This document shows positions 1 through 64,000 of a stretch of DNA of 64,000 nt, one piece after another. Position 1 is the first letter of the stretch. Every line of letters starts with the position of its first letter. The stretch is from Macrostomum lignano. Its lineage: Eukaryota. Position numbers and translations under genes: made by a program. Where the stretch lies: the NCBI GenBank assembly GCA_002269645.1, contig NIVC01000064.1, positions 558,001-622,000 on the forward strand, read 5' to 3'. The notes under the pieces are model-generated. The model had not been told where the DNA came from. It searched no databases and saw only the letters and a list, made by a program, of their open reading frames with translations.

Positions 1-1690
1 GGTGAGGCTGGGCCGCATGACTCAGCCGCTGCAGCTCATGCTGTCGCTTCGTCTCGGCCACCGTCGACCAAGTGCTGCTGCCAGTGGACCCGGATGTCCG
101 TCTGAGCTGACCGCGGAGCTGCAGGGTGAGCGATTGAGCCACAGGTGTCGACTGTTGACAGCTGCGGCTGTTTAACATGACTGACGCGCAAGCTCTGCAT
201 TGACGCCCTCTGCTTCCCTCATTCAGGATCCGCATTCGTCAGAAAGTGTGTACGCGACCTCGCTGCCAGAAGCGCCTCTGATTGTACCTGTCATGAGAAG
301 GTTAGTGGCGATTGTGTCCAATGATCTCGTTTACTATATATCAAATACTGAGTACAATTCACCCGAATCGCTTGAGCAGCTCGCAGCTGCTGACGGTCCG
401 GTTCTCGACGGGCGACTCCGAGCCGAGCGCGAGCTGCGGTCGCATCGAGCTGACTATCGCGGTGGCCAAGAAGGGCTTCTGCAGCAGGCACATGCTGCTG
501 CATCGGGGCCGCTGCCTCTTCATCTCCGACTCGGAGCTGCGGCTGTCGGATCTGAGCTGGACTGGAGTTGAGCTGGCTGCGATCTCCGGGAAGGAGCAGC
601 TGGATGAGCTAATGAGGGACAGTGAGTGCTGAGCTGAATGAGCTCACTGAGGGACAGTGAGTGAGCTGCTCATGCTGGTCATTGCTCATGGGTACAGTGC
701 TGAGCTGCTGCTCATGCTGGTCATTGCTCATGGGTACAGTGCTGAGCTGCTGCTCATGCTGATCATTGCTCATGGGTACTCAGTGCTGAGCTGCTGATCA
801 TGCTGGTCATTGCTCATGGGTACTCAGTGCTGAGCTGCTGATCATGCTGGTCGTTGCATGTCAGAGCTGAGCTGTTTTATACTTCTGTCATTACTATTAA
901 AAGTTCACAGCATTGTATCCTTGGACGCATATTTCAGATAAACAGAGACAGCATCGCTACCCATTCCTCATGCCTCTGGACCTAAGCCAAGTCCCAGTCA
1001 GAGTCGGACTGTTCTACAATGTATCGTCCAGCACAATGTTTTATCTTGACAATGCCGCTGGCTCGTGCTCAGCTGACCCAATCAGCCCCAGAGATGCCCA
1101 AGAACTTTTTCTTCTGGTTAGGTAAGTGACAACATTGGAAAAGTGCTGCAGTGTGATCGAATCAATGCCGTTGAACTTCGCAGAATCATCATATCAGCCC
1201 CTTCTGAACCTGCAGGGAGCCAAGACTTTGGGATTCTGGTCAATCAGTGGGGTGCGCATCGCTGATGGTTACTGGATTCTCGACTGCTCAGCTCAGCTTC
1301 TCGAGCTGCAGCTCCTCAGCCAGGTCTCTGCTGAGCTTTCCCGAGAGCCCCTTGAATGAATCTCTTGCTGCAGGTGCGAAGAACTGTACAAGTTTCCTGG
1401 ATGAAACTTTTAGTGAGCAGTTGCAGGTAAAACAGTTTATAAATGGCTCTATTGCCCTAGTCGTAGTTATGATCATTGTGTGTTTAGTTGGATTGCTCAC
1501 GGCGATAATATTTGGATATCGTCGGCGAGCTAAATCTATTGCGGAAGGACTCGAACAGCAAAATAGAAGGATGAGCACTGGAGAGGTTCCTGCTGCGCTC
1601 TGCGTGATGAAGAGTGAATGCCTTGTATCGCCAAACACGAATTTGACGACTTCGGAGTTGAAGCAGCGAAAGTCTAATTCAAAGCAGTAA
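1..1690 (+). CDS. Receptor copy 1: CUB-like + C-type-lectin-like + TM protein (5' end outside window)
   Basis: Manually spliced exons <1-125, 243-300 (or ancestral acceptor 227 with 2-nt deficit), 380-621, 938-1121, 1216-1690. GT-AG borders with matching phases 1/2/1/2. CUB-like motifs CSWEV..P.VV.V.N.LLTVRFST; CTLD-like motifs GRCLFIS..LAAISGKEQLDEL..VRVGL..CASL..C; TM IALVVVMIIVCLVGLLTAIIFGY followed by RRR; AATAAA at 1712. Confidence 0.75.
633..862 (+). repeat. 42-bp intronic VNTR after exon B (copy 1, ~4.5 units)
   Basis: Unit GCTGAGCTGCTGCTCATGCTGGTCATTGCTCATGGGTACAGT; the same VNTR follows exon B in all six copies. Confidence 0.9.
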
Positions 1691-2079
1691 AACAAAGTTA
1701 TTAGCAGGAGCAATAAACTGAACGCTAGGCAAGCCACACAGTAAATACTTTAACCGGTGGGACAGTGTCACATATAAATTGGTACAAACATCAATCAGTG
1801 ATAGATTGGTACCATATTGGAGTTTACCTAATCTGTGCTAAATATAGCGCTTGCTTTCAGCATGCTTTTCATGACGTCTGTTTAACTGCCTCTATCACTG
1901 AAAACGCAAATACAACTTTTACGAGCTAATTTCGTAGCTTGTAATTCACACATTTTCTGATCGCTTTTGTTGTTAAAATATGTTTTTCGTTTCTTTTGTC
2001 TGTGCCTCAATTAGCTCTCAACTTGTGGGCGCTGCACATTTAAAACTACCATTTTTGCTAAACAATGCTGATTCAGACA

Positions 2080-2782
2080 CGTCAAGAGATGTCAAGATCA
2101 CGGGGAATTGCTGAGATGTCAAGACTCACGGGGGAATTGCTGAGATGTCAAGACTCACGGAGGAATTGCTGAGATGTCATGACTCACGGGGGAATTGCTG
2201 AGATGACAATGATCACGGGGAATTGCTAAGATGTCATGACTCACGGGGGAATTGCTGAGATGTCAAGACTCACGGGGGAATTGCTGAGATGTCAAGACTC
2301 ACGGGGGAATTGCTGAGATGTCAAGACTCATGGGGAATTGCTGAGATGTCAAGACTCACGGGGAATTGCTAAGATGTCAAGACTCACGGGGGAATTGCTG
2401 AGATGTCAAGACTCACGGGGGAATTGCTGAGATGTCAAGACTCACGGGGGAATTGCTGAGATGTCAAGACTCACGGGGAATTGCTGAGATGTCAAGACTC
2501 ACGGGGGAGTTGCTGAGATGTCAAGACTCACGGGGGAATTGCTAAGATGTCAAGACTCACGGGGAATTGCTGAGATGTCAAGACTCACGGGGAATTGCTG
2601 AGATGTCAAGACTCACGGGGAATTGCTGAGATGTCAAGACTCACGGGGAATTGCTGAGATGTCATGACTCAGGGGAATGTCTTCTATGACGCCTGACAGA
2701 GGCATCCTGTCAGACATAAAAGAAGCATAACTGATTTGCTTGGACAACTGTTTGGGACCCGCGAAGCGGGTTAACCTGCTAG
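2080..2782 (+). mobile_element. Non-autonomous Helitron-like element carrying ~20 x 28-29-bp minisatellite
   Basis: Tandem GAGATGTCAAGACTCACGGGG(G)AATTGCT at ~2085-2675. 3' hairpin ACCCGC-GAA-GCGGGT (2757-2771) followed by CTAG|T (2779-2783), the classic Helitron 3' end. 5' end uncertain. Confidence 0.6.
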
Positions 2783-2789
2783 TAATGTA

Positions 2790-3108
2790 TGCACTAAAGG
2801 GGGCGCCAAAATTATATTCACCAAGGGTGCCATACTGAGCAAAATGAAGGCGGTGAGGACCTTTTTATGACGACCTGATCGAGCTTATAGTATTGAGTTA
2901 GTCGGGAAATTTCTACGCTTATGTTTTCTGGCACTCCAGTGTCTTTTTCCTGTTTTGGATTCAATCACTCCGTTTGTTCAAATTACGCTCGTATTATAGC
3001 TGTGAATATTGATAATTTTTGGGAATGCCAGTCCAAAGAAAAATGGTGCCAACATTGCCAGCCACTAAAATGGGGCCGGCCGCCCCCCTCCCCTTAAATC
3101 CGGCCCTG
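2790..3108. mobile_element. Partial hAT-like MITE
   Basis: Ends in CCGGCCCTG with GGGCGCC/GGTGCC subterminal motifs; only one terminus seen. Confidence 0.3.
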
Positions 3109-3589
3109 GCCACGGAGACCGCCCATTCCGCTAGCACCTGGTGACCAAAAACTTTCATGGAAGTAATGTCGCTCAGGAGGGCCCGTTGGTTTCGTCTGCA
3201 GCGAAGTCCTTCTCACCAATATAAGAGCCTCAGTTGCGGTCGTTCAGCTATGGTCCGACTAAATTCCATCGGCCAGCACTTCACGAAACGGCAGTTGCGT
3301 GCCTGAATTTTGCGTACTTCGCGTGCGAGTGTGTTAAAGAATCGTGGAGTTTAAGCTCCAAATTAAGCAAAAATAAATTCTTAACTTTACCATGAACATG
3401 CTTTCATTGCCACGAGCTGTACGTACAATTGTAGTTAATTTGAGACAACCTGCTTGTATGTTTGCCTGTTCTCAAATGACTTATCGAGTTGTTGCATTTT
3501 AATTTTCTATTTCGAATTTGGAATAGAGTGGCGGCAGACTACTCATTAGTAGGAAAGCAAAGCATTGATTGTGGATAAAACTCGGCGGG

Positions 3590-3760
3590 TAAAACTCTGG
3601 TGCTACCCTTAGTGAAGAGCTGTCTACTCCAGACTCACTGCGAAGAATAACGCAAAAAGCAGAAACAATCATAGAGGAAGCGTTGGCCAAAAATTAGAAA
3701 AAGACCGCACGAACTTGCAGTTCTACTTGTACACGGACACGTACTCGTACAGTGCGCACG
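3590..3760 (+). pseudogene. Remnant of a further receptor copy (intron-1 sequence only)
   Basis: Aligns to intron 1 of copy 2 (~9415-9560) and copy 4 (~32400-32540): GGGTAAAACT..TAGTGAAGAGCTGTCTAC..GCGTTGGCCAAAA..GACC; no exon A upstream. Confidence 0.6.
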
Positions 3761-6481
3761 TACAAGTACTAAAACAGAGCAACAAAAGCGGTGCTTCATT
3801 CCCACTCACTGTAAATTATGGAATTCTCTTGAAGTGAAACGAAGGCGCCGTTAGCAAGAGGATTGGAGAAATCAGCCGACACGCGCGTGATGCGTGAACA
3901 AGCATCCAGCCTTGGCAGCAACTCCCCAGATGCACAAGATCTGCATGCCTAAAAATAGTCCTGATGATCAGCGAGCAAGAAGCCCAGCCATGCGACCCTC
4001 GCGTGATGCATGCACAACCTCTGACCGACACTGCCTATTGGGCCTCGAAATCCCACTCTCTCTCCCTACTGCTCCTATTCCTCGTTGCTCGCGTACAGTG
4101 TGCTAGCTTATAAAATATACTGATTGAAGAGGAAAGATCCTCGCCTGAAGTTTGAGAATGTGACTCTAGAGATCACACAGAGAAAGTTACCATCAGGTCC
4201 ATTGTTCGTTGTCTTCCTGAACTGTTGGCAGAAGGAAACGATTAATATGGGAAAAACCCATATAAATTGTCGTTTCACTCTAGCTCGTACCTGCAGAGTT
4301 AGCTAATAAAGCTAATCAAGCCATCCATTTTCAAGAGCCAGATGTCTCAAAGACCACCCTGATCAGTTTATAGGCTTCTCTTTTTCCTTTGTCTTGTTCT
4401 CCTTCTATCTCTCTTTATTTGTCTTCCTTCACTTCCTTTCCCTTTTCGTCTTCGCAGCTATGGGACAACATTGGTGCGTTTGGTCCTTGACTACTCCCAT
4501 GGCCCATGGTGAGTTATATAACTTATATATAATAATATTAATAGCTAAGTCAGATTTTCTAGCTTCAGTGGCCATGCCTCTTCTGCTATGAGCAATCGAT
4601 ACATATTCGGGTACGAGAGAGGACGGAGAATTTGTGCTGTCTATCTTGTGGGTGGTTGTCTTGGTATTTTGCCTGGACCTTTCTCCCCGCACTCTTGGAG
4701 TCTCGCCCATAGCAACGCTCTCCAATCTCTACCCCGACGCGTAGAGATGTACAGTGTGCTCCGGAAGTTCCTCTTTGGGTGTTCTTCAGAGTACAGACAT
4801 GGCTCACTACGTACGCAGTTAGTTCGCCTTGAAGCTTGCCCATTAAACAGTGCATGGGTGGCAACAAAGTACGTATAAAATGTACGTCTTGTTCGTATAG
4901 AATGGAAGTTCCACATTGAAAAGTACGCTGCAATGTACATTCATGTATTCAAGTTCCTTCTATGCATGTACGTCCGATGGCCGAACAGATTATTTTACTG
5001 TTCAGCTACAAAATGACCGTCTAACAGATGCTACGGACTACCAAATACAGAACGAGGTCTGCTAGCTTAGGCAATAGAAGGCAATGTTTCTTTGCAACAT
5101 TATCCGTGCGCTATCAATACAGGTTGCTAAAAAGGAGCGGCTGTACCTGATTTCAAATATCTACATTATGCTGCTTCTAAGGTAAGTCTGTGTCGAAATT
5201 AATTAATTAAAGCGATTAGACAGTTATGGCTTTGCGATGGAAAAATACAACAATAAAATTATAGAATTGGGCAGAAATTGACGTATTGAAAGTTATAATT
5301 TCTTTATTATTTTACTTTATGAAATTATCTTTATGAGTCAAATGTGTCAAAAGACTTATATACACGCTAGTTAGAGTAGTAGGAAAAGGTTAGGGCCTGC
5401 CGAACTTCACTGATAGGCCGGATGTGGGTTGACCAATAGGCTATTTCTTAATAAAGTTCTCACACACAATATATTATCTGTAGTCATCAATTATTTCAAT
5501 ACAGTAACTCATGGACGACTTAAGTAGGACGGGAAACCTCGTTTCTTGGAAAATTTTTGAAGGCACTTTTTCCCGAAAAAATGCACTACGGAGATAGGAA
5601 ATTTTCATTTTTTCAGAACAAAATTGCTATTGCTTTTGATAGGAGGCGGATCCAGTGTTCATCTTTTGATATGTTGCGCCTTTTTTATTGCTCTATCGAT
5701 ATTCATAAAGCTTTTCGATCAGAAAATTAGGATTCTATGTTAATTTTTTATTCTACGTACATTTCCTGTACCTAAACCTAAAATGCATTCATTGCACAGC
5801 TCTAATATTTGGTTTTATGAATCTATTTTATCATCTCTGTTACAAATATTTGTTACAAAGTCAGCGAAGAATGATTGGTTATAATGGTTTTTAGACACAA
5901 GACACGTGCAAATGTACACATAAAAGCAATAAGACAGATATAAAGATGAACACTGGATCTACCTCCTACCAGGAACAAAACAAATTTTGTGCTGAAAAAA
6001 TGAAAACTTCCTATCTTCGTTGTGTTTTTTTGCGCAAAAAACCTGTTTCCAGTTCTACTTCAGCAAACTGCTATCATACAAACCGCATGCATATTTATAG
6101 CATTTATGGCAATTAAATTCAGCCACCGAATTTCGCATGCCGTTCGTCCAGCTATTCCGCCACCGACTGAACCTAGCTACGCTCGTACGCTCGTACATTG
6201 CTAATCTAAATGGAAACACGAATTCCTTAGCAAGTATATCTGTTGTTCTTTGAGGCAGCGTGGCCAAATGAACTACTCGTAGATGCGAGAAGCGATTGCA
6301 GGGTAGGAAAAGTCACGAAGGCTTGAAAGGCCTTTGTGAGGCGCACTTATATAATAGTTAAACTAACTAACTAGCATGATTCAGCAAACATCAAACCCCC
6401 ACCCAGTCTATAGGCCGGTCTGGGCAGACAGACAAACCCCCAGCCAATCAGACCGCAAGAACTCTAACCGGCGTACAAGCC

Positions 6482-8310
6482 GGGTGCACGACAATTGACT
6501 GCCGACAATTGACTGCCGAGCAATTTGACTGCCGACAAAATGACCGCGGACAAAATGACTGCCGACAATATGACTGCGGCAATTTGACTGCCGACAATTG
6601 ACTGCCGAGCAATTTGACTGCCGACAAAATGACCGCGGACAAAATGACTGCCGACAATATGACTGCGGCAATTTGACTGCCGACAATTGACTGCCGAGCA
6701 ATTTGACTGCCGACAAAATGACCGCGGACAAAATGACTGCCGACAATATGACTGCGGCAATTTGACTGCCGACAATATGACTGCGTCAAATACTACATGT
6801 ACATCCTTTTAATCTATGCATTGATCGTATTTAGGCACGACGAGCATTCGCTCTTTACGAGTGAAGATGCCAGCTACATTTGCCTTTCAGCAATACATGC
6901 ATGTATGTGTTATGACGAATCCTACTAAATTAGTTGCACCATGAAAATTTTAACATTAAGTTTCACATAAAGGTACTTTAAAATTTAAATGGCCTCCTAA
7001 GAAATGCATATTTCCTTGGTTGTTAGACTGCTGCAAACAGCTGCAAACGGTGGAGAGTTTCCCTCAGGGCTGCTAATTGCCCCAGAACGATTACGTTATT
7101 AAATCATGAGAAATGATAATAATGATAAGATAGAAGATAAGAGGAGACAAGGGGTGAGGAGAGAGCAGAGAGAAGAAGCGAGACGAGGGGAGAGAGGAGG
7201 GAGAGGAAAGAGTAAAGGTGAGAAGAGGGGGAGAGAAGAGGGGAAAGATGAGACAGAGGATCGATGAGAGAGGATCGAGAGGAGAGATTAGAAAGGATAG
7301 AGAAGAGAGGAGATAAGAGGGGGAGAAAGAGGAGTGAAAAAGAGGAGATATAGAGATGAGAGAGAGTTGAGAAAGAAGACAGGAGAAAGGAGAGATGATA
7401 GAGTAAAGGGAAGAGGAGAGAGGAAAGAGATGAGATGAGAGAGATGAGAGAGATGGAAGGAGAGATGAGAGAGTATAGAAGAGGGAAGAGAAGAAAAGGG
7501 AAGAAAGAAGAAAGGAAAGAGAGGAGTCAAAAGAGGGGAAATAGAAGAGTACAGAGGAGAGAGGTGAGAGAACATACGAATATAAGAGAGTAAAGGTCAC
7601 AGATGAGAGAGGGGAGATGAGAGAGCAGAGACGAGAGAAAAGAGACTAGAGACAAAAGAGAAGTGAGAAAACCGAAGAGAAGATGGAAGTTTCAAAGGAT
7701 GCAAGGGACATAGGGAGAGGCAGAGGTAGAGGCCAGAGTTTTCCTGACATTCTGCGCGGTACTCCAGCCAACTATATTAATGTTTGCCTCCAATCCTAAT
7801 TTTACACGAATGACTCTATTTTATTTTAACTGTATCCTGACTGATAAAAGTTTTTGTTTGAGTTTAACCTCAGATTCTTGAGGTTAATAGTTCCTGGGAT
7901 TGGAATTCCCCGGGTTCAAAATCCGCGGGTTTCAACAGCTTGTGGTATTATAAAGGTTATGTATTCTGTTCTGCATCATTCTAAATGCAATATTTCACTA
8001 CATGCATAAACTTAAAAGGGGTGACAGAGTGCTCAACTTTAGGAGCATCAGTTTCCCGGCAGTCATTTTGTCGGCAGTCAAATTGCCGCAGTCAAATTGT
8101 GGCAGTCAAATTGTGGCAGTCAAATAGTGGCAGTCAAATTGTCGGCAGTCATTTTGTCGGCAGTCAAATTGCCGCAGTCAAATTGTGGCAGTCAAATTGT
8201 GGCAGTCAAATTGTGGCAGTCAAATTGCTCGGCAGTCAAATTGTCGGCAGTCAAATTGATCGCAGTCAAATTGTGGCAGTCAAATTGTGGCAGTCAATTG
8301 TCGTAGACCC
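6482..8310. mobile_element. Foldback (MULE-type) non-autonomous DNA transposon with internally repetitive TIRs
   Basis: Termini GGGTGCACGACAATTGACTGCC / GGCAGTCAATTGTCGTAGACCC. Arms of ~15-bp GACTGCCGACAATTT repeats at 6490-6786 and inverted at 8055-8300. Flanks GTACAAGCC / GCAAAAGCC (7/9 match, putative TSD). Confidence 0.7.
7110..7740. repeat. GA-rich low-complexity polypurine tract
   Basis: Almost pure A/G sequence on the + strand. Confidence 0.9.
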
Positions 8311-9024
8311 GCAAAAGCCGCATACACAACATCACCCACCCCCTTAGAGAATGCAACGAGAAGCAACGCATGGTACACAACAGGATCATTCACAAGTATT
8401 CAGCACAATGCCTTCGACAAGGTCTGCCTGCCTTGTTGTTCCCGCCGCATGCAGCTTCAAGAGTCGTCTCTCTGTCTGCATATTGGCATGTCTCCAAAGG
8501 TTGCCCTGGTCTAAGGAACTCTCCGCCTTCCTAGAGCAGGCTGAAAGACCCAGGAGTTAAATGGACACCAATGCTGATTGATCAACCTGTTCATCTCATG
8601 ATGAACTTCTGCTGGATCCGCCCCGGCCGAAGAGCAACAATCCAATGTGGTATGCAGTATCCTTCTGCATATCGGCATCAAACTCTGCAGCTATTCTGAT
8701 AGTCTTCCGCCAACCTTGGAAAAGTTTCATCACAGTGGAAGACACGAACGTGACTCACATAAAACTTACAAATAGATCTTAACTACAAACAGTAGCCAAA
8801 CCGTATGTACGACGTGCGTACGATGAACCGACATCCTGGATCTTCATCCTCATAGCAACTTCCCTTTGGAATAAGACAGCGCTTAACTTAATTCCAATAT
8901 TAAAACTCACATCAAATCATGAGTGCCTCATTTTGCATATTCAGATTCTAAACCTTCATGCATTCTAAATTTTATTCAAATTCATTCTTCTGATGGAAGC
9001 AATGCAATGAAATCCACTCTTAAG

Positions 9025-11607
9025 GATCGAGGCAGCCCACCACTACTGCATCCAGGACAGCATCAAAGCGTTCTCAATGAACGCCGACTCAGACCAGCCT
9101 GAGACTCTGCTCACCAACCACAGGGAGGTGTACGGACTCGTCTCATCGCAGCGATGCAGCTGGGAGGTGAGGCTGGGCCGCATGACTCAGCCGCTGCAGC
9201 TCGTGCTGTCGCTTCGGCTCGGCCACCGTCAGCCGGGTGCTGCTGCGAGCGGACCCGGATGTCCGTCTGAGCTGACCGCGCTGCTGAAAGGTGAGTTATA
9301 GGGGCTCCGCAGCATTGATGGCAGCGACACGAGTAGCCTTCATACTTTTCCCACTTACCTTTAGCCTTTAACAGGGCACCAGGATAATTCATAAAAATCC
9401 AACTGAGGTTGCCGAGGGTAAAACTGCTGTTCCCCATAGTGAAGAGCTGTCTACCCCAGACTCTCCAAGACGAATAAACACGCATAAGCAGAAACAATGA
9501 AAGAGAAAGCGTTGGCCAAAATTTAGAAAAGACCACACGGACTTGCAATTCTAGCTCGTACTAGTACTCGTACTATGTGCACGTAGAAGCGCAGTTCTGA
9601 GAGTTGGCTAGGATTTGAGGTAGTTAGGTAGTTAGGTAAGAACTTCGGGTCCATTGAGATTTGCCGCAGTTCAATTTGCCCGCGAGAGAGTTGCCCGCCG
9701 AGTTTTTTCCCGCCGAGGTTTGCCCGCAATTCTTTTTCCTGCAGCGCATTTGGCCACCCGGCAGATTTTGTCTGCATTGCCTTCCCAATCCTTAGTACAT
9801 ATAAATCTTTATAAAGAGATTTACACGATCAAAACGTTTTCATCGTAACTTCATATCAAATTCATAACTTTTTTCTTGGGGGGGGGATAATACGAGCGTA
9901 CAGACAAAATCTAGCTGCCAAATGCTCTGCAGGAAAAATGCATTACCGGCAAACCTCAGCGGGCAAATCATCGCGGGAAATTCGCTCACAGGCAAATGCA
10001 CCGCGGGAAAATCTCGGCGGGCAAATCTCGGCGGGAAAATCTCGGCGGGCAAATCTCGGCGGGCAAATCTCCACGGGCAAATCTCGGCGAACGATTCGTC
10101 TGCGGGAACTTCTCGTGCTCCCAAGAACTTCGGTGAGAGTTAGTTACTTTAGTGTAAAGTCTATACTCGTAGCTTCAGAAATAAAATTAAGGTCTGCAAT
10201 GAGGTGCGACTTTTCAGAGCACAAAACGTTTTTGTTAAATACAGAAAGTTCAGTCCCTATTCGCGTAAACCTCGTACAACTTAGACTCCGGGTTCCTCAA
10301 GACCTGGAAGAATGGGACGAATTTGCCGCAAGCTCCATTGGTTGTTTCAGTGATGAACAAGTGAGTTTCGTAGTACTGTACTTGCAGTGTAAGCACTTAA
10401 GCTTACCAACTGTGGGACAGCTGAGCAATGTAATTATTGCCTGTAATGCTTAACAGCTCGCAGCTGCTGACGGTCCGGTTCTCGACGAGCGACGAGCTGA
10501 GCGCGAGCTGCGGTCGCATCGAGCTGACCATCGCGGTGGCCAAGAAGGGCTTCTGCGGCAGGCACATGCTGCTGCATCGGGGCCGCTGCCTCTTCATCTC
10601 CGACTCGGAGCTGCGGCTGTCGGATCTGAGCGGGACTGGAGTTGAGCTGGCTGCGATCTCCGGGACGGAGCAGCTGCATGAGCTGATGAGGGACAGTGAG
10701 TGCTGAGCTGCTACTCATGCTGGTCATTGCTCATGGGTACAGTGCTGAGCTGCTGCTCATGCTGGTCATTTCTCGTGGTACCAGGCCGAGCTGCTTTTAT
10801 GCCTCCGTATCACTAATGTTAAGTTCCCAGCTTTGTATCATTTCATGCATATTTCAGATCAACAGAGACAGTATCGCTACCCATTCCTCATGCCTCTGGA
10901 CCTAAGCCAAGTCCCAGTCAGAGTCGGACTGTTCTACAATGTATCGTCAGGCAGAATGTTTTTTCTGGACAATGCCGCTGGCTCGTGCTCAGTTGCCCTA
11001 ATCAGCCCCAGAGATGCCCAAGAACTTTATCTTCTGGTTAGGTAAGTGACAATATAGGACGACTTCTCGAATCAATACCGTTTAAATTCGCAGAATCATC
11101 AACGACAGTCCCTCCTGAACTGGCAGGGAGCCAGGACTTTGGGATTCTGGCCAATCAGTGCAGTGCGCATCGCTGATGCTTGCCGGATTCTCGACTGATC
11201 AGCTCAACTTCTCGAGCTGCAGGTCCTCAGCCAGGTCTCTGCTGAGCTTTCCCGAGAGCCCCTCAAATGAATCTCTTGCTGCAGGTGCGAACAACTGCCT
11301 GAAGAATTTCCTGGACAGAACTTTTAGTCAGCAGTTGCAGGAGAAACAGTTTAGAAATGGCTCTATTGACCTGTTCGTAGTTATAACCATCGTATGTTTA
11401 GTTGCGATGCTCATGGGGATAATAATTAGATATATTTATTACCGTCGGCGAGGTCAATTTAATGCGGAAGGATTCGAACAGCAAAATAGACGGATGAGCA
11501 CTGGAGAGGTTCCTGCTGCACACTGCGAGATGAAGAGCGAAGGGCACGCGTCTTGTATCGCCAAACACGAATTTGACGATTACCAAGTTGAAACAGCTAA
11601 AGTCTAA
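9025..11607 (+). CDS. Receptor copy 2 (signal-peptide end of exon A missing; otherwise open)
   Basis: Exons ~9029-9290, 10285-10360, 10457-10695, 10858-11041, 11127-11607 splice in frame. TM LFVVITIVCLVAMLMGIIIRYIYY. Homology to copies 3/4 begins abruptly at GAGGCAGCCCAC (~9029). Confidence 0.7.
9647..10122. mobile_element. MULE-type foldback MITE in intron 1 of copy 2
   Basis: Perfect 9-bp TSD AAGAACTTC (9638-9646 and 10123-10131), GGG...CCC termini, inverted GCGGG(C/A)AAAT subrepeats; empty site present in copy 4 (~32639-32650). Confidence 0.85.
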
Positions 11608-11771
11608 TTTTAAGGCAGTAAAACAAAGTTATTAGCACGAGGAATGAACTAAACGCTAGGCAAGCCACCCAGACAGTACTTTAAATAGTGAGAGATTGGG
11701 TCCGTATAAATCGGTGCCAGGATCTATCACAGATGGATAGATTGGCAACATATTGGAGTTTAACCTCCATA

Positions 11772-11967
11772 CACGCACGCACTTCTTGCGCCCCTAAGCT
11801 TGACTTTTCGCCCCCTACACGCATTTACTGCGCCCCTAATCTTGATTTTTCTCCCTCTATATGCATTTTTGCGCCCCTAGCTTAAAAACTGGCGCCCCTT
11901 ATACTCGTGCTGGCGCCCCAAACTTGGACCGCCCTCTCCCCAAAATGAAACTCTAGACCCGCCACTG
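11772..11967. mobile_element. Partial hAT-like MITE
   Basis: Repeated GCGCCCC subterminal motifs, ends CCGCCACTG; one terminus only. Confidence 0.35.
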
Positions 11968-12572
11968 AGTAGGGGTATCGTTCTGTCTTTGAAAATAATC
12001 CCAAAAAGCTGACACTAAAGTTGTAGTAGCACTGGACACTAAAATTACCGTTGACACTAAAATTTCACCAATGCCACCAAAGTTGTGCTAGTGCTAGGTG
12101 TGTACTATGTACTGTACTATTTACTGGCCTGAGCGGCTATATGTGGGGCTGTCAACCCTGTTCCTTTTTTCCTATTTGCTCCCATATGGGATTCATGGCT
12201 GTAGGTGATTTATACCGCTCTAAGGCGATTGTTTACTGCAGACTACTGAGATATGTCTCGTTTCTAAATGGTTCTCAATTCGCCTAATTTTGGGGTTTCA
12301 AAGGAAATGATCAAAGTCTTTTAAAACTGCAAATATCGAGTTTAATTAACTTTACAAAGTTGGAAGAATATAAGCGAGCGGTGAGTAGGTGAGTTGGTTC
12401 TTCTAGCCCCTTCTCGGTCTTCAGTTTATACTATTCTTTGAGAAAAATTCTAACAAATTTTGCTTACAGAATATGAATAAATTATAAGTTAAACAGTTAA
12501 ACGAAAATTTAGGCGATTATTTAAACATGGCAATTTCTAAGAAAGCACAAACTATCAACGTAGCTATTATAC

Positions 12573-12793
12573 GGGGGCATTACAAAACCGAAAAATCACA
12601 AAACCAAAATATCATATCTTGGAAAACAAAAACAATTGCCCATCATAAACCCGAAATATCATAACTACGAAAGTTCTAGCAATGTCCAACACTATTTTGG
12701 TTTTCGGAGTTATGATATTTCGGGTTTGATATTTCGGGTTTGTGATGGGAAGTCTTTTCGGAGTTGTGATTTTTCGAATTTATGATGGCGACC
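12573..12793. mobile_element. MULE-type MITE
   Basis: Imperfect inverted arms with CGAAAAATCAC/CCCGAAATATC subrepeats; flanks CTATTATAC / TTATTATAC (8/9). Confidence 0.65.
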
Positions 12794-13133
12794 TTATTAT
12801 ACTACTCTAAGGAAACTATACGAGTAAAGTGTGCAATATCTCATTTATTATTCAGCAATCCCTTCTGCAGGAATTTTCTATGAAAATATAACGCTTGCTT
12901 TTTGCATGCTTGTCATGACACCTGTTTAATTGCCTCGATCACTGAAGATGCAATACAAATTTTTATTTTGCTGTTTTTTAATTAATATTTTTTCTGGTCG
13001 TTTTACTCGTAGTTGCTAATATTCGTGCTTTTTGTCTTTTTTGTCTTTGTCTGCATTGGGTAATGACCTAAACAAAACTTTTTTTGTAAACGAATTAAAC
13101 AATGCTTATTCAGACGTAAAATATACATAAATG

Positions 13134-14379
13134 TATACTAAGCAACATTGAAAAGTCGCCATCACAGAAGATTCGGTCTGTGGTCGCCACTTTTGAGAGT
13201 GCAGGTTAAAGTCTCTCAATCTTGCGAGTGACGCAACTCAGCTACGCCGCGGCAGACTCGAGTTGAGGAATGAAGTGGGGGGAGCGGTGTGCGAAGGTTA
13301 AACGGATTAAAACTACCCCGATTAGTTTTCTCACATCTTTTATTTCAGAATAGTCCAAGAGAAATTGCTCAGTAGCGAATAGAGTGGCTGTAGGGATCTC
13401 CAGATAAGATACAAAGTAGACTACTATAAGTAGCAACATAAAGATGCAAAAAACCTGAACGCTAAAAACTGCAAATTGTCACACTCTATTTTTAAGACCA
13501 CGAAAGCAACAAATGACCATCTTTTGCAACATTTAAATTTAGAACTCCGAATATGGTATCGGCGCTCAAAGCTAATGTATTCCATAGGGGTCAATTTCCA
13601 AAGCGCTAAACTGTCACCTACTAAAAATAATCTGTTGTTCAAGAATTTTTCCTATAAATACAAGCAAAAGTCCGAGCTAAAAATCTCAGACTCGGAGCAG
13701 CCTCTGAAGATCTTGGAGCTTGCTGCAACAGCTAAGCGAGGCTACATCTCTGAGGAACTACCTACCGTTCGGTAAGCTCTTGTTCGAGCCTTTGTTATTG
13801 AATTGATTTTTTGAGAGCGATTTATTGCCGGCCGTTACTGTTCAGTTGATTTCACTGAGACTATTGAATTTGAGGCCTCCAATTTTCCTAAGGGATTGGA
13901 TAGGATCTGCGGACCGATTCCGATACCCTTAGAGGATTATCGAGTTGATTGATTTGGTTATCCTAGATTAACCGATAGGAGCACACGACTCCGATTCTGT
14001 TAATTCTAGAAGAAGACGCCCCTCTTGGAGGACCTCGTTATTATTACAGAAAGTAGATTTTATTTTAAGGGCGTATCGTTGATATTGATTACTGAGTTTA
14101 AGGCCTATATTGATTTGCGTTCGAGAAATACTGCGACGTCGATTTAATTGTTGCGCTCTCACCTTCGGCCGATTCTAGACTTCAAGAAGACCACCCCGGG
14201 AGGAACAGCTCTACGGAGACGAGCTCTACAGACGCGCGCGACAAAGAAGAGGAGCCCGCAACAGTAAGTGATCACTGACTTTGTTCCCAGGCTTAAGTGT
14301 CTGGAAGTGGGAGTTTACGGGAGACTGATCACCTCCCGAATCAACTCTTCATGGCGACTTTTTAATGTTGCTGAGTATA
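13134..14379. mobile_element. Non-autonomous TIR DNA transposon at a TA(TA) site
   Basis: 29-bp inverted ends TATACTAAGCAACATTGAAAAGTCGCCAT / ATGGCGACTTTTTAATGTTGCTGAGTATA (2 mismatches); interrupts spacer sequence that is contiguous at ~24720-24790. Confidence 0.7.
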
Positions 14380-15979
14380 TATCAAGTATATCAGGTATCA
14401 GTACATGTATTGCATTTTTTGTCAAAAAGTAACAGTGCAATATCTATCTTAGAGATTTGCTGTGTACCTTTTTTCACGCATTTATTATTATTACATATTT
14501 TATCCTCTTACGTAGCTTTTTAATGAATGCATGGCGTAATGAATGGCATGATTAAAGCATTTTAAATTTCACGCCTCTTTTCTGCGAAACTGTAAATTGG
14601 TAAAAAATGGTAAATTTCTGATACGGCAACAGAGTGAAAGCAATTTTAATATTTCACTATTTCATACAAGTATCACTCAGCAAGTGCTGTACATCTTGTG
14701 AATTGTAGACTGGTGGAGCCTTTTTAGGCAACCTGTTCAATTTCCGCTAGAACTGGCTGTACTCGTAGATAATGCAAGAAGTGAAAACACAATAAAATAG
14801 AAGAAAGAATTTTCGGCATGTTTGAAATTTGTCATCAAACTGTGAGAGTGAAGAAGTCAGCTGTGTCAAGTTATTTTTTTAATTACGCCTAAGAACAGAA
14901 TAAGGAACAGGACTGAAATGGACACCGACCCGCGGTTGCAGCGAGGAGACGGAGGAGACGGCCCATTCCGCTAGCACCTGGTGGCCAAAAACTTCCACAG
15001 AAGTGATGTCGTTAAGGCGTAACCTGTCGGTCTCGCCTGCAGTGCCGTTCTCCTCACCAATAAGAGCTTCATGGCTCTTGTCAGCTCTCTTCACTTCTCT
15101 CCTCTCTACTCTCAGCTCTCTCCCACTCTCCCCTCTCCCGTCTAAGTAGCACTGTGCTGAGATCAGATCATTTGACAGCATCTCTGATTGGCTAGCTAAT
15201 TCGCTGAACAATAACTGCATCTGAAAGTTCGAATAACAGTTTCGCATTGAGCATCACGCACGCACAAGGCATCGAACTCATAGATACAGAAGAGTCTCAA
15301 TAACAATAACTAAAGTTGTATAAGTATTAAATTAGCTGAATTAGATGTTTAAGGCAGAAACAGATTCTTCGAGTTTACCATATGTATGATTTTATTGTCT
15401 CGAGCTAAAAAATTGGAGCTACAGTAGTATGAGACAAACCTGCTTGTATGTTCGCCTGTCCTCATTGACAATTATCATCGAGTTGTTGCATGTTAATCTT
15501 CTATTTCGAATTTGGAATATAGTGGCAGCAGACTACTCATTAGTAGGAACACTAAGCATTGACTAATGTAGGGATAATCTATTGATCTATCAATCTGAGA
15601 AGAGCGATCTGTAGGTTCTATGCATTCAATACTACTATAGCAATTGAATGAAATTGCAGATCAAAATCATCAATTGGCGTTCACCACACTATAGCAAGCC
15701 ATAGCAATGCCGTACTATTGTCGTACGGAGGCCACAATAGTTTCAATCGTTGTACTCCTTAACCCAGAACTGCATTTGCATACCAGACTGGATACTGGTT
15801 ACCAGTGCCCACTTACTCGATAAAGTCGAGTGCAAGCTACCCATATTCTACTCGATTTGCATAACTGTGACATCTGAAACTACATGGAGGAGTGACATAT
15901 AGGTTTTTATTTTTTCAAGCGTTATAGAGTCCACTAGCCAAGCTTGATGGATTGCTTTGGCTGAAACATCCGCCACGCA

Positions 15980-17593
15980 ATGACCTGGAGCTGGCTGCTT
16001 CTCACAGCTCCAGCGTTTGTCAGCCTCTTCATCATCAACTGCGAGGCTGCTCACCACTACTGCATCCAGGACAGCATCAAAGCGTTCTCAATGAACGCTG
16101 ACTCAGACCAGCCTGAGACTCTGCTCACCAACCACAGGGAGGTGAACGGACTCGTCTCATCGCAGCGATGCAGCTGGGAGGTGAGTCTGGGCCGCATGAC
16201 TCAGCCGCTGCAGCTCATGCTGTCGCTTCGTCTCGGCCACCGTCGACCAAGTGCTGCTGCCAGTGGACCCGGATGTCCGTCTGAGCTGACCGCGGAGCTG
16301 AAGGGTGAGTTATAGGGGCTCCGCAGCATTGATGGCAGCGACACGGAAGCAATCAGTATCAAATTAGGAATTAGGAGGCGGGCCTGCGAGAATTGCCACC
16401 TCAACTGAATAGCTTCTGTAGGGTGCCAGCTGCATAGGCACAAGTGAAGAGGCTACGATAGTCAGTGAACCATTCTGACGAACCTTCTTGTTTTTCTTCT
16501 TTGCCGTAGCCGTCATTTCTTCCTTCTTCTTGCCTTGAATACAGATATCTCCCTTCTGCCACGTCTGATGTCAGTAATATTCGAGCTTTGTCTGTTAGAC
16601 GATCTCCTCCACATGTTCTGGTTCCTATCCCTATACCTCCTCCATTTTTCTCGGAAACCAGACATTTGCCTTTTTCTCTTTTCATGAAATCCTTTGCACT
16701 CTTATGTAGCATTTCATTTCAAATGCTTTGAATGTCTCCACACTTCTCTTCCCCAGAGTTCAGCTCTCGCAACCACAGAGCAGTGTTACTCAAATGACCG
16801 CCTTTGTTAAGTTCATCAAGCATATCATTGAGCTGGTTGCGACGCCAATTCGAATTCTGATCGCTTCCTCCGATGTCCCATTCTCCGTGATGATTGATCA
16901 CAAATATTAAGATTTCTTCACGTGTTTTTTGACGACGCTTAGTAGATACTCATTCAGAAAAATTCACGTATCTCCGTAGGAGACAGCTGAGAGCTTCATT
17001 TTGCAGACTCTCGCAGACGAGACGAGGAGTGCAGTGCAATATCGATTGATCGTATATCGATAGTTAGAAAACTTTTCACAGAAGCAATATTTTTGCAAAG
17101 CAAAATCAATGAATTTAAAAGCACGTACTTAAAGAAATTGACTTCATATCGACTATTCACCGCTTAAAGATACGGAGTTCCGCAAGACCTGGAGAAATGG
17201 AATGAATCTTCCAAAGGCTCCATTGATCGTGTCAGTAATGCACAAGTGAGTTCCATAGTATAAACACTTTAAGCCTGTGGCTGATTATAAAATGCACTCT
17301 AGAGCTCGTAATGATGTCTACATGCCCAACTCTTCAACAGCTCGCAGCTGCTGACGGTCCGGTTCTCGACGGGCGACTTCGAGACAAGCGCGAGCTGCGG
17401 TCGCATCGAGCTGACCATCGCGGTGACCAAGAAGGGCTTCTGCGGCAGGCACATGCTGCTGCATCGGGGCCGCTGCCTCTTCATCTCCGACTCGGAGCTG
17501 CGGCTGTCGGATCTGAGCGGAACTGGAGTTGAGCTGGCTGCGATCTCTGGGATGGAGCAGCTGGATGAGCTGATGAGGGACAGTGAGTGCTGA
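15980..17593 (+). CDS. Receptor copy 3: signal peptide + CUB-like + half CTLD; exons C and D deleted (secreted form or pseudogene)
   Basis: ATG 15980 MTWSWLLLTAPAFVSLFIINCEA; exons 15980-16304, 17170-17245, 17341-17582. Read-through gives RDSEC* (stop 17591-17593). At ~17696 the VNTR joins directly to 3'UTR sequence homologous to ~1698 of copy 1, with AATAAA at 17711. Confidence 0.65.
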
Positions 17594-18344
17594 GCTGCTG
17601 CTCATGCTGGTCATTGCTCATGGGTACAGTGCTGAGCTGCTGCTCATGCTGGTCATTGCTCATGGGTAAAGTACTGAGTTGCTGCTCATACTGGTGTTAT
17701 CAGCAGGAGTAATAAACTAAACGCTAGGCAAGCCAAACAGCAAGTACTTTAACCAGTGTGACAGTGGGTCCACATAAGTCGCCAAAAAGAGATCTATCTT
17801 TTTGGATAAATTGGTACCATATTGGAGTTTAAACCTCCACAGCGAAGACCCACAGGGCTGATTTTGACTGCCTAATTGATTAATTTCTGCAATCCCTTGT
17901 GCAAGAACTTTCTATGCAAAATATAGCGCTTGCTTTGAGCATGCTTTGTTGTTTATAGTATATAGCTCGTACTTTTAGTACTTTATATAGTAATTGTCAG
18001 ATACATAATATTGATTAATATTGTTAATGCAAATAGCTGTGCGTATCCCTTTCTAGAAAGTTCAATAAATATCCAATACAGTATCGTACCGATATATCTA
18101 TGGTTGTTAGTTCATATCGCAAATACGCTAATACTTTAAGTGCCCCCCAAACTGCTCAATTTTTCATCTTGTGTATTTTTTTGTTAAAACTGATAAAATA
18201 TACTTAATTATAAGAAGCAAAATTCAACAGGTTATGGGCCCAGCCGAGGCCACTGCGAGTACTTCGATGTACTAGATCATTCTGGTAATCTGGTTCTTCG
18301 TGCCATCTGGAAACTTGATCGCTCGGTCGATCAGTTACGTTGCT

Positions 18345-21300
18345 ATGGCTGCAAGCGAAGAAAAATGACACATAGAGAAGCTCACGAAGGACAATTGGAT
18401 GACGTACCAAAATCCAAATGAAACATTGCTTAATCGCAAGAAGACTCTGGGGCATAGCTACAGGAGAAGATGTTCTTCAGCAAGACGCAAATGAAGCACG
18501 ACGCAATGAATTCAAGGAACAGCAACAGCGAGCAGCAGCAATGATAGTTCTGTCTCTCAGCAGTGAGTACATCTACCTTGTGACTACATGCGATGATGAT
18601 CCGAGGCAGATGTGGCAAATTTTATGTGGTCATTTCGAACGTGACTCGACTGCCAACAAGTTGTTTTTGAAGAAAAAACTATTTAGACTGCAGATGACTG
18701 ATGGGACTCCAGTTCAGGAGCACATTCGCTGTCTGAAGGAGTTAACTGACAAGCTGGTGTCCATTAATGCTGCTGTGTCTGACGAAGACCAGGTTGTGAT
18801 TCTTCTTAGCAGTCTACCTGACAGCTACAGTCATCTGGTTACGGCTCTGGAGACCCGAAAGGAAGAGGAGCTGACTTTGCTGACGGTTCAACAAGCACTG
18901 CTTAATGAAGAAATGAAACGAAGTGAAACTATGAAATACGAATCCCGTGATTCGGAATCTGCTCTTCGTGTTGACAAATTTAAGGGACGCAGACCAATTA
19001 AGTGCTACACATGTGGCAAGGAAGGACACTTCAGTAGAGAGTGCAGGTTCAACATGAGCAACAGGCAGCAAAACTCAAAATCGACTCTGCATAAAGCCAA
19101 AACTGCAGAAAGTACGAGTCATTCGAATCCGAACCTGGACAACGAGGTAGGCGATAGTGCCGCTACATTTCTTACCTCTGAAGAAACTGGTCCTCAGGAC
19201 ACAACTGCACGGTGGATAATTGAATCTGGTGCGACAAGATATATGACCTGTCAAAGGAATGCTCTAAAAGACTACACTGAATTCGATGAACCGGAAAATG
19301 TAGGGCTCGGAGACGGGCGAACAGTTCAAGCTTACGGAACTGGACGAGTGAACATCGTCACGAGACTTCCTGGTGGTGAGCGTTCTAACGCAGTACTTGG
19401 ATCTGTACTTTTCGTACCTAGACTAGCCTGCAATCTGTTCAGTGTACGTGCGGCTACACTTAAGAACAATGTCATTCAGTTTGGTCACACTAGGTGCTGG
19501 ATTTGAAACCAAACAGGGAAGCTAGTAGGCTTTGGAACACTTGTTGATCGATTGTACCAACTTGAGTGTGATGTAGATTGCAACTTAGCTACAGCTGCAG
19601 TAGCTACAGTAGCTGCAGTAGCTGCAGTAGCTACTTAGCTACAGCTGCAACTACAAAGTCAGAGCTCGAAACTGCCAATTTGTGGCATCAACGTCTAGGA
19701 CATCTCCACAGAAATCAACTCGAACAACTATTCAAGAAAAGGTACGTCGAGGGTACTGACACTTCCATTGTGAGTGATATGAATTTCTGTGAAGCGTGCG
19801 TTGAAGGAAAGGCGCATCGAAAGAATCACAAATCAGTGGGAGAAATTCGCTCATCAGAAGTACTGCAACTTGTGCACAGTGACATTTGTGGACCAATGCA
19901 GACGCAGTCTTTGGCAGGAATCGATTTTTTGCGACTTTCATCGATGACTTCTCTCGCATTGTGAAGGTCTATTTTCTGAAGACTAAGTCTGAAGTCTTCC
20001 AGAAGTTTAAGGAATTCGAAGCGCAGGTGACTAATGAGACTGAAAAAACAATAATACAATACGGTCGATACAATATGCCCTGAGGGCTACTGATTTCCCA
20101 TGAATCTATGACCCAGCAGAAGTTCAAAAAAGCAATCCTAGAAATCCTATCGCATTGTCTGCACAGTGTACAGGTATGCAATTAGTACAGTGACTTTAGT
20201 TGATATCGGTGTAGAATGAAACTAATCCATTCTGCCAGAGCCTCAGAAGTTGGCCTTCATGGCTGAGAATGGCCTCAGGCCAATCGCACGGAATCGAACC
20301 AACTATACATGCATAAATTTTCGCAAGAGGCAGCTGCTCAGCCTCTCAATTGCACTCTTGGGCTTCATCAGTTGTTTATTATTAAAGTGCAGCCGAGCTC
20401 TGGCAGACCATCTCAATTCTGTCCAGCTCTCGGCTGCAGCAACTCTCTGCATTTCGCATTCCTGTCACCTGCAGCCAGCAGCAACAGACAGGCTTGAGCC
20501 GCACTGAATGGCCTGAGAGCCATCAAATTCTGAGATGCGAGCATGGCAACAATGCCTTATTTATGACAAAAAGCAGTCTTGAGCTGTAGGGAGTGGTTGG
20601 TTAGAGAGGCCAGCTTAACCTCAAGCAGTAATTATCACTGCTCGCTCGCTATTCTCAGGCCAGCTCACCGCTCTGCCAGCCTCCCTGCAGTTTGGCAGAC
20701 TCCGGGGCAGCCAGCAGTGCAGAGCTCGGTCTGTTTTGAGTAGTGAGCTGGATGGAGCTGCATTCTAGCTAGACTTGTTTATTATCTCAGGCAGGAGTTG
20801 CCGGGGGGTTGGGTGGTTCGAGAGGCCAGTATGGGGTGATTGCGAACTCGAGCAGTTTTCTCTTTGCCGCCTTTTATCACGCCAGACTGTCGCACTGCGA
20901 GTGCTGAGCTGGGTGGGGCCGTTCCAGATGAAGGTTGGAGATTCAATTAGCGATGAGGCTGCCGAGATGAGCAGTGCAAAGCTGAGCTGTCTGAGGCTGC
21001 AGTGGCGGCTGCTCCCGAAAGAGTTGCAGCCCCAGCCTTGCACAATGGAGACTCTGCATTGTGCTTGAGCACCCTGCCTGCCCCCTCACTGCACCTTCGC
21101 TTCTGTGCTCAGAGATGACGGGCGGAGGCTGAGCTGCCAGCCAGCTGCACTTTTTTGATAGTTTAGCGCTTTCTCGAAGCATGAGAAAACAAGCGTTTAT
21201 TGAGCGGATTCTGCATGATCTGAGCTGGGATCTTATAGAGAGTAGAGAAGCTGAGCTGTCGAGTTGACAAATCTCAGCAGTGAAATGCTAAAGTGCCGGT

Positions 21301-23937
21301 CACCAAATTCAAAATGCAATAAAAAAGCCAGGCAGCCGCAGTGCACAGATAAACCGTGTGAAATCCAAAATCAGCCTACATGTGAGTCCCACACTGTCCT
21401 GGGCAGGCCGAGAGCTGGACAGAATTGAGATGGTCTGCCAGAGCTCGGCTGCACTTTAATAATAAACAACTGATGAAGCCCAAGAGTGCAATTGAGAGGC
21501 TGAGCAGCTGCCTCTTGCGAAAATTTATGCATGTATAGTTGGTTCGATTCCGTGCGATTGGCCTGAGGCCATTCTCAGCCATGAAGGCCAACTTCTGAGG
21601 CTCTGGCAGAATGGATTAGTTTCATTCTACACCGATATCAACTAAAGTCACTGTACTAATTGCATACCTGTACACTGTGCAGACAATGCGATAGGATTTC
21701 TAGGATTGCTTTTTTGAACTTCTGCTGGGTCATAGATTCATGGGAAATCAGTAGTTTTCAGGGCATATTGTATCGACCGAATTCTCTCTTCAGGGGAGGC
21801 GTGGGAGGAGAGTACATGTCGAAGGAATTTTCTGCGTTTTTACTTGCAAAAGGAATTCGACACGAAATTTCGGTTGCCCACACACCAGAACAGGACGGTG
21901 TTGCTGAAAGAATGAACCGTACTCTCATCGAATCTGCTAGAACAATGATAACTCATGCTGGTCTTAGCAAATTGATGTTTATTGGGCAGAAGCCATCAAC
22001 ACAGCCGCGTATATCCGCAACAGAGTCCCGACAAACTCGGTAGCGCCAATGATGACACCCTACGAAAGATGGTGTGGACGAAAGCCAAACATCTCACACC
22101 TTCGAACGTTTGGCTGTGTAGCTTATGCTCACATTCCTACAGTAGAGAGACAAAAACTTGATAAGAAGACTACCAAGCTTAGATTCGTTGGCTACAGTGA
22201 CAATCAAAAGGGCTACAGATTGTTTGACGAAAGAACTAGGAACACAGTTGTTCGTTACGATGTCATCTTCAATGAGGGAGACTTCGGAAAGTTGAATGAT
22301 TTCCAGCCGAACAATGAAAAGATAAATTCACATATGGAAGTGAACCTCGACTAGCACAACAGCCGAACAACTCCGAATGAAGAAATTGAAACTGAAATCC
22401 AACAAATTCTGCCAACGACCACGCGACAAAGGAAAACCCCAGAGCGTTTTCAATACAATGAGAACTTCGAAGTAGCTAGCCTAAGTACAACAGAGCCACA
22501 ACATCGTGCTTTTCGAGCTATGGAGATTTTGGAACCCAGATTGATTGACGAGGCTTGGAGTTGTGACAATGCGAAGGAATGGAAAGAAGTAACAGACTCG
22601 GAATACAACTCTCTGATAGAAAATGATACGTGGGAATTAGTTTCTCTTACAGAAGGACGAAAGACTGTTGGCTGCAAGTGGGTATTCAAAGTGAAGCATG
22701 ACAGCTGCGGAAACATTGAACGATTCAAAGGACGCCTGGTTGCCAAAGGGTATTCTCAACAACCTGGAGTGGATTATGACGAGACGTTTTCTCCTGTGGT
22801 AAGATTCTCATCAGTCTGCAAGCTGAAAAGATCGCTATATGGTCTAAAGCAATCACCCCGGTGTTGGAACAAGGCCCTCTGTGATTACCTAATCTCGATT
22901 GGATTCAAGGAAAGTGGAGCAGACCAATGTGTGTTCACTCGCAAACTTGGAAAAATGTCAATCATTGCGGTTTATGTTGACGACTTGGTGATGGCTACTG
23001 ATACTATGGATGAAATGCAGAGTATCAAGGAGGAATTCACTCGACGATTCAAGATGAAAGATATGGGAGAGCTTCATTACTGTTTAGGAGTGACAATAGT
23101 GATTGACTCAGAGAGACGATTTCTTCAACTTCATCAGAAGCAATACATTATGCAACTACTGAAGAAGTTTAAAATGTTGGAAGCAAACCCAGCCACAACC
23201 CCAATGGATTCAAGCGTCAAGCTCGTTGAAAACGATGGCTACAGCAAATTCGTGGATCCAAAGGCCTATCAATCAATTGTAGGCAGCCTATTGTACGCAG
23301 CGATCGCTACACGGCCAGACATTGCTCAAGCAGTGGGAGCAGTATCGAAATTCAATTCCAAACCAACTGAGGCTCATCTCACCGCTGCCAAGAGAATTCT
23401 TCGATACCTGAAAGGCTCATCGGACGTCGTTCTGAAATATGAGAAGTCTCGAAGTAACGAGATCATTGGCTACTCAGACGCTGATTGGGCGTCGGACTTG
23501 GATAGCAGACGCTCAGTCACTGGAAGTGTCTTCATTATGGCCGGTGGAGCAGTAACATGGTTAAGTCAAAAGCAAACCACGGTGGCGTTGTCAACGACAG
23601 AAGCTGAGTACATGGCCCTTGCGTCTGCGACACAGGAGGCAATATGGCTTCGTCGACTTGTAAGCGATTTGGGTGCCAATGCCACTGGGTCAACTGTAAT
23701 TAAGGAAGACAATCAAGGAGCCATTGCAATGTAAAAAATCCGATTCGACACAAGCGGACAAAGCATATTGACATCCGCTATCATTTTATTCGAGATGCTA
23801 TTCAAGCTGGTACTGTGAAACTGGAATATTGTCCGACAAAGGAAATACTGGCGGACATTCTGACAAAGCCAATTCCCAGGCATCAGTTTGAAAATCTGCG
23901 ATAAATGCTTGGTATTAAGTGTATGGATATGAATTGA
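18345..23937 (+). pseudogene. copia gag-pol: Gag, zinc knuckle, protease, integrase, RT, RNase H (stops, frameshifts, insertion)
   Basis: CYTCGKEGHFSREC; WIIESGAT; LWHQRLGH; VHSDICGP; FIDDFSR; GGEY..PEQDGVAERMNRTL; KGRLVAKGYSQ; LYGLKQ; YVDD; YSDADWA; EAEY; EDNQGA; TKHIDIRYHF; order PR-IN-RT-RH. Confidence 0.92.
20062..21779. mobile_element. Non-autonomous element with 373-bp TIRs nested in the copia integrase
   Basis: 20062-20434 is the reverse complement of 21407-21779 (CGGTCGATAC...; only a GGG/AAA mismatch seen); splits integrase between ..ETEKTI and ..GGEY; no clear TSD. Confidence 0.85.
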
Positions 23938-25896
23938 AGTAACTGGAGTAACTGAAGTAACTAATGTCATTGTCATCCATTTTTAATATCAGAGACTACT
24001 TCGCTCCTTCACCGGATAAAGTACACGATAGAAAAATACTGAAGCTGAGTGGCCAGTGAGCGAACCTGGAGCAAACACTTCACTATTTATCATAGTCAGC
24101 TCTTGTCCCGTTCTGTGACTGTTATTTTCCTCTCTGTTTGTAGTTCAGATGAAGAACGAATCGTAAATTTTTCTCGAGTTTCCGTATACATGTGCTGCAT
24201 GTACAGCTTTCCCATTGTGTATTTTTACGACGGTTACTTTATGTAATAAAACTATTCAACATTTAAGAAAACCGACCCTGCACCCGCCTTCTGATTGCCT
24301 ATCAAAAAGTCAAATATGATACGAGTATACATTGGCAACTGAAAGCATGCGCATACGGATGGGCCATAGAACAATGCTTTTAAACGAGCCTCATACTTTT
24401 TTCGCCATGAATTGGCTCGTTTCCGGTCCTGAGTTATCAAGTTGTCCTTGGTGCCCCCCCAAACTGCTCAATTTTTCATCTTGTGTATTTTTTTGTTAAA
24501 ACTGCTAAAATATACTTAATTATAAGAAGCAAATTTCAACATGCTTGTCATGACATCTGTTTAACTGCCTCGATCACTGAACACGCAATACAAATTTTAA
24601 TTTTCTAGCTTTTTCTGGTCGTTTTTGTTGCTCTTCGTTTTCTTTTGTCTTTGCCTGCACTTTAATTACATAAAATTCAGCGTGACCTAAACTAATAAAC
24701 CTTTTCTAAACAAATCAACAATGTTTATTCAGATGAAAAATCGACATGATTTATATCAAGCACCAGTATTGCGTTTTTTGTCAAAAGTAACAGTGATATA
24801 TTATCTTAGAAATTTGCTTTGTACATATTATTCACGAATATATGTATTATTTATTTTATCTTCTTGTGTAGCCTTGAAGGTATGAATAAAGCTTTTTAAA
24901 TTTTATGCTTTGTCTGCCGAACTATGAATCTTTTTAATATTTCATTATTAAATATATCACTCAGCAAGTGCTGTACATCTTGTGAGTTGATGGATAGATT
25001 AGTTGTGAGAGTGAAGAAGTCATGAGCTGTGTCAAGCCATTTTAAAAATTATGCCTGAAAACACTAAATAAAGAACAAGATTGAAAATCCTGAGTTTATC
25101 AAAATTCTACTCTGCTACCTTACTTCAGGAAGATACGAACCTCTTGACTTAGCTGCAGGGTCATCGACCCGCGTTTTGCAACGAGGATGCGGAGGAGACC
25201 GCCCACTCCGCTGGCACCTGGTGACCAAAAACTTCTATGGAAGTGATGTCGCTCAGGGGGAACCAACCCGTCGGTGTCGTCTGCAGCGACGTCCTTCTCA
25301 GCAATAAGAGCCTCAGTTGCAATCTTTCGGCGGCGGTCCGACTAAAGTGCATCTGCCCGTAGTTCACCAAACGGCAGTGCCCGTCGAATGTTGCGTACTT
25401 GGCTGGTGCAAGAGTCCTACTTTCTTACGACGTACATGTATCTATCAGTTTCATTCCATACCTGGCGACAAACCAAGCTCAGAACAGGTGTGTGTTGGGG
25501 AATCGTTAAGTTTATGCTCCAAAAGCTGAGGGCTTACTATTGCATTGTAGATACTCGAGATCCTATAGCTAGATAAAAATACGAATTTTCTATCTTGATG
25601 TACTGCGATGTTCCTAGAGGAATCGCTAAAGCAAGCAAGCGAGACAAGGCAGCGGAAAAACACGTTAGTTATGAATAGCACTTATGCACTTCCAAAATAC
25701 TAACTGGCACACAATATTCAGCAAAAAACTATTGCCGATGCTACTATAAGCACATGTAAAAACAACAATTAGATGCTTATGCTAAAAAACAGTCAATTAC
25801 AATTACCAGTCAGTCAATGCAGCAGCCATTAATTCACCCGGAAAAGATTGGAGGCAGCTGTCTTGCAATTATCTGCATAAGAGGCGTTATCACCGT

Positions 25897-25929
25897 TTGT
25901 TTTTGTTGTTTTTGTTGTTGTTGTTGTTG
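25897..25929. repeat. (TTG)n microsatellite
   Basis: Direct inspection. Confidence 0.9.
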
Positions 25930-27395
25930 TGAACGTCTTCTGTAAATGTCCATACGGCAACGAAAAGGGCTTTAGACTCTGCTGATCATACATCGACACG
26001 CCGGAGGGACGCAGGAATGAATTGCGCGACTTCTTCGCCAGCAACGTAAACGCGCCCTCGCCGCCGCTGCCCACCAACTTTTCGCTCCCGCCGCTACCAG
26101 CTGAGGTGACTTCTGCACCAAGTCAGTCACCACAGAGATCGGAAAACACCAGGCTGCAAGGCGTTAGGACCGGACGAATCCCGGTCGAAGCTCTGCGGCT
26201 CTGCTGTGTGGCTTCCCAATTCGCTAGCGTGATTAACCGTGCGCTTACTGGCGCCTCTGCACCCACCGAGTGGAACAAAACGGCACATTGTGGCCAACCA
26301 GAAGAAGGCAGGGGTAACGCGGAAAGAAGAATACCCCGGGATCTCGTTGATGCCCTGCACGGGCGAAGCTTTTCAACCGCGGCTGCTGCTTGACCGTCTG
26401 CAGCCGGTGCTGGACCCGTAACTCTGTTGCAAGTAAAATGGGTTCCGGCCGCAACGCGGTACAGTAACCCAGATCATCGAGAAAACGCGCATCCGCCACT
26501 CCATGCTAATCATTGTCTTTAGTCACTTCCGAAAAGCGCTCGATTCTGTCTGGCCTATCAGATTCCACGGCATCTGATCGACGCCATCCCGACACGGGAG
26601 TTGCTGTTGTGACCTGTTCGACAAAATCGTCAGGTGTGCTGAGCGACAAGCTGGCGTGGCTACGCCGACGAACTGTTAAAGGCGTCCAGCGCCAGATCGA
26701 TGGTCTGGTCGAAGTGCTTAAGACAGAGGTGCTGGCTGACATCGCAGTGAACCAGACATGCCGCGACGAAAAACGGGCAAAAGACCACGCTTGCACGCAT
26801 CTGACGGTCGCATGCCACCAACGGTTCACCTACTTCGGTGGTCTAATGCCCCACTTAAAGGAAGACATCTGGCGGCGCAGAGGACTTGCCTGAGTGGCCT
26901 ACAGATCCGTCTGGGCCGTCCTTTCGTCCGAAGAGCTGCCCGACCGTACATGCATCATGTATTTAGAGAGCTCGGCTGTGGACGAGACCGTCTTGTTGTA
27001 TAATGCCGAGCCGTGGACGCTGACGGTCACGCTGGAGCGGCAGCTGGACTCGGCGCACTCTAGACTGCTCCCTGCGGCCTTTCGAGCTGACAAAGAGCTT
27101 CGGGACCGAGGCCCTGTACGAGAGGGCCCAGTTGCAACATCCGTTCACCTCTAGTGGCTCTGGTAGACTTCACTTGGCGATCCACGTGATCAGGGCTAAC
27201 AGGTACTGCCCCCAGCCTCTAAAAAGACGTCCTGCTGCTCACCTTCCAGGGCCAATTTAGGCGGGGCCAGGAAAAAGTGGAGATACTTGGACGCCGGGAT
27301 GCCCGACTTCACTGGAAGGGTGGACTTCGTCCGTTAACTCGCGCTGCGGAGCGCCATCTAAAGCACCCTGACCGCTTGACCTTGCTGAGTTCCAT
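25930..27395 (+). mobile_element. Decayed, 5'-truncated RTE-like non-LTR retrotransposon
   Basis: Frameshifted RT motifs KALGPD..EAL, YPGISL..RLLLDRL..GFRP, VFSHFRKALDSV, KTEVL, FTYFGG, and C-terminal LLYNAEPWTLT..LDSAHSRLL, HVIRA..YCP. Confidence 0.75.
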
Positions 27396-27397
27396 CT

Positions 27398-28601
27398 TTT
27401 GTTGTTGTTGTTGTTGTTGTTGCTTGCGGAAGGTGGTCTAGGGCTGCCTATGCAGGCAGTCCAAGAACCTAGCCACCAGATCGCCATCGGCCAAGTCCTC
27501 CAGTTGGTGTAGGTCCGTCGCGTGCCGAGCTCCGGCCAGGGCCGGACATTCGAGGAAGTGGTCCTTGTCTTCTAAGAGGTCGCACCGGAGGCATCTGCTA
27601 TCCTCCCTAGTGCCTATTCGGTGCTGATAGTACGCTGTAGAAGGATCGTGACCGGCACGCATTTGAGCTATGGAAACCTGCAGCGCGCGAGGTCGAGCAG
27701 GCATCGAGGGGGTCTTGCTGTAGACCCTCCTCAGCCGGTCATTCAGGAGAGGCTTATAGTTGATGAAACGGCGTATACGGCTTCGGGCTGCCTCGATGTC
27801 GATCCCTAGAAGATCCTGGGGGAGCAGACAGGCGTTCTTTGCCTCGGTGTCGGCTCTCTCGTTACCAGGAGTCCCAGAATGACCTGGGATCCACTGCAGG
27901 ACCACGTCGGCGTGGCTCTCCACCTGCGTCAGCTTGCGCTTGAGCGACTCGAGCAGAGGGTTCAGGGAGTGCTGCCGACCTTTGAGCGCCGCGATGGCCG
28001 ATTGGCTGTCGGTGAGGATCAGGGCCGAGTCCTGCTTAGTCTCAAGGATGTGGTCCAGGGCGAGGTGCAGAGCTGAGAGTTCAGCTTGGAACGAGCTACA
28101 CCAGCGCCCGGTAGCAGCTCCCTCAATCCAAACCACCTGGCCCGTAGTAGGGGCGACTGCCACACAGGCTGCCCCTCCATTCTCCGTTCCTTCGGAAGCA
28201 GATCCGTCAGTGAAATAGTGGATCTTGCGGTCGCCCCATGATTTAATGGTGTCTTCCGTCGCTGACCGCCTGGTCTCTGGCGGATCGCTCCTGGAGATTG
28301 GCTGAGTCAGGTGTTCGCAAAGGGTGACCCGATCCTCGATTCTCGGAAGCCAGGGCTTGTTTCTGATCCAGTTTGATTCCCGGCGTGGGCAATTCAGAAT
28401 CTGCTCGGATTCCAGCTTGGCTGCGCCAAGGGTCGTGGGCTGGCCGCCGGAGGGCCTTCTCGACAGCCAGTAGGGCTCTTCTGTGTCCTTCAACGGAAAT
28501 GGGAACGGTTCCGAGTTCGAGGTAGACGGCCTCCTCCGGAGCGGATTTAGGGAGGCCGGCCACGATTCTGAGCGCTGTCCTTTGAGCTAGATCGCCACCT
28601 G
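27398..28601 (-). mobile_element. 5'-truncated RNase H-containing LINE (I/Ingi-like) with (CAA)n tail
   Basis: ORF 28493-27438: YFTDGS..AELSAL..LTDSQSA..LQWIPGH..GNERAD (non-LTR RNase H), then QMRAGH..C..C..HFLECP (C-terminal CCHC); upstream frameshifted RIVAGLPKSAPEEAV; (CAA)n after the stop. Confidence 0.85.
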
Positions 28602-28692
28602 TTGTTGTTGTTGTTGTTGTTGTTGCTGCTTTTTTCGTTGTTGTTATTGTTGTTGTTTTTGCTGCTGTTTTCGTTGTTGTTGTTGTTGTTTA
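28602..28692. repeat. Degenerate (TTG)n microsatellite
   Basis: Direct inspection. Confidence 0.9.
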
Positions 28693-29439
28693 GGATTCAT
28701 TTTAATTTCTTCGTCAAATTAAACTTAGCGCTCCGAAATTCTCAGACGTTTGGTTCTAACCAATGCGGAGCCTGATAGGAGCTTCCTACCATGTCTGGTT
28801 TCTACTCGTAGCATCAGCAACTGCGGATCCGCTTGCTTTCCGTCGTCTTCAGGTCTGCGTCGTGCCATCACTGTTTTACTCCTGTCTGTGCTTTTGCATT
28901 GTTCACTTACTAGAGATTAGTCTGTGCTCACCTTTTTATTTGTTTACTCAATAGTTGACCTAAAAACCGCAGGGCTTACTAATATTATTAAGATTTTTAC
29001 TGCCTGAATCATTGAATCGATTATTTCTTCCAATTTCGTCATTTCAGTTCTAATGGCTTGAAAAGCCACTTCCTTGGGCGGTAAAGCACGGGGAAGGTGT
29101 GGAAGGCTGTAGGCGCCTTGCAGCGCTGTGACTTCAAGCGTGAGTAACAGAGATCTGTTAGAATTGGCCGAAACCCCGGATTTAGTACCTTCTCGCACTG
29201 AGCATCTGTAAACCGTTGTTGAGTTGCATAGTACTCTTTGTAGTCTTATTTTCATCAGTCACAGCCAAAAAGATCCCCAGCTGATCCGTCCTCTGGTTGG
29301 TGTAGCAGACTCCCAATTTTTCGATCTAGCTCAAACATTCCGATCATCAGGACGGGGCCCTCCCTGGTTTGTTAGAATATGATGCTGCTTGCGTCAAGCC
29401 TCAAGGTAGACAAAGTGACAGCGAGTGGCAAAGTAAGCT

Positions 29440-29525
29440 TGTGCAAACGACAGCTCAATCGCAGCTATTGCGCGGCCCATCTGAAGGCTGTGTACGGCTG
29501 CTCAGTCCAAGGACTGGGGGGTCGG
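29440..29525 (-). mobile_element. 3' fragment of the SINE at 30.4 kb
   Basis: Reverse complement matches 30590-30670 (CAGTCCTTGGACTGA..GCAATAGCTGCG). Confidence 0.75.
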
Positions 29526-29778
29526 CACACAATGATAGATGATTGTCTCATGAATGTATTTTTAGAAGCCTTAAATAATGATTCCTAAGCGTTGAATAAT
29601 GAGCGTACAGCATGACACAATGCATGGGCATATTGCCACTGGGACTGAGTGCATCTAAGCGAAATTCCTTTATTTCATTAGCAAATGCCCATTTAGAGTA
29701 AGTCTTAACTGTGCATTTTTCTATTTTTGGCGACTAGTCGAAAGATAGAAAGAGAACAGAAAGACTATTAGAGTTATA

Positions 29779-29960
29779 CTAGCAATCTACGCCCCCCGTT
29801 GGGGAGCCAAAGAAATGCAATACACGTTTTTTTAATAAGCTACATGTATCCTTGAAATCTTAAAAAATCTCCTGTCAAAACTTGTCAGCCTTGAAATGTC
29901 AGTAATTCCCCCCCCACAAGCTTTAACATATCAACTTCCCCCCTTGACATCTCATTAGAG
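29779..29960 (-). mobile_element. Helitron-like remnant (same family as 36227)
   Basis: A|CTAGCAAT..GCCCCCCGTTGGGGAGC terminus plus degenerate CCTTGA(C/A)ATCT units. Confidence 0.5.
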
Positions 29961-30405
29961 TTATATTTTCATTTTTAGTATATAGGACTTAGACATTGAG
30001 TACAGGTGGATAGGTGGATGTTCGGTGTAATGCTATGTGCATTGTAGCTCGTACTGATGAAATAAAAGATATACTGATGGCTTTTGATGAGGTACTAAGT
30101 AAAAAAATTAAATAAGACGCTGCAGATTAGAGTTTCTAATCTTGATACTTTTTCTTAAAAGCTTTTTTCCGCATTTGGTAAGCAAATTTAAGACACTGCC
30201 TTTAGATAGATAGTTATTACGAGCTAATATCAGTGAGAAAGTATAAAAATTTGTCCAACAAAATTTCTTGTATTGTTGCTTCTTTAACCTCTAAAATCCA
30301 TTTTTTCATCCGTTTCAAATGAAAATCAGTGCAAATGAAAGTTGAGGATTTCTCCAACATTTTCTATCTCAAAATTTCTCACTATCTCACAATCTCTCTA
30401 GGCTA

Positions 30406-30700
30406 GGGGTTGAAGCCTAGTGGTGAAGATCGACTTGAAGGTCGGGGGTTCGATTCCTGTTCCTAAAACAATTTGTGTCCTTGAGCAAGACACTTAACTC
30501 TGCATTGTTTCAGTTCACCCAATTGTAAAATGGGTGCCAGCATTAGCTGGGGTAATTGAGGCTGTGTGTGGCGACCCCCCCCCCCCCCCCCAGTCCTTGG
30601 ACTGAACAGCCGTACGCAGCCTTCAGATGCCCCGCGCAATAGCTGCGGCTGAGCTGTCGGTTGCACATCTGGCCCTTACGACAGGTGCAATAAATTTTTA
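30406..30700 (+). mobile_element. tRNA-derived CORE-type SINE
   Basis: A-box-like AGCCTAGTGGT, B box GGTTCGATTCC (30447-30457), CORE-like GTGTCCTTGAGCAAGACACTTAAC...GTAAAATGGG, AATAAA at the end; two further partial copies in the window. Confidence 0.8.
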
Positions 30701-31909
30701 TTATTATCTATATCACCAATTTCTTAAATTCTGGATAGGCTAAAAAAATTCTACTCGAATGCCTTAGTTTTCCATTACTAACTTACTTAGCGTTACTGAA
30801 TGTTTAGAGCGCCACTTAATCTTGACTTGGGACAATTAAAACGAATTTATTTCGACGGAGACTGAAACAAGGGATCAACAACAATAGAGGGAGTAGCGAA
30901 GTATTGTAAATTATGAGTTTGCGAATAAGAAAGAAACCACAGAAAATAAAAAACACAGGCTCTGCAAATAAACAAGGTGAGCCAACACAACGCGCGAGAA
31001 GGGCTTAAAACCAGATCGGAGGGGGGAGGTGGGTGCGCGCGGGGCAGAGAGACGGAGAGGGAGGGGCGCGACGGAGGAAGAGAAAGTGTACACATGGCGC
31101 ACAAGTGGACAGAGCAGGGGAGAGATCGAAAAGGGGGTGGTGTCCGACCGCTCATTAACCACCGTAAACGCCACCCCGAAAGGGCACACGCTTACGGGTA
31201 ATAAAAGATGTCCTTTGTGTTGCAGAATTAAAGCAACCCGAAGGAGTTCTGGGATTTGCATCTGGAGTGAAAATGATTTTTTACTTCAACGTACCTAGTG
31301 AGGTCACGCACAGAATGAGGCCGCTCAAAAAATTGTCAAATCAACAGAAGTTGTTGATTTTTCATTCAACAAATCAAAATTACCGTTGTCAATTTCACTA
31401 AAAGAAAAATGCGAAGACTTGAGCAAGCTGAGGGCTGCAATGGCGTGACATGTATGGCGACAGGCGATTGACACACGGCTTCCTAAGTCACGTGTCATTC
31501 TGGCCCTTTTATTTTTCGCATTTAATATCCTATCTCAATTTGGGATATGTGACAGCAAACTACCTAGCTCGTATTAGTAAGAAAACAAAGTATTGAATGC
31601 AGGGAGAGTGTTAAAAATATGTTTTTAAGTGTGTACAAGCAAGTCGCTGCAAACAGTTTCGTACGGAGACCACTGAATTTTGAAGCGATGAACTCCCTAA
31701 CCTAGAACTATAGGTGTCTTAGACCACACTGGATACTCTTTAACAATGCAGTGTAAGCAACCCATATTTTTCTAGATTCCTAAAACTGTGGCATTCTTTA
31801 AACTATAATGCTTGAAAAAAAACACACCATGTCATTCAAACATGCAGTTTTTACTGCTCACAGAGTCCACTAGCCAAGCACGATGGATTGCTAAAACATC
31901 CGCCTCGCA

Positions 31910-34298
31910 ATGGCCTGGAGCTGGCTGCTTCTCACAGCTACAGCGTTTGTCAGCCTCCTCGTCATCAATTGCGAGGCAGCCCACCACTACTGCATCCAGG
32001 ACAGCATCAAAGCATTCTCAATGAACGCTGACTCAGACCAGCCTGAGACTCTGCTCACCAACCACAGGGAGGTGAACGGACTCGCCTCATCGCAGCGATG
32101 TAGCTGGGAGGTGAGGCTGGGCCGCATGACTCAGCCGCTGCAGCTCGTGCTGTCGCTTCGTCTCGGTCACCGCCGACCGGGTGCTGCTGCCAGCGGACCC
32201 GGATGTCCGTCTGAGCTGACCGCGGCGCTGCAGGGTGAGTTTTCGGGGGCCTGCAGCGCTGACGAACCACGGAGAATTTACGGGGAGAGGTTGCGGTGAA
32301 GTTCGAGTAGCCCTTATCATTTTTCCCATCTACCCTAAAAACTTTTTAAGGGATCAGATATTAATGCTATAAATTTATAAAAATCCAATTTTGGATAAAA
32401 ATCCTAGGGTAAAACTCTGGCGCTCCCCAAGTGAAGAACTGTCTACCCCAGACTCTCTAGGACGAATAATGAAAAAATCAGAAAAAATGAAGGAGAAAGC
32501 GTTAGCCAAAATTTAGAAAAAGACCACAAAAACTTGCAATTTTACTTTTATGGACAACACATACACGTACAATGTGTACCTACAAGCACAGTTCTAATAG
32601 TTGGCTAGGCTTTGAGGTCGGACACAGATGTTAGGTAGGAACTTCGGTGAGAGTTAGTTGCTTTAGTGAAACGCCTAAAATGCTCGTAGCTTCAGAAATA
32701 TAATTAAGGCGCCACTTTTCGGAGCACAATGTATTTTGTTAAATTTATTTAATTTTATTCTCTACAACTTAGACTCAGGGTTCCGCAAGACCTGGAAGAA
32801 TGGAACGAATCTGCCAAAAACTCCATTGGTCGTTTCAGTGATGAACCAGTGAGTTCCGTAGCATCGTACATGCAGTTTAAACACCTGGGCTTAGCAACTG
32901 TGGGATAGCTGAGCGATGTAATCATTGCCTTTAATATTTAATAGCTCGCAGCTGCTGACGGTCCGGTTCTCGACGGGCGACTCCGAGCCGAGCGCGAGCT
33001 GCGGTCGCATCGAGCTGACCATCGCGGTGGCCAAGAAGGGCTTCTGCGGCAGGCACATGCTGCTGCATCGGGGCCGCTGCCTCTTCATCTCCGACTCGGA
33101 GCTGCGGCTGTCGGATCTGAGCGGGACTGGAGTTGAGCTGGCTGCGATCTCCGGGAAGGAGCAGCTGGATAAGCTTTTGAGGGACAGTGAGTGCTGAGCT
33201 GCTGCTCATGCTGGTCATTGCTCATGGGTACAGTGCTGAGCTGAGCTGCTCATACTGGTCATTGCTCATGGGTACAGTGCTGAGCTGAGCTGCTCATACT
33301 GGTCATTGCTCATGGGTACAGTGCTGAGCTGAGCTGCTCATACTGGTCATTGCTCATGGGTACAGTGCTGAGCTGCTGCTATTCTCAATTTCAGACGAAC
33401 GCAGGGCCAAACAATACCCATTTCTCAAGCCGCTGAACTTGAGCAAACAAGCAAGAGTGGGAGTTGTTCGCTGTTCCGCCTCAAAGACTTTTTCTGTCCA
33501 TTTCAACTCCACCAGCGGCGTGTGCTCACGGGAACGTTTCAACTCAACTGCCGTTTCAGATCTGGCAGTTAAAGGGTGAGCAGTTTTTTTATCTATTTAT
33601 TGATATAACAGTAAATAATTAACCTAGTCATAGGTTGAACACTCGCTCACTGACTAGAAAAGATCAAGCAGAATGATAAATGATTACATGTACATCCCTG
33701 CTTTTCACTGCCTGTAGAAATCTCACTGCCGACACTCAGTGCACAGCCTTGCAAGCTGATCCTGAAGGCAGAGCCGGGCTGCACAGCTGCTCATGCAGAG
33801 TGAAGATGCTTTCACTGCTCAGCTTCAGCGAGACTCCATCATTCGGCTCAGAGTCGGGCAAAGTGAGAACAGGAAACTGTTGGCTACATCACTTATGTGG
33901 GAAAAACTCAAGCCACAGAACTCCAGCGAATTCTAGGACAACTGGAAAATTTGGAGATAATTTTGTCGCTTTCTTCATTGCGCTGTACATAATTTCTGCC
34001 ATCACTTTGGCATTCATGTGCCACTACTCAAGATTTCTCAAGGTTGGTTGACAGTAGTTGTGTTATGTCCATAACTATGTGTTTATTTATATTCTTCGAA
34101 CTCAGCTTGCTATGACATATATTGACAAGGTTTTATATGAATGTTCCGTTTCAGATGTTCCGGTCTGGACCGATAATGGTGCAGAGAGCGGGTCAAGACT
34201 CTGACTTCGCTGCTGCTGCTGCTGCTAAAAGAAAGCATGTGTTGCATATTTTTATAGAACGGCAGTTCACTCCGTACAGCCCTCTTTCTGAGGTGTAA
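31910..34298 (+). CDS. Receptor copy 4, apparently intact: SP + CUB-like + CTLD-like + TM + tail ending YSPLSEV*
   Basis: Exons 31910-32234, 32773-32848, 32945-33186, 33395-33575, 33718-34042, 34155-34298, all phase-compatible; TM FVAFFIALYIISAITLAFM; last exon runs into unit 1 of the 77-bp array. Confidence 0.75.
33192..33375 (+). repeat. Exon-B VNTR (copy 4; 42/44-bp variant, ~4 units)
   Basis: GCTGAGCTGAGCTGCTCATACTGGTCATTGCTCATGGGTACAGT. Confidence 0.9.
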
Positions 34299-35722
34299 CT
34301 TTTGTACGCTTTGTATCTTTTCATATTTTTATAGAAAGGCTGTTTACTCCGCACAGCCCTCCTTCTGAGGTGTAACTTGAGTACGCTTCGTATCTTTTCA
34401 TATTTTTATAGAAAGGCTGTTTACTCCGTACAGCCCTCTTTCTGAGGTGTAACTTGAGTACGCTTCGTATCTTTTCATATTTTTATAGAAAGGCTGTTTA
34501 CTCCGTACAGCCCTCTTTCTGAGGTGTAACTTGAGTACGCTTCGTATCTTTTCATATTTTTATAGAAAGGCTGTTTACTCCGCACAGCCCTCTTTCTGAG
34601 GTGTAACTTGAGTACGCTTCGTATCTTTTCATATTTTTATAGAAAGGCTGTTTACTCCGTACAGCCCTCTTTCTGAGGTGTAACTTGAGTACGCTTCGTA
34701 TCTTTTCATATTTTTATAGAAAGGCTGTTTACTCCGTACAGCCCTCTTTCTGAGGTGTAACTTGAGTACGCTTCGTATCTTTTCATATTTTTATAGAAAG
34801 GCTGTTTACTCCGTACAGCCCTCTTTCTGAGGTGTAACTTTTGTACGCTTCGTATCTTTTCATATTTTTATAGAAAGGCTGTTTACTCCGTACAGCCCTC
34901 TTTCTGAGGTGTAACTTGTGTACGCTTCGTATCTTTTCATATTTTTATAGAAAGGCTGTTTGCACTGCACAGCCCTCTTTCTGAGGTGTAACTTGAGTAC
35001 GCTTCGTATCTTTTCATATTTTTATAGAAAGGCTGTTTGCACTGCACAGCCCTCTTTCTGAGGTGTAACTTTTGTACCCCTTGTATTTTTGCCTATGTTT
35101 TACAGAACGCTGTTTACTCCGTACAGCCCTCTTTCTGAGGTGTAACTTTTGTACCCCTTGTATTTTTGCCTATGTTTTACAGAACGCTGTTTACTCCGTA
35201 CAGCCCTCTTTCTGAGGTGTAACTTTTGTACCCCTTGTATTTTTGCCTATGTTTTACAGAACGCTGTTTACTCCGTACAGCCCTCTTTCTGAGGTGTAAC
35301 TTTTGTACCCCTTGTATTTTTGCCTATGTTTTACAGAACGCTGTTTACTCCGTACAGCCCTCTTTCTGAGGTGTAACTTTTGTACCCCTTGTATTTTTGC
35401 CTATGTTTTACAGAACGCTGTTTACTCCGTACAGCCCTCTTTCTGAGGTGTAACTTTTGTACCCCTTGTATTTTTGCCTATGTTTTACAGAACGCTGTTT
35501 ACTCCGTACAGCCCTCTTTCTGAGGTGTAACTTTTGTACCCCTTGTATTTTTGCCTATGTTTTACAGAACGCTGTTTACTCCGTACAGCCCTCTTTCTGA
35601 GGTGTAACTTTTGTACCCCTTGTATTTTTGCCTATGTTTTACAGAACGCTGTTTACTCCTTACAGCCCTCTTTCTGAGGTGTAACTTGTGTACGCTTTGT
35701 ATGTTTTGCGTATTTTTTACAG
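34243..35722 (+). repeat. 77-bp tandem array, 19 units, each containing a splice acceptor + mini terminal exon
   Basis: Period 77 bp; two sub-blocks (~10 + ~9 units); each unit has a pyrimidine tract + AG, then ..TTTACTCCGTACAGCCCTCTTTCTGAGGTGTAA. Confidence 0.95.
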
Positions 35723-36226
35723 AATTTACTTTATAACCAAGGATAGGATTTTCGCACTTTGGACAAACTACTGATATCATTGCTAGTTGAGTTCTTGTGC
35801 TAAGTTGTGACGTTGACAGTTCCTTTGTCTCCCCAGTTCTTCAGCTGGTATTCGCTGGGAATATTTAATGTGTATTTTGGTTTGTTCAATGGGTTGTACT
35901 TTTATGTTTGCTGAAGGTGGTTGGCAATACTTTATTTAACTTTTTAAATTTTGTGGCTTGGGAGGTGATGTCTCTTGGGAGCTCGGCTGTTGTAGTCTTG
36001 CAGAATGGAATCTGTGTTACAGCGGAAGACGCTATGAGAAACTTGTCCTGCATTTGAAATTCGAATTGATATCGTTGAATTTTCATGCTGTCTGAATCGG
36101 TAAATGTGACGATAGAAGGCTGGACCGGCCCTGGTACTCAAGGAGATTTTGTCGACAATATTACTCGTGTAATTAAGTAGTTACCGGTGGACGTATAGAG
36201 AAAGCGTTCAATAATTTTAGCTTAAA

Positions 36227-36790
36227 CTAGCAATTCGCCCTCCCGTTGGGGGCCAACAAAAAGAAGAATAAATATTTTTGAATAAAATGCATGTCGCTTC
36301 TGAACTGTCAGTCTTAACATCTCAGCAATTCCACTGTAAGTCTTGACATCGCAGTGATTCCCCCCTAAGCCTTGACATCTCATCAATTCCCCCCTAAGCC
36401 TTGACATCTCAGCAATTCCCCCCTAAGCCTTGACATCTCAGCAATTCCCCCTAAGCCTTGACATCGCATCAATTCCCCCTAAGCCTTGACATCTCATCAA
36501 TTCCCCCCTAAGCCTTGACATCGCATCAATTCCCCCCTAAGCCTTGACATCTTATCAATTCCCCCTAAGCCTTGACATCTCATCAATTCCCCCTAAGCCT
36601 TGACATCGCATCAATTCCCCCCCCTAAGCCTTGACATCTCATCAATTCCCCATAAGCCTTGACATCTCATCAATTCCCCATAAGCCTTGACATCGCAGCA
36701 ATTCCCCCTAAGCCTTGACATCTCAGCAATTCCCCCTAAGCTCTGACATCGCAGCAATTCCCAAATTAATCGTTTATGTTCGACATAATG
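36227..36790 (-). mobile_element. Helitron-like element carrying ~15 x 29-bp minisatellite
   Basis: A|CTAG at 36226-36230 followed by GC hairpin GCCCTCCCGTTGGGGGC; units CCCCCTAAGCCTTGACATCTCA(T/G)CAATT (36340-36760), related to the 2.1-kb repeat in reverse. Confidence 0.6.
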
Positions 36791-38486
36791 TTTCTTTTAT
36801 TTTTGAAATTATGCTTCTTTCATGTTGTCATCTTTTGATAATTGTACCGCTAAATTAAACTGCACTTATGGATGAATTTCATGTAAATATTTTATAGTAC
36901 AGTGAGAGTCATCTGCTACGAAAAGTTGTGCCACATTTTTTTCACGTTTCACGCTGTGTAAGTCAGTGATTCAACCCAGCATCAGTAGCTGATTGAAAGC
37001 GGAAGTGCACCATAGAGGGCTGCGCTAATGACTCACTTGTACTCACATGGAATAGTGACTCCAAATACGTAGAACAGGGAGCTGGTCTGTGCAATCAGCG
37101 CGATGTTGATTTTTACCTGTCTTAAGGCCGTCCCCTGTCCCCCTCTCCTTAGGCTCAACCGAAGGTATCTTTTCTCACCACTTTTATCGCTCAGGCAGTG
37201 AAAACGCTGAGCACTTTGTCTGCCACTACCGGGTGGTCTTCACCAGGCCAGACTCACTCAAGTCTGGCCAAACCCGGTTCTCTCCGATGTTCGCAGGCCC
37301 AAGAAAATACCGCTGCTCACCCGGTACCTCTAGGATGCAATGACCCCCCCCCTGAGCGACATCACTTCGATGGTAGCTATCTGTCGTCAGGGGCTCGCGA
37401 AACGGGTGTTCTAGATTATTCTGCAGCTGGTGCCCCCTACAGCTAAGACAAGCCAAGCCAAGTCCACCTGTCTACAAATCCCCACACATGACCAACTCTG
37501 TGCAGTGCATGCAGTGTACGACATAGCCTACGACACTGTCAAGTGCATTCGTTTGTTTGTAGAAAGACGGTTTTTGGTACTGTCATAGGCTACACTCTCC
37601 TGAAAGCACTACTCAGAAAATTTACACTGTACACTGTAGCTAGCAATGGACTGACTAAAGATGGAAACAATAACGTGCTCTGCTAGCAGGCATTACAGCG
37701 CCCGCGCAAAACAGTTGATTGTCTCTCTGCCAGACACCTCCGACAGAAGACGGAAAGGCAGCGCAGTGGGCATTATCTGAAAAGTGCGCGCATCAGGTAG
37801 GGATTCAGAGCTGTATGTATCGCATTTCTTGGAATATTTCAGCCGACATCAGATTGGTGTTTGAATTCTGAGGGTGTAATTTTCTATCGGCACTGGCCAA
37901 AACCCTGCGGAATTCAAATTAGCACAAGTCTTTAGAGTCTCAGATTTTGTTGTTATAATACACATTTGATTGCTTTTTAACTTTTAAAAATAGCTTTATA
38001 GTTGTCAACTGTCATTTTAATTAGTCTGCAAATATACGAGCTATAGCATTAGCTGATTAGTTGATTAGGTAATTAGTTAATTAGTTTTGCAATTTTTCAG
38101 TCGCATTTTATTAAAATCTGCTTCAGATGTGCAGCAAACAGCTGCTTGCATTTCTCCTGCTCATCGCGGTATCTCAGACTCCAATTCGAGGGTAAGTAAG
38201 CTAAGCACTTGGCTCTCAATGTAATGTGAGCAATACGACCAGTGAGGATTGCATTATTATGGTGTGGGATTGGCAAAAATTGCTTTGGAAATGGGGAGGC
38301 ACTTGTATCGAACTGCTAGCGTTATTTTTCTAATGTATAAAGTATGATGTAAAAAAAATAAAAGAAAAGAAGGCCTTCATAGCTAATGGAATTTGAAGTT
38401 TGTTCTTTTTTAATTATTAACACTGGCTTCCTTGACAGCCAACCAGATTTGCTGCTTAGATCTGATCCATAAAGAACGTGCCATAC

Positions 38487-40399
38487 ATGTTATCCGCCTT
38501 CATGCTTGCGCACCAACTGTTCCCCATGCAGGACACTCGCTGAGCGGCACCAGTGCCACAGCTCAGGACACCTGCTGCAACTGAGGGACGGTGAGACGGA
38601 AACCCTGGACACACGCAACAGGGACCAGAGCGAGCTGACTGCATCGCAGACCTGCCTATGGGAAGTGAAACCGCCGGCCAACCTGATCGAGCCGGGCAAT
38701 TTCATCTTGAAAATCGCTCGGAAAAGAGGCGGGTCTGAGGCGGCGATGCCCGATGGCAATCCACCGAGCTGCGATTGGAGCCTCACGGTGGAACTGACAG
38801 GCAAGTTAGATTCAAGATCATGGCGGAGGTCAAAAGTGAGTATTATGAGTAATTAACAGCTCAGTTATGGATTGCACTTTGCAGGATCCAGCTTCAGCAA
38901 GGCGTGGCACAACCGGGACCTGCCGCCGAAGGCACCCCTGGTAGTCCCTGTGACCAACAGGTATGATTCTGATTTTGCATTTAAAAGCAGCTGGTGGCTT
39001 TTTGACTAGTTTATGCAACATTGCGCTGACAGTGTTGGTCCGATGTGTTTCTGTCCTGCAGCTCGCAGCTGCTGACGGTCCGGTTCTCGACGGGCGACTT
39101 CGAGCTGAGCGCGAGCTGCGGTCGCATCGAGCTGACCATCGCGGTGGCCAAGAAGGGCTTCTGCGGCAGGCACATGCTGCTGCATCGGGGCCGCTGCCTC
39201 TTCATCTCCGACTTGGAGCTGCGGCTGTCGGATCTGAGCGGAACTGGAGTTGAGCTGGCTGCGATCTCCGGGACGGAGCAGCTGCATGAGCTGATGAGGG
39301 ACAGTGAGTGCTGAGCTGCTGCTCATGCTGGTCATTGCTCATGGGTACAGTGCTGAGCTGCTGCTTATGCTGGTATTGCTCAAGTGTACAGTTTATAACC
39401 GCCGTTATTTCAGATGATGACAGAACAAACGCGCACCCATTCATCAGACCCTTAAACCTGACCAGACCTGTGAGAGTGGCGGTGTTTCGTTGCAACAAAA
39501 TCATTCAATGGACGCAGGTTGCACAGACAGTGAGCTCCAGTTTGTGCGTGATCAGGAATTTCAGCACGACTGGGGCTGCTCAGGAGTCCTTTACTCAACG
39601 GTTCGTTGCTTTTCGTTCCATAGACGTACAGGGCTATGATTTTAAGTTCACGCTAAAGACTGTATCTTGAGTCCTTGGCTACCTGAGCAATTCCCATTGA
39701 GTCCTTGATTACCTGAGCGATTCCCATTGAGTCCTTGGCTACCTGAGCGATTCCCATTGAGTCCTTGGCTACCTGAGCGATTCCCATTGAGTCCTTGGCT
39801 ACCTGAGCGATTCCCATTGAGTCCTTGGCTACCTGAGCGATTCCCATTGAGTCCTTGGCTACCTGAGCGATTCCCATTGAGTCCTTGGCTACCTGAGTGA
39901 TTCCTTGGCTGTTCTTGGCAGTCCTTGGCTGTTTAAGAAAATGTAAACACCATATTACCTAATTAATCATTCCAGGAACCAGTCCATCTCATCACAGGTA
40001 GACTGCGCATCAATCAGTGCTGAACCTGACGATTCGGAGAAACTAAAATTGTCATTCATTGACTGCGACCAGCCGCAGCATCTGTTGCTGAGCTTCCTAA
40101 TTGAGCCAATTAATCAAGATTTGCAACACAACTCCAACTGCTTGGAATCCACAATAACCAGCTGTAAAGATTTGAGCATGCATGTGATTTTTAAAGAATC
40201 AACTGATAAAGAAACGGACAGTTCAGATAAAACTGATCTGATAGCTTTATTTGTGTCTGTGACAGTCTCATTGCTAGTGTCGGCCGTGATTCTGGTAGTT
40301 GCTGTTAAATTTTTTATTTTAAAGCGACAAGGACGTCGTCGCAGATCTAGAAGGTCCAAACCCTTTGATTCATTGTCTGGAATCCCTTTAAGATCTTAG
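38487..40399 (+). CDS. Receptor copy 5, divergent; 1-nt frameshift near the start; GC-AG first intron
   Basis: Exon A ~38487-38800 (ETLDTRN..CLWEV..CDWSLTVELTG) with donor AG|GCAAGT; exons 38885-38960, 39062-39303, 39414-39600, 39976-40399; TM LIALFVSVTVSLLVSAVILVVAVKFFIL; possible extra tail exons to 40622. Confidence 0.65.
39665..39930. repeat. 30-bp minisatellite (~8 units) in intron of copy 5
   Basis: GAGTCCTTGGCTACCTGAGCGATTCCCATT; resembles the Helitron-borne 29-bp unit. Confidence 0.9.
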
Positions 40400-41391
40400 T
40401 TGTTGATTTTAAATCACACTATGTTTGTTCTGGAAAGAGACGATCGGTGCCATATGAAAAAGTATGGTGAGTACCTGACTTACCTGAGTTACCTGACTGC
40501 TAAAACTGACGTCATCACAATTTATTTGTGATGACGTCAGTTGTGATGACGTCATACAATTTTGTTTTGCGTATTTTTTTAGAACGGCTGTTCACTCCGT
40601 CAGCCCTTTGTCTGAAGTGTAACTTTTGTACGCTTTGTGTTTTTTGCGTGCTAACAAGTCATTGCTACAAGCATTATTAATGAACGCTACCCGCCAGATC
40701 TAGAACTGCGCCCAACCTAAGTACCGTGTTTTCCCACAAGATCATAACCTCCGAAACCACCCCAACCTGATTCGATTGTTTGTCTGCTATCAGTTTTATG
40801 TGATTATTATACTACTAACATCCATGTTTGAGAGAAAATACAAATAATTGAATAATCGGCCAGTTCGTCATCGATCACAATCAAGCTTCTACGGGTTCGT
40901 CACTAATTTGCGTACATGTAGCAGCCCGTTAGCACGCGAACTCAATTACGTCAGATCAAATATTCGTCACAAAGTGGAATGTGTGTTACAGCAGAAGACG
41001 CTACGGAGGTGCACCCTTGGTAGTCCCTGTGACCAACAGGTATTATTCTGATTTTGCATTTAAAAGCAGCTGGTGGCCTCTTGACTAGTTTATGTAACAT
41101 TGCCTGACTGACTGTGTTGGTCCGATGTGTTTCTGTCCTGCAGCTCGCAGCTGCTGACGGTCCGGTTCTCGACGGGCGACTTCGAGCCGAGCGCGAGCTG
41201 CGGTCGCATCGAGCTGACCATCGCGGTGGCCAAGAAGGGCTTCTGCGGCAGATACATGCTGCTGCATCGGGGCCGCTGCCTCTTCATCTCCGACTCGGAG
41301 CTGCGGCTGTCGGATCTGAGCGGGACTGGAGTTGAGCTGGCTGCGATCTCCGGGACGGAGCAGCTGGATGAGCTGATGAGGGACAGTGAGT

Positions 41392-41685
41392 GCTGAGCTG
41401 CTGTTCATGCTGGTCATTGCTCATGGGTACAGTGCTGAGCTGCTGATCATGCTGGTCATTGCTCATGGGTACAGTGCTGAGCTGCTGCTCATGCTGGTCA
41501 TTGCTCATGGGTACAGTGCTGAGCTGCTGCTCATGCTGGTCATTGCTCATGAGTACAGTGCTGAGCTGTTGCTCATGCTGGTCATTGCTCATGGGTACAG
41601 TGCTGAGCTGCTGTTCAAGCTGGTCATTGCTCATGGGTACAGTGCTGAGCTGCTGCTCATGCTGGTCATTGCTCATGGGTACAGT
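41392..41685 (+). repeat. Exon-B VNTR (copy 6), 7 x 42 bp
   Basis: Direct count. Confidence 0.95.
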
Positions 41686-41762
41686 GCTGAAAAAATATGT
41701 AACAGAGAGAGTGAGTAAAAACACAAATCGCAAAGCACACGGTAACCCAAAAGTTCTCATGC

Positions 41763-41914
41763 TGTTTTGTGCTCATACAGATATTTTGTGCTCATACTGA
41801 TGTTTTGTGCTCATACTGATGTTTTGTGCTCATACTGATGTTTTGTGCTCATACTGATGTTTTGTGCTCATACTGATGTTTTGTGCTCATACTGATGTTT
41901 TGTGTTCATACTGA
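41763..41914 (+). repeat. 8 x 19-bp repeat abutting the exon C acceptor
   Basis: TGTTTTGTGCTCATACTGA. Confidence 0.9.
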
Positions 41915-43589
41915 CGCATTGCAGATGCGCTTGAAGATGCGATGCCACTGGATTCGAGCAGATGCCTGAGATTCGGAGTTTTTCGCTGCTCTGATTCGGT
42001 TCAGCCTTATGTTTGGGACTCAAACTGCGAACGAATTTCTGCAGCGCAGTTAAATTTACGATTTGAAAACCCGAGTCAGGAATCCAGGTAAGGCTCGGAA
42101 ATCTCGAGGTTACATTTACACACGATAAATTTACGTGTATGCCTTCGACAGTATACTGCTTTCATCTATGTTGCCAATTTGCTCAACCTTCAGATCTGAG
42201 CCGTCAAGCGTCCAGTGCGGCTCTCTGAAGATTGGTAGCAGCAAAACCCTGGAGCTCGCGTTTTCGGATTGTAGCACCCCTATGAGATCCCTGCTGAGCT
42301 TTGCCAACCCGGCACCTGTCAGTATGGGCTCAAAGGAATTGAACCAGTGCATTTTAACATTGACCAAGTTCTGCCGAAATGCATCAACAATAAGTGCTTC
42401 AAATTCTAAAGAGTCAGCCAGCAACAGTCTTCTTTTTGAAGTACCCATGTCGATAATTACAATTCTGATTATTTTGTCATTCTTTTTTGTTGTATTTTGT
42501 ACTCGTCGGAGGCGTTTAACTCGGAGCCAATTCAACAATATTTTAAATTACGTTTGGTGCGGAAGATGCAGACAGTTGAATCCACGCGCATCTATTAATT
42601 CCGTCGCTGCCATATTTGACAGGAGCAGGCGGAAGTGAAAGCAATTTCTTAATCTGTTTTGTTTACTATCAATAATATTTATCATTTCTTTTTAGTTTCA
42701 TCCTGTCTGGCCTAAAATCGCTTACCTAAATACTTAAAAAACGGCTAAGCGTTCCAGTCATTTGCCATATATTTTATTTATTCCGCGCGCCGGTTTCTGT
42801 ATTAGTTTTAGTGTTTAGTTTAGTTCTGTATTTTCCAATGCCGCCCAATTCTGTCCTGTCACTCCACAGTCACCGAGTGGCCTCTATTATTTTATTATCA
42901 TTATTATTTTTTACAAGGGTTGTTCGGGCAAACAGAGAGTAGTCAAGCTTATGTTTTGGGTACCAATATGAAGCCTCAGGGCATGCAGTTGCATTCTAGG
43001 TTGCGTCAGGTTTTTGATAAATTTTGCTAGAATATTTCTATTGTGTCTCTTTCTTCTTCTCATTCGGTAAAATACTTTTACTTATTTTTTTGCAGTAAGG
43101 TTTTAATAAGTCGAAACTTTATTAGAGAGAATCTGTTAAAATTTATCACGGAGAGCTCTATAAAAGTTCCAGATGTACTTAAACAAAAATGATGATTATT
43201 ATTATTAAAATATCAAAACAGAGATTTATTCAGTACCGGGCCTCCAATAGAAAATCGCCCAGACTCCATCATCTCGAGGCTATAGTCGCGGACCCAGTTT
43301 ACAGTGAGGCTAAAATGAATGGCGAAAACACTAAGCTTGTAGTTTTGAACTAGAATTTATGAGAACACTGGTGACAAAGAGCTGAAGATATCTGCAAAGT
43401 TGGTCATTTTTACCACAGCTTCAAATGGTGCTACTCAGCCATACCTGTCTCAGTTTAAATTAGCAAACCATAAACTGGGCTGCAAAACAATGAGGACTGT
43501 GAGACCAAAGATTCCTTACGAGAACAGGACCGTGCCCAAAGTGCCATGTGATGGTAGAAAATGAGGTTTAATTATTGAATATTATTATT

Positions 43590-43738
43590 GACTACACCTG
43601 CCATAACGGGCAGATGTCAAACCGACAGCTCAGCCGCAGCTATTGCGCGGCGCATCTGAAGGCTGCGTACGGCTGTTCAGTCCAAGGACTGGGGGGGGGG
43701 GTCACCACACACATATCCTTAATTACCCCAGCACTGCT
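43590..43738 (-). mobile_element. 3' half of the CORE-type SINE
   Basis: Reverse complement matches ~30540-30690. Confidence 0.8.
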
Positions 43739-44519
43739 TGGTGAAGAGGGAGCGGGTTGGGCGTAGGAAGCGAGTCATCCGATGAGTCATCTGGATGAGG
43801 GACCTGGATATCCAGGGTCGGGATCTGAGTACATCCGCGCACTAGGGGTAAATGACATGTTAAAAAATTAGAGGGTCTTCGATTCGCTGTCACGTCTGGA
43901 CTTTTGACAGCCCACAATACGGCATAAAGTGCTTCAATAGCATCCTATATATTTGAAGTATTGCATTAAAACATTAAAATTGCATTGTACTGGCGTATTA
44001 GCGAAAAAATCAAAACGAATACTTAAACGAAGATATGTCGCCACTATAGAGACAATACTGAGAATGGACTACTTTCCATATATGGTAGTGCTCAACTGCT
44101 CATATTTCATTGACTGTTGGTGGTGTAAGATAAAGTGAGGCATTTACATAGACCAGTTTGTGTGTACCTATTATTAATAAAACTTTACTCCGCGTCAGAA
44201 CCACAAAATCTCAGCAGTAAATATTGAAATACAACGACGTTAGCGAACGCAGTTGCAAATGCTCACTACTACTATTAGTATTACCAAAGAAATGGTATAA
44301 ACAAGTAAAATGGGTGACATATTGCATAACGTTTTAACAATTATTGCACCAGAAAAACCAACCCACGCTTGTTTATAAAAGTACAAAGCCGAAATAACCT
44401 TTCTCGAGAGTACAAACAATATTATTGATATGAGTTGTGGATCACAATACACACTATATATGTACATTCGCATTTAAAAATTATTTAATGATATCTATAA
44501 GTTATAATAATATGATAAA

Positions 44520-44895
44520 AGTGCATTAAAAACGAATAAAGTACACGGTTCTTTCCTAAAAAGGTTAAAAGTACACACCGCGTTCATAAATACGAAAGTA
44601 CAAACCACTCAAATATTAAAGTACACTCTGTTCCTAACTACAAAAGTACAACCCACTATTGAATAGTAAAGTACACTCCGCTCATAACTACAAAAGTACA
44701 ACCCGCTATAGGACTTTAAAGTACACTCCGCTCCTAACTATAAAAGTACAACCCGCTCTTAAATATTAAAGTACACTTCGCTATAAAATGTTTGAGGTAC
44801 GTAGCGTTATAAGAATAAAAGTACAATCCACAGAAATGACAAAAGTGCAATCGAATTAAAGTACACCTTGCTCGAGGCAATAAAAGTACATAAAA
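44520..44895. repeat. Degenerate ~30-bp AAAGTACA-motif array (probable MITE subterminal repeats)
   Basis: About 12 spaced AAAGTACA motifs. Confidence 0.55.
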
Positions 44896-44969
44896 AAGTG
44901 CAAGCATTAAAACTATCTGAGACGAGAATTTATCGAGCTCAACGCTATCAACAGCCAGCCAGTCAGCAT

Positions 44970-47903
44970 TTATCCAACAACAAACTGCTTATAATCTTTA
45001 ATCCGCTTTAACTGACACCGGATCCCCTTCACCAAATCCGTGGGCTGCAATACCAGACTGATCTCCTGGCCGTGAGCATTCAATCGCAGTGCCACCTCTT
45101 TCGGCTCCGGCCAGAGACTCAGCGGCCGGCCATTGACCTCGGTAATAGTCCAGGTGCAAAAATTGGCGTCGTCAACAGCGCCAGTGGTTCGATAAGCCAA
45201 GCCGTGAGCAGCGGCCAGGCCGTCCTGCTGCACGTGACAGATCTCGGCCTTGTGGCCGACAGTCTGCAGGCCCAGCGACTGGCCGTCCAAGCGTTGGACG
45301 CTGAAGGCTTTGCCGTACGGCAGGCGGCGCAGGCGGAGGGCGACGCGGTCGAAGGCGCCGTGCAGAATCCGGCGGAGCTGATCCAGCGACTCGATTGGGA
45401 AGCCATCGACTGAGATCACCTGTGGCGGGGAGGGGCGGAGGTGGGCTAAGGTTTCAGGGAGGGTTTTGAGGGTTCAGTGACGGGTTTAGTGAGGGTTCAG
45501 TGACGGGTTTAGTGAGGGTTCAGGGACGGATTTAATGAGGCTTCAGGGACGGATTTAATGAGGCTTCAGGGACGGATTTAATGAGGCTTCAGGGACGGAT
45601 TTAATGAGGGTTCAGGGACGGTTTCAATGAGGTTCAGGGACGGATTTAAAGAGGGTATTTAATAACGATATATTAGCTTCGGCAAGAAGCGAACCTCATC
45701 TCCCACATGCAGACAGGAGTGCAGCCTGGTGGCCTGCCTGGTCCAGCCGGCAATCCAGAAGCGGTCGCTGGCGCACTGCACAATGGCCACATTGTCCAGC
45801 AGGTCGGCACTCTTGCACATAACTGCAACCCCGCCAGGGTAAAGAATCTGGCGCTTCAATCGTTCAACAGCCGAGCTCAGCGGCGTCAGGCGGGGCCCGC
45901 CGGGCAGCGGGTTCACGTAGAACCGGCCATTGTCGGTCTCTTCAACCGCCACGTCGGTTTTCGGCTCGAAGAATCCGGCCAGAGGAATCGGCCGGAGCTC
46001 CCGACGGAACGTGGGCGGATCCGGGTTGGGCCGGTGCACCCCGGCGACCGAGCGGAACCGCTTGGTGCGCAGCGCGCCCAGGCCGTCCCAGTCTTCCAGT
46101 TCGCGGTACTTCTTCTCTAACAGGGCGTAGGCTGCGGGATCCAGACTGGCCAGCTCGCTGGGGCCCGCCAAGTTGGCGGCGGCGGCGGCCGGAGCGGCTT
46201 CGTTCAGCTCCTGGCGCAGCTGGGCCACCGCGGACCGGCCCTGAGCAGCTTCGATGCGCTGCTCAACTCGGCGCAGCTCGATCAGAATCTCGTTGGTTGC
46301 GCTGGAGGCGGCAGCAGCGTTGTTGCTGCCGTTGCCATTAGCAACGGAACAGCAGGCGGCCGCGTCCTCCTCGGTCTCGTCGTCGGTGGTTTCGTACACC
46401 TCTGCGGCGGCGCTGTCATCAAAGGTGCCGTAGATGTTGTCGGGCTTCTGCCGGCCGGAGTATTGCGCCAGGTTGCGGTTCAGGACGTCCGACCAGTCGG
46501 CTGGGGGCGTGAATGAGATGAATGATAGGGTAGGGAGTTGGGCGTAAATGAGGTGGGTGATAGGGTAGGGAGTTGGGCGTGAATGAGGTGAATGCTAGGG
46601 TAGGGAGTTGGGCGTGAATGAGGTGAATGATAGGGTAGGGAGTTGGGCGTGAATGAGGTGGGTGATAGGGTAGGGAGTTGGGCGTGAATGAGGTGGGTGA
46701 TAGGGTAGGGAGTTGGGCGTGAATGAGGTGGGTGATAGGGTAGGGAGTTGGGCGTGAATGAGGTGGGTGATAGGGTAGGGAGTTGGGCGTGAATGAGGTG
46801 GGTGATAGGGTAGGGAGTTGGGCGTGAATGAGGTGGGTGATAGGGTAGGGAGTTGGGCGTGAATGAGGTGGGTGATAGGGTAGGGAGTTGGGCGTGAATG
46901 AGGTGGGTGATAGGGTAGGGATTTGGGCGTGAATGAGATGAATGATAGGGTAGGGAGTTGGGCGTGAATGAGATGAATGATAGGGTAGGGATTTCGGCGT
47001 GAATGAGATGAATGATAGGGTAGGGATTTGGGCGTGAATGAGGGTGGGTGACAGGGTTGGTAAGTTGGGCGTGAATGAAGGTAGGTGATAGGGTATGGAG
47101 TTGGGCGTGAATGAGATGGGTGATCGGGTATGGAGTTGGGCGTGAATGAGGTGGGTGATCGGGTAGGGAGTTGAGCGTGAATGAGGTGGGTGATAGGGTA
47201 GGGAGTTGGGCGTGAATGAGGTGGGTGATAGGGTAGGGAGTTGGGCGTGGATGAGGTGGGTGATAGGGTATGGAGTTGGGCGTGAACGAGGTGGGTGATC
47301 GGGTATGGAGTTGGGCGTGAATGAGGTGGGTGATAGGGTACAGTTGGGCGTGAATGAGGTGGGTGATAGGGTATGGAGTTGGGCGTGAATGAGGTGGGTG
47401 ATCGGGTATGGAGTTGGGCGTGAATGAGGTGGGTGATAGGGTACAGTTGGGCGTGAATGAGGTGGGTGATAAATTTGGGATTGGTCGTGAATGAAGCTAG
47501 AATGAAACGGTGCAGTGAGAAGTGAACAAAAGTGAGCACAAGCAGCCAGAAGCTCACCAGCATCAGTCTCAGAGTCGGCAGTGAGTGTGAGCACCCGATC
47601 AGCCAGGGTGAGCATGAAGCTGGTCACATCGCTAGGAGATCGAATCACCTGGCGGCAGCCGCGCAAATCAAACGAATTGATTGGCGCCTCAGTCCTGGCC
47701 GAGTTCGAGTCCTCGTAGTATTCGAGCGAGGGCAGGCCGCCGAATATGAGGAACACGAACCAGCGCCTGGTGGGTCTGTGCAGCAGTGAGATGGACTTCA
47801 AGCCGGAACCACCGCCTCCGCTGCTAGCGCCGTTTGCGCCGCCGTTGTAAGCCGAGGTCTGCTTCTTCAGGTAGCCAGCCTTGATGGTGATTTGCTGGTT
47901 CAT
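44970..47903 (-). CDS. PH-domain + tandem PDZ-like adaptor protein, ~533 aa
   Basis: Exons 47903-47558, 46500-45695, 45419-44970 splice in frame (phase 1, 0). PH motifs KAGYLKKQ..RRWFVF..LEYYED..INSFDLRGC..LTADSE..W; Tyr motifs NIYG, EVYE; PDZ-like LHVGDEVISVDG and EICHVQQDGLAA..ITEVNG. Confidence 0.85.
45465..45655. repeat. ~23-bp intronic minisatellite
   Basis: GGCTTCAGGGACGGATTTAATGA-type units. Confidence 0.85.
46505..47470. repeat. 35-bp G-rich intronic minisatellite (~27 units)
   Basis: GGGCGTGAATGAGGTGGGTGATAGGGTAGGGAGTT. Confidence 0.95.
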
Positions 47904-48074
47904 TGCTGCTCTTTGCTTGCAGAAGAGCACTTCCCTCTGGAGGGTGGACCAACTGCTGCAGTTGCTAGGGTTGGAATGTATGGGCTACGGATTCCAGCTG
48001 TCAATTATATTCTGAAACCAATTGATTGGTGTTGGAAAAAGGTAAAATTTAAATTATAAAGGGTGTTCAAACAT

Positions 48075-48490
48075 AGCTTGAATGGGTATTCAGATACAGC
48101 TTGAATGGGTATTCAGATACAGCTTGAATGGGTATTCAGATACAGCTTGAATGGGTATTCAGATACAGCTTGAATGAGTAATCAGATACAGCTTGAATGG
48201 TTATTCAGATACAGCTTGAATGAGTAATCAGATACAGCTTGAAGGGGTATTCAGATACAGCTTGAATGGGTATTCAGATACAGCTTGAATGGGTATTCAG
48301 ATACAGCTTGAAGGGGTATTCAGATACAGCCTGAAGGGGTATCCAGATACAGCTTGAATGGGTATTCAGATACAGCTTGAATGGGTATTCAGATACAGCT
48401 TGAAGGGGTATTCAGATACAGCCTGAAGGGGTATTCAGATACAGCTTGAATGGGTATTCAGACACAGCTTGAATGAGTAATCAGATAAAA
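48075..48490. repeat. 23-bp minisatellite (~17 units)
   Basis: AGCTTGAATGGGTATTCAGATAC. Confidence 0.95.
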
Positions 48491-49249
48491 TTCAAATGGG
48501 TCAATAATTCTAAGAAACGCAAAATTCTAAGAAAAGTCTTGAAAAAATCACGCTAAACGAATTACCATATAAACAAGAAAGCATAATTACTAACGTAATA
48601 GTACCTTTTTATGATGCGAAGTCAGAAGATTTTAACGGCGAATTCAGAAAGGCGAAATCTTTTAAAAGTCTTGTCTGTTTTGATATTGGCCTACTACGAG
48701 CCGTAATACCGTTTAATTAATAGCTGGATATATATATAAGCTTGAAGCAGAGAAAGCCAAAAGCCAACAGGAAATCTCTTGTCCCCTGTATTCTATTGCA
48801 ATCTATTAAAGCTGGCTAAAACTAAAACTAAAACTAAAAGATAGAAGGAAGGCGCACAAGCGAAGCACTTATCAAGATAACGCAGGGCCTGCAGTGCTGC
48901 ATTAGTCAGTTCAGCTGAAGTCAGATGCACAGGCGGGTTAGCGACAAGAGAGTGAGTGAGAGACAGAGTGGTTCAAAATCTTTCCTACAGTGCAGATTCG
49001 GTGCTTATGCCATGCTATACTAGGTCATGTATATAATTTATGCATCAGCCAATGCTGATGCAAGGGTGGGGTCTGCACACCAGAATAAATATTACGTAGC
49101 AACAACCTCGCAAAATAGAGAATTTCACACACAGACTTTAAGGTAAGTGGGTAGATGCAAGCGAGGAAAGGGTTACAGATACGGGAGCGAGGCAGGGGTA
49201 CGGGTGGGTTGGGGTGATTGGAGAGAAATAGAGATCGAAAATCAGAGAC

Positions 49250-49910
49250 AGACAGACAGAAATAGAAGAGTTAGAGAAAGGTAGAGTGGGAGAGGGAGGG
49301 GAGGGGAGGAGGGAGAGAGGAGTGGGGAGGGAGAGAGAGAGAGAGGGGAGTGGGAGGGAGAGGGGGAGTGGGGAGGGAAAGAGAGGGGAGTGGTAGAAGG
49401 AGAGAGGGGAGTGGGAAGGAGAGAGAGGGGAGTTGAAGGGAGAGAGGGGAGTTGGAGGGTGAGAGGGGAGTGGGGAGCGAGAGAGAGGGGAGTGGGGAGC
49501 GAGAGAGAGGGGAGTGGGAGAGTGAGAAAGGGTGAGAGAGAGGGGAGTGGGAGAGTGAGAAAGGGTGAGAGAGAGGGGAGTAGGAGAGGGAAGTAGGGGG
49601 AGAGAGGGGAGTGGAAGAGAGAGGGGAGTGGGAGGGAGAGAAGGGGGAGTGGGAGGGTGAGAGAGGGGAGTTGGAGGGAGAGAGGGAGTGGGAGGGTAAG
49701 AGATGCGAGTGGGAGAGAGAGGGGAGTTGGAGGGAGAGAGGGAGTGGGAGGGTAAGAGATGCGAGTGGGAGAGAGAGGGGAGTTGGAGGGAGAGAGGGAG
49801 TGGGAGGGTAAGAGATGCGAGTGGGAGAGAGAGGGGAGTTGGAGGGAGAGAGGGAGTGGGAGGGTAAGAGATGCGAGTGGGAGAGAGAGAGGGGAGTTGG
49901 AGAGAGATAT
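49250..49910. repeat. GA-rich polypurine tract with internal duplications
   Basis: Direct inspection. Confidence 0.9.
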
Positions 49911-50709
49911 GCAGAGAGATTCAAGAAACAAACTTGCAGCCCAGACGCCGCTTTCAATTCCGAAATCGCATCTCAAGTGGGCAGTTTTCACAACAACTCA
50001 TTACAGGCCATATTTCAACAGGAGCTGCAGGGGTGGAGCTGTGTAATCAGCAATTTCCCTAGCAATGGCAGAGTTTCAGAAGCCAATTTGCACTCTTGAA
50101 GCAATAAAAGAAAGGCAAACACTCTAGACACTAAAATGAACCAGGCATAAGTAAAACTAAAAAAATAGAAGCAGAAAAACCACCATTTGAGCATAGTAAA
50201 ACCTTCAAAACAGTCCCGGTTTGATTTTAATAAAAATGTTTGAGTATATTTCTACCAACAAAGGTACACAACAACTTTTATGATCAATAAACTTCAGGAC
50301 GGATTTCTAATTGTTGAGATTCGCAAAAACACTTATAAAAGTATAAATAAAGCTGGTAAAAAACTCTGATAGACAAATACTTCAATCTAGTTAGGAAGCA
50401 GTCCATAAGTTTTTTATTAAAAAATTTCACTTTAAGCTGGGAGAAAAAATACGACAAATCAACAAGTGTCAGAAAATAATAGAAATTTTCAAGGAATTTG
50501 TAAAAACAGACAGCAAAAATTTGCTGAGAATTAACAATAACAGTTATTTGGAGCAGAATGGAATATAAAGTGCACACATCACTGCATCACGCCTAGCACC
50601 TAAAGTCACCTTGTTTTTTTACTTTGTAATTGGTTCAATTTGCGATTTTTTATTATTTTTACTTGGGGAAGAAAGGGGAGACTTAGAGACGAGATTAGGG
50701 GCATAGGAT

Positions 50710-51075
50710 AGGGTGAATAGAGAGGCAGTGAGCAGAGATAGAAGAGAGAGGAGAGAGGAGAGAGCGGAGATGTGAGAGAGAGAGAGAGAGGATAGAGGGG
50801 GAGAGAGCGGAGATGTGAGAGAGAGAGAGGATAGAGGGGGAGAGAGCGGAGATGTGAGAGAGAGAGAGAGGATAGAGGGGGAGAGAGCGGAGAGGTGAGA
50901 GAGAGAGAGAGGATAGAGGGGGAGAGAGCGGAGATGTGAGAGAGAGAGAGAGAGGATAGAAGGGGAGAGAGCGAAGATGGGGGAGGGAGGGTAGAGGTGG
51001 AGAGAGTGATGGGGAGGGAGGGTAGAGGTGGAGAGAGTGATGGGGGAGGGAGGGTAGAGGGGGAGAGTGGAGAGC
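50710..51075. repeat. GA-rich polypurine tract
   Basis: Direct inspection. Confidence 0.9.
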
Positions 51076-51205
51076 AAAGCTAAGAGACAAGAGAAGCAAG
51101 CAATAGACAGATGAAGCATAGAAATGAATAGCCGAAAATCCAATAAATCAAGGTGCCAGATTAACAGTAACGCATACGAAATTAAGGCAACATAAAATTT
51201 TTTAA

Positions 51206-52863
51206 TCAATCATCCCCTTCCTCTCCAGCCTCTTCCTCTTCATTGACTTCATCATTATTCTCTTCCTCGGCCTCAGCCTCTGCGTCATCAGCTGCTTGTG
51301 CATCGCCAACCTCCTCGGCCACCGTAGTCAGCGGAGCCTCTTCGAGTCGTTGCAGGCGAGCGCGAAGCTGTTCAACATCCTCTAGACGGAGCAGCTGCTC
51401 TACCAGGTCCGGCGTGAGCTTGAGCAGCGCCTCGGCTGACAGGGCTGGGAGTGACAGCGACTGCAGGCGGTCGCGAAGCTGCTCGACGCCTGGGTGAGAA
51501 TTGTTTAAATAGAGTGAACTGCTCAACTATCTGAAATAAGCTCCTGAGTGATCTGGAGTGAACTTCTAAGCGATCTAGAGTGAACTTCTAAGCGATCTAG
51601 AGTGAACTTCTAAGCGATCTAGAGTGAACTTCCAAGCGATCTAGAGTGAACTTCTAAGCGATCTATAGTGAACTTCTAAGCGATCTAGAGTAAACTTTTA
51701 AGCGATCTAGAGTGAACTTCTAAGCGATCTAGAGTGAACTTCTAAGCGATCTAGAATGAACTTCTAAGCGATCTAGAATGAACTTCTAAGCGATCTAGAA
51801 TGAACTTCTAAGCGATCTAGAATTAACTTCTAAGCAATCTAGAGTGAACTTCTAAGTGATCTGGAGTGAACTTCTAAGCGATCTAGAATGAACTTCTAAG
51901 CGATCTAGAGTGAACTTCTAACCGATCTATAATAAACTTCTAAGCGATCTAGAGTGAAATTCTAAGCAATCTAGAGTGAAATTCTAAGCGATCTAGAGTG
52001 AACTTCTAAGCGATCTAGAGTGAACTTCTAAGCAATCTAGAGTGAACTTCTAAGTGATCTGGAGTGAACTTCTAAGCGATCTAGAATGAACTTCTAAGCG
52101 ATCTAGAGTGAGGTTCTAACCGATCTAGAATGAACTTCTAAGCGATCTAGAGTGAACTTCTAAGCAATCTAGAGTGAAATTGTAAGCGATCTAGAGTGAA
52201 CTCTAAGCGATCTAGAGTGAACTTCTAACCGATCTAGAATGAACTTCTAAGCGATCTAGAGTGAAATTCTAAGCAATCTAGAGTGAAATTCTAAGCAATC
52301 TAGAGTGAAATTCTAAGCAATCTAGAGTGAAATTCTAAGCAATCTAGAGTGAAATTCTAAGCGATCTAGAATTAACTTCTAACCGATCTAGAATGAACTT
52401 TTAAGCGATCTAGAATGAACTTCTAAGCGATCTAGAATGAACTTCTAAGCGATCTAGAGTGAACTTCTAAGCGATCTAGAGTTAACTTTTAAGCGATCTA
52501 GAATGAACTTCTAAGCGATCTAGAATGAACTTCTAACCGATCTACAAAATGAACTTCTTAAACTACTTTCAAGATGCGCAGAATAAAGTTATCTATTCAG
52601 TATCCAGTGTATCTCAATTGCACTTCTACAACCATAGACAACCATATAAAAGTGCATTCTGTGTAACATCACCCCAGAAACTCACTAGCCATGTCAACCG
52701 GAGTCTGCGACGGAACTTTCTGACCGTCGTCCAAGGCGATCTCGAGGTCGCCGCCGATGTCGACGCTCTCCTCGACGACGGGCTCCGGCGTGGGCGGCTT
52801 TGGTGGAGGGAACACCAGCAGGTAGTCGCGCTGGGCGGCCTGGATTGCGGGGTCGATGATTGT
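51206..52863 (-). CDS. Last two exons of an unidentified gene (Pro-rich, then acidic C-terminus)
   Basis: Exons 52863-52686 (TIIDPAIQAAQRDYLLVFPPPKPPTPEP..) and 51489-51206 (..EEEEAGEEGDD*); donor A|GTGAGT and acceptor CCCAG| are phase 1 compatible; upstream exons not located. Confidence 0.7.
51545..52550. repeat. 22-bp intronic satellite (~45 units)
   Basis: CTAGAGTGAACTTCTAAGCGAT. Confidence 0.95.
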
Positions 52864-55800
52864 CTGGCTACACAATTTTACTACTGAATACGTACGGGTC
52901 ATGGCATTTAATTATTTACACTACTTTAATTAGACAAGGTGAGTTCTTCGACTCGACTCAGTCAGTGCGACCACAGAGAATTTTCAAAATAATAGCAGAG
53001 CAATGTTTTAAGGTTTATGTGCAATTACTGTTGCATAATAAATGGCGAAAAGTTTACTTAATTTCACTAGGATATTGGAAAGACCGACTGACGCCAAAAT
53101 GGGTGTCATTACTAAAAGGCTAAATCCGAAAGTTTGTGTTTCTCTGCTTTTCAAGCCGTGTTTAATATTTAAACTTTTGCGATTTGCGCGTTAATTCATT
53201 TTTTTCTGGCTCGTAACCTCCATACTTTTTCTACAAGGCTTTATCTGCCGAGAAGCTCGTAATACAATCTTGTAAGTAACTCTATATGTACTGCTCACAC
53301 ACATAACCTGGTGATGATAAAATAATTTCACCGTCACAATAACTGTCATTTTTTAGACGTTCAACAATAGACCCCGACAAAGGCCATTATGCGGCCGAAA
53401 TATTCGTGGTATCGAAAGCTTGACCTTCCCACTTCTTCAATTTTCCGAATGCGCGGTTATAACTGGAAATGTCTAACTGCTTGTTCATATCTGTCTATTT
53501 ATATATCTATCTATTAGCACCATTGACACGATCGAAAACATGATGGACAGCAGCACAAGAGCCTGCATTCCCAGAGTTATTCCTTGTACGGACAGGTATA
53601 CAAATATTGTATACGAACTTCGCACGGTTCTCTCAAACCATGCACAAGGGTTGGACACTTGCTGCGTACACTCGATCACGCTCTCTAAAGGAAATTTACT
53701 GTCCTTTAAAGCTGTCTGCCCTCACTGATGGTATTGATAAATCCAATGTGCGACGGGGCTCACCACAAATTTATAAATAAACTCACAATATATTTTAGTC
53801 CCTACTTGCAGTATGTTTTCATTTTTTGCTTTTCATTTTCGTGTTTTCGCGTATTTTTCGTCTTGGCTGTGTAACTTACGATTAGAGCTGCTACTGAGTG
53901 AGTCGTCTTTTTATTCCTCTTCCTACCCCGTGGACCAGTCAGCTTGTTTTTTTCTTCGGTTGCCCGAGAATTTCGAGGCACAACCGCACTTGGCACAACT
54001 CCGAAAGAGAATTTTCTGAGCAATATAATCAGCAACGTCAAAACACTCATACCGGAGCACATCAGCATCGATCGCGACCAAACCACAGACTTCCAGACGC
54101 TGATCTACGAGCGTACCAACAATGGGACTGGTCTTGGAACAACCGCCGTAACAACGATGTACCGCACCGTACTCGGGATAAGACTAGTCGTGAAAATGTT
54201 AAACCTCGCCGCAACCGCAACAAACCTCGCAGGATTAAGAATCGCAACGTCGAGACGTGATTCTCGACGAAATAAGGATGGCCCTTATGCTCCTGTTACT
54301 AAGGCTCTACCGACTAGTGCAGCCTAAAGTCTCACCCAGTCAAGAAACTCTTAAGGTCTGTCCATCACTTGGACAACTGGCGTATGTGCCGAAAAGTGTT
54401 CACAAGAAAGCCGAGCAGAAAGAAACGCTCATCCGAACAGCTATGCCGACCGATGGACCATTCAACGCGTTAAAGAAAACGCGGCGACCTGGAAAAGCAG
54501 AAAGCAAGATGCAATGGAGAGCCACTACGAGCTTTGCATGCTAAAAACTGCGTACGAGCTACAGTACAAGAGGCCACACCATCAACGTCGATCAAGTCAC
54601 CCTGAAGGCAGGCTGGCAGGTGGGCTACCGCTGGGCTTCGAAAGACCAGGGGAAGCGGTTCAACATTTCACTGCAGGACACGGGTGAGCTTTTCTGTGAA
54701 AGTACTTCTATTATTGCAGGGCCACCAAGCACACTTAAAAACACCGTTGTGACAGACTTGCAGTCTAATACCTAGCGGTTCAATGGGAACTGTACTCATG
54801 CTAGCAATCAGATAACACAACAGATGGGCCACTGCAGCCTTGCTGCAGACGCCAAAGTGTCCTTGGATTCAATGAGGAACCAAGAATACTTAGGCACAGA
54901 GAAATAACTGCGAGTGACAATTCACCATCTTCGTCCACCGCAGCGCTACCACTATGTCTAAAATCATGGTCAAGGTGTTAGATGGATGCAAAAACGATTT
55001 TAAACTTGTAATTATCGAAGCTACGCACATTAAATTTACACAAGCTTAGTTGAAAAGAGCAGCTTGATAGCTAGCAGTGGAGTGTAAAACCAACTCAGAG
55101 TGCTGTAAGTTGGCAATGAGGATGACTCTCTCTCTCTCTCAGTTGGCTTTAAACATATTTTCGCGTTCCTTTTTATACGAGCTACGAGCTACATTAAGTA
55201 TAAAAGTATAAAACAGGGTCAGACTGCCTGTCTTCAAGAGCTTGGCACGGAAGACAGACCCCCCCCCCTGTGCAGAGAGTTGCAGGATCGGGCTGTCTGT
55301 GGTCGGGAGCTTGATACGGGGATGATCTGCAATCAGACATCCCCACCTGCTACCGACAGCACCAAAGCAGATGCCAGCCAAGACAGTGTTCAATCACTGA
55401 TCTACATGCCACCCTCGATGCACATACGGTTCACCAAAGCCATGAAAACCAATGCACGTTCAGTCGACTCCAGTCTTGAGGAAGGTCTTGAAGACTGAGT
55501 AGTCTTCGGACCAAGCAAAAATCACGCTGCTAACTACTGTAATGATAACAACATAAAAATGTCCTAAGAAGGGTTGGAGATGAAGCCCCTAATCACAGCC
55601 AGCAACGGAGCACCCAGATACTCGTAGCCAAGTTGAAATATGTTCTAACGTGAGATATGAAAGAGCTAATCCCATGTCGAACGTTAAGGCTGTGATCCTG
55701 TTACCATGGGACCAGGCTCTTCTAAGGCAATTTGAACAGCTTATCGACAAGCAGCTGACCACAACTATCAACCACTGTGGCAAAAGACTTTCCAAAATCG

Positions 55801-57520
55801 AAAGTCTACACGATAGATCAAATTAGTTGCTGCCGATGCACCTGACAAATATCTGTGAGCAGCGGAAAACAGATACCGGTACAGCAAAGCAGATAAAATT
55901 TTGGGCTGCTGTGTCACTTCAAACAACGAAGACAAGAGGAAGAGATTACCCTAATCGATCTACTTCAAGCGCACGGATTCCCAACAATGATTGAACCCAA
56001 ATTCCTTTTATCCAAAGCAGACATTCAAAGGTATGAAATCTCTGTTTCTTCGCTACTCCATCTTTGAAGATGACTTTAATCAGGCCAGCAGCAACCTAAA
56101 TGTGCATTCTAAAAAAGCAGGGACATTCAATCCCTTCGATCGACATTTTTTTCTGTGGAATTTCGGCTTCCAAGACTGCGGTAGCCGAGACTGTGAGTTA
56201 TGCGAGACTGTGAAAAAGGCGGAGCAATCAAGGTCAGACTCCAGCCTCACTTGAGCGATATCAGGCTCGCTAAGGACAACCGTGTTAGCAGGAATTTTTG
56301 CTCTTCCAATCACTGCTTTGGTAATTTACGCATCATGGGCCTCTGGTACCTCAGCATCGAGAATGAGACCAGCAAAGAAGCCTATCGCAAACGCAGGATC
56401 GTGGAACAGAAAATCATCTCCCCGCTGAGCACGCAGTCATCATGCACAAGGGTTGCACACTGTATCTGCGTTCACTCGATTACACTTTTGAGAACATTTT
56501 CTGCCCCTGAAAAATTCCTGCCCTCACTGATGGCATTGATTAAGCTTTTCAGAGTGGGCGGCAATGCAGCAATACTGTGCGACGGGGCCCACCACAACTT
56601 AACACAAAATATCTAGTCCCCAACTACAGTATATTTCAGTAGATTTTCGCTTGATTTTGTTACACATGCAGAGAACCCCGACTAAGGCCAGCTCATTGCC
56701 GAAATATCGGTTCAGTACATTTATATTTTTCGTCTGTAACAGTCTTTGTGATTTTTCTCGTTTAAGTTAAGCTTAGAGCTGCTATACTGTTTGGGTGGTC
56801 TTATTTATCTATCTATCTACCATTTTTACTCAACGACGCTGTTCAGCGCACCCTTTTAAAGCTGGTATATAAATATTAAGGTTATGATAAAATAGCTTCA
56901 CTGCCAATATAATTGTTGTTTTTATACCCTTAAAATAAACCATAATGAGCATGAGCACTAGTATCTGCGGCTGACACTTCTACCTGTACGGCTCTACTAC
57001 TAATAAGACTACTACTACTACTTTTCTACTACTAGTCTACTACTGAACGGCAGTGCCCAGTTGCCTGTGACCAGGGGCTGGACGGACGGCGGTCTGTGAC
57101 CAGACACCGCCAACTGCGACTCGTGGCCTGACTGGCTACTCAATTTAATTACTGTTATCCAGTTAAATCTAATTATTTACACTCCTTTATGAAGTCAAAG
57201 TTCTTAGTGCTCTTTATCAATTTAATATCAGTGTTTTCGAAATAACTTTTTTGTTTTACTTTTCAAGCTGCTTAGTCATTAATTTCTTTGATTTAAACCT
57301 GTTTTTGTATAGCTCCTCACATCTATATTTTTTTGCAAGGCTTTAGTACCCCAACCAATCAGAGTGCTTCAATTTACTCTTTTTCATTTACTTTCTGTAC
57401 ACATTTTTACTCAAAAATGCTCAGAGCTGCCCTTCCAAGCTGGTATATCAATAATAAGGTAATGGTAAATAACTTCACTGCCAATATTTTTTGTTTTTAT
57501 ACCCTAAAAATAAACCCTGA

Positions 57521-57560
57521 TGGCCTGAAGAAGGCCCGGATCTGGCCAAAATATAGGTCG
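57521..57560 (+). ncRNA. Hammerhead motif, probably inactivated (GAAA>AAAA)
   Basis: CUGAAGA-a-GGCCcggaucuGGCC-AAAA-UAUA-GG. Confidence 0.5.
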
Positions 57561-58995
57561 ATTTAACAAATCCATAAGGGGATTCCTACTCTGTGTGCGT
57601 AGTTTTGTTTTGACATTCGTCTGTCTATCTATCTCTATCAATCTACCGGTAGGATATACCTACCAATAGCCGCACCTGGCATAACTCTAAAAACCAGCAA
57701 ACAAACCCAAAAAACGACCGACGCCAGCAAGATCGTAACCAGCCGAGTGGCCTTGGCAACAGATCCCGAAACGAATCATCTACTGGTTACGCTCGGGGCA
57801 AAAACTGACATGGGCCTAATCTTGAAAACGCCGCACTACAGACCATAGAACCCGTGATCACGATCATCTTGAGCCTCGCCGTAACACCCGTCATGATCCA
57901 CGTGATGACAACCGCCGTGGTTCCCGCAGCGACGGTTGCCGGTTTCCCCGAGGCCCTCGCGCTGACACCCGTCAAGAAGCTCACCAGCGGACTCCGATGT
58001 CGACAAAAGCCGCACGAGTTGCCCGCCTCGTTAAGCAACTCTTCCGAGCGGCGCAACACTTGGAGAACTGACGAGTTGTCCCGAGTGGGGTGCACCGCAA
58101 AACCGAACAGCTAAAAAAATTTATTCGGCCGGCCCTTCATACCGAAGCGACGCAACAATGCGTGCATGACAACGCTTTGACATGGGAGCTGAGCGCCCAG
58201 GATACAATGGAGAACCATTATGAGCTATGCCTTTTCTGCTTGTCAGCCGAAATCGAGGATGCCAGCAAGAAGGTCGACACGAGTCAGCTGCAAACGGGCT
58301 GACGTGTTAGCTTCCGCTGGGCATTGTAAGACCTCGGCAAACGATTCGCTTGCTATCGAGAGGTGCTACGCGCCCACTTCCGTCACATGTGGATCAAAAT
58401 GGTAATCCCATATTTAGATAATACTGGTGAGCCACTTTTCGTCTGTAAAAGCGTACTAAGAATTAACCCACCGGCCTCTCCTCTCCGTATGTTTAATGAG
58501 GAACCAAGCTTGCTCAACCTCGACGGTGACGGGAGGCTGGAAGGACTCCAAACCTCCGACCGACGCAATGCAATCGTCAGAGCTAATTGTGCAGTTGCAG
58601 GGTCGAGTCGCCAGTGCTCAGGGACTCGACACAGGGGTGGTATGCGATCAGGCATCCCCACCTGCAGGCAGCAATGGTGCTCTCAATGAACATCTATCTA
58701 CTGCTGAGCCGCACACGTCCGCCATCACTATCGACGACTCACAATCGCAGGGTAGAGTCACCAGCGCTGGACAGTATTGGCCTTGAGGACAGTGTTCACT
58801 TAACAGCAGCCTCCGACCAAGAGTCCATCCTGCAGGACCGACCCACCTGTGCCCAGGAACCCAAAGTAGGCGCAGACTGTCCTCAGTCACCACAGGCTAG
58901 CGCGCACCCCACCAAAGCTCGTATATAAACATTAAAGTTATGATAAAATAAGTTCACTGCCAAAATAATCGTTGTCTTTATACCCAAAAAATAAA

Positions 58996-59032
58996 TCCTG
59001 AAGAAGGCCAGGTTCTGGCCGAAAAATCGGTC
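58996..59032 (+). ncRNA. Minimal type I hammerhead ribozyme (helix III variant)
   Basis: uc-CUGAAGA-a-GGCCAG(guu)CUGGCC-GAAA-AAUC-GG. Confidence 0.6.
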
Positions 59033-59920
59033 GATTTAAATAAGTTCGATTTGACTTATCATTAAGAGAATTCGACTCTGAGTGCGTGGCTTTACTTTGG
59101 CATTCGGCTATATCTTCTCCCGCGACCAGTGATTGGTTTTCTCTCGGTGTGCCGTCTACTCACCCCGCTAAAAATTAACTCATGACCAAAATGAGCACAA
59201 GCGCTAATATTTACAGCTGATACTACTAGACGTTCGAGCCTACTATGACTACGATTACGACGTTGAAGACTACTACTATATTCTACTACTACTACTACCA
59301 CTACTGTTACTACTACTATTAATCTGCAATCGATCGGCAGTGCCCAGGGGCTGTGCAGGCGGCGGTCTGTGACCAGACGCCGACAACTGCGACTCGTGGC
59401 CTGACTGGCTACTTCAAATAACCTCTACTAGTACGACTCTACTATGACTACGACTAGGACTACTACTACTACTGCAACTAATACAGATGATCGGCAGTGC
59501 CCAGTCGCCTGTGTCCAGGGGCTGTGCAGGCGGCGGTCTGTGACCAGACGCCGCCAACTGCGACTCGTGGCCTGACTGGCTTCTCGTTCTCAATTACTGT
59601 TGGTGTATTTGCATTTAATTATTTACAATACTTTAAGCAATCCAAGTTCTTAGTGCTCTTTATCAATTTAAGTTGTGTTTTCGTAATAAATTTTGTCGTA
59701 CTAGTCAAGATGCTTAGTCATTCACTTTTTTCTAAATCAGTTTTTCTGTAGCTCCTCACATTTATTTTCGTTATTATCCAAGGCTTTAAAGCTGCAACCA
59801 ATCAGCGTGCTTCAATTCATCCTTTTTATTTTAAGTACACATTTTACTCAACGCTGCTAAGCGCACCCCTCCAAAGCTCGTATATAAATATTAAAGTTAT
59901 GATAAAATACCCCAAAAATA

Positions 59921-59958
59921 AACCCTGAAGAAGGCCAAATCTGGCCGAAATATCGGTC
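59921..59958 (+). ncRNA. Minimal type I hammerhead ribozyme (intact)
   Basis: aaCC-CUGAAGA-a-GGCCA(aauc)UGGCC-GAAA-UAUC/GGU; palindromic AUAU helix III as in dimeric Penelope-type hammerheads; predicted cleavage after 59954. Confidence 0.75.
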
Positions 59959-60711
59959 GATTTAAATACGTTCGATTTGACTAATCATTAAGAAAATCCG
60001 ACTCTGAGTGCGTGGCTTTACTTCAGGTGTCCCAAATTTATTTAGATTACTGCTGCTATTTGAAGAGTGAACTATAGCTACAGCTGTCAGCGCACCACAT
60101 GCTACCATAGACAGTACCGAAGACGCACAAGAGATTTAAGTATAACTACACCCTCTCTTGCGCATTACTAATAGATTTTTATGAATCAGATTAAACATCG
60201 GCCCGAGGGATTTATGAAAATAACTCCCGAAGAAGGCATGTTTTATCTCATATAAACCATAGATAAACTCCGGGATAATATTAGATAATACCCCGGAGTT
60301 ATAATATAATCCTGCAAATACAAAAAAGAAGTGTCTATGGCCAAAATGCCTACTAACTGAGAGGTGGGGTCGAGGGGGCGATGAGCCCCCCGCGGGGGTG
60401 TGGGGGCAGAGCCCCCACGTAAACAAACACTTATAATTAATTGTCTATGGTCTAAAGAAGCTACACGTCGGGAGATCAGGTCTGACTTTCATTTAAGTTT
60501 CGACAGTTCATTCATTTATTACAGAGTCTATCGAAAGGCTTTTCGATGCGTCAAATTCTTAATCCACTCGTCGACTATTCAAAAGATTTTATTGGCAACT
60601 TCGATCCAAACGTCCTACCGCTCGATTTCGTAAAGTCACGCGCTGGTGGAGATTTTCAAGATCATCAGTGGCTGGCGACTGAGATGAAAAGATACCTGGT
60701 ATGAAGAAGAA

Positions 60712-61944
60712 GTGGAGTTGGAAGATTTATACGAGATAGAGACGTTTGAGACACCACTGTTGGATGGTGGCGGTCGTTTTGCTATAGTCGACAGTGTTGC
60801 CGCGCTGAACGAGTCTGTCCGTCCAAAGGGCACAATCAATCGGAACAACTGGGCCCTGCGAATTTTCCAGGCATGGGTGAGCTCTCGTGTCAGTGAGATC
60901 GGCATGAAGCCCATCACCGAGTTCAGCTGTGAGGAAATCAATACGATTCTCGGTCGCTTCATCCACGAGGTGCGAAAGGTCAACGGCGAGCGTTATCCTA
61001 GAGGGTCATTAGTATCGATAGCCGCTGGACTTAATTCGGCCATTCGAGAGGTCCAGCCGACAGTAGATCTGTTCAAGTCAATGGAACTACGGCCATTCAG
61101 GGACTCGTTGGACGCTGCAATGAAACTGTCAACCGCCGCTGGTACTTCACTCAACAGTAAGCCAGCTGGGATTTTAAGTGTTTCTGACGAAGAAAAAATA
61201 TGGCAGTCTGGAGTCCTCGGCTTGGATAATCCTGATCAGCTGACCAAGACGCTCTTTTTTCTCAATGGACTCCACTTTGCTCTACGTGGAGGTGAAGAGC
61301 ATTCGAATCTGATGCTTTCCCAGATAACAATTGAAATACGCGACAACGAAGAGTGTCTTATTTACCGAGAAGCCTCATCAAAGACCTACCATGGCGGCTT
61401 GAATGACAAACGTCGCAAACAAGTGGAGCGGTTGTACGTCCCTTCTCACGCTAGATCCGTCTGTCATCTACAAGCGTTCAAGACTTATCTAAAGGTGCGT
61501 CCCCCAGACGCTACACGATTCTACCTCCAATCGGCCAAAAAGTGGGATAGCGGTGCGGCGTGGTATTGTAACAGACCGATTGGCAAAAACTACATGTGCA
61601 AAATGATGGCTACGATCACCGAGGATGCTGGCGTGCCCAAGCTGACAAACCACAGCCTGAGGGCAACATGTGCGACGCGTCTCTTTCAAGCTGGTGTGGA
61701 CGAGCAGCTTATAATGGAGCGTACTGGCCATCGCAGTGTCGACGGCGTACGTGCGTACAAGCGAACATCTACGAACCTAATCAAGTCGTCTAGTCTGGTG
61801 GTCGATGGCAGGCCGATTCAAGAAGCCACGACCTCATCTGGTGCATCTGGAAGTGGTGGCCACAGCTTCGTATTCAACAACTGTTCCGTTGTTCAAAACA
61901 TTTGTACGATGGGTACCTGTAGTCGACCTGATGGATTGCTATAA
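60712..61944 (+). CDS. Crypton-type tyrosine recombinase (DUF3504/KIAA1958-like)
   Basis: Open 410-aa frame with LRGGEE (R), NHSLRAT (HxxR), TGHRS (H), RAYKR (Y), and EVRK..GERYP motif; true start codon unclear. Confidence 0.85.
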   Translation: MELEDLYEIETFETPLLDGGGRFAIVDSVAALNESVRPKGTINRNNWALRIFQAWVSSRVSEIGMKPITEFSCEEINTILGRFIHEVRKVNGERYPRGSLVSIAAGLNSAIREVQPTVDLFKSMELRPFRDSLDAAMKLSTAAGTSLNSKPAGILSVSDEEKIWQSGVLGLDNPDQLTKTLFFLNGLHFALRGGEEHSNLMLSQITIEIRDNEECLIYREASSKTYHGGLNDKRRKQVERLYVPSHARSVCHLQAFKTYLKVRPPDATRFYLQSAKKWDSGAAWYCNRPIGKNYMCKMMATITEDAGVPKLTNHSLRATCATRLFQAGVDEQLIMERTGHRSVDGVRAYKRTSTNLIKSSSLVVDGRPIQEATTSSGASGSGGHSFVFNNCSVVQNICTMGTCSRPDGLL

Positions 61945-62229
61945 ATCGTTAGCTATACGTAACAAGCTGAAATAATATGCGAACATACTGGTGAAAACTG
62001 TTTTGACCATTGCAATGATCTGTTAAATTCAATTTTTTATCATATTGCATGTTTAGTGTCTATGGTCAGAATCAACTGACTGAAGAAATATACCGACAAA
62101 TAAAATCCCGGAAAAACTAAGATTATCAAGTCATGTAACATCCCGCGACTTGAAAAAATGTACCGGAAAGTTGCGTTATCTATGGTTTATGGCTCATTTT
62201 TGCCTACTGCAACGCCAGTGCAAAAACGA

Positions 62230-63302
62230 ATGGAGCCTAGCAAAGAAAACTTTAGATTTTACGCATGGACGCGGCAGTAGCTTGGAATCAGTGCTCAACA
62301 GTGCTTTGAAGAGTTGTCTTCCGTGTATGGCAGTGGAGCTCCATGCCGTGCAACTGTATTTAATTATTTCAAGGCAGCCACCGCTGATGCCAAGACCGGC
62401 CCCACTAAAGGAGCAGGCGACTGCCCGAGTGCCAGCGGTGCCGGGAGACCTCGATCAACTCGAACACCAGAGCTGATCAGCGATGCGCGTGTTCTGATTG
62501 AAGACGATCCAAAAGTGTCAGTACGGACCCTTGCTGACTGGCTGGAGGTTGACAAGTCAACGGTGCATCGAATTTTGAGAGAAGACCTGGAGCTGCGTTG
62601 CGTCACATCGGTATGGGTGCCCCATCACCTCACCGAGGCCAACAAACAGGCTAGGGTGGCATGTGCCAGAAACATCCGCAGCGTGTTTCAGAGTGAAGGA
62701 ATCAACAACATCATAGATAAGTTGGTCACCCAAGATGAGTCCTGGATCTGCCCTGCAAAATGAGCAACAGATGCTGGCTGTCGAAGGGGGAGCCCAGGCC
62801 CCAGGTGGTGAGAAGATGCATGGCAAACAAGAAGACTCTGCTTGTTGCAGCCTTCACCCCCAGCAAAAGGTTTTCATTTTAAACAACCAAACCAGGACAG
62901 TCAGTGGATGCGGAGTTCATTGTCAACTTCGTTCAGCGAACCGGGAATCTCTGGCGATCTTTAAGAAGTCAACCGATTCATCTTGATCAGGTGATCTGGC
63001 AGTGGGACAACGCCCGGCCTCACACAGCTGCAGCAACTCAACATTTCATGGAGAAACGAGGCATCCGATTGCTGCACCAGGCACCGTACAGTCCAGATTT
63101 TAATCTTTGTGACCGTTTTTTGTTTTCTTGGCTGAAGCGAGACTTCGAGCATCGCCAGTTTGGGAACCATGTTGAAGTGCAAGAGGCGACGTTGCAGTGG
63201 GCAAGGGGTTTGGAGATTGAGAGCCTGCAGCAGGAGTTGCATCAACTTTGGGATCACTGCGACGCTGTTATTCAATGCCAAGGAGATTACGTCACTGACT
63301 GA
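62230..63302 (+). pseudogene. Mariner transposase (2 stops, 1 frameshift)
   Basis: WVPHHL, TQDESWI, WDNARPH, YSPDFNLCD (34 residues between D2 and D3); stops at ~62278 and ~62880, frameshift at ~62750. Confidence 0.9.
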
Positions 63303-63399
63303 TGGTTTGTTTTGTTGCTGCAGTTGATATTGTTAAATTTAGCGAGAAGTCTAAATAAATTTGGGACACCCGAAGTTGGTGTTCGGCTTTGGAATTCGG

Positions 63400-63406
<7 letters not shown>

Positions 63407-63458
<52 letters not shown>

Positions 63459-63636
63459 CCTATCTATCTACCTATCCAGCTGCCTTAATCGTTTCCGGTG
63501 ATCTTGTGTGCGTGCTTTTAGCTTGATTGGCTGCGGCAAGCAAGCTCGAAAGAACTCGCTTCGCTCGCTCTTTCTCGATATCTACTATCTGTCTATCTGT
63601 CTATCTATCTATCTATCTATCTATCTACCTATCTAT

Positions 63637-63679
<43 letters not shown>

Positions 63680-63724
63680 CCTATCTATCTACCTATCTAT
63701 CTACCTATCTATCTACCTATCTAT

Positions 63725-63767
<43 letters not shown>

Positions 63768-63827
63768 CCTATCTATCTACCTATCTATCTATCTATCTAT
63801 CTATTTATCTATCTACCTATCTATCTG

Positions 63828-63859
<32 letters not shown>

Positions 63860-63868
63860 CCTATCTAT

Positions 63869-63907
<39 letters not shown>

Positions 63908-63948
63908 CCTATCTATCTATCTATCTATCTATCTACCTATCTATCTAC

Positions 63949-64000
<52 letters not shown>
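63407..64000. repeat. (TATC)n / GATA microsatellite with one ~110-bp interruption
   Basis: Direct inspection. Confidence 0.98.

Follow-up and report, generated by a model that had tools for sequence, protein, structure and literature searches.

A tandem cluster of six receptor-like genes in Macrostomum lignano with predicted CUB-like and C-type-lectin-like domains and one apparently homogenised exon

The window analysed here is a 64,000-nucleotide stretch of the Macrostomum lignano scaffold NIVC01000064.1. Its positions 1-42638 hold six tandem units of one gene family (c1 to c6), all on the plus strand (Table 1), which resemble one another far above chance (self-BLAST, E values down to 0); a copia element and other repeats occupy the space between them. 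In the gene models, the intron phases across A|A2|B|C|D are 1,2,1,2, and the splice sites are canonical throughout, with the sole exception of a GC-AG intron in c5 that is also kept in two homeologous units. The first-pass annotation had described six copies with a common exon layout. The number of units, the phases, and the splice sites bear this out, but the full layout is not present in all six: c2 has no signal peptide, c3 has no exons C and D, and c6 has no exon A.

The complete units are c4, c5, and probably c1. Unit c4 has an uninterrupted ORF over five exons with GT-AG at every intron, and c5 has an additional signal-peptide exon (S). In c1, exon A2 has 74 nt when it starts at 227, which breaks the frame, and therefore, the unit is in frame only with the downstream acceptor at 243 that is used in model P0007. 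The homology of c2 begins at 9028, with a stop at the place of the c1-type signal peptide, and its exon B carries a 3-nt deletion. The 3'UTR-like remnant of c3 matches the 3'UTRs of c1 (1697-1826) and c2 (11628-11769) and is followed by the copia element. In c6, the homology to c5 begins at 41011.

Table 1. Gene units and exon B-linked minisatellites in the window
Feature	Position	Strand	Details
Unit c1	1-1690	+	A partial 2-125 (cut by window start), B 380-621, C 938-1121, D 1216-1690 including stop
c1 exon A2	227-300 or 243-300	+	latter with alternative acceptor, as in P0007
c1 stretch related to minisatellite	598-663	+	overlaps splice donor
c1 minisatellite after exon B	665-857	+	unit of about 42-44 bp, 4.5 copies
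Unit c2	9029-11607	+	A 9029-9290, A2 10285-10360, B 10457-10695, C 10858-11041, D 11127-11607
c2 minisatellite after exon B	10699-10795	+	2.3 copies
Unit c3, truncated	15980-17839	+	A 15980-16304, A2 17170-17245, B 17341-17582
c3 minisatellite after exon B	17586-17695	+	2.6 copies
c3 3'UTR-like remnant	17696-17839	+	follows minisatellite
Unit c4, intact	31910-34051	+	385 aa; A 31910-32234, A2 32773-32848, B 32945-33186, C 33395-33575, D 33718-34051
c4 minisatellite after exon B	33190-33375	+	4.3 copies, 44-bp variant
Unit c5, intact	38127-40399	+	420 aa; S 38127-38191, A 38532-38800 (GC donor), A2 38885-38960, B 39062-39303, C 39414-39600, D 39976-40399
c5 minisatellite after exon B	39307-39392	+	2.1 copies
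Unit c6, 5'-truncated	41011-42638	+	A2 stub 41011-41039, B 41144-41385, C 41925-42087, D 42152-42638
c6 minisatellite after exon B	41389-41690	+	7.2 copies

Splicing as first predicted agrees at several junctions with two NCBI models, P0005 at this locus and P0003 at the homeologous locus L001, which stem from an RNA-seq-based annotation pipeline (PMC5730564). P0005 (BOX15_Mlig033614g1) corresponds precisely to exons B (from MLLHRGRC), C, and D of c2, and therefore, the B|C and C|D junctions of c2 are transcript supported. P0003 is the model of the homeologous unit u3 and shares its A2|B, B|C, and C|D junctions with c5. Within the 21-kb stretch that carries c1 to c3 (L002), c2 is the only unit called as a gene. 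The two intact genes, c4 and c5, do not evidently have clean models of their own: no NCBI record was recovered for either, and the UniProt models retrieved over c4- and c5-type exons (P0001 and P0002) are chimeric fusions of neighbouring units. None of the papers and supplements that were searched contains the family's gene identifiers. In a whole-library HMMER search, only M. lignano proteins matched, besides one short Logan-assembly protein.

The family layout comprises a signal peptide, a CUB-like domain, a C-type-lectin-like domain (CTLD), a stalk, one transmembrane helix, and a short tail without recognisable signalling motif; the signal peptide, the transmembrane helix, and the type I layout are supported. 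No single member matches Pfam Lectin_C, even at E values of up to 1-10. A profile of 23 family sequences (alignment A8) searched against the PDB gave 36 matches, all of them CTLDs, the best of which is DC-SIGNR (E = 2.4e-4), where the alignment lies at the beginning of the CRD. The C-terminal half of the family scored 21.8 against a 6-sequence CTLD profile in hhalign (shuffles 9.8±1.7, with 0 of 100 reaching this score), and the cross-controls were not significant. The AF2 model of P0022, a distant paralogue that shares about 19-28% identity with the window-type rows of A8, has a pTM of 0.84 and a pLDDT of 81.7 (about 90 in the CTLD, and above 80 overall in only one of five models). Its best 50 Foldseek matches in the PDB are all CTLDs (TM-score up to 0.68, probability 1.0), and CD69, LOX-1, CLEC9A, and NKG2D are among the best structural matches. 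This structure carries over to the window genes through homology alone, with HMMER E values of 1e-7 to 1e-18 for the relatives. AF2 on the window-type protein P0003 gave no reliable model (pLDDT 47); the same protein aligns to every CTLD element (beta0-beta1-alpha1-alpha2-beta2...beta5). The CTLD named in the first-pass annotation is therefore supported for the window genes as a predicted fold, by the family profile against the PDB and by AlphaFold and Foldseek of P0022.

The core disulfides of CTLDs connect alpha1 with beta5 (C1-C4) and beta3 with the loop after beta4 (C2-C3). In the alignments, every member lacks both C1 and C4; the C2/C3 positions (QC...DC) can be recognised, as can the C0-C0' hairpin pair, with the pairing read from the alignment, not from coordinates. 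The beta4 region reads (L/V)xFx(D/S/N)C. On inspection of the alignments, no EPN or QPD was seen at the expected place in the long loop, and WND is absent as well. The domain is therefore lectin-like and is not to be called a lectin, and, judged by these motifs, Ca2+-dependent sugar binding is probably not its binding mode.

The N-terminal domain had been annotated as CUB-like. CUB domains are ten-stranded beta-sandwiches of approximately 110 residues and have conserved cysteines. The AF2 model of P0022 has an all-beta N-terminal domain, in which about 140 residues form about ten strands. Across the family, the first Cys pair (HYC...CxW) is kept, and the second varies. The N-terminal half scored 23.7 in hhalign against a 4-sequence CUB profile (P = 0.002; shuffles 9.1±1.9, with 0 of 100 reaching it), in an alignment that spans 30 columns around the C-x-W motif. 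Furthermore, UniProt automatically names eight members with this domain "CUB domain-containing"; other members receive odd names. However, no member matches the Pfam CUB family PF00431, even at E values of up to 1-10, the PDB search with the 23-sequence profile yielded no CUB protein among its matches, and none of the best 50 Foldseek matches to the whole P0022 model is a CUB structure. We retain the domain as CUB-like, an assignment that is moderately supported.

In our model, exon B would encode the last two CUB-like strands and the scaffold half of the CTLD (beta0-beta1-alpha1-alpha2), exon C the WIGL-like strand and the long-loop region, and exon D beta3-beta5, the stalk, the transmembrane helix, and the tail. 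The WIGL-equivalent motifs read exactly as first noted (VRVGL in c1/c2, ARVGV in c4, VRVAV in c5, and LRFGV in c6), and exons C and D are indeed barely alignable, with a protein identity of just 22-36% between c1/2, c4, c5, and c6. The emphasis that had been placed on variable lectin halves does not hold, since dS of exons C and D between types is above 1.5 or incalculable. With synonymous sites saturated and neighbouring introns unalignable, this divergence is old, not fast, and only that of old paralogues. The anomaly is instead exon B, which is homogenised. Together with the 42-bp minisatellite that starts from its splice donor, it is 95-99% identical in all units. Its dS is 0.016-0.077 (roughly 0.02-0.08) with dN≈dS in all unit pairs, and its GC3 is 0.86-0.90 versus 0.42-0.59 in exons C and D. 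Upstream of exon B, the intron shows no conservation; downstream, the first 84 nt, which are minisatellite, are 93-100% identical. Moreover, all four gametes occur at sites 39 and 181 among ten exon-B copies. The near-identity of exon B and minisatellite, dN≈dS, the GC3 of about 0.9, and the four-gamete evidence argue for exon-limited gene conversion. The units would then be old paralogues in which exon B and the minisatellite are kept alike by ongoing GC-biased gene conversion or unequal crossing-over.

Alternatively, the units may be relatively recent duplicates whose exons C and D have separated under diversifying selection for immune or self/non-self recognition, with exon B simply a constrained scaffold. 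The part encoded by C and D corresponds to the usual ligand face of CTLDs, the homeologous loci differ in copy content, and in c1-c2 and c4-u1, which are the closest pairs, exon C has a dN/dS of about 1.3-1.4, although these values come from a handful of substitutions and c5-u3 gives 0.59. We consider this explanation unlikely: saturated dS and unalignable adjoining introns make the divergence of C and D old, dN≈dS at very low dS in exon B is unlike purifying selection on a scaffold, the intronic minisatellite is conserved along with the exon, and the high GC3 fits biased conversion. It is imaginable that the nucleotides of exon B are kept by selection for an overlapping function, be it as an antisense ORF, as an RNA structure, or as a splicing element. 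In each unit, the antisense strand and a second sense frame of exon B are both open, and the conserved block begins within 3 nt of the acceptor. However, open alternative frames are expected at such a GC3, the antisense "proteins" are low-complexity Ala/Gln/Arg, the conservation extends into an intronic minisatellite of variable copy number, and the four-gamete pattern means exchange between copies, all of which makes an overlapping function most improbable.

The homeologous locus L001 bears on the fate of the units. There, c3-type exons A/A2/B are joined to c4-type exons C/D, and an extra unit combines a c5-type 5' module with exons C/D of a type that the window does not have. Both breakpoints relative to the window fall at exon B or the minisatellite, and the c4/L001 junction maps within the c4 minisatellite, although mis-joins at the 242-bp exon B or the minisatellite could mimic rearrangements in this highly redundant, PacBio-based assembly. 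In our model, the joint of exon B and minisatellite would be the place where N-terminal and C/D modules re-pair, duplicate, and get lost, leaving intact genes (c4, c5, and probably c1) and wrecks (c2, c3, and c6). Birth-and-death evolution, as suggested at first reading, is supported by same-strand paralogues in tandem, the defective c2, c3, and c6, and the different unit content of L001.

Some units, especially c6 with no 5' exons of its own, might instead be alternative 3' cassettes, so that the 5' exons of the upstream unit would be spliced to different C/D pairs. Exons B, C, and D of c6 are in frame with intact splice sites and lie only 0.7 kb downstream of c5, the c6 homeologue (u4) has an in-frame 12-nt deletion instead of a frameshift, and the NCBI CDS of P0003 nominally starts in u2 and goes on in u3. 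However, the A2 exons of u2 and u3 are 100% identical, and therefore, this span is a mapping ambiguity. Furthermore, dN≈dS between c6 and u4 (0.017/0.019) gives no sign of constraint, and no cross-unit junction was observed, so that we regard cassette splicing as very unlikely. The neutral evolution of c6 would also fit a cluster that is mostly a decaying remnant without present receptor function, as would the three of six units that are truncated or without signal peptide and the copia element and other repeats within the cluster. Contrary to this, c4 and c5 have complete ORFs, and their homeologues u1 and u3 are intact too. When the intact units are compared with their homeologues, exons A, A2, and D have dN/dS values of 0.2-0.55, which marks the intact units as constrained genes, and the RNA-seq-based annotation contains family members. 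General decay is, therefore, highly doubtful.

Taken as a whole, we consider it likely that the units are a tandem array of a Macrostomum-restricted family of type I membrane proteins, with old paralogues, a homogenised exon B, and module turnover as outlined above. The proteins may be cell-surface recognition receptors with a common scaffold and a differing ligand-binding half of the CTLD. A more far-reaching reading is that the cluster is a polymorphic recognition locus (allorecognition, mate/gamete, or microbe), with the exon-B/minisatellite joint as a dedicated recombination module that re-pairs a constant CUB/scaffold part with diverged CTLD cassettes, and with repertoires that differ by individual or homeologous chromosome. 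Re-pairing could then also take place at the RNA level via cross-unit splicing. We regard this reading as rather improbable.

The vertebrate receptors of the NK gene complex (Ly49/KLR, CD69, and the LOX-1/DECTIN-1 cluster) share several features with this family. Their CTLD is split over three exons, and their evolution includes gene conversion, as is generally known and described (PMC3322459). Like the flatworm proteins, they are single-pass membrane receptors that are encoded in tandem same-family clusters, undergo duplication and loss, and have a three-exon CTLD without Ca2+/sugar motif. However, they are type II (N terminus intracellular), Pfam-detectable, and without CUB-like domain, and they keep the C1-C4 disulfide, whereas the flatworm family is type I with a signal peptide and a C-terminal transmembrane helix, is invisible to Pfam, has the CUB-like domain, and lacks that disulfide. 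There is no sequence-level orthology between the two, and the NK-complex-like arrangement arose independently in the flatworm.

Nematode CLEC proteins with C-type-lectin-like and CUB domains form invertebrate lineage-specific expansions, often in tandem, and are discussed as recognition molecules. They share with our family the invertebrate, lineage-specific expansion and the two domain types but are mostly secreted, without transmembrane helix, and recognised by standard profiles. Homology to the M. lignano family was not detected in the whole-library HMMER search, and we know of no description of exon-restricted homogenisation in nematode CLECs. In clustered protocadherins, KIR, MHC, and CEACAM, conversion homogenises one part while the specificity part stays diverged, and GC3 rises in the converted part. 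These proteins are unrelated, and the parallel in region-restricted gene conversion would be one of analogy; here, the tract is one 242-bp exon that spans a domain boundary, plus a donor-linked minisatellite. Attractin, layilin, and CD93-type proteins are also type I with an extracellular CTLD, and attractin has a CUB domain too, but they are conserved, single-copy, large multidomain proteins, whereas the flatworm family is small, two-domain, multi-copy, and genus-restricted.

In sum, a flatworm-specific, Pfam-invisible family joins the C-type-lectin-like receptors, and orphan families of this kind are recoverable by profile building and structure prediction. The locus is a clean, small case of exon-limited concerted evolution inside otherwise ancient paralogues, in which module re-pairing appears visible between homeologous loci of a recent polyploid. 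For work on M. lignano immunity, symbiosis, or reproduction, these genes offer candidate surface receptors.

Positions 1-42638 of the window hold a real, unannotated-looking gene family, of which six plus-strand units (c1 to c6) were detected by self-BLAST of the window; a block of ~330 bp is common to all of them. Exon models were derived by reading the three forward frames together with splice-site contexts. Exon A encodes the signal peptide and the start of domain 1, exons A2, B, and C have 76, 242, and 163 to 187 nt, respectively, and exon D encodes the stalk, the transmembrane (TM) helix, and the tail. All introns are of the GT-AG type, with the GC-AG intron of c5 as the sole exception; c5 also has an extra signal-peptide exon (S). 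The models confirmed the exon structure and the intron phases (1,2,1,2) of the first-pass annotation, and the strings that it had described as WIGL equivalents were found verbatim in the window. The same annotation had counted six receptors, but just two units, c4 (385 aa) and c5 (420 aa), are complete. Unit c1 is truncated by the window edge and keeps its frame only via an internal A2 acceptor, which is the acceptor in the database model P0007; homology of c2 starts abruptly at 9028, with a stop at the signal-peptide position of c1-type copies; in c3, exon B is the last exon, followed by a 3′UTR-like remnant and then a copia element; and c6 has no exon A. Hence, six receptors is an over-count; correctly described, the cluster consists of six units of a single gene family.

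The predicted splice junctions were reproduced exactly by two RNA-seq-derived NCBI models, P0005, which corresponds to exons B-C-D of c2, and P0003, a homeologue of c5 with exons A2-B-C-D. P0005 belongs to this locus: the contig that carries it is 100% identical to positions 566-21607, which places the window at about 558,001-622,000 of scaffold NIVC01000064.1 in assembly Mlig_3_7. The M. lignano annotation is based on RNA-seq processed with StringTie/TACO; evidence from trans-splicing and poly(A) served to split it, and TransDecoder to call its ORFs (PMC5730564). In comparisons of the window with its homeologous locus L001 (NIVC01000065.1; units u1 to u4), exons A, A2, and D of intact units have a dN/dS of 0.2 to 0.55, which argues for constraint; c6, compared with its homeologue, evolves neutrally. 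The nominal u2-to-u3 span of P0003 was rejected as proof of cross-unit splicing, since identity of the A2 exons accounts for this hint.

A protein search with the spliced c4 model matched only M. lignano proteins, and all named matches among the 19 proteins found by HMMER with the family profile A5 (1.84 billion representatives) were from this species as well. The matched proteins have a common architecture of a signal peptide, an all-beta domain with the pattern HYC ... CxW, a C-type-lectin-like domain (CTLD) motif string (GxC-x-RDML-x-F-x-G-x-CY...LAsF...RPLxL...VRLGxF...C...FxDC...LISFPE), a stalk, and a TM helix. Single sequences (spliced c4, all six models, and other family members) matched no Pfam model, and neither spliced c4 nor the six models had a match in single-sequence searches of the PDB. 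The CTLD fold proposed at first pass holds, nevertheless: the A8 profile of 23 family sequences gave 36 matches to PDB sequences, 36/36 of them CTLDs and aligned at the domain start, including DC-SIGNR (E = 2.4e-4), CD69, BDCA-2, type II antifreeze, NKG2A, and NKR-P1. Furthermore, the ectodomain of P0022, a full-length, transcript-based member, was modeled by AlphaFold2 with the A8 alignment at a pLDDT of 81.7 and a pTM of 0.84, and the best 50 Foldseek matches in the PDB were CTLDs only (mincle, Reg3-alpha, DCIR, CD69, LOX-1, langerin, and CLEC9A; target TM-scores of 0.5 to 0.68). The window-type P0003 aligned to all secondary-structure elements of the CTLD model; its own AlphaFold2 model, from a shallow 11-row alignment, had a pLDDT of 47 and was set aside. 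The family CTLD has neither the C1-C4 disulfide nor the EPN/QPD or WND motifs, and therefore the domain, judged from its sequence, is lectin-like but probably not a Ca2+-dependent sugar binder.

The N-terminal domain, called CUB-like at first pass, is likely of this type, short of proof. It is all-beta with ~10 strands in the P0022 model, and hhalign of the N-terminal half against a small CUB profile (four sequences, each verified as CUB by Pfam) scored 23.7 around the C-x-W strand, whereas 100 column shuffles scored 9.1 ± 1.9. Neither reciprocal control (N-terminal half against CTLD, C-terminal half against CUB) was significant. Eight members with this domain are auto-named "CUB domain-containing" in UniProt, which we counted only as weak support, as such names are erratic elsewhere in the family (FHA, PAZ, ZP, PilZ, and others look unreliable).

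Compared exon by exon, the units are mosaics. Exons C and D of c1/2, c4, c5, and c6 are only 22 to 36% identical at the protein level, with saturated synonymous divergence and unalignable flanking introns. Exon B differs at 5 to 12 of 242 nt in any pair of ten copies (six from the window and four from L001); its dS is 0.016 to 0.077 with dN≈dS, which at such a low dS indicates homogenization and not purifying selection. Exon A is partly homogenized among c1 to c4, and that of c5 is as distant from the c1-c4 type as exons C and D are between units. The variable lectin halves of the first-pass annotation are better regarded as old, diverged modules joined to a conversion-homogenized exon B. In exon C, dN/dS exceeds 1 in two close pairs, both values resting on few changes. 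The homogenized tract begins ≤3 nt from the exon B acceptor and crosses the donor into a 42/44-bp minisatellite that is present in all units with 2 to 7 copies each. GC3 is 0.86 to 0.90 in exon B, 0.66 to 0.77 in exon A, and 0.42 to 0.59 in exons C and D, a signature of GC-biased gene conversion. Indeed, all four combinations of exon B sites 39 and 181 occur among the copies, indicating that sequence was exchanged between them. An origin of the exon B repeat as a transposon fragment was rejected, since family exons always flank it in phase and it occurs nowhere else in the window.

The minisatellite (33190-33375 and the other five) starts inside the exon B splice donor. By eye, some of its strings, such as GAGCTGAGCTG and GCTGG, resemble immunoglobulin switch-region and chi-like cores, which may be coincidence. 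In all units, exon B has a further open sense frame and an open frame on the opposite strand, giving recurrent Ala/Arg/Gln-rich "ORFs" of 90 to 120 aa, most simply a by-product of a GC3 near 0.9.

L001 is collinear with 12.4-49.8 kb of the window at 92 to 98% identity, as far as the flanking PH-domain gene (22526-25494 in L001). In u1, a c3-type A/A2/B set is followed by the minisatellite and then directly by c4-type C/D, which makes one intact gene. A second c5-type S/A/A2/B set in u2 is joined to a C/D pair of a type absent from the window, and the c5 and c6 orthologues come after it. All breakpoints of these differences in unit structure lie in exon B or the minisatellite, which supports birth-and-death evolution, as proposed at first pass, with unequal crossing-over at a fixed joint. 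The M. lignano assembly is described as highly duplicated (PMC5730564), and the differences may also be mis-joins of the assembly at the exon B/minisatellite repeat.

Besides the six units, the window contains a copia-type retrotransposon, an RNase H/RT fragment, the PH-domain gene, a Crypton-like recombinase, a Tc1/mariner remnant, and several satellites. The copia element has an internal inverted duplication (20058-20434 versus 21783-21407; 98.9% identity). The satellite arrays have repeat units of 29 bp (20 copies; an inverted copy lies at a distance of 34 kb), 77 bp (19 copies; downstream of c4), 30 bp (8 copies; within intron C-D of c5), and 19 bp (8 copies; within intron B-C of c6). A strong positive GC skew (0.25 to 0.39) over 44000-52000 coincides with purine-rich, coding-like tandem arrays.

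Features of the window and of the extra L001 unit
Feature	Position	Strand	Remarks
Shared ~330-bp block	371-761, 10454-10795, 17332-17693, 32943-33378, 39058-39392, 41140-41652	+	self-BLAST
Alternative-frame exon B ORFs	200-571 (+), 10434-10727 (-), 17318-17614 (-), 32931-33218 (-), 39006-39335 (-), 41085-41417 (-)	+ or - as marked
Extra unit u2	L001 9147-11520		own C/D pair ...SPVRVGVFLCAGSKQ... / ...MLAFFDCNSPMKSLLSF... and TM helix; no window counterpart
Copia-type LTR retrotransposon	18418-23734	+	gag, zinc knuckle, RVT_2; split into several ORFs; directly downstream of truncated c3
351-aa ORF	27438-28493	-	domains RNase_H, RVT_3; likely from a non-LTR retrotransposon (3′ part of pol)
Satellites inside/between units	2086-2678, 36313-36762, 34245-35717, 39667-39904, 41763-41914
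PH-domain gene	44970-47930	-	coding ~70-bp tandem repeat 46505-47494, peptide ...PTPYPITHLIHAQL...
Purine-rich coding-like tandem arrays	48058-48501, 49220-51100		Ser/Pro/Leu-rich on - strand
Crypton-like tyrosine-recombinase ORF	60712-61944	+	DUF3504, Phage_integrase, QRICH1 domains
Tc1/mariner-type transposase remnants	62314-63302	+	HTH_32, DDE_3; after Crypton-like ORF

The family proteins have a type I topology with two extracellular domains and tails of 7 to 66 residues, and no signaling motif was seen by eye in the short tails. We infer that the members are surface recognition or adhesion receptors, and the paralogues would differ in the half of the CTLD that usually contacts ligands. 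Mlig033614, Mlig005992, and Mlig017487 were not mentioned in searchable papers or supplements, and papers on M. lignano and "C-type lectin" deal with adhesive proteins and with a gene that is unrelated. In sum, the family is genus-restricted and newly found, the kind of system is already well known, and the cluster is a tidy case of exon-limited concerted evolution.

Follow-up and report, generated by a model that had tools for sequence, protein, structure and literature searches.

A 77-bp tandem repeat cut across the stop codon of a Macrostomum lignano membrane-protein gene is probably a minisatellite with a translated first unit

The stretch of DNA analysed here (the window) is 64 kb of Macrostomum lignano, positions 558001 to 622000 of scaffold NIVC01000064.1 in assembly Mlig_3_7, which we take to have been built from long reads. 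The window holds 37 tandem arrays, amounting to 15.7% of its length. Genome-wide, simple and tandem repeats make up 15% of M. lignano (PMC5730564). One of the 37 lies directly behind a gene that is the fourth of six tandem copies. This copy-4 gene has six exons, which join into an uninterrupted open reading frame of 430 codons ending ..HIFIERQFTPYSPLSEV and a stop:

31910-32234, + strand: exon 1, encoding the signal peptide and the first part of the ectodomain, with a phase 1 donor; placed from the reading frame and splice sites
32773-32848, + strand: exon 2 (DSGFRKTWKNGTNLPKTPLVVSVMN.), placed by comparison with protein P0001; flanked by AG and GT, and the frame closes with it
32945-33186, + strand: exon 3, the most conserved exon of the ectodomain, common to all six tandem copies (family D12)
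33395-33575, + strand: exon 4
33718-34042, + strand: exon 5, with the transmembrane helix FVAFFIALYIISAITLAFMCHY; donor AAG/GTTGGT, phase 0
34155-34298, + strand: last exon, MFRSGPIMVQRAGQDSDFAAAAAAKRKHVLHIFIERQFTPYSPLSEV and stop; unit 1 of the array takes up its final ~56 nt
36267-36286, + strand: two AATAAA hexamers, the first canonical poly(A) signals past the stop

Exon 1 has 91% amino-acid identity to the homologous exon at the related loci L001 and L003. Exon 2 is required to keep the frame. An earlier note on this DNA had taken unit 1 to be the in-frame end of copy 4, and the six-exon, 430-codon frame bears this out. The same read-through of the last exon into unit 1 is found in three paralogous genes: at L001a, within an intact frame of 433 codons (pN/pS of 0.51 against copy 4); at L003, likewise in frame; and in ‘copy 5a’ of L001, by way of a 64-nt GT..AG intron.

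In unit 1 the pyrimidine tract and AG are coding (H-I-F-I-E). They are codons rather than an acceptor, because the nearest upstream GT (34239) leaves an intron of just 19 nt. Since the read-through is in frame in all four genes, an intron in unit 1 is also needless. An intron of 18-19 nt within unit 1 (CAT/GTGTTGCATATTTTTATAG/) was considered and rejected as too short. The description of every unit as a tract, an AG, a tail and a stop thus stands for the repeated units, but not for the AG of unit 1.

Where does the gene end? Neither AATAAA nor ATTAAA occurs between 34298 and 36266, and the first AATAAA lies 570 nt beyond the array. The pair of hexamers, ~580 nt past the array, is kept at all three of the array loci scanned (the window, L001a and L001b). 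Judged from these signals, the pair at 36267/36281 is likely to mark the 3' end of the copy-4 gene, and all of the array would then fall within the 3'UTR.

The array consists of 19 head-to-tail units of exactly 77 bp each (34222-35684), and a partial unit carries it on to 35722. TRF reports 34245-35717, with a period of 77, 19.1 copies, 96% matches, 0% indels and a score of 2123. The string GAGGTGTAA occurs 19 times between 34290 and 35676 at a spacing of exactly 77 nt, and the 26-nt core, likewise present 19 times, is expected 0 times from shuffles. By all three measures the repeat is as the earlier note described it. Two types of unit form separate blocks:

34243-35068, + strand: A-type block, units 1-11; first stop at 34296-34298, the others following at 77-nt intervals; His replaces Tyr in units 2 and 5, and units 10-11 read ALHSPL
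35069-35684, + strand: B-type block formed by units 12-19, seven of them identical and unit 19 with a single synonymous change; the AG lies one phase away from that of the A units
35685-35722, + strand: terminal partial unit (CTTGTGTACGCTTTGTATGTTTTGCGTATTTTTTACAGAA), followed by unique flank conserved at all array-bearing loci
40563-40649, + strand: lone homologue of the unit, not amplified, which lies behind copy 5 and has lost 1 nt of its Tyr codon

Every unit ends ..SPLSEV-TAA, the stop being TAA in 19/19. The tail peptide is TPYSPLSEV-stop in 15 units, TPHSPPSEV-stop in unit 2, TPHSPLSEV-stop in unit 5 and ALHSPLSEV-stop in units 10 and 11; read unit by unit, these are the four variants reported before, all ending in SEV. 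A units have the form ..CATATTTTTATAG/AAAGGCTG and B units ..GCCTATGTTTTACAG/AACGCTG. The two differ at 12 positions, all in the first 40 nt. Relative to the stop, the AG of an A unit needs 1 nt of upstream exon and that of a B unit 2, in agreement with the 1-nt shift of acceptor phase that had been seen in the second sub-block. The copied 77-bp piece takes in ~18 codons from the end of the gene, their TAA stop and a further 23 nt of 3' flank; the claim that the satellite amplifies part of a terminal coding exon is supported. In the downstream units the open frames that end in SEV run to merely 23-27 codons, and because 77 = 3 × 25 + 2 no frame is open across the whole array. A long open reading frame through it is ruled out on either strand, 77 being no multiple of 3 and stops lying in all frames.

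What kind of array is this? We think it probable that it is an ordinary unstable minisatellite of the VNTR type, of which the first unit alone is translated, rather than a series of exons used in alternation. A 77-bp segment across the gene end would have been duplicated in tandem, and the array would then have grown by replication slippage or unequal exchange. Translation would end at the first TAA (34296-34298), so that units 2-19 would be left untranslated, most likely within a 3'UTR of ~2 kb that ends at the AATAAA pair. The copied segment contained the tract, the AG and the SEV-stop, and this alone is why each is found 19 times; the 19 sets of acceptor, reading frame and stop are copies of one event and do not count as independent signals. 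The unit falls within 10-100 bp and is repeated head to tail, its copy number varies between loci, and its variants lie in blocks, as in other minisatellites. The array behind the translated tail is probably neutral.

How does the copy number vary? The related loci of this one assembly, on three scaffolds, carry 1, 2, 9, 19 (the window) and 20 (L003) units, a variation between paralogous or homeologous loci and not between individuals. The maps of variant repeats are abbcbbbdefgggggggh for the window and ibcbbbcbbjkefgggggg for L003. They have in common an A block, an ‘ef’ pair and a B block, the block lengths differing; the flanks of the two loci are 97.6% identical. The 2-unit array (L001) consists of one A and one B unit, which argues for an old A + B duplication followed by expansion block by block. 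The identity or near-identity of units within a block argues that the expansion was recent. The B unit matches the second unit of that 2-unit array at 77/77 positions, the flanks of those loci being ~94% identical. A clean and datable birth of a minisatellite could be followed from a single unit (copy 5) through an A + B pair (one homeologue) to arrays of 9, 19 and 20 units.

The genome of M. lignano is highly repetitive and its assembly redundant (PMC5730564), and the array or its length might on that account be an artefact of assembling repeat-rich, partly duplicated DNA. However, the array recurs with consistent flanks on three separately assembled scaffolds, its variant orders different yet clearly related, and the published description presents Mlig_3_7 as improved, with an N50 of about 0.2 Mb (PMC5730564). 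We give an artefact hardly any credence.

Could the units instead be alternative last exons, as had been suggested, the choice of acceptor giving a tail with tyrosine (TPYSPL) or without it (TPHSPL, ALHSPL) and always ending in SEV? Every unit in the window combines a tract rich in pyrimidines with an AG, a short open frame and a stop, the B-type tract TTTTTGCCTATGTTTTACAG resembles a good acceptor, and the conserved part of the unit is its coding 3' part. Tandem, mutually exclusive terminal exons are known, moreover, in Drosophila pip and PGRP-LC (PMC9013439). On the other hand, the donors at 34043 (after the transmembrane exon) and 34239 are phase 0, whereas the acceptors need phase 1 (A) or 2 (B) if the SEV frame is to be read, and the sole phase-1 GT past the transmembrane helix is a weak CGG/GTCAAG. 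An AATAAA or ATTAAA of its own is present in 0 units, a weak test, as other genes here are also without canonical hexamers nearby. In the 9-unit array of L001b the AG is lost from 5/9 units, precisely those that amplified. The B units, with the better acceptor, encode the same TPYSPL as unit 1 and would therefore toggle nothing. P0002, the only published model with a donor here (34239, in a fused model), skips all 19 units, and the copy number is unstable between near-identical loci. NCBI's transcript-based gene lists for L001 and L003 include no gene with the SEV tail, and the protein database searched held no transcript-derived protein with this tail. Given the phase mismatch, the lack of poly(A) signals, the losses of AG and the pattern of copy number, a set of last exons that toggles the tyrosine is not upheld, and we regard it as very unlikely.

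The homologue behind copy 5 bears on the same question. It is single, as the earlier note had it, and its SPLSEV codons show synonymous changes only (CTT to TTG, GAG to GAA); the 1-nt gap then remarked upon proves to be the deletion in the Tyr codon. Read as a mini-exon, with a donor at 40353/40354 and an acceptor at 40582/40583, it continues in frame to ..RRRRSRRTAVHSVSPLSEV and a stop, the donor lying just past the transmembrane helix and its RRRR stop-transfer sequence; this is a further point for the units as exons. It may be a relic, or else a terminal mini-exon that is joined by splicing. Because this homologue would splice in frame, with only synonymous changes, the AG of the units may descend from a real acceptor.

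If the array is a minisatellite, is all of it free to vary? Over the final 24 nt of the unit (..SPLSEV-TAA), 2 variant alleles occur among the 50 units of four arrays, against ~10.6 expected if variants were spread evenly, alleles being counted although they are not independent events. This near-invariance, the confinement of A/B differences to the first 40 nt and the identity of B units across loci go beyond a purely neutral model and point to some constraint or biased homogenisation. The invariant core of ~24-26 nt, ACAGCCCTCTTTCTGAGGTGTAACTT, can form a small CCUC/GAGG hairpin. It might be a selected element of the 3'UTR, bound by an RNA-binding protein or small RNA, whose copies tune the stability, localisation or translation of the mRNA. 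With this would agree the near-invariance of the core in all 50 units while the remainder varies, independent expansion in at least two gene lineages, the probable position of the array upstream of a conserved AATAAA pair, and a unit folding energy modestly below that of shuffles (z = -2.0 and -2.4 for two unit types, a weak effect). But in unit 1 this core doubles as the coding end, and selection on unit 1 together with concerted evolution gives the same pattern. The 2 copies against 19-20 in close homologues argue against any need for dosage. The Rfam scan of the whole 64-kb window found no family, and the weak z-scores and non-independent allele counts likewise tell against such an element, which we consider quite unlikely.

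Might the array serve at the level of DNA, as a reservoir from which unequal crossing-over or gene conversion swaps a downstream variant into the translated unit 1? A contraction with its breakpoint upstream of the Tyr codon puts the tail of a downstream unit on the gene, exchanges of this sort are frequent by the variant maps, and the His and Ala-Leu-His variants are common downstream. However, the first units at the four loci keep Tyr in 4/4, the changes from Y to H, L to P and TP to AL being confined to downstream units; swapped alleles are either unobserved or removed. Swapping is, besides, a by-product of any such array and no evidence of function. We think a reservoir quite unlikely. It is quite improbable, taken more broadly, that the gene end is not inert, its units being spliced or recombination exchanging a tail with Tyr for one without, and the 24-nt core being kept through use. 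An array spliced or recombined for use would be an unusual route to diversify a signalling tail. We conclude that a minisatellite, translated in its first unit alone, is the probable account, and that a minisatellite cut across a stop codon can, in a genome with 15% tandem repeats, pass for a purpose-built series of exons bearing signalling motifs.

What, then, of the tail that is translated? A class I PDZ ligand has the form X-S/T-X-hydrophobic-COOH; YxxPhi is a sorting signal, an ITIM is S/I/V/LxYxxI/V/L and an ITSM TxYxxV/I. The translated tail, ..HIFIERxFTPYSPLSEV-COOH, places S-E-V at the C-terminus after a transmembrane helix and a basic stop-transfer stretch. As a pattern, on inspection, it is the S-x-V-COOH class I end that had been proposed, and YxxL fits likewise. 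T-P-Y-S-P-L agrees with an ITSM at -2 and with an ITIM at +3, is a strict consensus for neither, and also fits the generic YxxPhi. Four paralogues that otherwise diverge fast have retained the tail as their translated end, and it is probably functional, as a PDZ ligand, a YxxL sorting or signalling motif, or both. We regard ..HIFIERLFTPYSPLSEV as a conserved C-terminal peptide, common to a small family of membrane proteins specific to M. lignano, and as a candidate for PDZ binding.

The copy-4 gene is lineage-specific and encodes a single-pass type I membrane protein of Macrostomum lignano, its topology judged by eye from the signal peptide and transmembrane helix. A protein database search found no homologues outside this species. 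The UniProt name ‘CUB domain-containing’ comes solely from automatic annotation; with Pfam, neither the copy-4 protein nor P0001-P0004 matched CUB or any other domain (E ≤ 1 to 10). A sequence search of the PDB with P0001 gave no match, and the AlphaFold2 model from a 4-sequence alignment had a pLDDT of 37 and was unusable. The auxiliary subunits of the Neto/SOL-1/LEV-10 type are CUB-domain, single-pass membrane proteins with PDZ-ligand tails, and we offer them as a lead only. Like them, the present protein has a signal peptide, a Cys-containing, beta-rich ectodomain, one transmembrane helix and a short PDZ-type tail; unlike them, no member of the family is matched by Pfam CUB, and homologues were found in M. 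lignano alone.

With known PDZ and YxxL tails this one shares the end S-E-V-COOH and a T-P-Y-S-P-L within a cytoplasmic tail of ~50 residues behind a transmembrane helix, but it is limited to a few M. lignano paralogues and is known here as a pattern match. The terminal exons of pip and PGRP-LC resemble the units: in both cases homologous coding segments are repeated at the 3' end, with an AG and a stop apiece. Those, however, are full exons separated by introns, with their own 3' ends and a shared in-phase donor, whereas the units here are 77 bp long, abut one another, have no poly(A) signals, do not match the phase of the available donors and in some cases have lost the AG. A search of the literature on Macrostomum minisatellites returned nothing specific. 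A further comparison is with the VNTRs at 3' gene ends, such as the 40-bp VNTR in the 3'UTR of human SLC6A3. These too consist of head-to-tail units of tens of bases behind a stop codon, vary in copy number from one related locus to another and contain internal blocks of variant repeats made by unequal exchange. The present array differs in that its unit is cut across the stop itself, and its copies carry 18 codons, the TAA and an acceptor-like tract.

The 77-bp feature is a minisatellite that originated across a stop codon, and the array that it forms lies most probably within a 3'UTR. TRF returns a single tandem array at 34245-35717 (77-nt period, 19.1 copies, 96% matches, 0 indels, score 2123). 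The string GAGGTGTAA occurs 19 times between 34290 and 35676 at a constant spacing of 77 nt. The 26-nt core ACAGCCCTCTTTCTGAGGTGTAACTT likewise has 19 occurrences, where shuffles expect 0. All units, when translated, read LF-x-x-x-SP-x-SEV-stop.

Unit types and unit peptides of the 77-bp array
Units 1-11: A type
Units 12-19: B type
15 units: TPYSPL
Unit 2: TPHSPP
Unit 5: TPHSPL
Units 10 and 11: ALHSPL

The two types differ at 12 positions, all within the first 40 nt, among them two compensating 1-nt indels that shift the AG one phase relative to the stop; their last 37 nt are the same. An earlier note, made from the sequence alone, had described the array, its spacing, variant peptides, sub-blocks and displaced AG, and TRF and exact string counts bear out that description. 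Tandem arrays of this kind are commonplace in M. lignano: the window holds 37 of them (15.7% of its length), and simple and tandem repeats make up 15% of the genome (PMC5730564), a background that fits the minisatellite reading.

To what does the first unit belong? A small gene family is present in the window as six tandem copies. With the M. lignano protein P0001 as guide we built a model of copy 4, the gene preceding the array, from six exons.

Exons of copy 4
31910-32234: exon 1
32773-32848: exon 2
32945-33186: exon 3
33395-33575: exon 4
33718-34042: exon 5
34155-34298: exon 6 (last)

The model has AG/GT at every splice site and an uninterrupted ORF of 430 codons. Its product comprises a signal peptide, an ectodomain rich in Cys and carrying N-glycosylation sites, a single TM helix and a cytoplasmic tail of ~52 residues that ends in KRKHVLHIFIERQFTPYSPLSEV. 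The last exon continues directly and in frame into unit 1, whose 'pyrimidine tract + AG' is coding (H-I-F-I-E), confirming the exonic origin that the earlier note had proposed. Protein homologues of the family are four Macrostomum lignano proteins only, which UniProt names 'CUB domain-containing'; a Pfam search of the family gave no match to CUB or any other domain, a PDB sequence search was empty, and the AlphaFold model of a family protein has a pLDDT of 37.

The window, which locus L002 matches exactly, is 558,001-622,000 of scaffold NIVC01000064.1 in assembly Mlig_3_7. Versions of the locus recur on two further scaffolds of the same assembly: L001 (NIVC01000065.1), which shares ~94% identity with the window, and L003 (NIVC01000648.1), for which the figure downstream of the array is 97.6%. 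The copy-4-type gene of L001 has the same six exons, an intact 433-codon ORF and a pN/pS of 0.51 versus copy 4, and ends in just two units, one of each type. In a different paralogue there, copy 5a, the TM exon is followed by a 64-nt GT..AG intron and an ORF reading into unit 1 of a nine-unit array, ending in HEHEHELHIFIERLFTFYSPLSEV. L001 also has the single unit behind copy 5. L003 has 20 units; its variant map (ibcbbbcbbjkefgggggg) and that of the window (abbcbbbdefgggggggh) have in common an A block, the ALHSPL 'ef' pair and a B block, the block lengths being unlike. The unit series 1, 2, 9, 19 and 20, together with this block-wise identity, is the expected product of unequal exchange in a minisatellite.

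Several features of the gene copies may be recorded here. Copy 4 exons 33718-34042 and 34155-34240 are 86% and 81.5% identical in nucleotides to their L001 homeologue, the neighbouring introns 93% and 89%; every indel in the TM and cytoplasmic exons is a multiple of three, so the sequences suggest fast protein evolution rather than decay. The same intron of all six copies contains 2 to 7 repeats of a 42/44-bp minisatellite, AGTGCTGAGCTGCTGCTCATGCTGGTCATTGCTCATGGGTAC.

Positions of the 42/44-bp minisatellite
612-857
10699-10795
17586-17695
33190-33375
39307-39392
41389-41690

It apparently marks points at which gene copies have recombined. Copy 3 in the window (15980-17587) has three front exons only and stands ~14 kb (17700-31900) from copy 4, with a retrotransposon ORF of RNase H/RT-like sequence (27438-28493, minus strand) between them; L001 and L003 lack the ~14-kb insertion and have one complete gene there, its copy-3 front exons meeting the back exons of copy-4 type at the 42/44-bp minisatellite. 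A 28/29-bp minisatellite, GAGATGTCAAGACTCACGGGGGAATTGCT, lies downstream of two gene copies, at 2086-2678 (plus strand) and, in opposite orientation, at 36313-36762, right behind an AATAAA pair at 36267/36281. Inverted arrays of 14-15-bp units (CGACAATATGACTGC / GGCAGTCAAATTGT) at 6489-6784 and 8057-8301 flank a purine-rich low-complexity stretch (7140-7671) and may represent the termini of a mobile element. In copy 5, exon 1 (38119-38192, signal peptide) begins right after ctgcttcag/ATG, to which the fused UniProt model A0A1I8GUX1 (P0002) joins 34239; this may be an SL trans-splice acceptor, with the tandem genes co-transcribed. Trans-splicing affects 38.8% of M. lignano genes (PMC5730564).

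Is the tail peptide functional? Judged from sequence it is probably a real functional motif, because four genes retain it as their translated end, with TM and cytoplasmic exons that are otherwise only 65-86% identical or unalignable, and because the unit behind copy 5 is joinable in frame and differs within SPLSEV by nothing but synonymous substitutions, which the earlier note had correctly observed of this single homologue with a 1-nt gap. Its 1-nt deletion notwithstanding, a donor (AGAAG/GTCCAA) right after the TM helix and RRRRSRR stop-transfer, a 229-nt intron and an acceptor (TTTTTTTAG/) would give the alternative end RRRRSRRTAVHSVSPLSEV. As a sequence pattern, the tail matches S-x-V-COOH and YxxL.

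Around this unit (40354-40622) the sister-locus annotation ends copy 5 at GIPLRS by read-through (P0003, P0005). Within what would be copy 5's last intron, a perfect inverted repeat, CTGACGTCATCACAA..TTGTGATGACGTCAG (40510-40556), encloses three TGACGTCA (CRE-like) palindromes; they are missing from copy-4-type genes, so the block may be a small insertion. A minus-strand gene ~10 kb downstream (44973-46354), called as a 191-residue gene in L003, has weak, sub-threshold Pfam PDZ matches (E 0.01-0.03); that it adjoins genes with PDZ-ligand-like tails is no more than a curiosity.

Less expected of a minisatellite are the constancy of its last 24 nt (2 variant alleles in 50 units, ~10.6 being expected with even variation), the 3' part shared by both types, and the identity of the B unit (77/77) between loci with ~94% identical flanks. 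On the simplest account, selection on the translated first unit would have spread across the array through concerted evolution, and a pre-existing imperfect repeat, TTGCRTATTTTTTAYAGAA, flanking the original unit would be the source of the B unit's 5' part. It is conceivable that the array has a binding-site role in the 3'UTR.

Might the units serve as alternative last exons? The earlier note had suggested that such a cassette might toggle the signalling tyrosine; the observations lend this no support and partly contradict it. The A-type AGs would require a phase-1 donor to enter the SEV frame and the B-type AGs a phase-2 donor, but the donor after the TM exon (34043, AAG/GTTGGT) and the one used by P0002 (34239, CAT/GTGTTG) are both phase 0, and the sole phase-1 GT after the TM helix, CGG/GTCAAG, is weak. 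Nor do the units have poly(A) signals: neither AATAAA nor ATTAAA occurs from the stop to 36266, and in a scan of three array loci, one in the window and two in L001, each preserves the AATAAA pair ~580 nt past the array. Of the units in the nine-unit array, five have ACATAA in place of ATAGAA and hence no AG, and exactly those were amplified. B units offer the better acceptor, and the peptide that they encode is no different from that of unit 1. Every replacement change (Y to H, L to P, TP to AL) lies in a downstream unit, Tyr being kept in all four first units; this placement fits translation of unit 1 alone, though four loci are too few for significance. The sole model with a donor here skips all 19 units to the cag/ATG acceptor of copy 5 (38127/38128), and neither L001 nor L003 has an SEV-tail gene in its NCBI listing of transcript-based genes. 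Tandem mutually exclusive terminal exons are known in Drosophila pip and PGRP-LC (PMC9013439); from these the 77-bp array differs in being without two of their defining features.

What the first reader, a model, noticed from the sequence alone, without database searches (positions are those of the whole stretch)
53370..59960. Head-to-tail array of hammerhead ribozymes delimiting 0.8-3.3 kb units
Seen: five same-strand HHR-like motifs spaced ~3300, 840, 1480 and 925 nt apart within direct-repeat blocks; one is fully canonical. Established: minimal type I HHRs with a palindromic helix III occur in Penelope-like pLTRs and metazoan retrozymes, and cleave as dimers. Inference: a read-through transcript could be cut into monomers and circularised.
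Basis: partly seen in the sequence, partly recalled or inferred. Interest (0 to 1): 0.72.

Follow-up and report, generated by a model that had tools for sequence, protein, structure and literature searches.

The report
Decayed Penelope-type hammerhead retroelement cluster
The five motifs are real, but they are the known minimal hammerhead ribozymes of Penelope-like retrotransposons, sitting near the 3' ends of old protein-less copies piled into a (TATC)n microsatellite; only the last two still have an intact catalytic core, so this is an ordinary member of a known kind.

Summary
Five homologous, same-strand motifs lie 3304, 847, 1473 and 926 nt apart. One of them, H5 (59916-59963), fits the published minimal-hammerhead descriptor completely: it was the only hit in the window and no hit occurred in 300 shuffles.

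H4 has an intact core but a non-palindromic 15.2/16.2. H3 carries G12A plus an insertion. H1 and H2 carry U4C and have lost G8.

Rfam finds none of the five, but it also misses the same motif in a genuine Penelope-like element (PLE), so the Rfam result does not count against them.

A pattern scan of metagenome contigs fetched 37 loci with the same ribozyme type. Helices I and II covary across them. One locus is a perfect 4065-bp tandem of an RT + GIY-YIG PLE.

The window itself has no PLE reverse transcriptase (RT) or endonuclease (EN). The "units" are not a homogeneous tandem array. They are at least five 3'-anchored, 5'-variable insertions, each ending in promoter-like module, HHR, about 65-92 nt of tail, then (TATC)n. 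Shared blocks are only 74-78% identical, and a later transposon sits in the last tail.

At most the 926-nt H4-H5 unit could still be excised, and nothing here tests whether it is circularised.

Verdict: a new member of a known kind, of low-to-moderate interest.

The parts
52864..53512 (+). Element E0: very diverged copy of the shared R block + H1 + tail + TATC-like run. The 5' limit is uncertain.
   Evidence: Alignment to the R blocks of EB and ED; short matches at 52864-52929; TATC-like run at about 53488-53512.
53369..53410 (+). H1: degenerate min-HHR. The core reads CCGACAA instead of CUGANGA, and there is an extra U before the cleavage-site C. Predicted inactive.
   Evidence: family D5; CM local hit of 17.2 bits at 53380-53404; sequence.
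53513..56822 (+). Element EA: 3.3-kb unit with no recognisable protein. It has its own direct terminal repeats, 53638-53930 and 56438-56822 (73% identical). Only the right repeat keeps the HHR.
   Evidence: Alignment A2; no Pfam domain in its ORF pieces; no protein homologues; weak homology to the EC body.
56669..56717 (+). H2: min-HHR with an intact 5-bp helix I (GAACC/GGUUC) and GAAAUAUC, but core CCGACUA (U4C, G8U). Predicted inactive. The site equivalent to the cleavage site is after 56708.
   Evidence: CM 19.8 bits; sequence.
56823..57650 (+). Element EB. 56823-56947 is a promoter-like module that stops just before the HHR. It is joined to an R block (56948-57566) carrying H3, tail and TATC run.
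   Evidence: Self-BLAST map; alignment A1, row X_56815.
57514..57564 (+). H3: min-HHR with GAAA changed to AAAA (G12A) and an 8-nt insertion in the 5' strand of helix I. Predicted inactive. Equivalent site after 57555.
   Evidence: CM 24.8 bits.
57651..59120 (+). Element EC: 1.25-kb non-coding body distantly related to the EA body, then the promoter-like module (58902-58995), H4 and tail.
58989..59037 (+). H4: canonical core CUGAAGA-A-GGCCAG/CUGGCC-GAAA-AA-UC. Predicted cleavage after C59028. 15.2/16.2 is AA, not palindromic.
   Evidence: CM 36.9 bits; HHR fold -11.7 against MFE -15.4 kcal/mol.
59029..59954 (+). The only unit bounded by two intact cores (926 nt). Order: tail, degenerate TATC, 66 nt, CTA-rich microsatellite, two GC-rich blocks, AT-rich part with CCAATCAG (59798) and TATATAAA (59881), then the 5' part of H5.
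59916..59963 (+). H5: complete min-HHR, CUGAAGA-A-GGCCA/UGGCC-GAAA-UA-UC. Predicted cleavage after C59954.
   Evidence: Only strict-descriptor hit, 0 of 300 shuffles; CM 41.8 bits, E 2e-10; HHR fold -12.5 against MFE -12.9 kcal/mol.
59955..60019 (+). 3' tail of element ED, 94% identical to the tail after H4. It is interrupted at about 60020 by a later transposon.
   Evidence: family D8.
60020..63376 (.). Not part of the system. A 3.36-kb element with 27-bp terminal inverted repeats and a tyrosine-recombinase ORF, inserted into the tail.
   Evidence: Inverted match 60020-60046 / 63376-63350; Pfam DUF3504 + Phage_integrase.
63377..63476 (+). Continuation of the ED tail (ttcggct...) running into (TATC)n.
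63495..63535 (+). Extremely 5'-truncated copy of the element's 3' tail, embedded in the (TATC)n tract.
   Evidence: Alignment A7.
57355..57362 (+). CCAATCAG box in the EB R block. Its counterpart is at 59798-59805. TATA boxes are at 56866, 57444 (TATATCAA), 58922 and 59881.
   Evidence: All three TATATAAA in the 64-kb window fall at the equivalent position of these modules. Promoter function is inferred only.

Best explanation
The locus is a graveyard of non-autonomous Penelope-like retroelements. It holds at least five copies in the same orientation, plus one tail fragment. Each appears to have been inserted 3'-end first into a (TATC)n microsatellite, so each ends in the same 3' module: a CCAAT/TATA promoter-like stretch, a PLE-type minimal type I hammerhead, about 65-92 nt of tail, then (TATC)n. 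Upstream sequence differs because of 5' truncation, different cargo and later deletions.

Shown here: the motif is a real member of the metazoan PLE min-HHR class. The copies share only the 3' module. There is no RT or endonuclease in the window. Three of the five cores are mutated at invariant positions.

Inferred mechanism, following the published model for PLE pLTRs and retrozymes:
1. Transcription starts in one module and reads into the next.
2. Two hammerheads pair through their 4-nt AUAU mini-helix III.
3. They cut after UAUC (C59028 and C59954 here), giving a unit-length RNA with a 5'-OH and a 2',3'-cyclic phosphate.
4. That RNA may be ligated into a circle, or copied by a PLE RT-EN supplied in trans by an autonomous element elsewhere in the genome.

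In this locus only the 926-nt H4-H5 unit could still go through that cycle. The rest is fossil.
For: Motif class:
- H5 has the extra nucleotide between A9 and 10.1, G10.1-C11.1, palindromic U15.2-A16.2 and a short helix I. These are exactly the unsearched-for traits listed for PLE min-HHRs in PMC4209133.
- The strict descriptor gave 1 hit against 0 in 300 shuffles.

Relatives:
- 37 metagenome loci carry the same type.
- Positions the pattern left free behave as a hammerhead should. Helix I pair 6-46 is CG 14, AU 3, GC 2. The three positions before CUGA complement the fixed GGU. 15.2/16.2 is mostly UA, CG or AU.
- With hits not selected by the pattern, 8 of 11 pairs show double-sided changes, and 0 of 500 shuffles reach that.

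PLE link:
- L030 is a 4065-bp perfect tandem with RVT_1 (E 7e-11), GIY-YIG (28.1 bits against a cut-off of 22.6) and the ADKG motif. The same HHR lies between its ORFs.
- Inverted HHR pairs occur in L010, L013 and L033, as described for PLEs.

Architecture:
- Self-BLAST map and alignments A1, A2, A6 and A7.
- Every HHR is followed 65-92 nt later by a TATC-type run.
- A 40-nt tail-only copy sits inside (TATC)n.
- Several relatives have (TA)n at 46-142 nt, four of them about 96-101 nt, after their HHR. This matches the microsatellite bias and 3'-proximal HHR of PLEs (PMC8557442).
- The HHR block is the best-conserved block in all ten pairwise comparisons apart from the H4-H5 tail, even where the flanks are unalignable.

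Non-autonomy: no RVT_1 or GIY-YIG among 105 ORFs of at least 100 aa. tblastn with the L030 proteins gave nothing below E 0.5.
Against: - No cleavage, transcript or circle data exist.
- The metagenome relatives were fished with a pattern derived from the window's own motif. The high CM scores of H4 and H5, and the invariant GGCC/GGU columns, are therefore partly by construction.
- Within the window there is no clean compensatory change. There are only 5 copies, and 24 of 500 shuffles reach the observed value.
- Helix I of H4 and H5 has only 3 contiguous pairs.
- The H4 MFE fold sequesters CUGA and is 3.7 kcal/mol better than the HHR fold.
- No autonomous partner with a matching 3' module was found, and the host organism is unidentified.
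- The order and independence of the insertions are inferred from structure, not from target-site duplications, which the microsatellite hides.
- Promoter function of the CCAAT/TATA boxes is untested.
Confidence: 0.78

Rival explanations
1. Active non-LTR retrozyme array. The locus is transcribed as one read-through RNA, cut at each hammerhead into monomers, and the monomers are circularised and re-inserted by rolling-circle reverse transcription.
For: - All motifs are on the same strand.
- H4 and H5 have intact cores 926 nt apart. This lies inside the 51-972 bp range reported for animal retrozyme consensus sequences (preprint 10.64898/2026.07.22.740005).
- The unit has no coding capacity.
- The tail after H4 and H5 is 94% identical (family D8).
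- That preprint argues that retrozymes derive from PLE pLTRs.
Against: - The units are heterogeneous, and shared blocks are only 74-78% identical.
- Three of five cores are mutated at invariant positions.
- The hammerhead is the minimal PLE type, not the canonical type I with loop1-loop2 contacts that defines animal retrozymes (PMC7229834).
- Each unit ends at a microsatellite, as after 3'-anchored insertion.
- A transposon has since landed in the last tail.
Confidence: 0.12
2. Decayed autonomous Penelope-like elements. The 2.5-kb body of EA and the 1.25-kb body of EC are the remains of an RT-EN ORF between two pLTRs.
For: - EA has pLTR-like direct repeats flanking about 2.5 kb, the size of a PLE ORF.
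- The + strand is A-rich.
- EA and EC share short stretches that align better as protein than as DNA.
Against: - No Pfam RT or GIY-YIG hit, even at E <= 1, in the ORF pieces.
- tblastn with a complete PLE RT-EN gave only E 6-9 non-collinear scraps.
- phmmer of a 110-aa piece against 1.84 billion representatives gave nothing.
Confidence: 0.07
3. Chance resemblance. A repeated AT-rich sequence happens to contain CUGANGA and GAAA boxes and has no ribozyme ancestry.
For: - Rfam finds no hammerhead at E <= 10.
- The bare core pattern is not enriched in the window.
- There is no compensatory change among the five copies.
Against: - The strict descriptor gave 0 hits in 300 shuffles.
- The scan returned 37 loci, against my own rough estimate of about 0.5 expected by chance, a figure that rests on an assumed collection size.
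- Relatives covary, and the same motif sits in an RT + GIY-YIG PLE.
- Rfam is blind to this class in the control.
Confidence: 0.03

Closest known systems
Minimal hammerhead ribozymes (min-HHR) of metazoan Penelope-like element pLTRs (Cervera & de la Pena 2014, PMC4209133)
   Same: Type I topology. CUGANGA/GAAA core. An unpaired nucleotide between A9 and 10.1. G10.1-C11.1. No real helix III, only palindromic 15.2/16.2 (UA). Short helix I without loop 1. Same-strand copies a few kb apart. Many degenerate copies. Not detected by Rfam.
   Different: No RT-EN ORF between the copies here. Helix II is 4-6 bp rather than the 6-8 bp emphasised for Schistosoma and Drosophila. Helix I of H4 and H5 is only 3 bp, followed by an internal loop.
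Canonical EN+ Penelope-like elements (Penelope/Poseidon, Neptune, Nematis), for example locus L030 fetched here
   Same: Partial tandems forming pseudo-LTRs. 5' truncation. HHR near the 3' end. Insertion next to microsatellites. A CCAATCAG and TATA-like box upstream of the HHR in both L030 and the window.
   Different: The window elements encode no protein. The microsatellite is (TATC)n rather than the (TA)n described for some PLE clades and seen in the relatives.
Animal non-LTR retrozymes (Cervera & de la Pena 2020, PMC7229834; Li et al. 2026 preprint)
   Same: Non-coding, same-strand units bounded by type I hammerheads that are thought to act as dimers. A proposed origin from PLE pLTRs. The 926-nt unit lies within the reported size range.
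   Different: Retrozymes are homogeneous short tandem repeats (mostly 150-450 bp) carrying canonical HHRs with loop-loop tertiary contacts and efficient cleavage. Here the units are heterogeneous and old, and they carry the minimal HHR.
Non-autonomous PLE derivatives such as MRC1 and other Chlamys-derived elements of Chlamydomonas (Craig et al. 2021, PMC8557442)
   Same: Protein-less elements that form pLTRs and head-to-tail insertions and share only their 3' ends with one another or with autonomous partners.
   Different: Most Chlamys elements lack HHRs. No autonomous partner has been identified here.

Membership tests
Metazoan PLE min-HHR (PMC4209133) | Conserved catalytic boxes C3-U4-G5-A6-N7-G8-A9 and G12-A13-A14, with cleavage after U16.1-H17 | tested here: met
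   Met by H4 (58998-59028) and H5 (59925-59954). Not met by H1 (CCGACAA), H2 (CCGACUA) or H3 (AAAA in place of GAAA).
Metazoan PLE min-HHR (PMC4209133) | One unpaired nucleotide between A9 and G10.1, and a G10.1-C11.1 pair | tested here: met
   All five copies read A then GGC(C)...(G)GCC before GAAA.
Metazoan PLE min-HHR (PMC4209133) | No stable helix III; positions 15.2/16.2 palindromic, so that two copies can form a dimer | tested here: met
   UA in H5, H2 and H3, and in H1 with an extra U. AA in H4, so not met there. Relatives show UA, CG, AU and UG, with a minority CA.
Metazoan PLE min-HHR (PMC4209133) | Helix I of about 4-5 bp that covaries | tested here: inconclusive
   H2 has 5 bp. H4 and H5 have 3 bp, a 2x2 internal loop, then 4 A-U pairs. 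Covariation is clear in relatives but not among the five window copies.
Metazoan PLE min-HHR (PMC4209133) | Self-cleavage, as a dimer | not testable with these tools
   Only folding energies are available: H5 HHR fold -12.5 against MFE -12.9; H4 -11.7 against -15.4 kcal/mol.
Penelope-like element (autonomous, EN+) | ORF with a TERT-like RT (DKG motif) and a GIY-YIG endonuclease | tested here: not met
   No RVT_1 or GIY-YIG among 105 ORFs of at least 100 aa. No tblastn match to the L030 RT-EN. The control L030 has both.
Penelope-like element (structural hallmarks, PMC8557442) | Partial tandems / pseudo-LTRs, 5' truncation, HHR near the 3' end, microsatellite-associated insertion | tested here: met
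   The 30-40-bp 'tail' signature was not resolved.
Animal non-LTR retrozyme (PMC7229834) | Homogeneous head-to-tail short repeats | tested here: not met
   Units of 3304, 847, 1473 and 926 nt have different bodies, and shared blocks are 74-78% identical.
Animal non-LTR retrozyme (PMC7229834) | Canonical type I HHR with loop 1-loop 2 tertiary contacts | tested here: not met
   No loop 1. Helix I is short and open. No Rfam Hammerhead hit.
Animal non-LTR retrozyme (Li et al. 2026 criterion for 'active') | [quoted passage not shown] | tested here: inconclusive
   Only one unit (59029-59954) is bounded by two intact cores (H4, H5), and the neighbouring unit on the H3 side has a G12A core.
Animal non-LTR retrozyme | Expression as unit-length linear and circular RNA | not testable with these tools
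   No transcript data are available.
Rfam Hammerhead_1 / Hammerhead clan | Score at or above the gathering threshold | tested here: not met
   No hit even at E <= 10. The same holds for the min-HHR of the genuine PLE L030, so the test lacks power for this class.

The most novel reading that the evidence does not exclude
The roughly 0.9-kb R-type unit could be a still-competent intermediate form between PLE pLTRs and retrozymes. It consists of tail, microsatellite, GC-rich stem-loop block, CCAAT/TATA promoter and min-HHR. On this reading it is a self-promoting, protein-less element whose RNA polymerase II transcripts start a few tens of nucleotides upstream of the hammerhead. The ribozyme would then remove the capped leader and, at the next copy, define a 926-nt RNA that circularises and is mobilised in trans into (TATC)n tracts. 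It could also carry kilobase-sized non-coding cargo, as in EA and EC.
Probability: 0.12. Interest if true: 0.45.

Novelty: new member of a known kind. Interest (0 to 1): 0.25.

Why it matters
The locus adds one more instance of PLE-type minimal hammerheads, this time on protein-less derivatives.

It shows in a single locus how successive 3'-anchored insertions into a microsatellite can mimic a ribozyme-delimited tandem array.

It gives a practical warning: Rfam's hammerhead models miss this whole class, while a small custom covariance model recovers it cleanly.

If the young 926-nt unit proved active, it would be a useful intermediate for the current proposal that animal retrozymes descend from PLE pLTRs. 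It would not open a new question.

Tried and rejected
- Rfam at gathering threshold and at E <= 10 found no hammerhead. The control shows the models cannot see min-HHRs, so this negative was set aside.
- I first favoured an alternative cleavage register, GGUC|GAUUU, which gives a 6-bp helix I in H4.
- Pfam on unit ORF pieces and on all 105 ORFs of at least 100 aa found no PLE protein.
- tblastn of the L030 RT-EN against the window, and of unit ORF pieces against the fetched loci, found nothing.
- A word-index protein search with ORF 56200-56613, and a full phmmer search with 54355-54684 against 1.84 billion representatives, found no homologue. The cargo remains unassigned.
- Identifying the host through the tyrosine-recombinase ORF failed.
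- A tRNA scan of 52-64 kb found nothing, so there is no sign of a tRNA-derived SINE.
- Folding the conserved GC-rich block predicts stable stems, but no covariation can be seen with three copies.
- Dimer cofolding: the MFE dimers are dominated by helix II strand swaps and a GGCCGA/UCGGUC hairpin, not by the 4-bp AUAU helix III. Thermodynamic prediction therefore neither supports nor excludes the active dimer.

Full report
**Observation**

The repeat finder reports one family of five 43-nt copies on the + strand, at 53373, 56677, 57524, 58997 and 59923.

Only two copies have the canonical hammerhead boxes CUGAAGA...GAAA: 58998-59024 and 59925-59950. That loose pattern is not enriched in the window as a whole (10 found, 6.3 expected).

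I then wrote a full descriptor of the minimal hammerhead. It requires the core, an optional extra nucleotide, helix II of at least 4 bp, palindromic 15.2/16.2, UH, and helix I of at least 3 bp. It matches once in the window, at 59925-59954, and never in 300 dinucleotide-preserving shuffles of the 64 kb on both strands.

I call the five copies H1 to H5:
- **H5** is complete.
- **H4** has AA instead of a palindromic 15.2/16.2.
- **H3** reads AAAA for GAAA (G12A) and has an 8-nt insertion in the 5' strand of helix I.
- **H1 and H2** read CCGACAA and CCGACUA for CUGANGA (U4C, with G8 lost).

By the classical mutational analyses of the hammerhead core (established knowledge), H1-H3 should be inactive.

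**Rfam**

Rfam 15 finds no hammerhead, at gathering thresholds or at E <= 10, even on a 171-nt stretch around H5. This is not evidence against the motif. The same search misses the equivalent motif in a bona fide Penelope-like element fetched later.

**What kind of hammerhead**

Cervera & de la Pena (PMC4209133) defined the 'min-HHR' of metazoan Penelope-like elements (PLEs). They listed traits that emerged without being part of their search:
- a conserved G10.1-C11.1 pair;
- palindromic 15.2-16.2 in place of a helix III;
- a short helix I;
- presumed action as a dimer, with low activity in vitro.

H5 reads AAACC-CUGAAGA-A-GGCCA(AAUC)UGGCC-GAAA-UA-UC|GGU and has all of these traits.

I first considered a second register, with cleavage after GGUC. 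I dropped it once relatives were available.

**Relatives**

One scan of the metagenome contigs used the pattern CTGANGANGGCC N3-9 GGCCGAAANNTHGGT. It returned 37 loci. By my own rough estimate, which rests on an assumed collection size, about 0.5 hits would be expected by chance.

Positions the pattern left free behave as a hammerhead should:
- The three bases before CUGA complement the fixed GGU.
- The next helix I pair is CG in 14 sequences, AU in 3 and GC in 2.
- 15.2/16.2 is UA, CG, AU or UG in most cases.

I built a covariance model from 20 of these sequences, with no window sequence included. It finds 50 sites in the loci, including ones that do not fit the pattern. In that larger set, 8 of 11 pairs have double-sided changes, among them changes in the GGCC helix II, and 0 of 500 shuffles reach that. 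That alignment is fitted to the model, which inflates such counts somewhat.

Several loci show inverted hammerhead pairs a few hundred nt apart (L010, L013, L033), as described for PLEs.

Locus L030 is a perfect tandem of 4065-bp units. [quoted passage not shown] The hammerhead lies about 330 nt after that ORF. So this ribozyme type does sit in the pseudo-LTR region of a canonical EN+ PLE.

Run on the window with filters off, the model ranks exactly the five motifs first: 41.8, 36.9, 24.8, 19.8 and 17.2 bits. The next hit scores 12.9 bits.

One caveat applies throughout. The fishing pattern came from the window's own motif, so the scores of H4 and H5 are partly by construction.

**What the units are**

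The window is a transposon-rich stretch of a eukaryote. It contains Copia gag and RT, an RNase H, Tc1/mariner-type DDE pieces and a tyrosine recombinase. I could not identify the organism.

There is no PLE reverse transcriptase or GIY-YIG endonuclease anywhere in the 64 kb. The ORF pieces inside the units have no Pfam domain and no homologue in either large protein library.

The self-comparison and alignments show that the units are not repeats of one monomer. What they share is a 3' module:
- an AT-rich stretch with CCAATCAG and TATATAAA;
- the hammerhead;
- a 65-92-nt tail ending ...GTGCGTGGCTTTACTTTGGCATTCGGCT;
- a TATC-type microsatellite.

Upstream of the module the units differ. I call the elements E0, EA, EB, EC and ED in genomic order:
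- **E0 (about 52864-53512):** a very diverged copy of the roughly 590-bp 'R' block.
- **EA (53513-56822):** a 3.3-kb element with its own 73%-identical direct repeats, of which only the right one keeps the hammerhead.
- **EB (56823-57650):** a module fragment without a hammerhead, joined to an R block.
- **EC (57651-59120):** a 1.25-kb body distantly related to that of EA, plus only the last 95 nt of the module upstream of H4.
- **ED (59121-60019, continuing at 63377):** an R block with a duplicated GC-rich segment.

The ED tail is interrupted by a 3.36-kb element with 27-bp terminal inverted repeats and a tyrosine-recombinase ORF. Beyond it the tail resumes and runs into more than 600 bp of (TATC)n, and a further 40-nt tail-only copy is embedded in that tract.

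Shared blocks are 74-78% identical. The exception is the tails after H4 and H5, which are 94% identical.

A constant 3' end next to a microsatellite, with a variable 5' extent and all copies in the same orientation, is the pattern left by repeated target-primed insertions. It matches the published hallmarks of PLEs: partial tandems forming pseudo-LTRs, 5' truncation, the HHR near the 3' end, a microsatellite bias, and non-autonomous derivatives that share 3' ends (PMC8557442). In one group of metagenome relatives the hammerhead is likewise followed by a (TA)n run, at about 96-101 nt in four loci and 46-142 nt overall.

In all ten pairwise comparisons apart from the H4-H5 tail, the hammerhead block is the best-conserved block. 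This holds even between H2 and H4/H5, whose flanks are no better than random. That is what one expects if the ribozyme is the conserved functional module of otherwise divergent families.

**Mechanism**

Shown: the class of the motif, the architecture, the absence of coding capacity, and the state of each core.

Inferred from the literature model (PMC4209133, PMC7229834, PMC11167929):
1. Transcription starts in one module. The CCAAT and TATA boxes are conserved in four modules. All three TATATAAA of the window lie there, and a CCAATCAG plus a TATA-like box also precede the hammerhead in L030.
2. Transcription reads into the next module.
3. Two hammerheads pair through AUAU and cleave after UAUC.
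4. The unit-length RNA, carrying a 5'-OH and a 2',3'-cyclic phosphate, is ligated or is copied by a PLE RT-EN supplied in trans.

Here only H4 and H5 could act, releasing 59029-59954 (926 nt).

The energetics are lukewarm. The H5 hammerhead fold (-12.5 kcal/mol) is about equal to its MFE (-12.9). In H4 an alternative fold pairs CUGA with UCGG and is 3.7 kcal/mol better. An H4/H5 heterodimer would have 3 of the 4 helix III pairs. Low intrinsic activity is what was reported for this class.

**Comparison and novelty**

The motif is a member of the PLE min-HHR class. The elements work like non-autonomous PLE derivatives.

They are not typical animal retrozymes. Those are homogeneous short tandem repeats with canonical, tertiary-stabilised type I hammerheads (PMC7229834). 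A 2026 preprint nevertheless argues that retrozymes descend from PLE pLTRs and reports consensus lengths of up to 972 bp.

Nothing here lies outside known kinds. The modest points of interest are:
- the (TATC)n association;
- the kilobase-sized non-coding bodies;
- the conserved promoter-like boxes just upstream of the ribozyme;
- the demonstration that Rfam cannot see this class.

Interest 0.25; new member of a known kind.

Noticed in passing
window 60020-63376: A 3.36-kb element bounded by 27-bp terminal inverted repeats (ACTTCRGGTGTCCCAAATTTATTTAGA). It encodes a 410-aa tyrosine recombinase with DUF3504, QRICH1 and Phage_integrase domains, which is Crypton-like, although Cryptons usually lack TIRs. 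It is inserted in the tail of the last hammerhead element. The best database relative is only 67% identical.
   Followed up: partly
window 51900-52550: Satellite of 22-bp units (TCTAAGCGATCTAGAGTGAACT), at least 19 copies, immediately upstream of the cluster.
   Followed up: no
window 63401-64000: (TATC)n tract of more than 600 bp, running off the window end. It is interrupted at 63477-63585 by a 40-nt copy of the element's 3' tail plus about 50 nt of unassigned sequence.
   Followed up: partly
window 57044-57141, 59317-59414, 59488-59585: A 98-nt GC-rich block, conserved at 91% between EB and ED. This is well above the 74% of the surrounding R block. Stable stem-loops are predicted (for example GGCGGUCUG...CAGACGCCGCC). 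It could be a protein-binding RNA element, but three copies give no covariation.
   Followed up: partly
window 57355, 59798 (CCAATCAG); 56866, 58922, 59881 (TATATAAA); L030/L006 upstream of the HHR: An exact NF-Y-type CCAATCAG box and a TATA box precede the hammerhead, both in the window modules and in the complete PLE of L030. All three TATATAAA octamers of the 64-kb window are at this position. This suggests the pLTR promoter fires just upstream of the ribozyme.
   Followed up: partly
window 53375-53381 and 56679-56685: H1 and H2 share the same core change (CCGAC, U4 to C), although their flanks are unalignable. Either a family spread with an already dead ribozyme, or this is an untested core variant.
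   Followed up: no
window 54457-54661 vs 58150-58347: The EA and EC bodies share short stretches that align at 47-52% as protein (motif HYELC) but not as DNA. No homologue exists in 1.84 billion representative proteins. The origin of the cargo is unknown.
   Followed up: partly
L030 (contig WLWD01002292.1) 4178-12687: Perfect 4065-bp tandem of an intact EN+ Penelope-like element: a 544-aa ORF1 of unknown function, then an 829-aa RT-GIY-YIG ORF, with three identical min-HHRs. It looks recently active. Four further loci come from the neighbouring contig WLWD01002310.1.
   Followed up: partly
L030 4300-4800; window 59850-60020: Rfam 15 hammerhead models give no hit, even at E <= 10, on min-HHRs of a genuine PLE. 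Genome scans that rely on Rfam will miss this class.
   Followed up: yes
window 46422-47984 (- strand) and 46000-50000: A PH-domain exon runs into a long translated low-complexity repeat (PTSFTPNS.../HPPHSRPTPYPITHLIHAQL...) in a region of extreme GC skew (0.43-0.52).
   Followed up: no
window 18403-23731: Copia-type LTR retrotransposon ORFs (gag, zinc knuckle, RVT_2) on the + strand, apparently broken into several frames.
   Followed up: no
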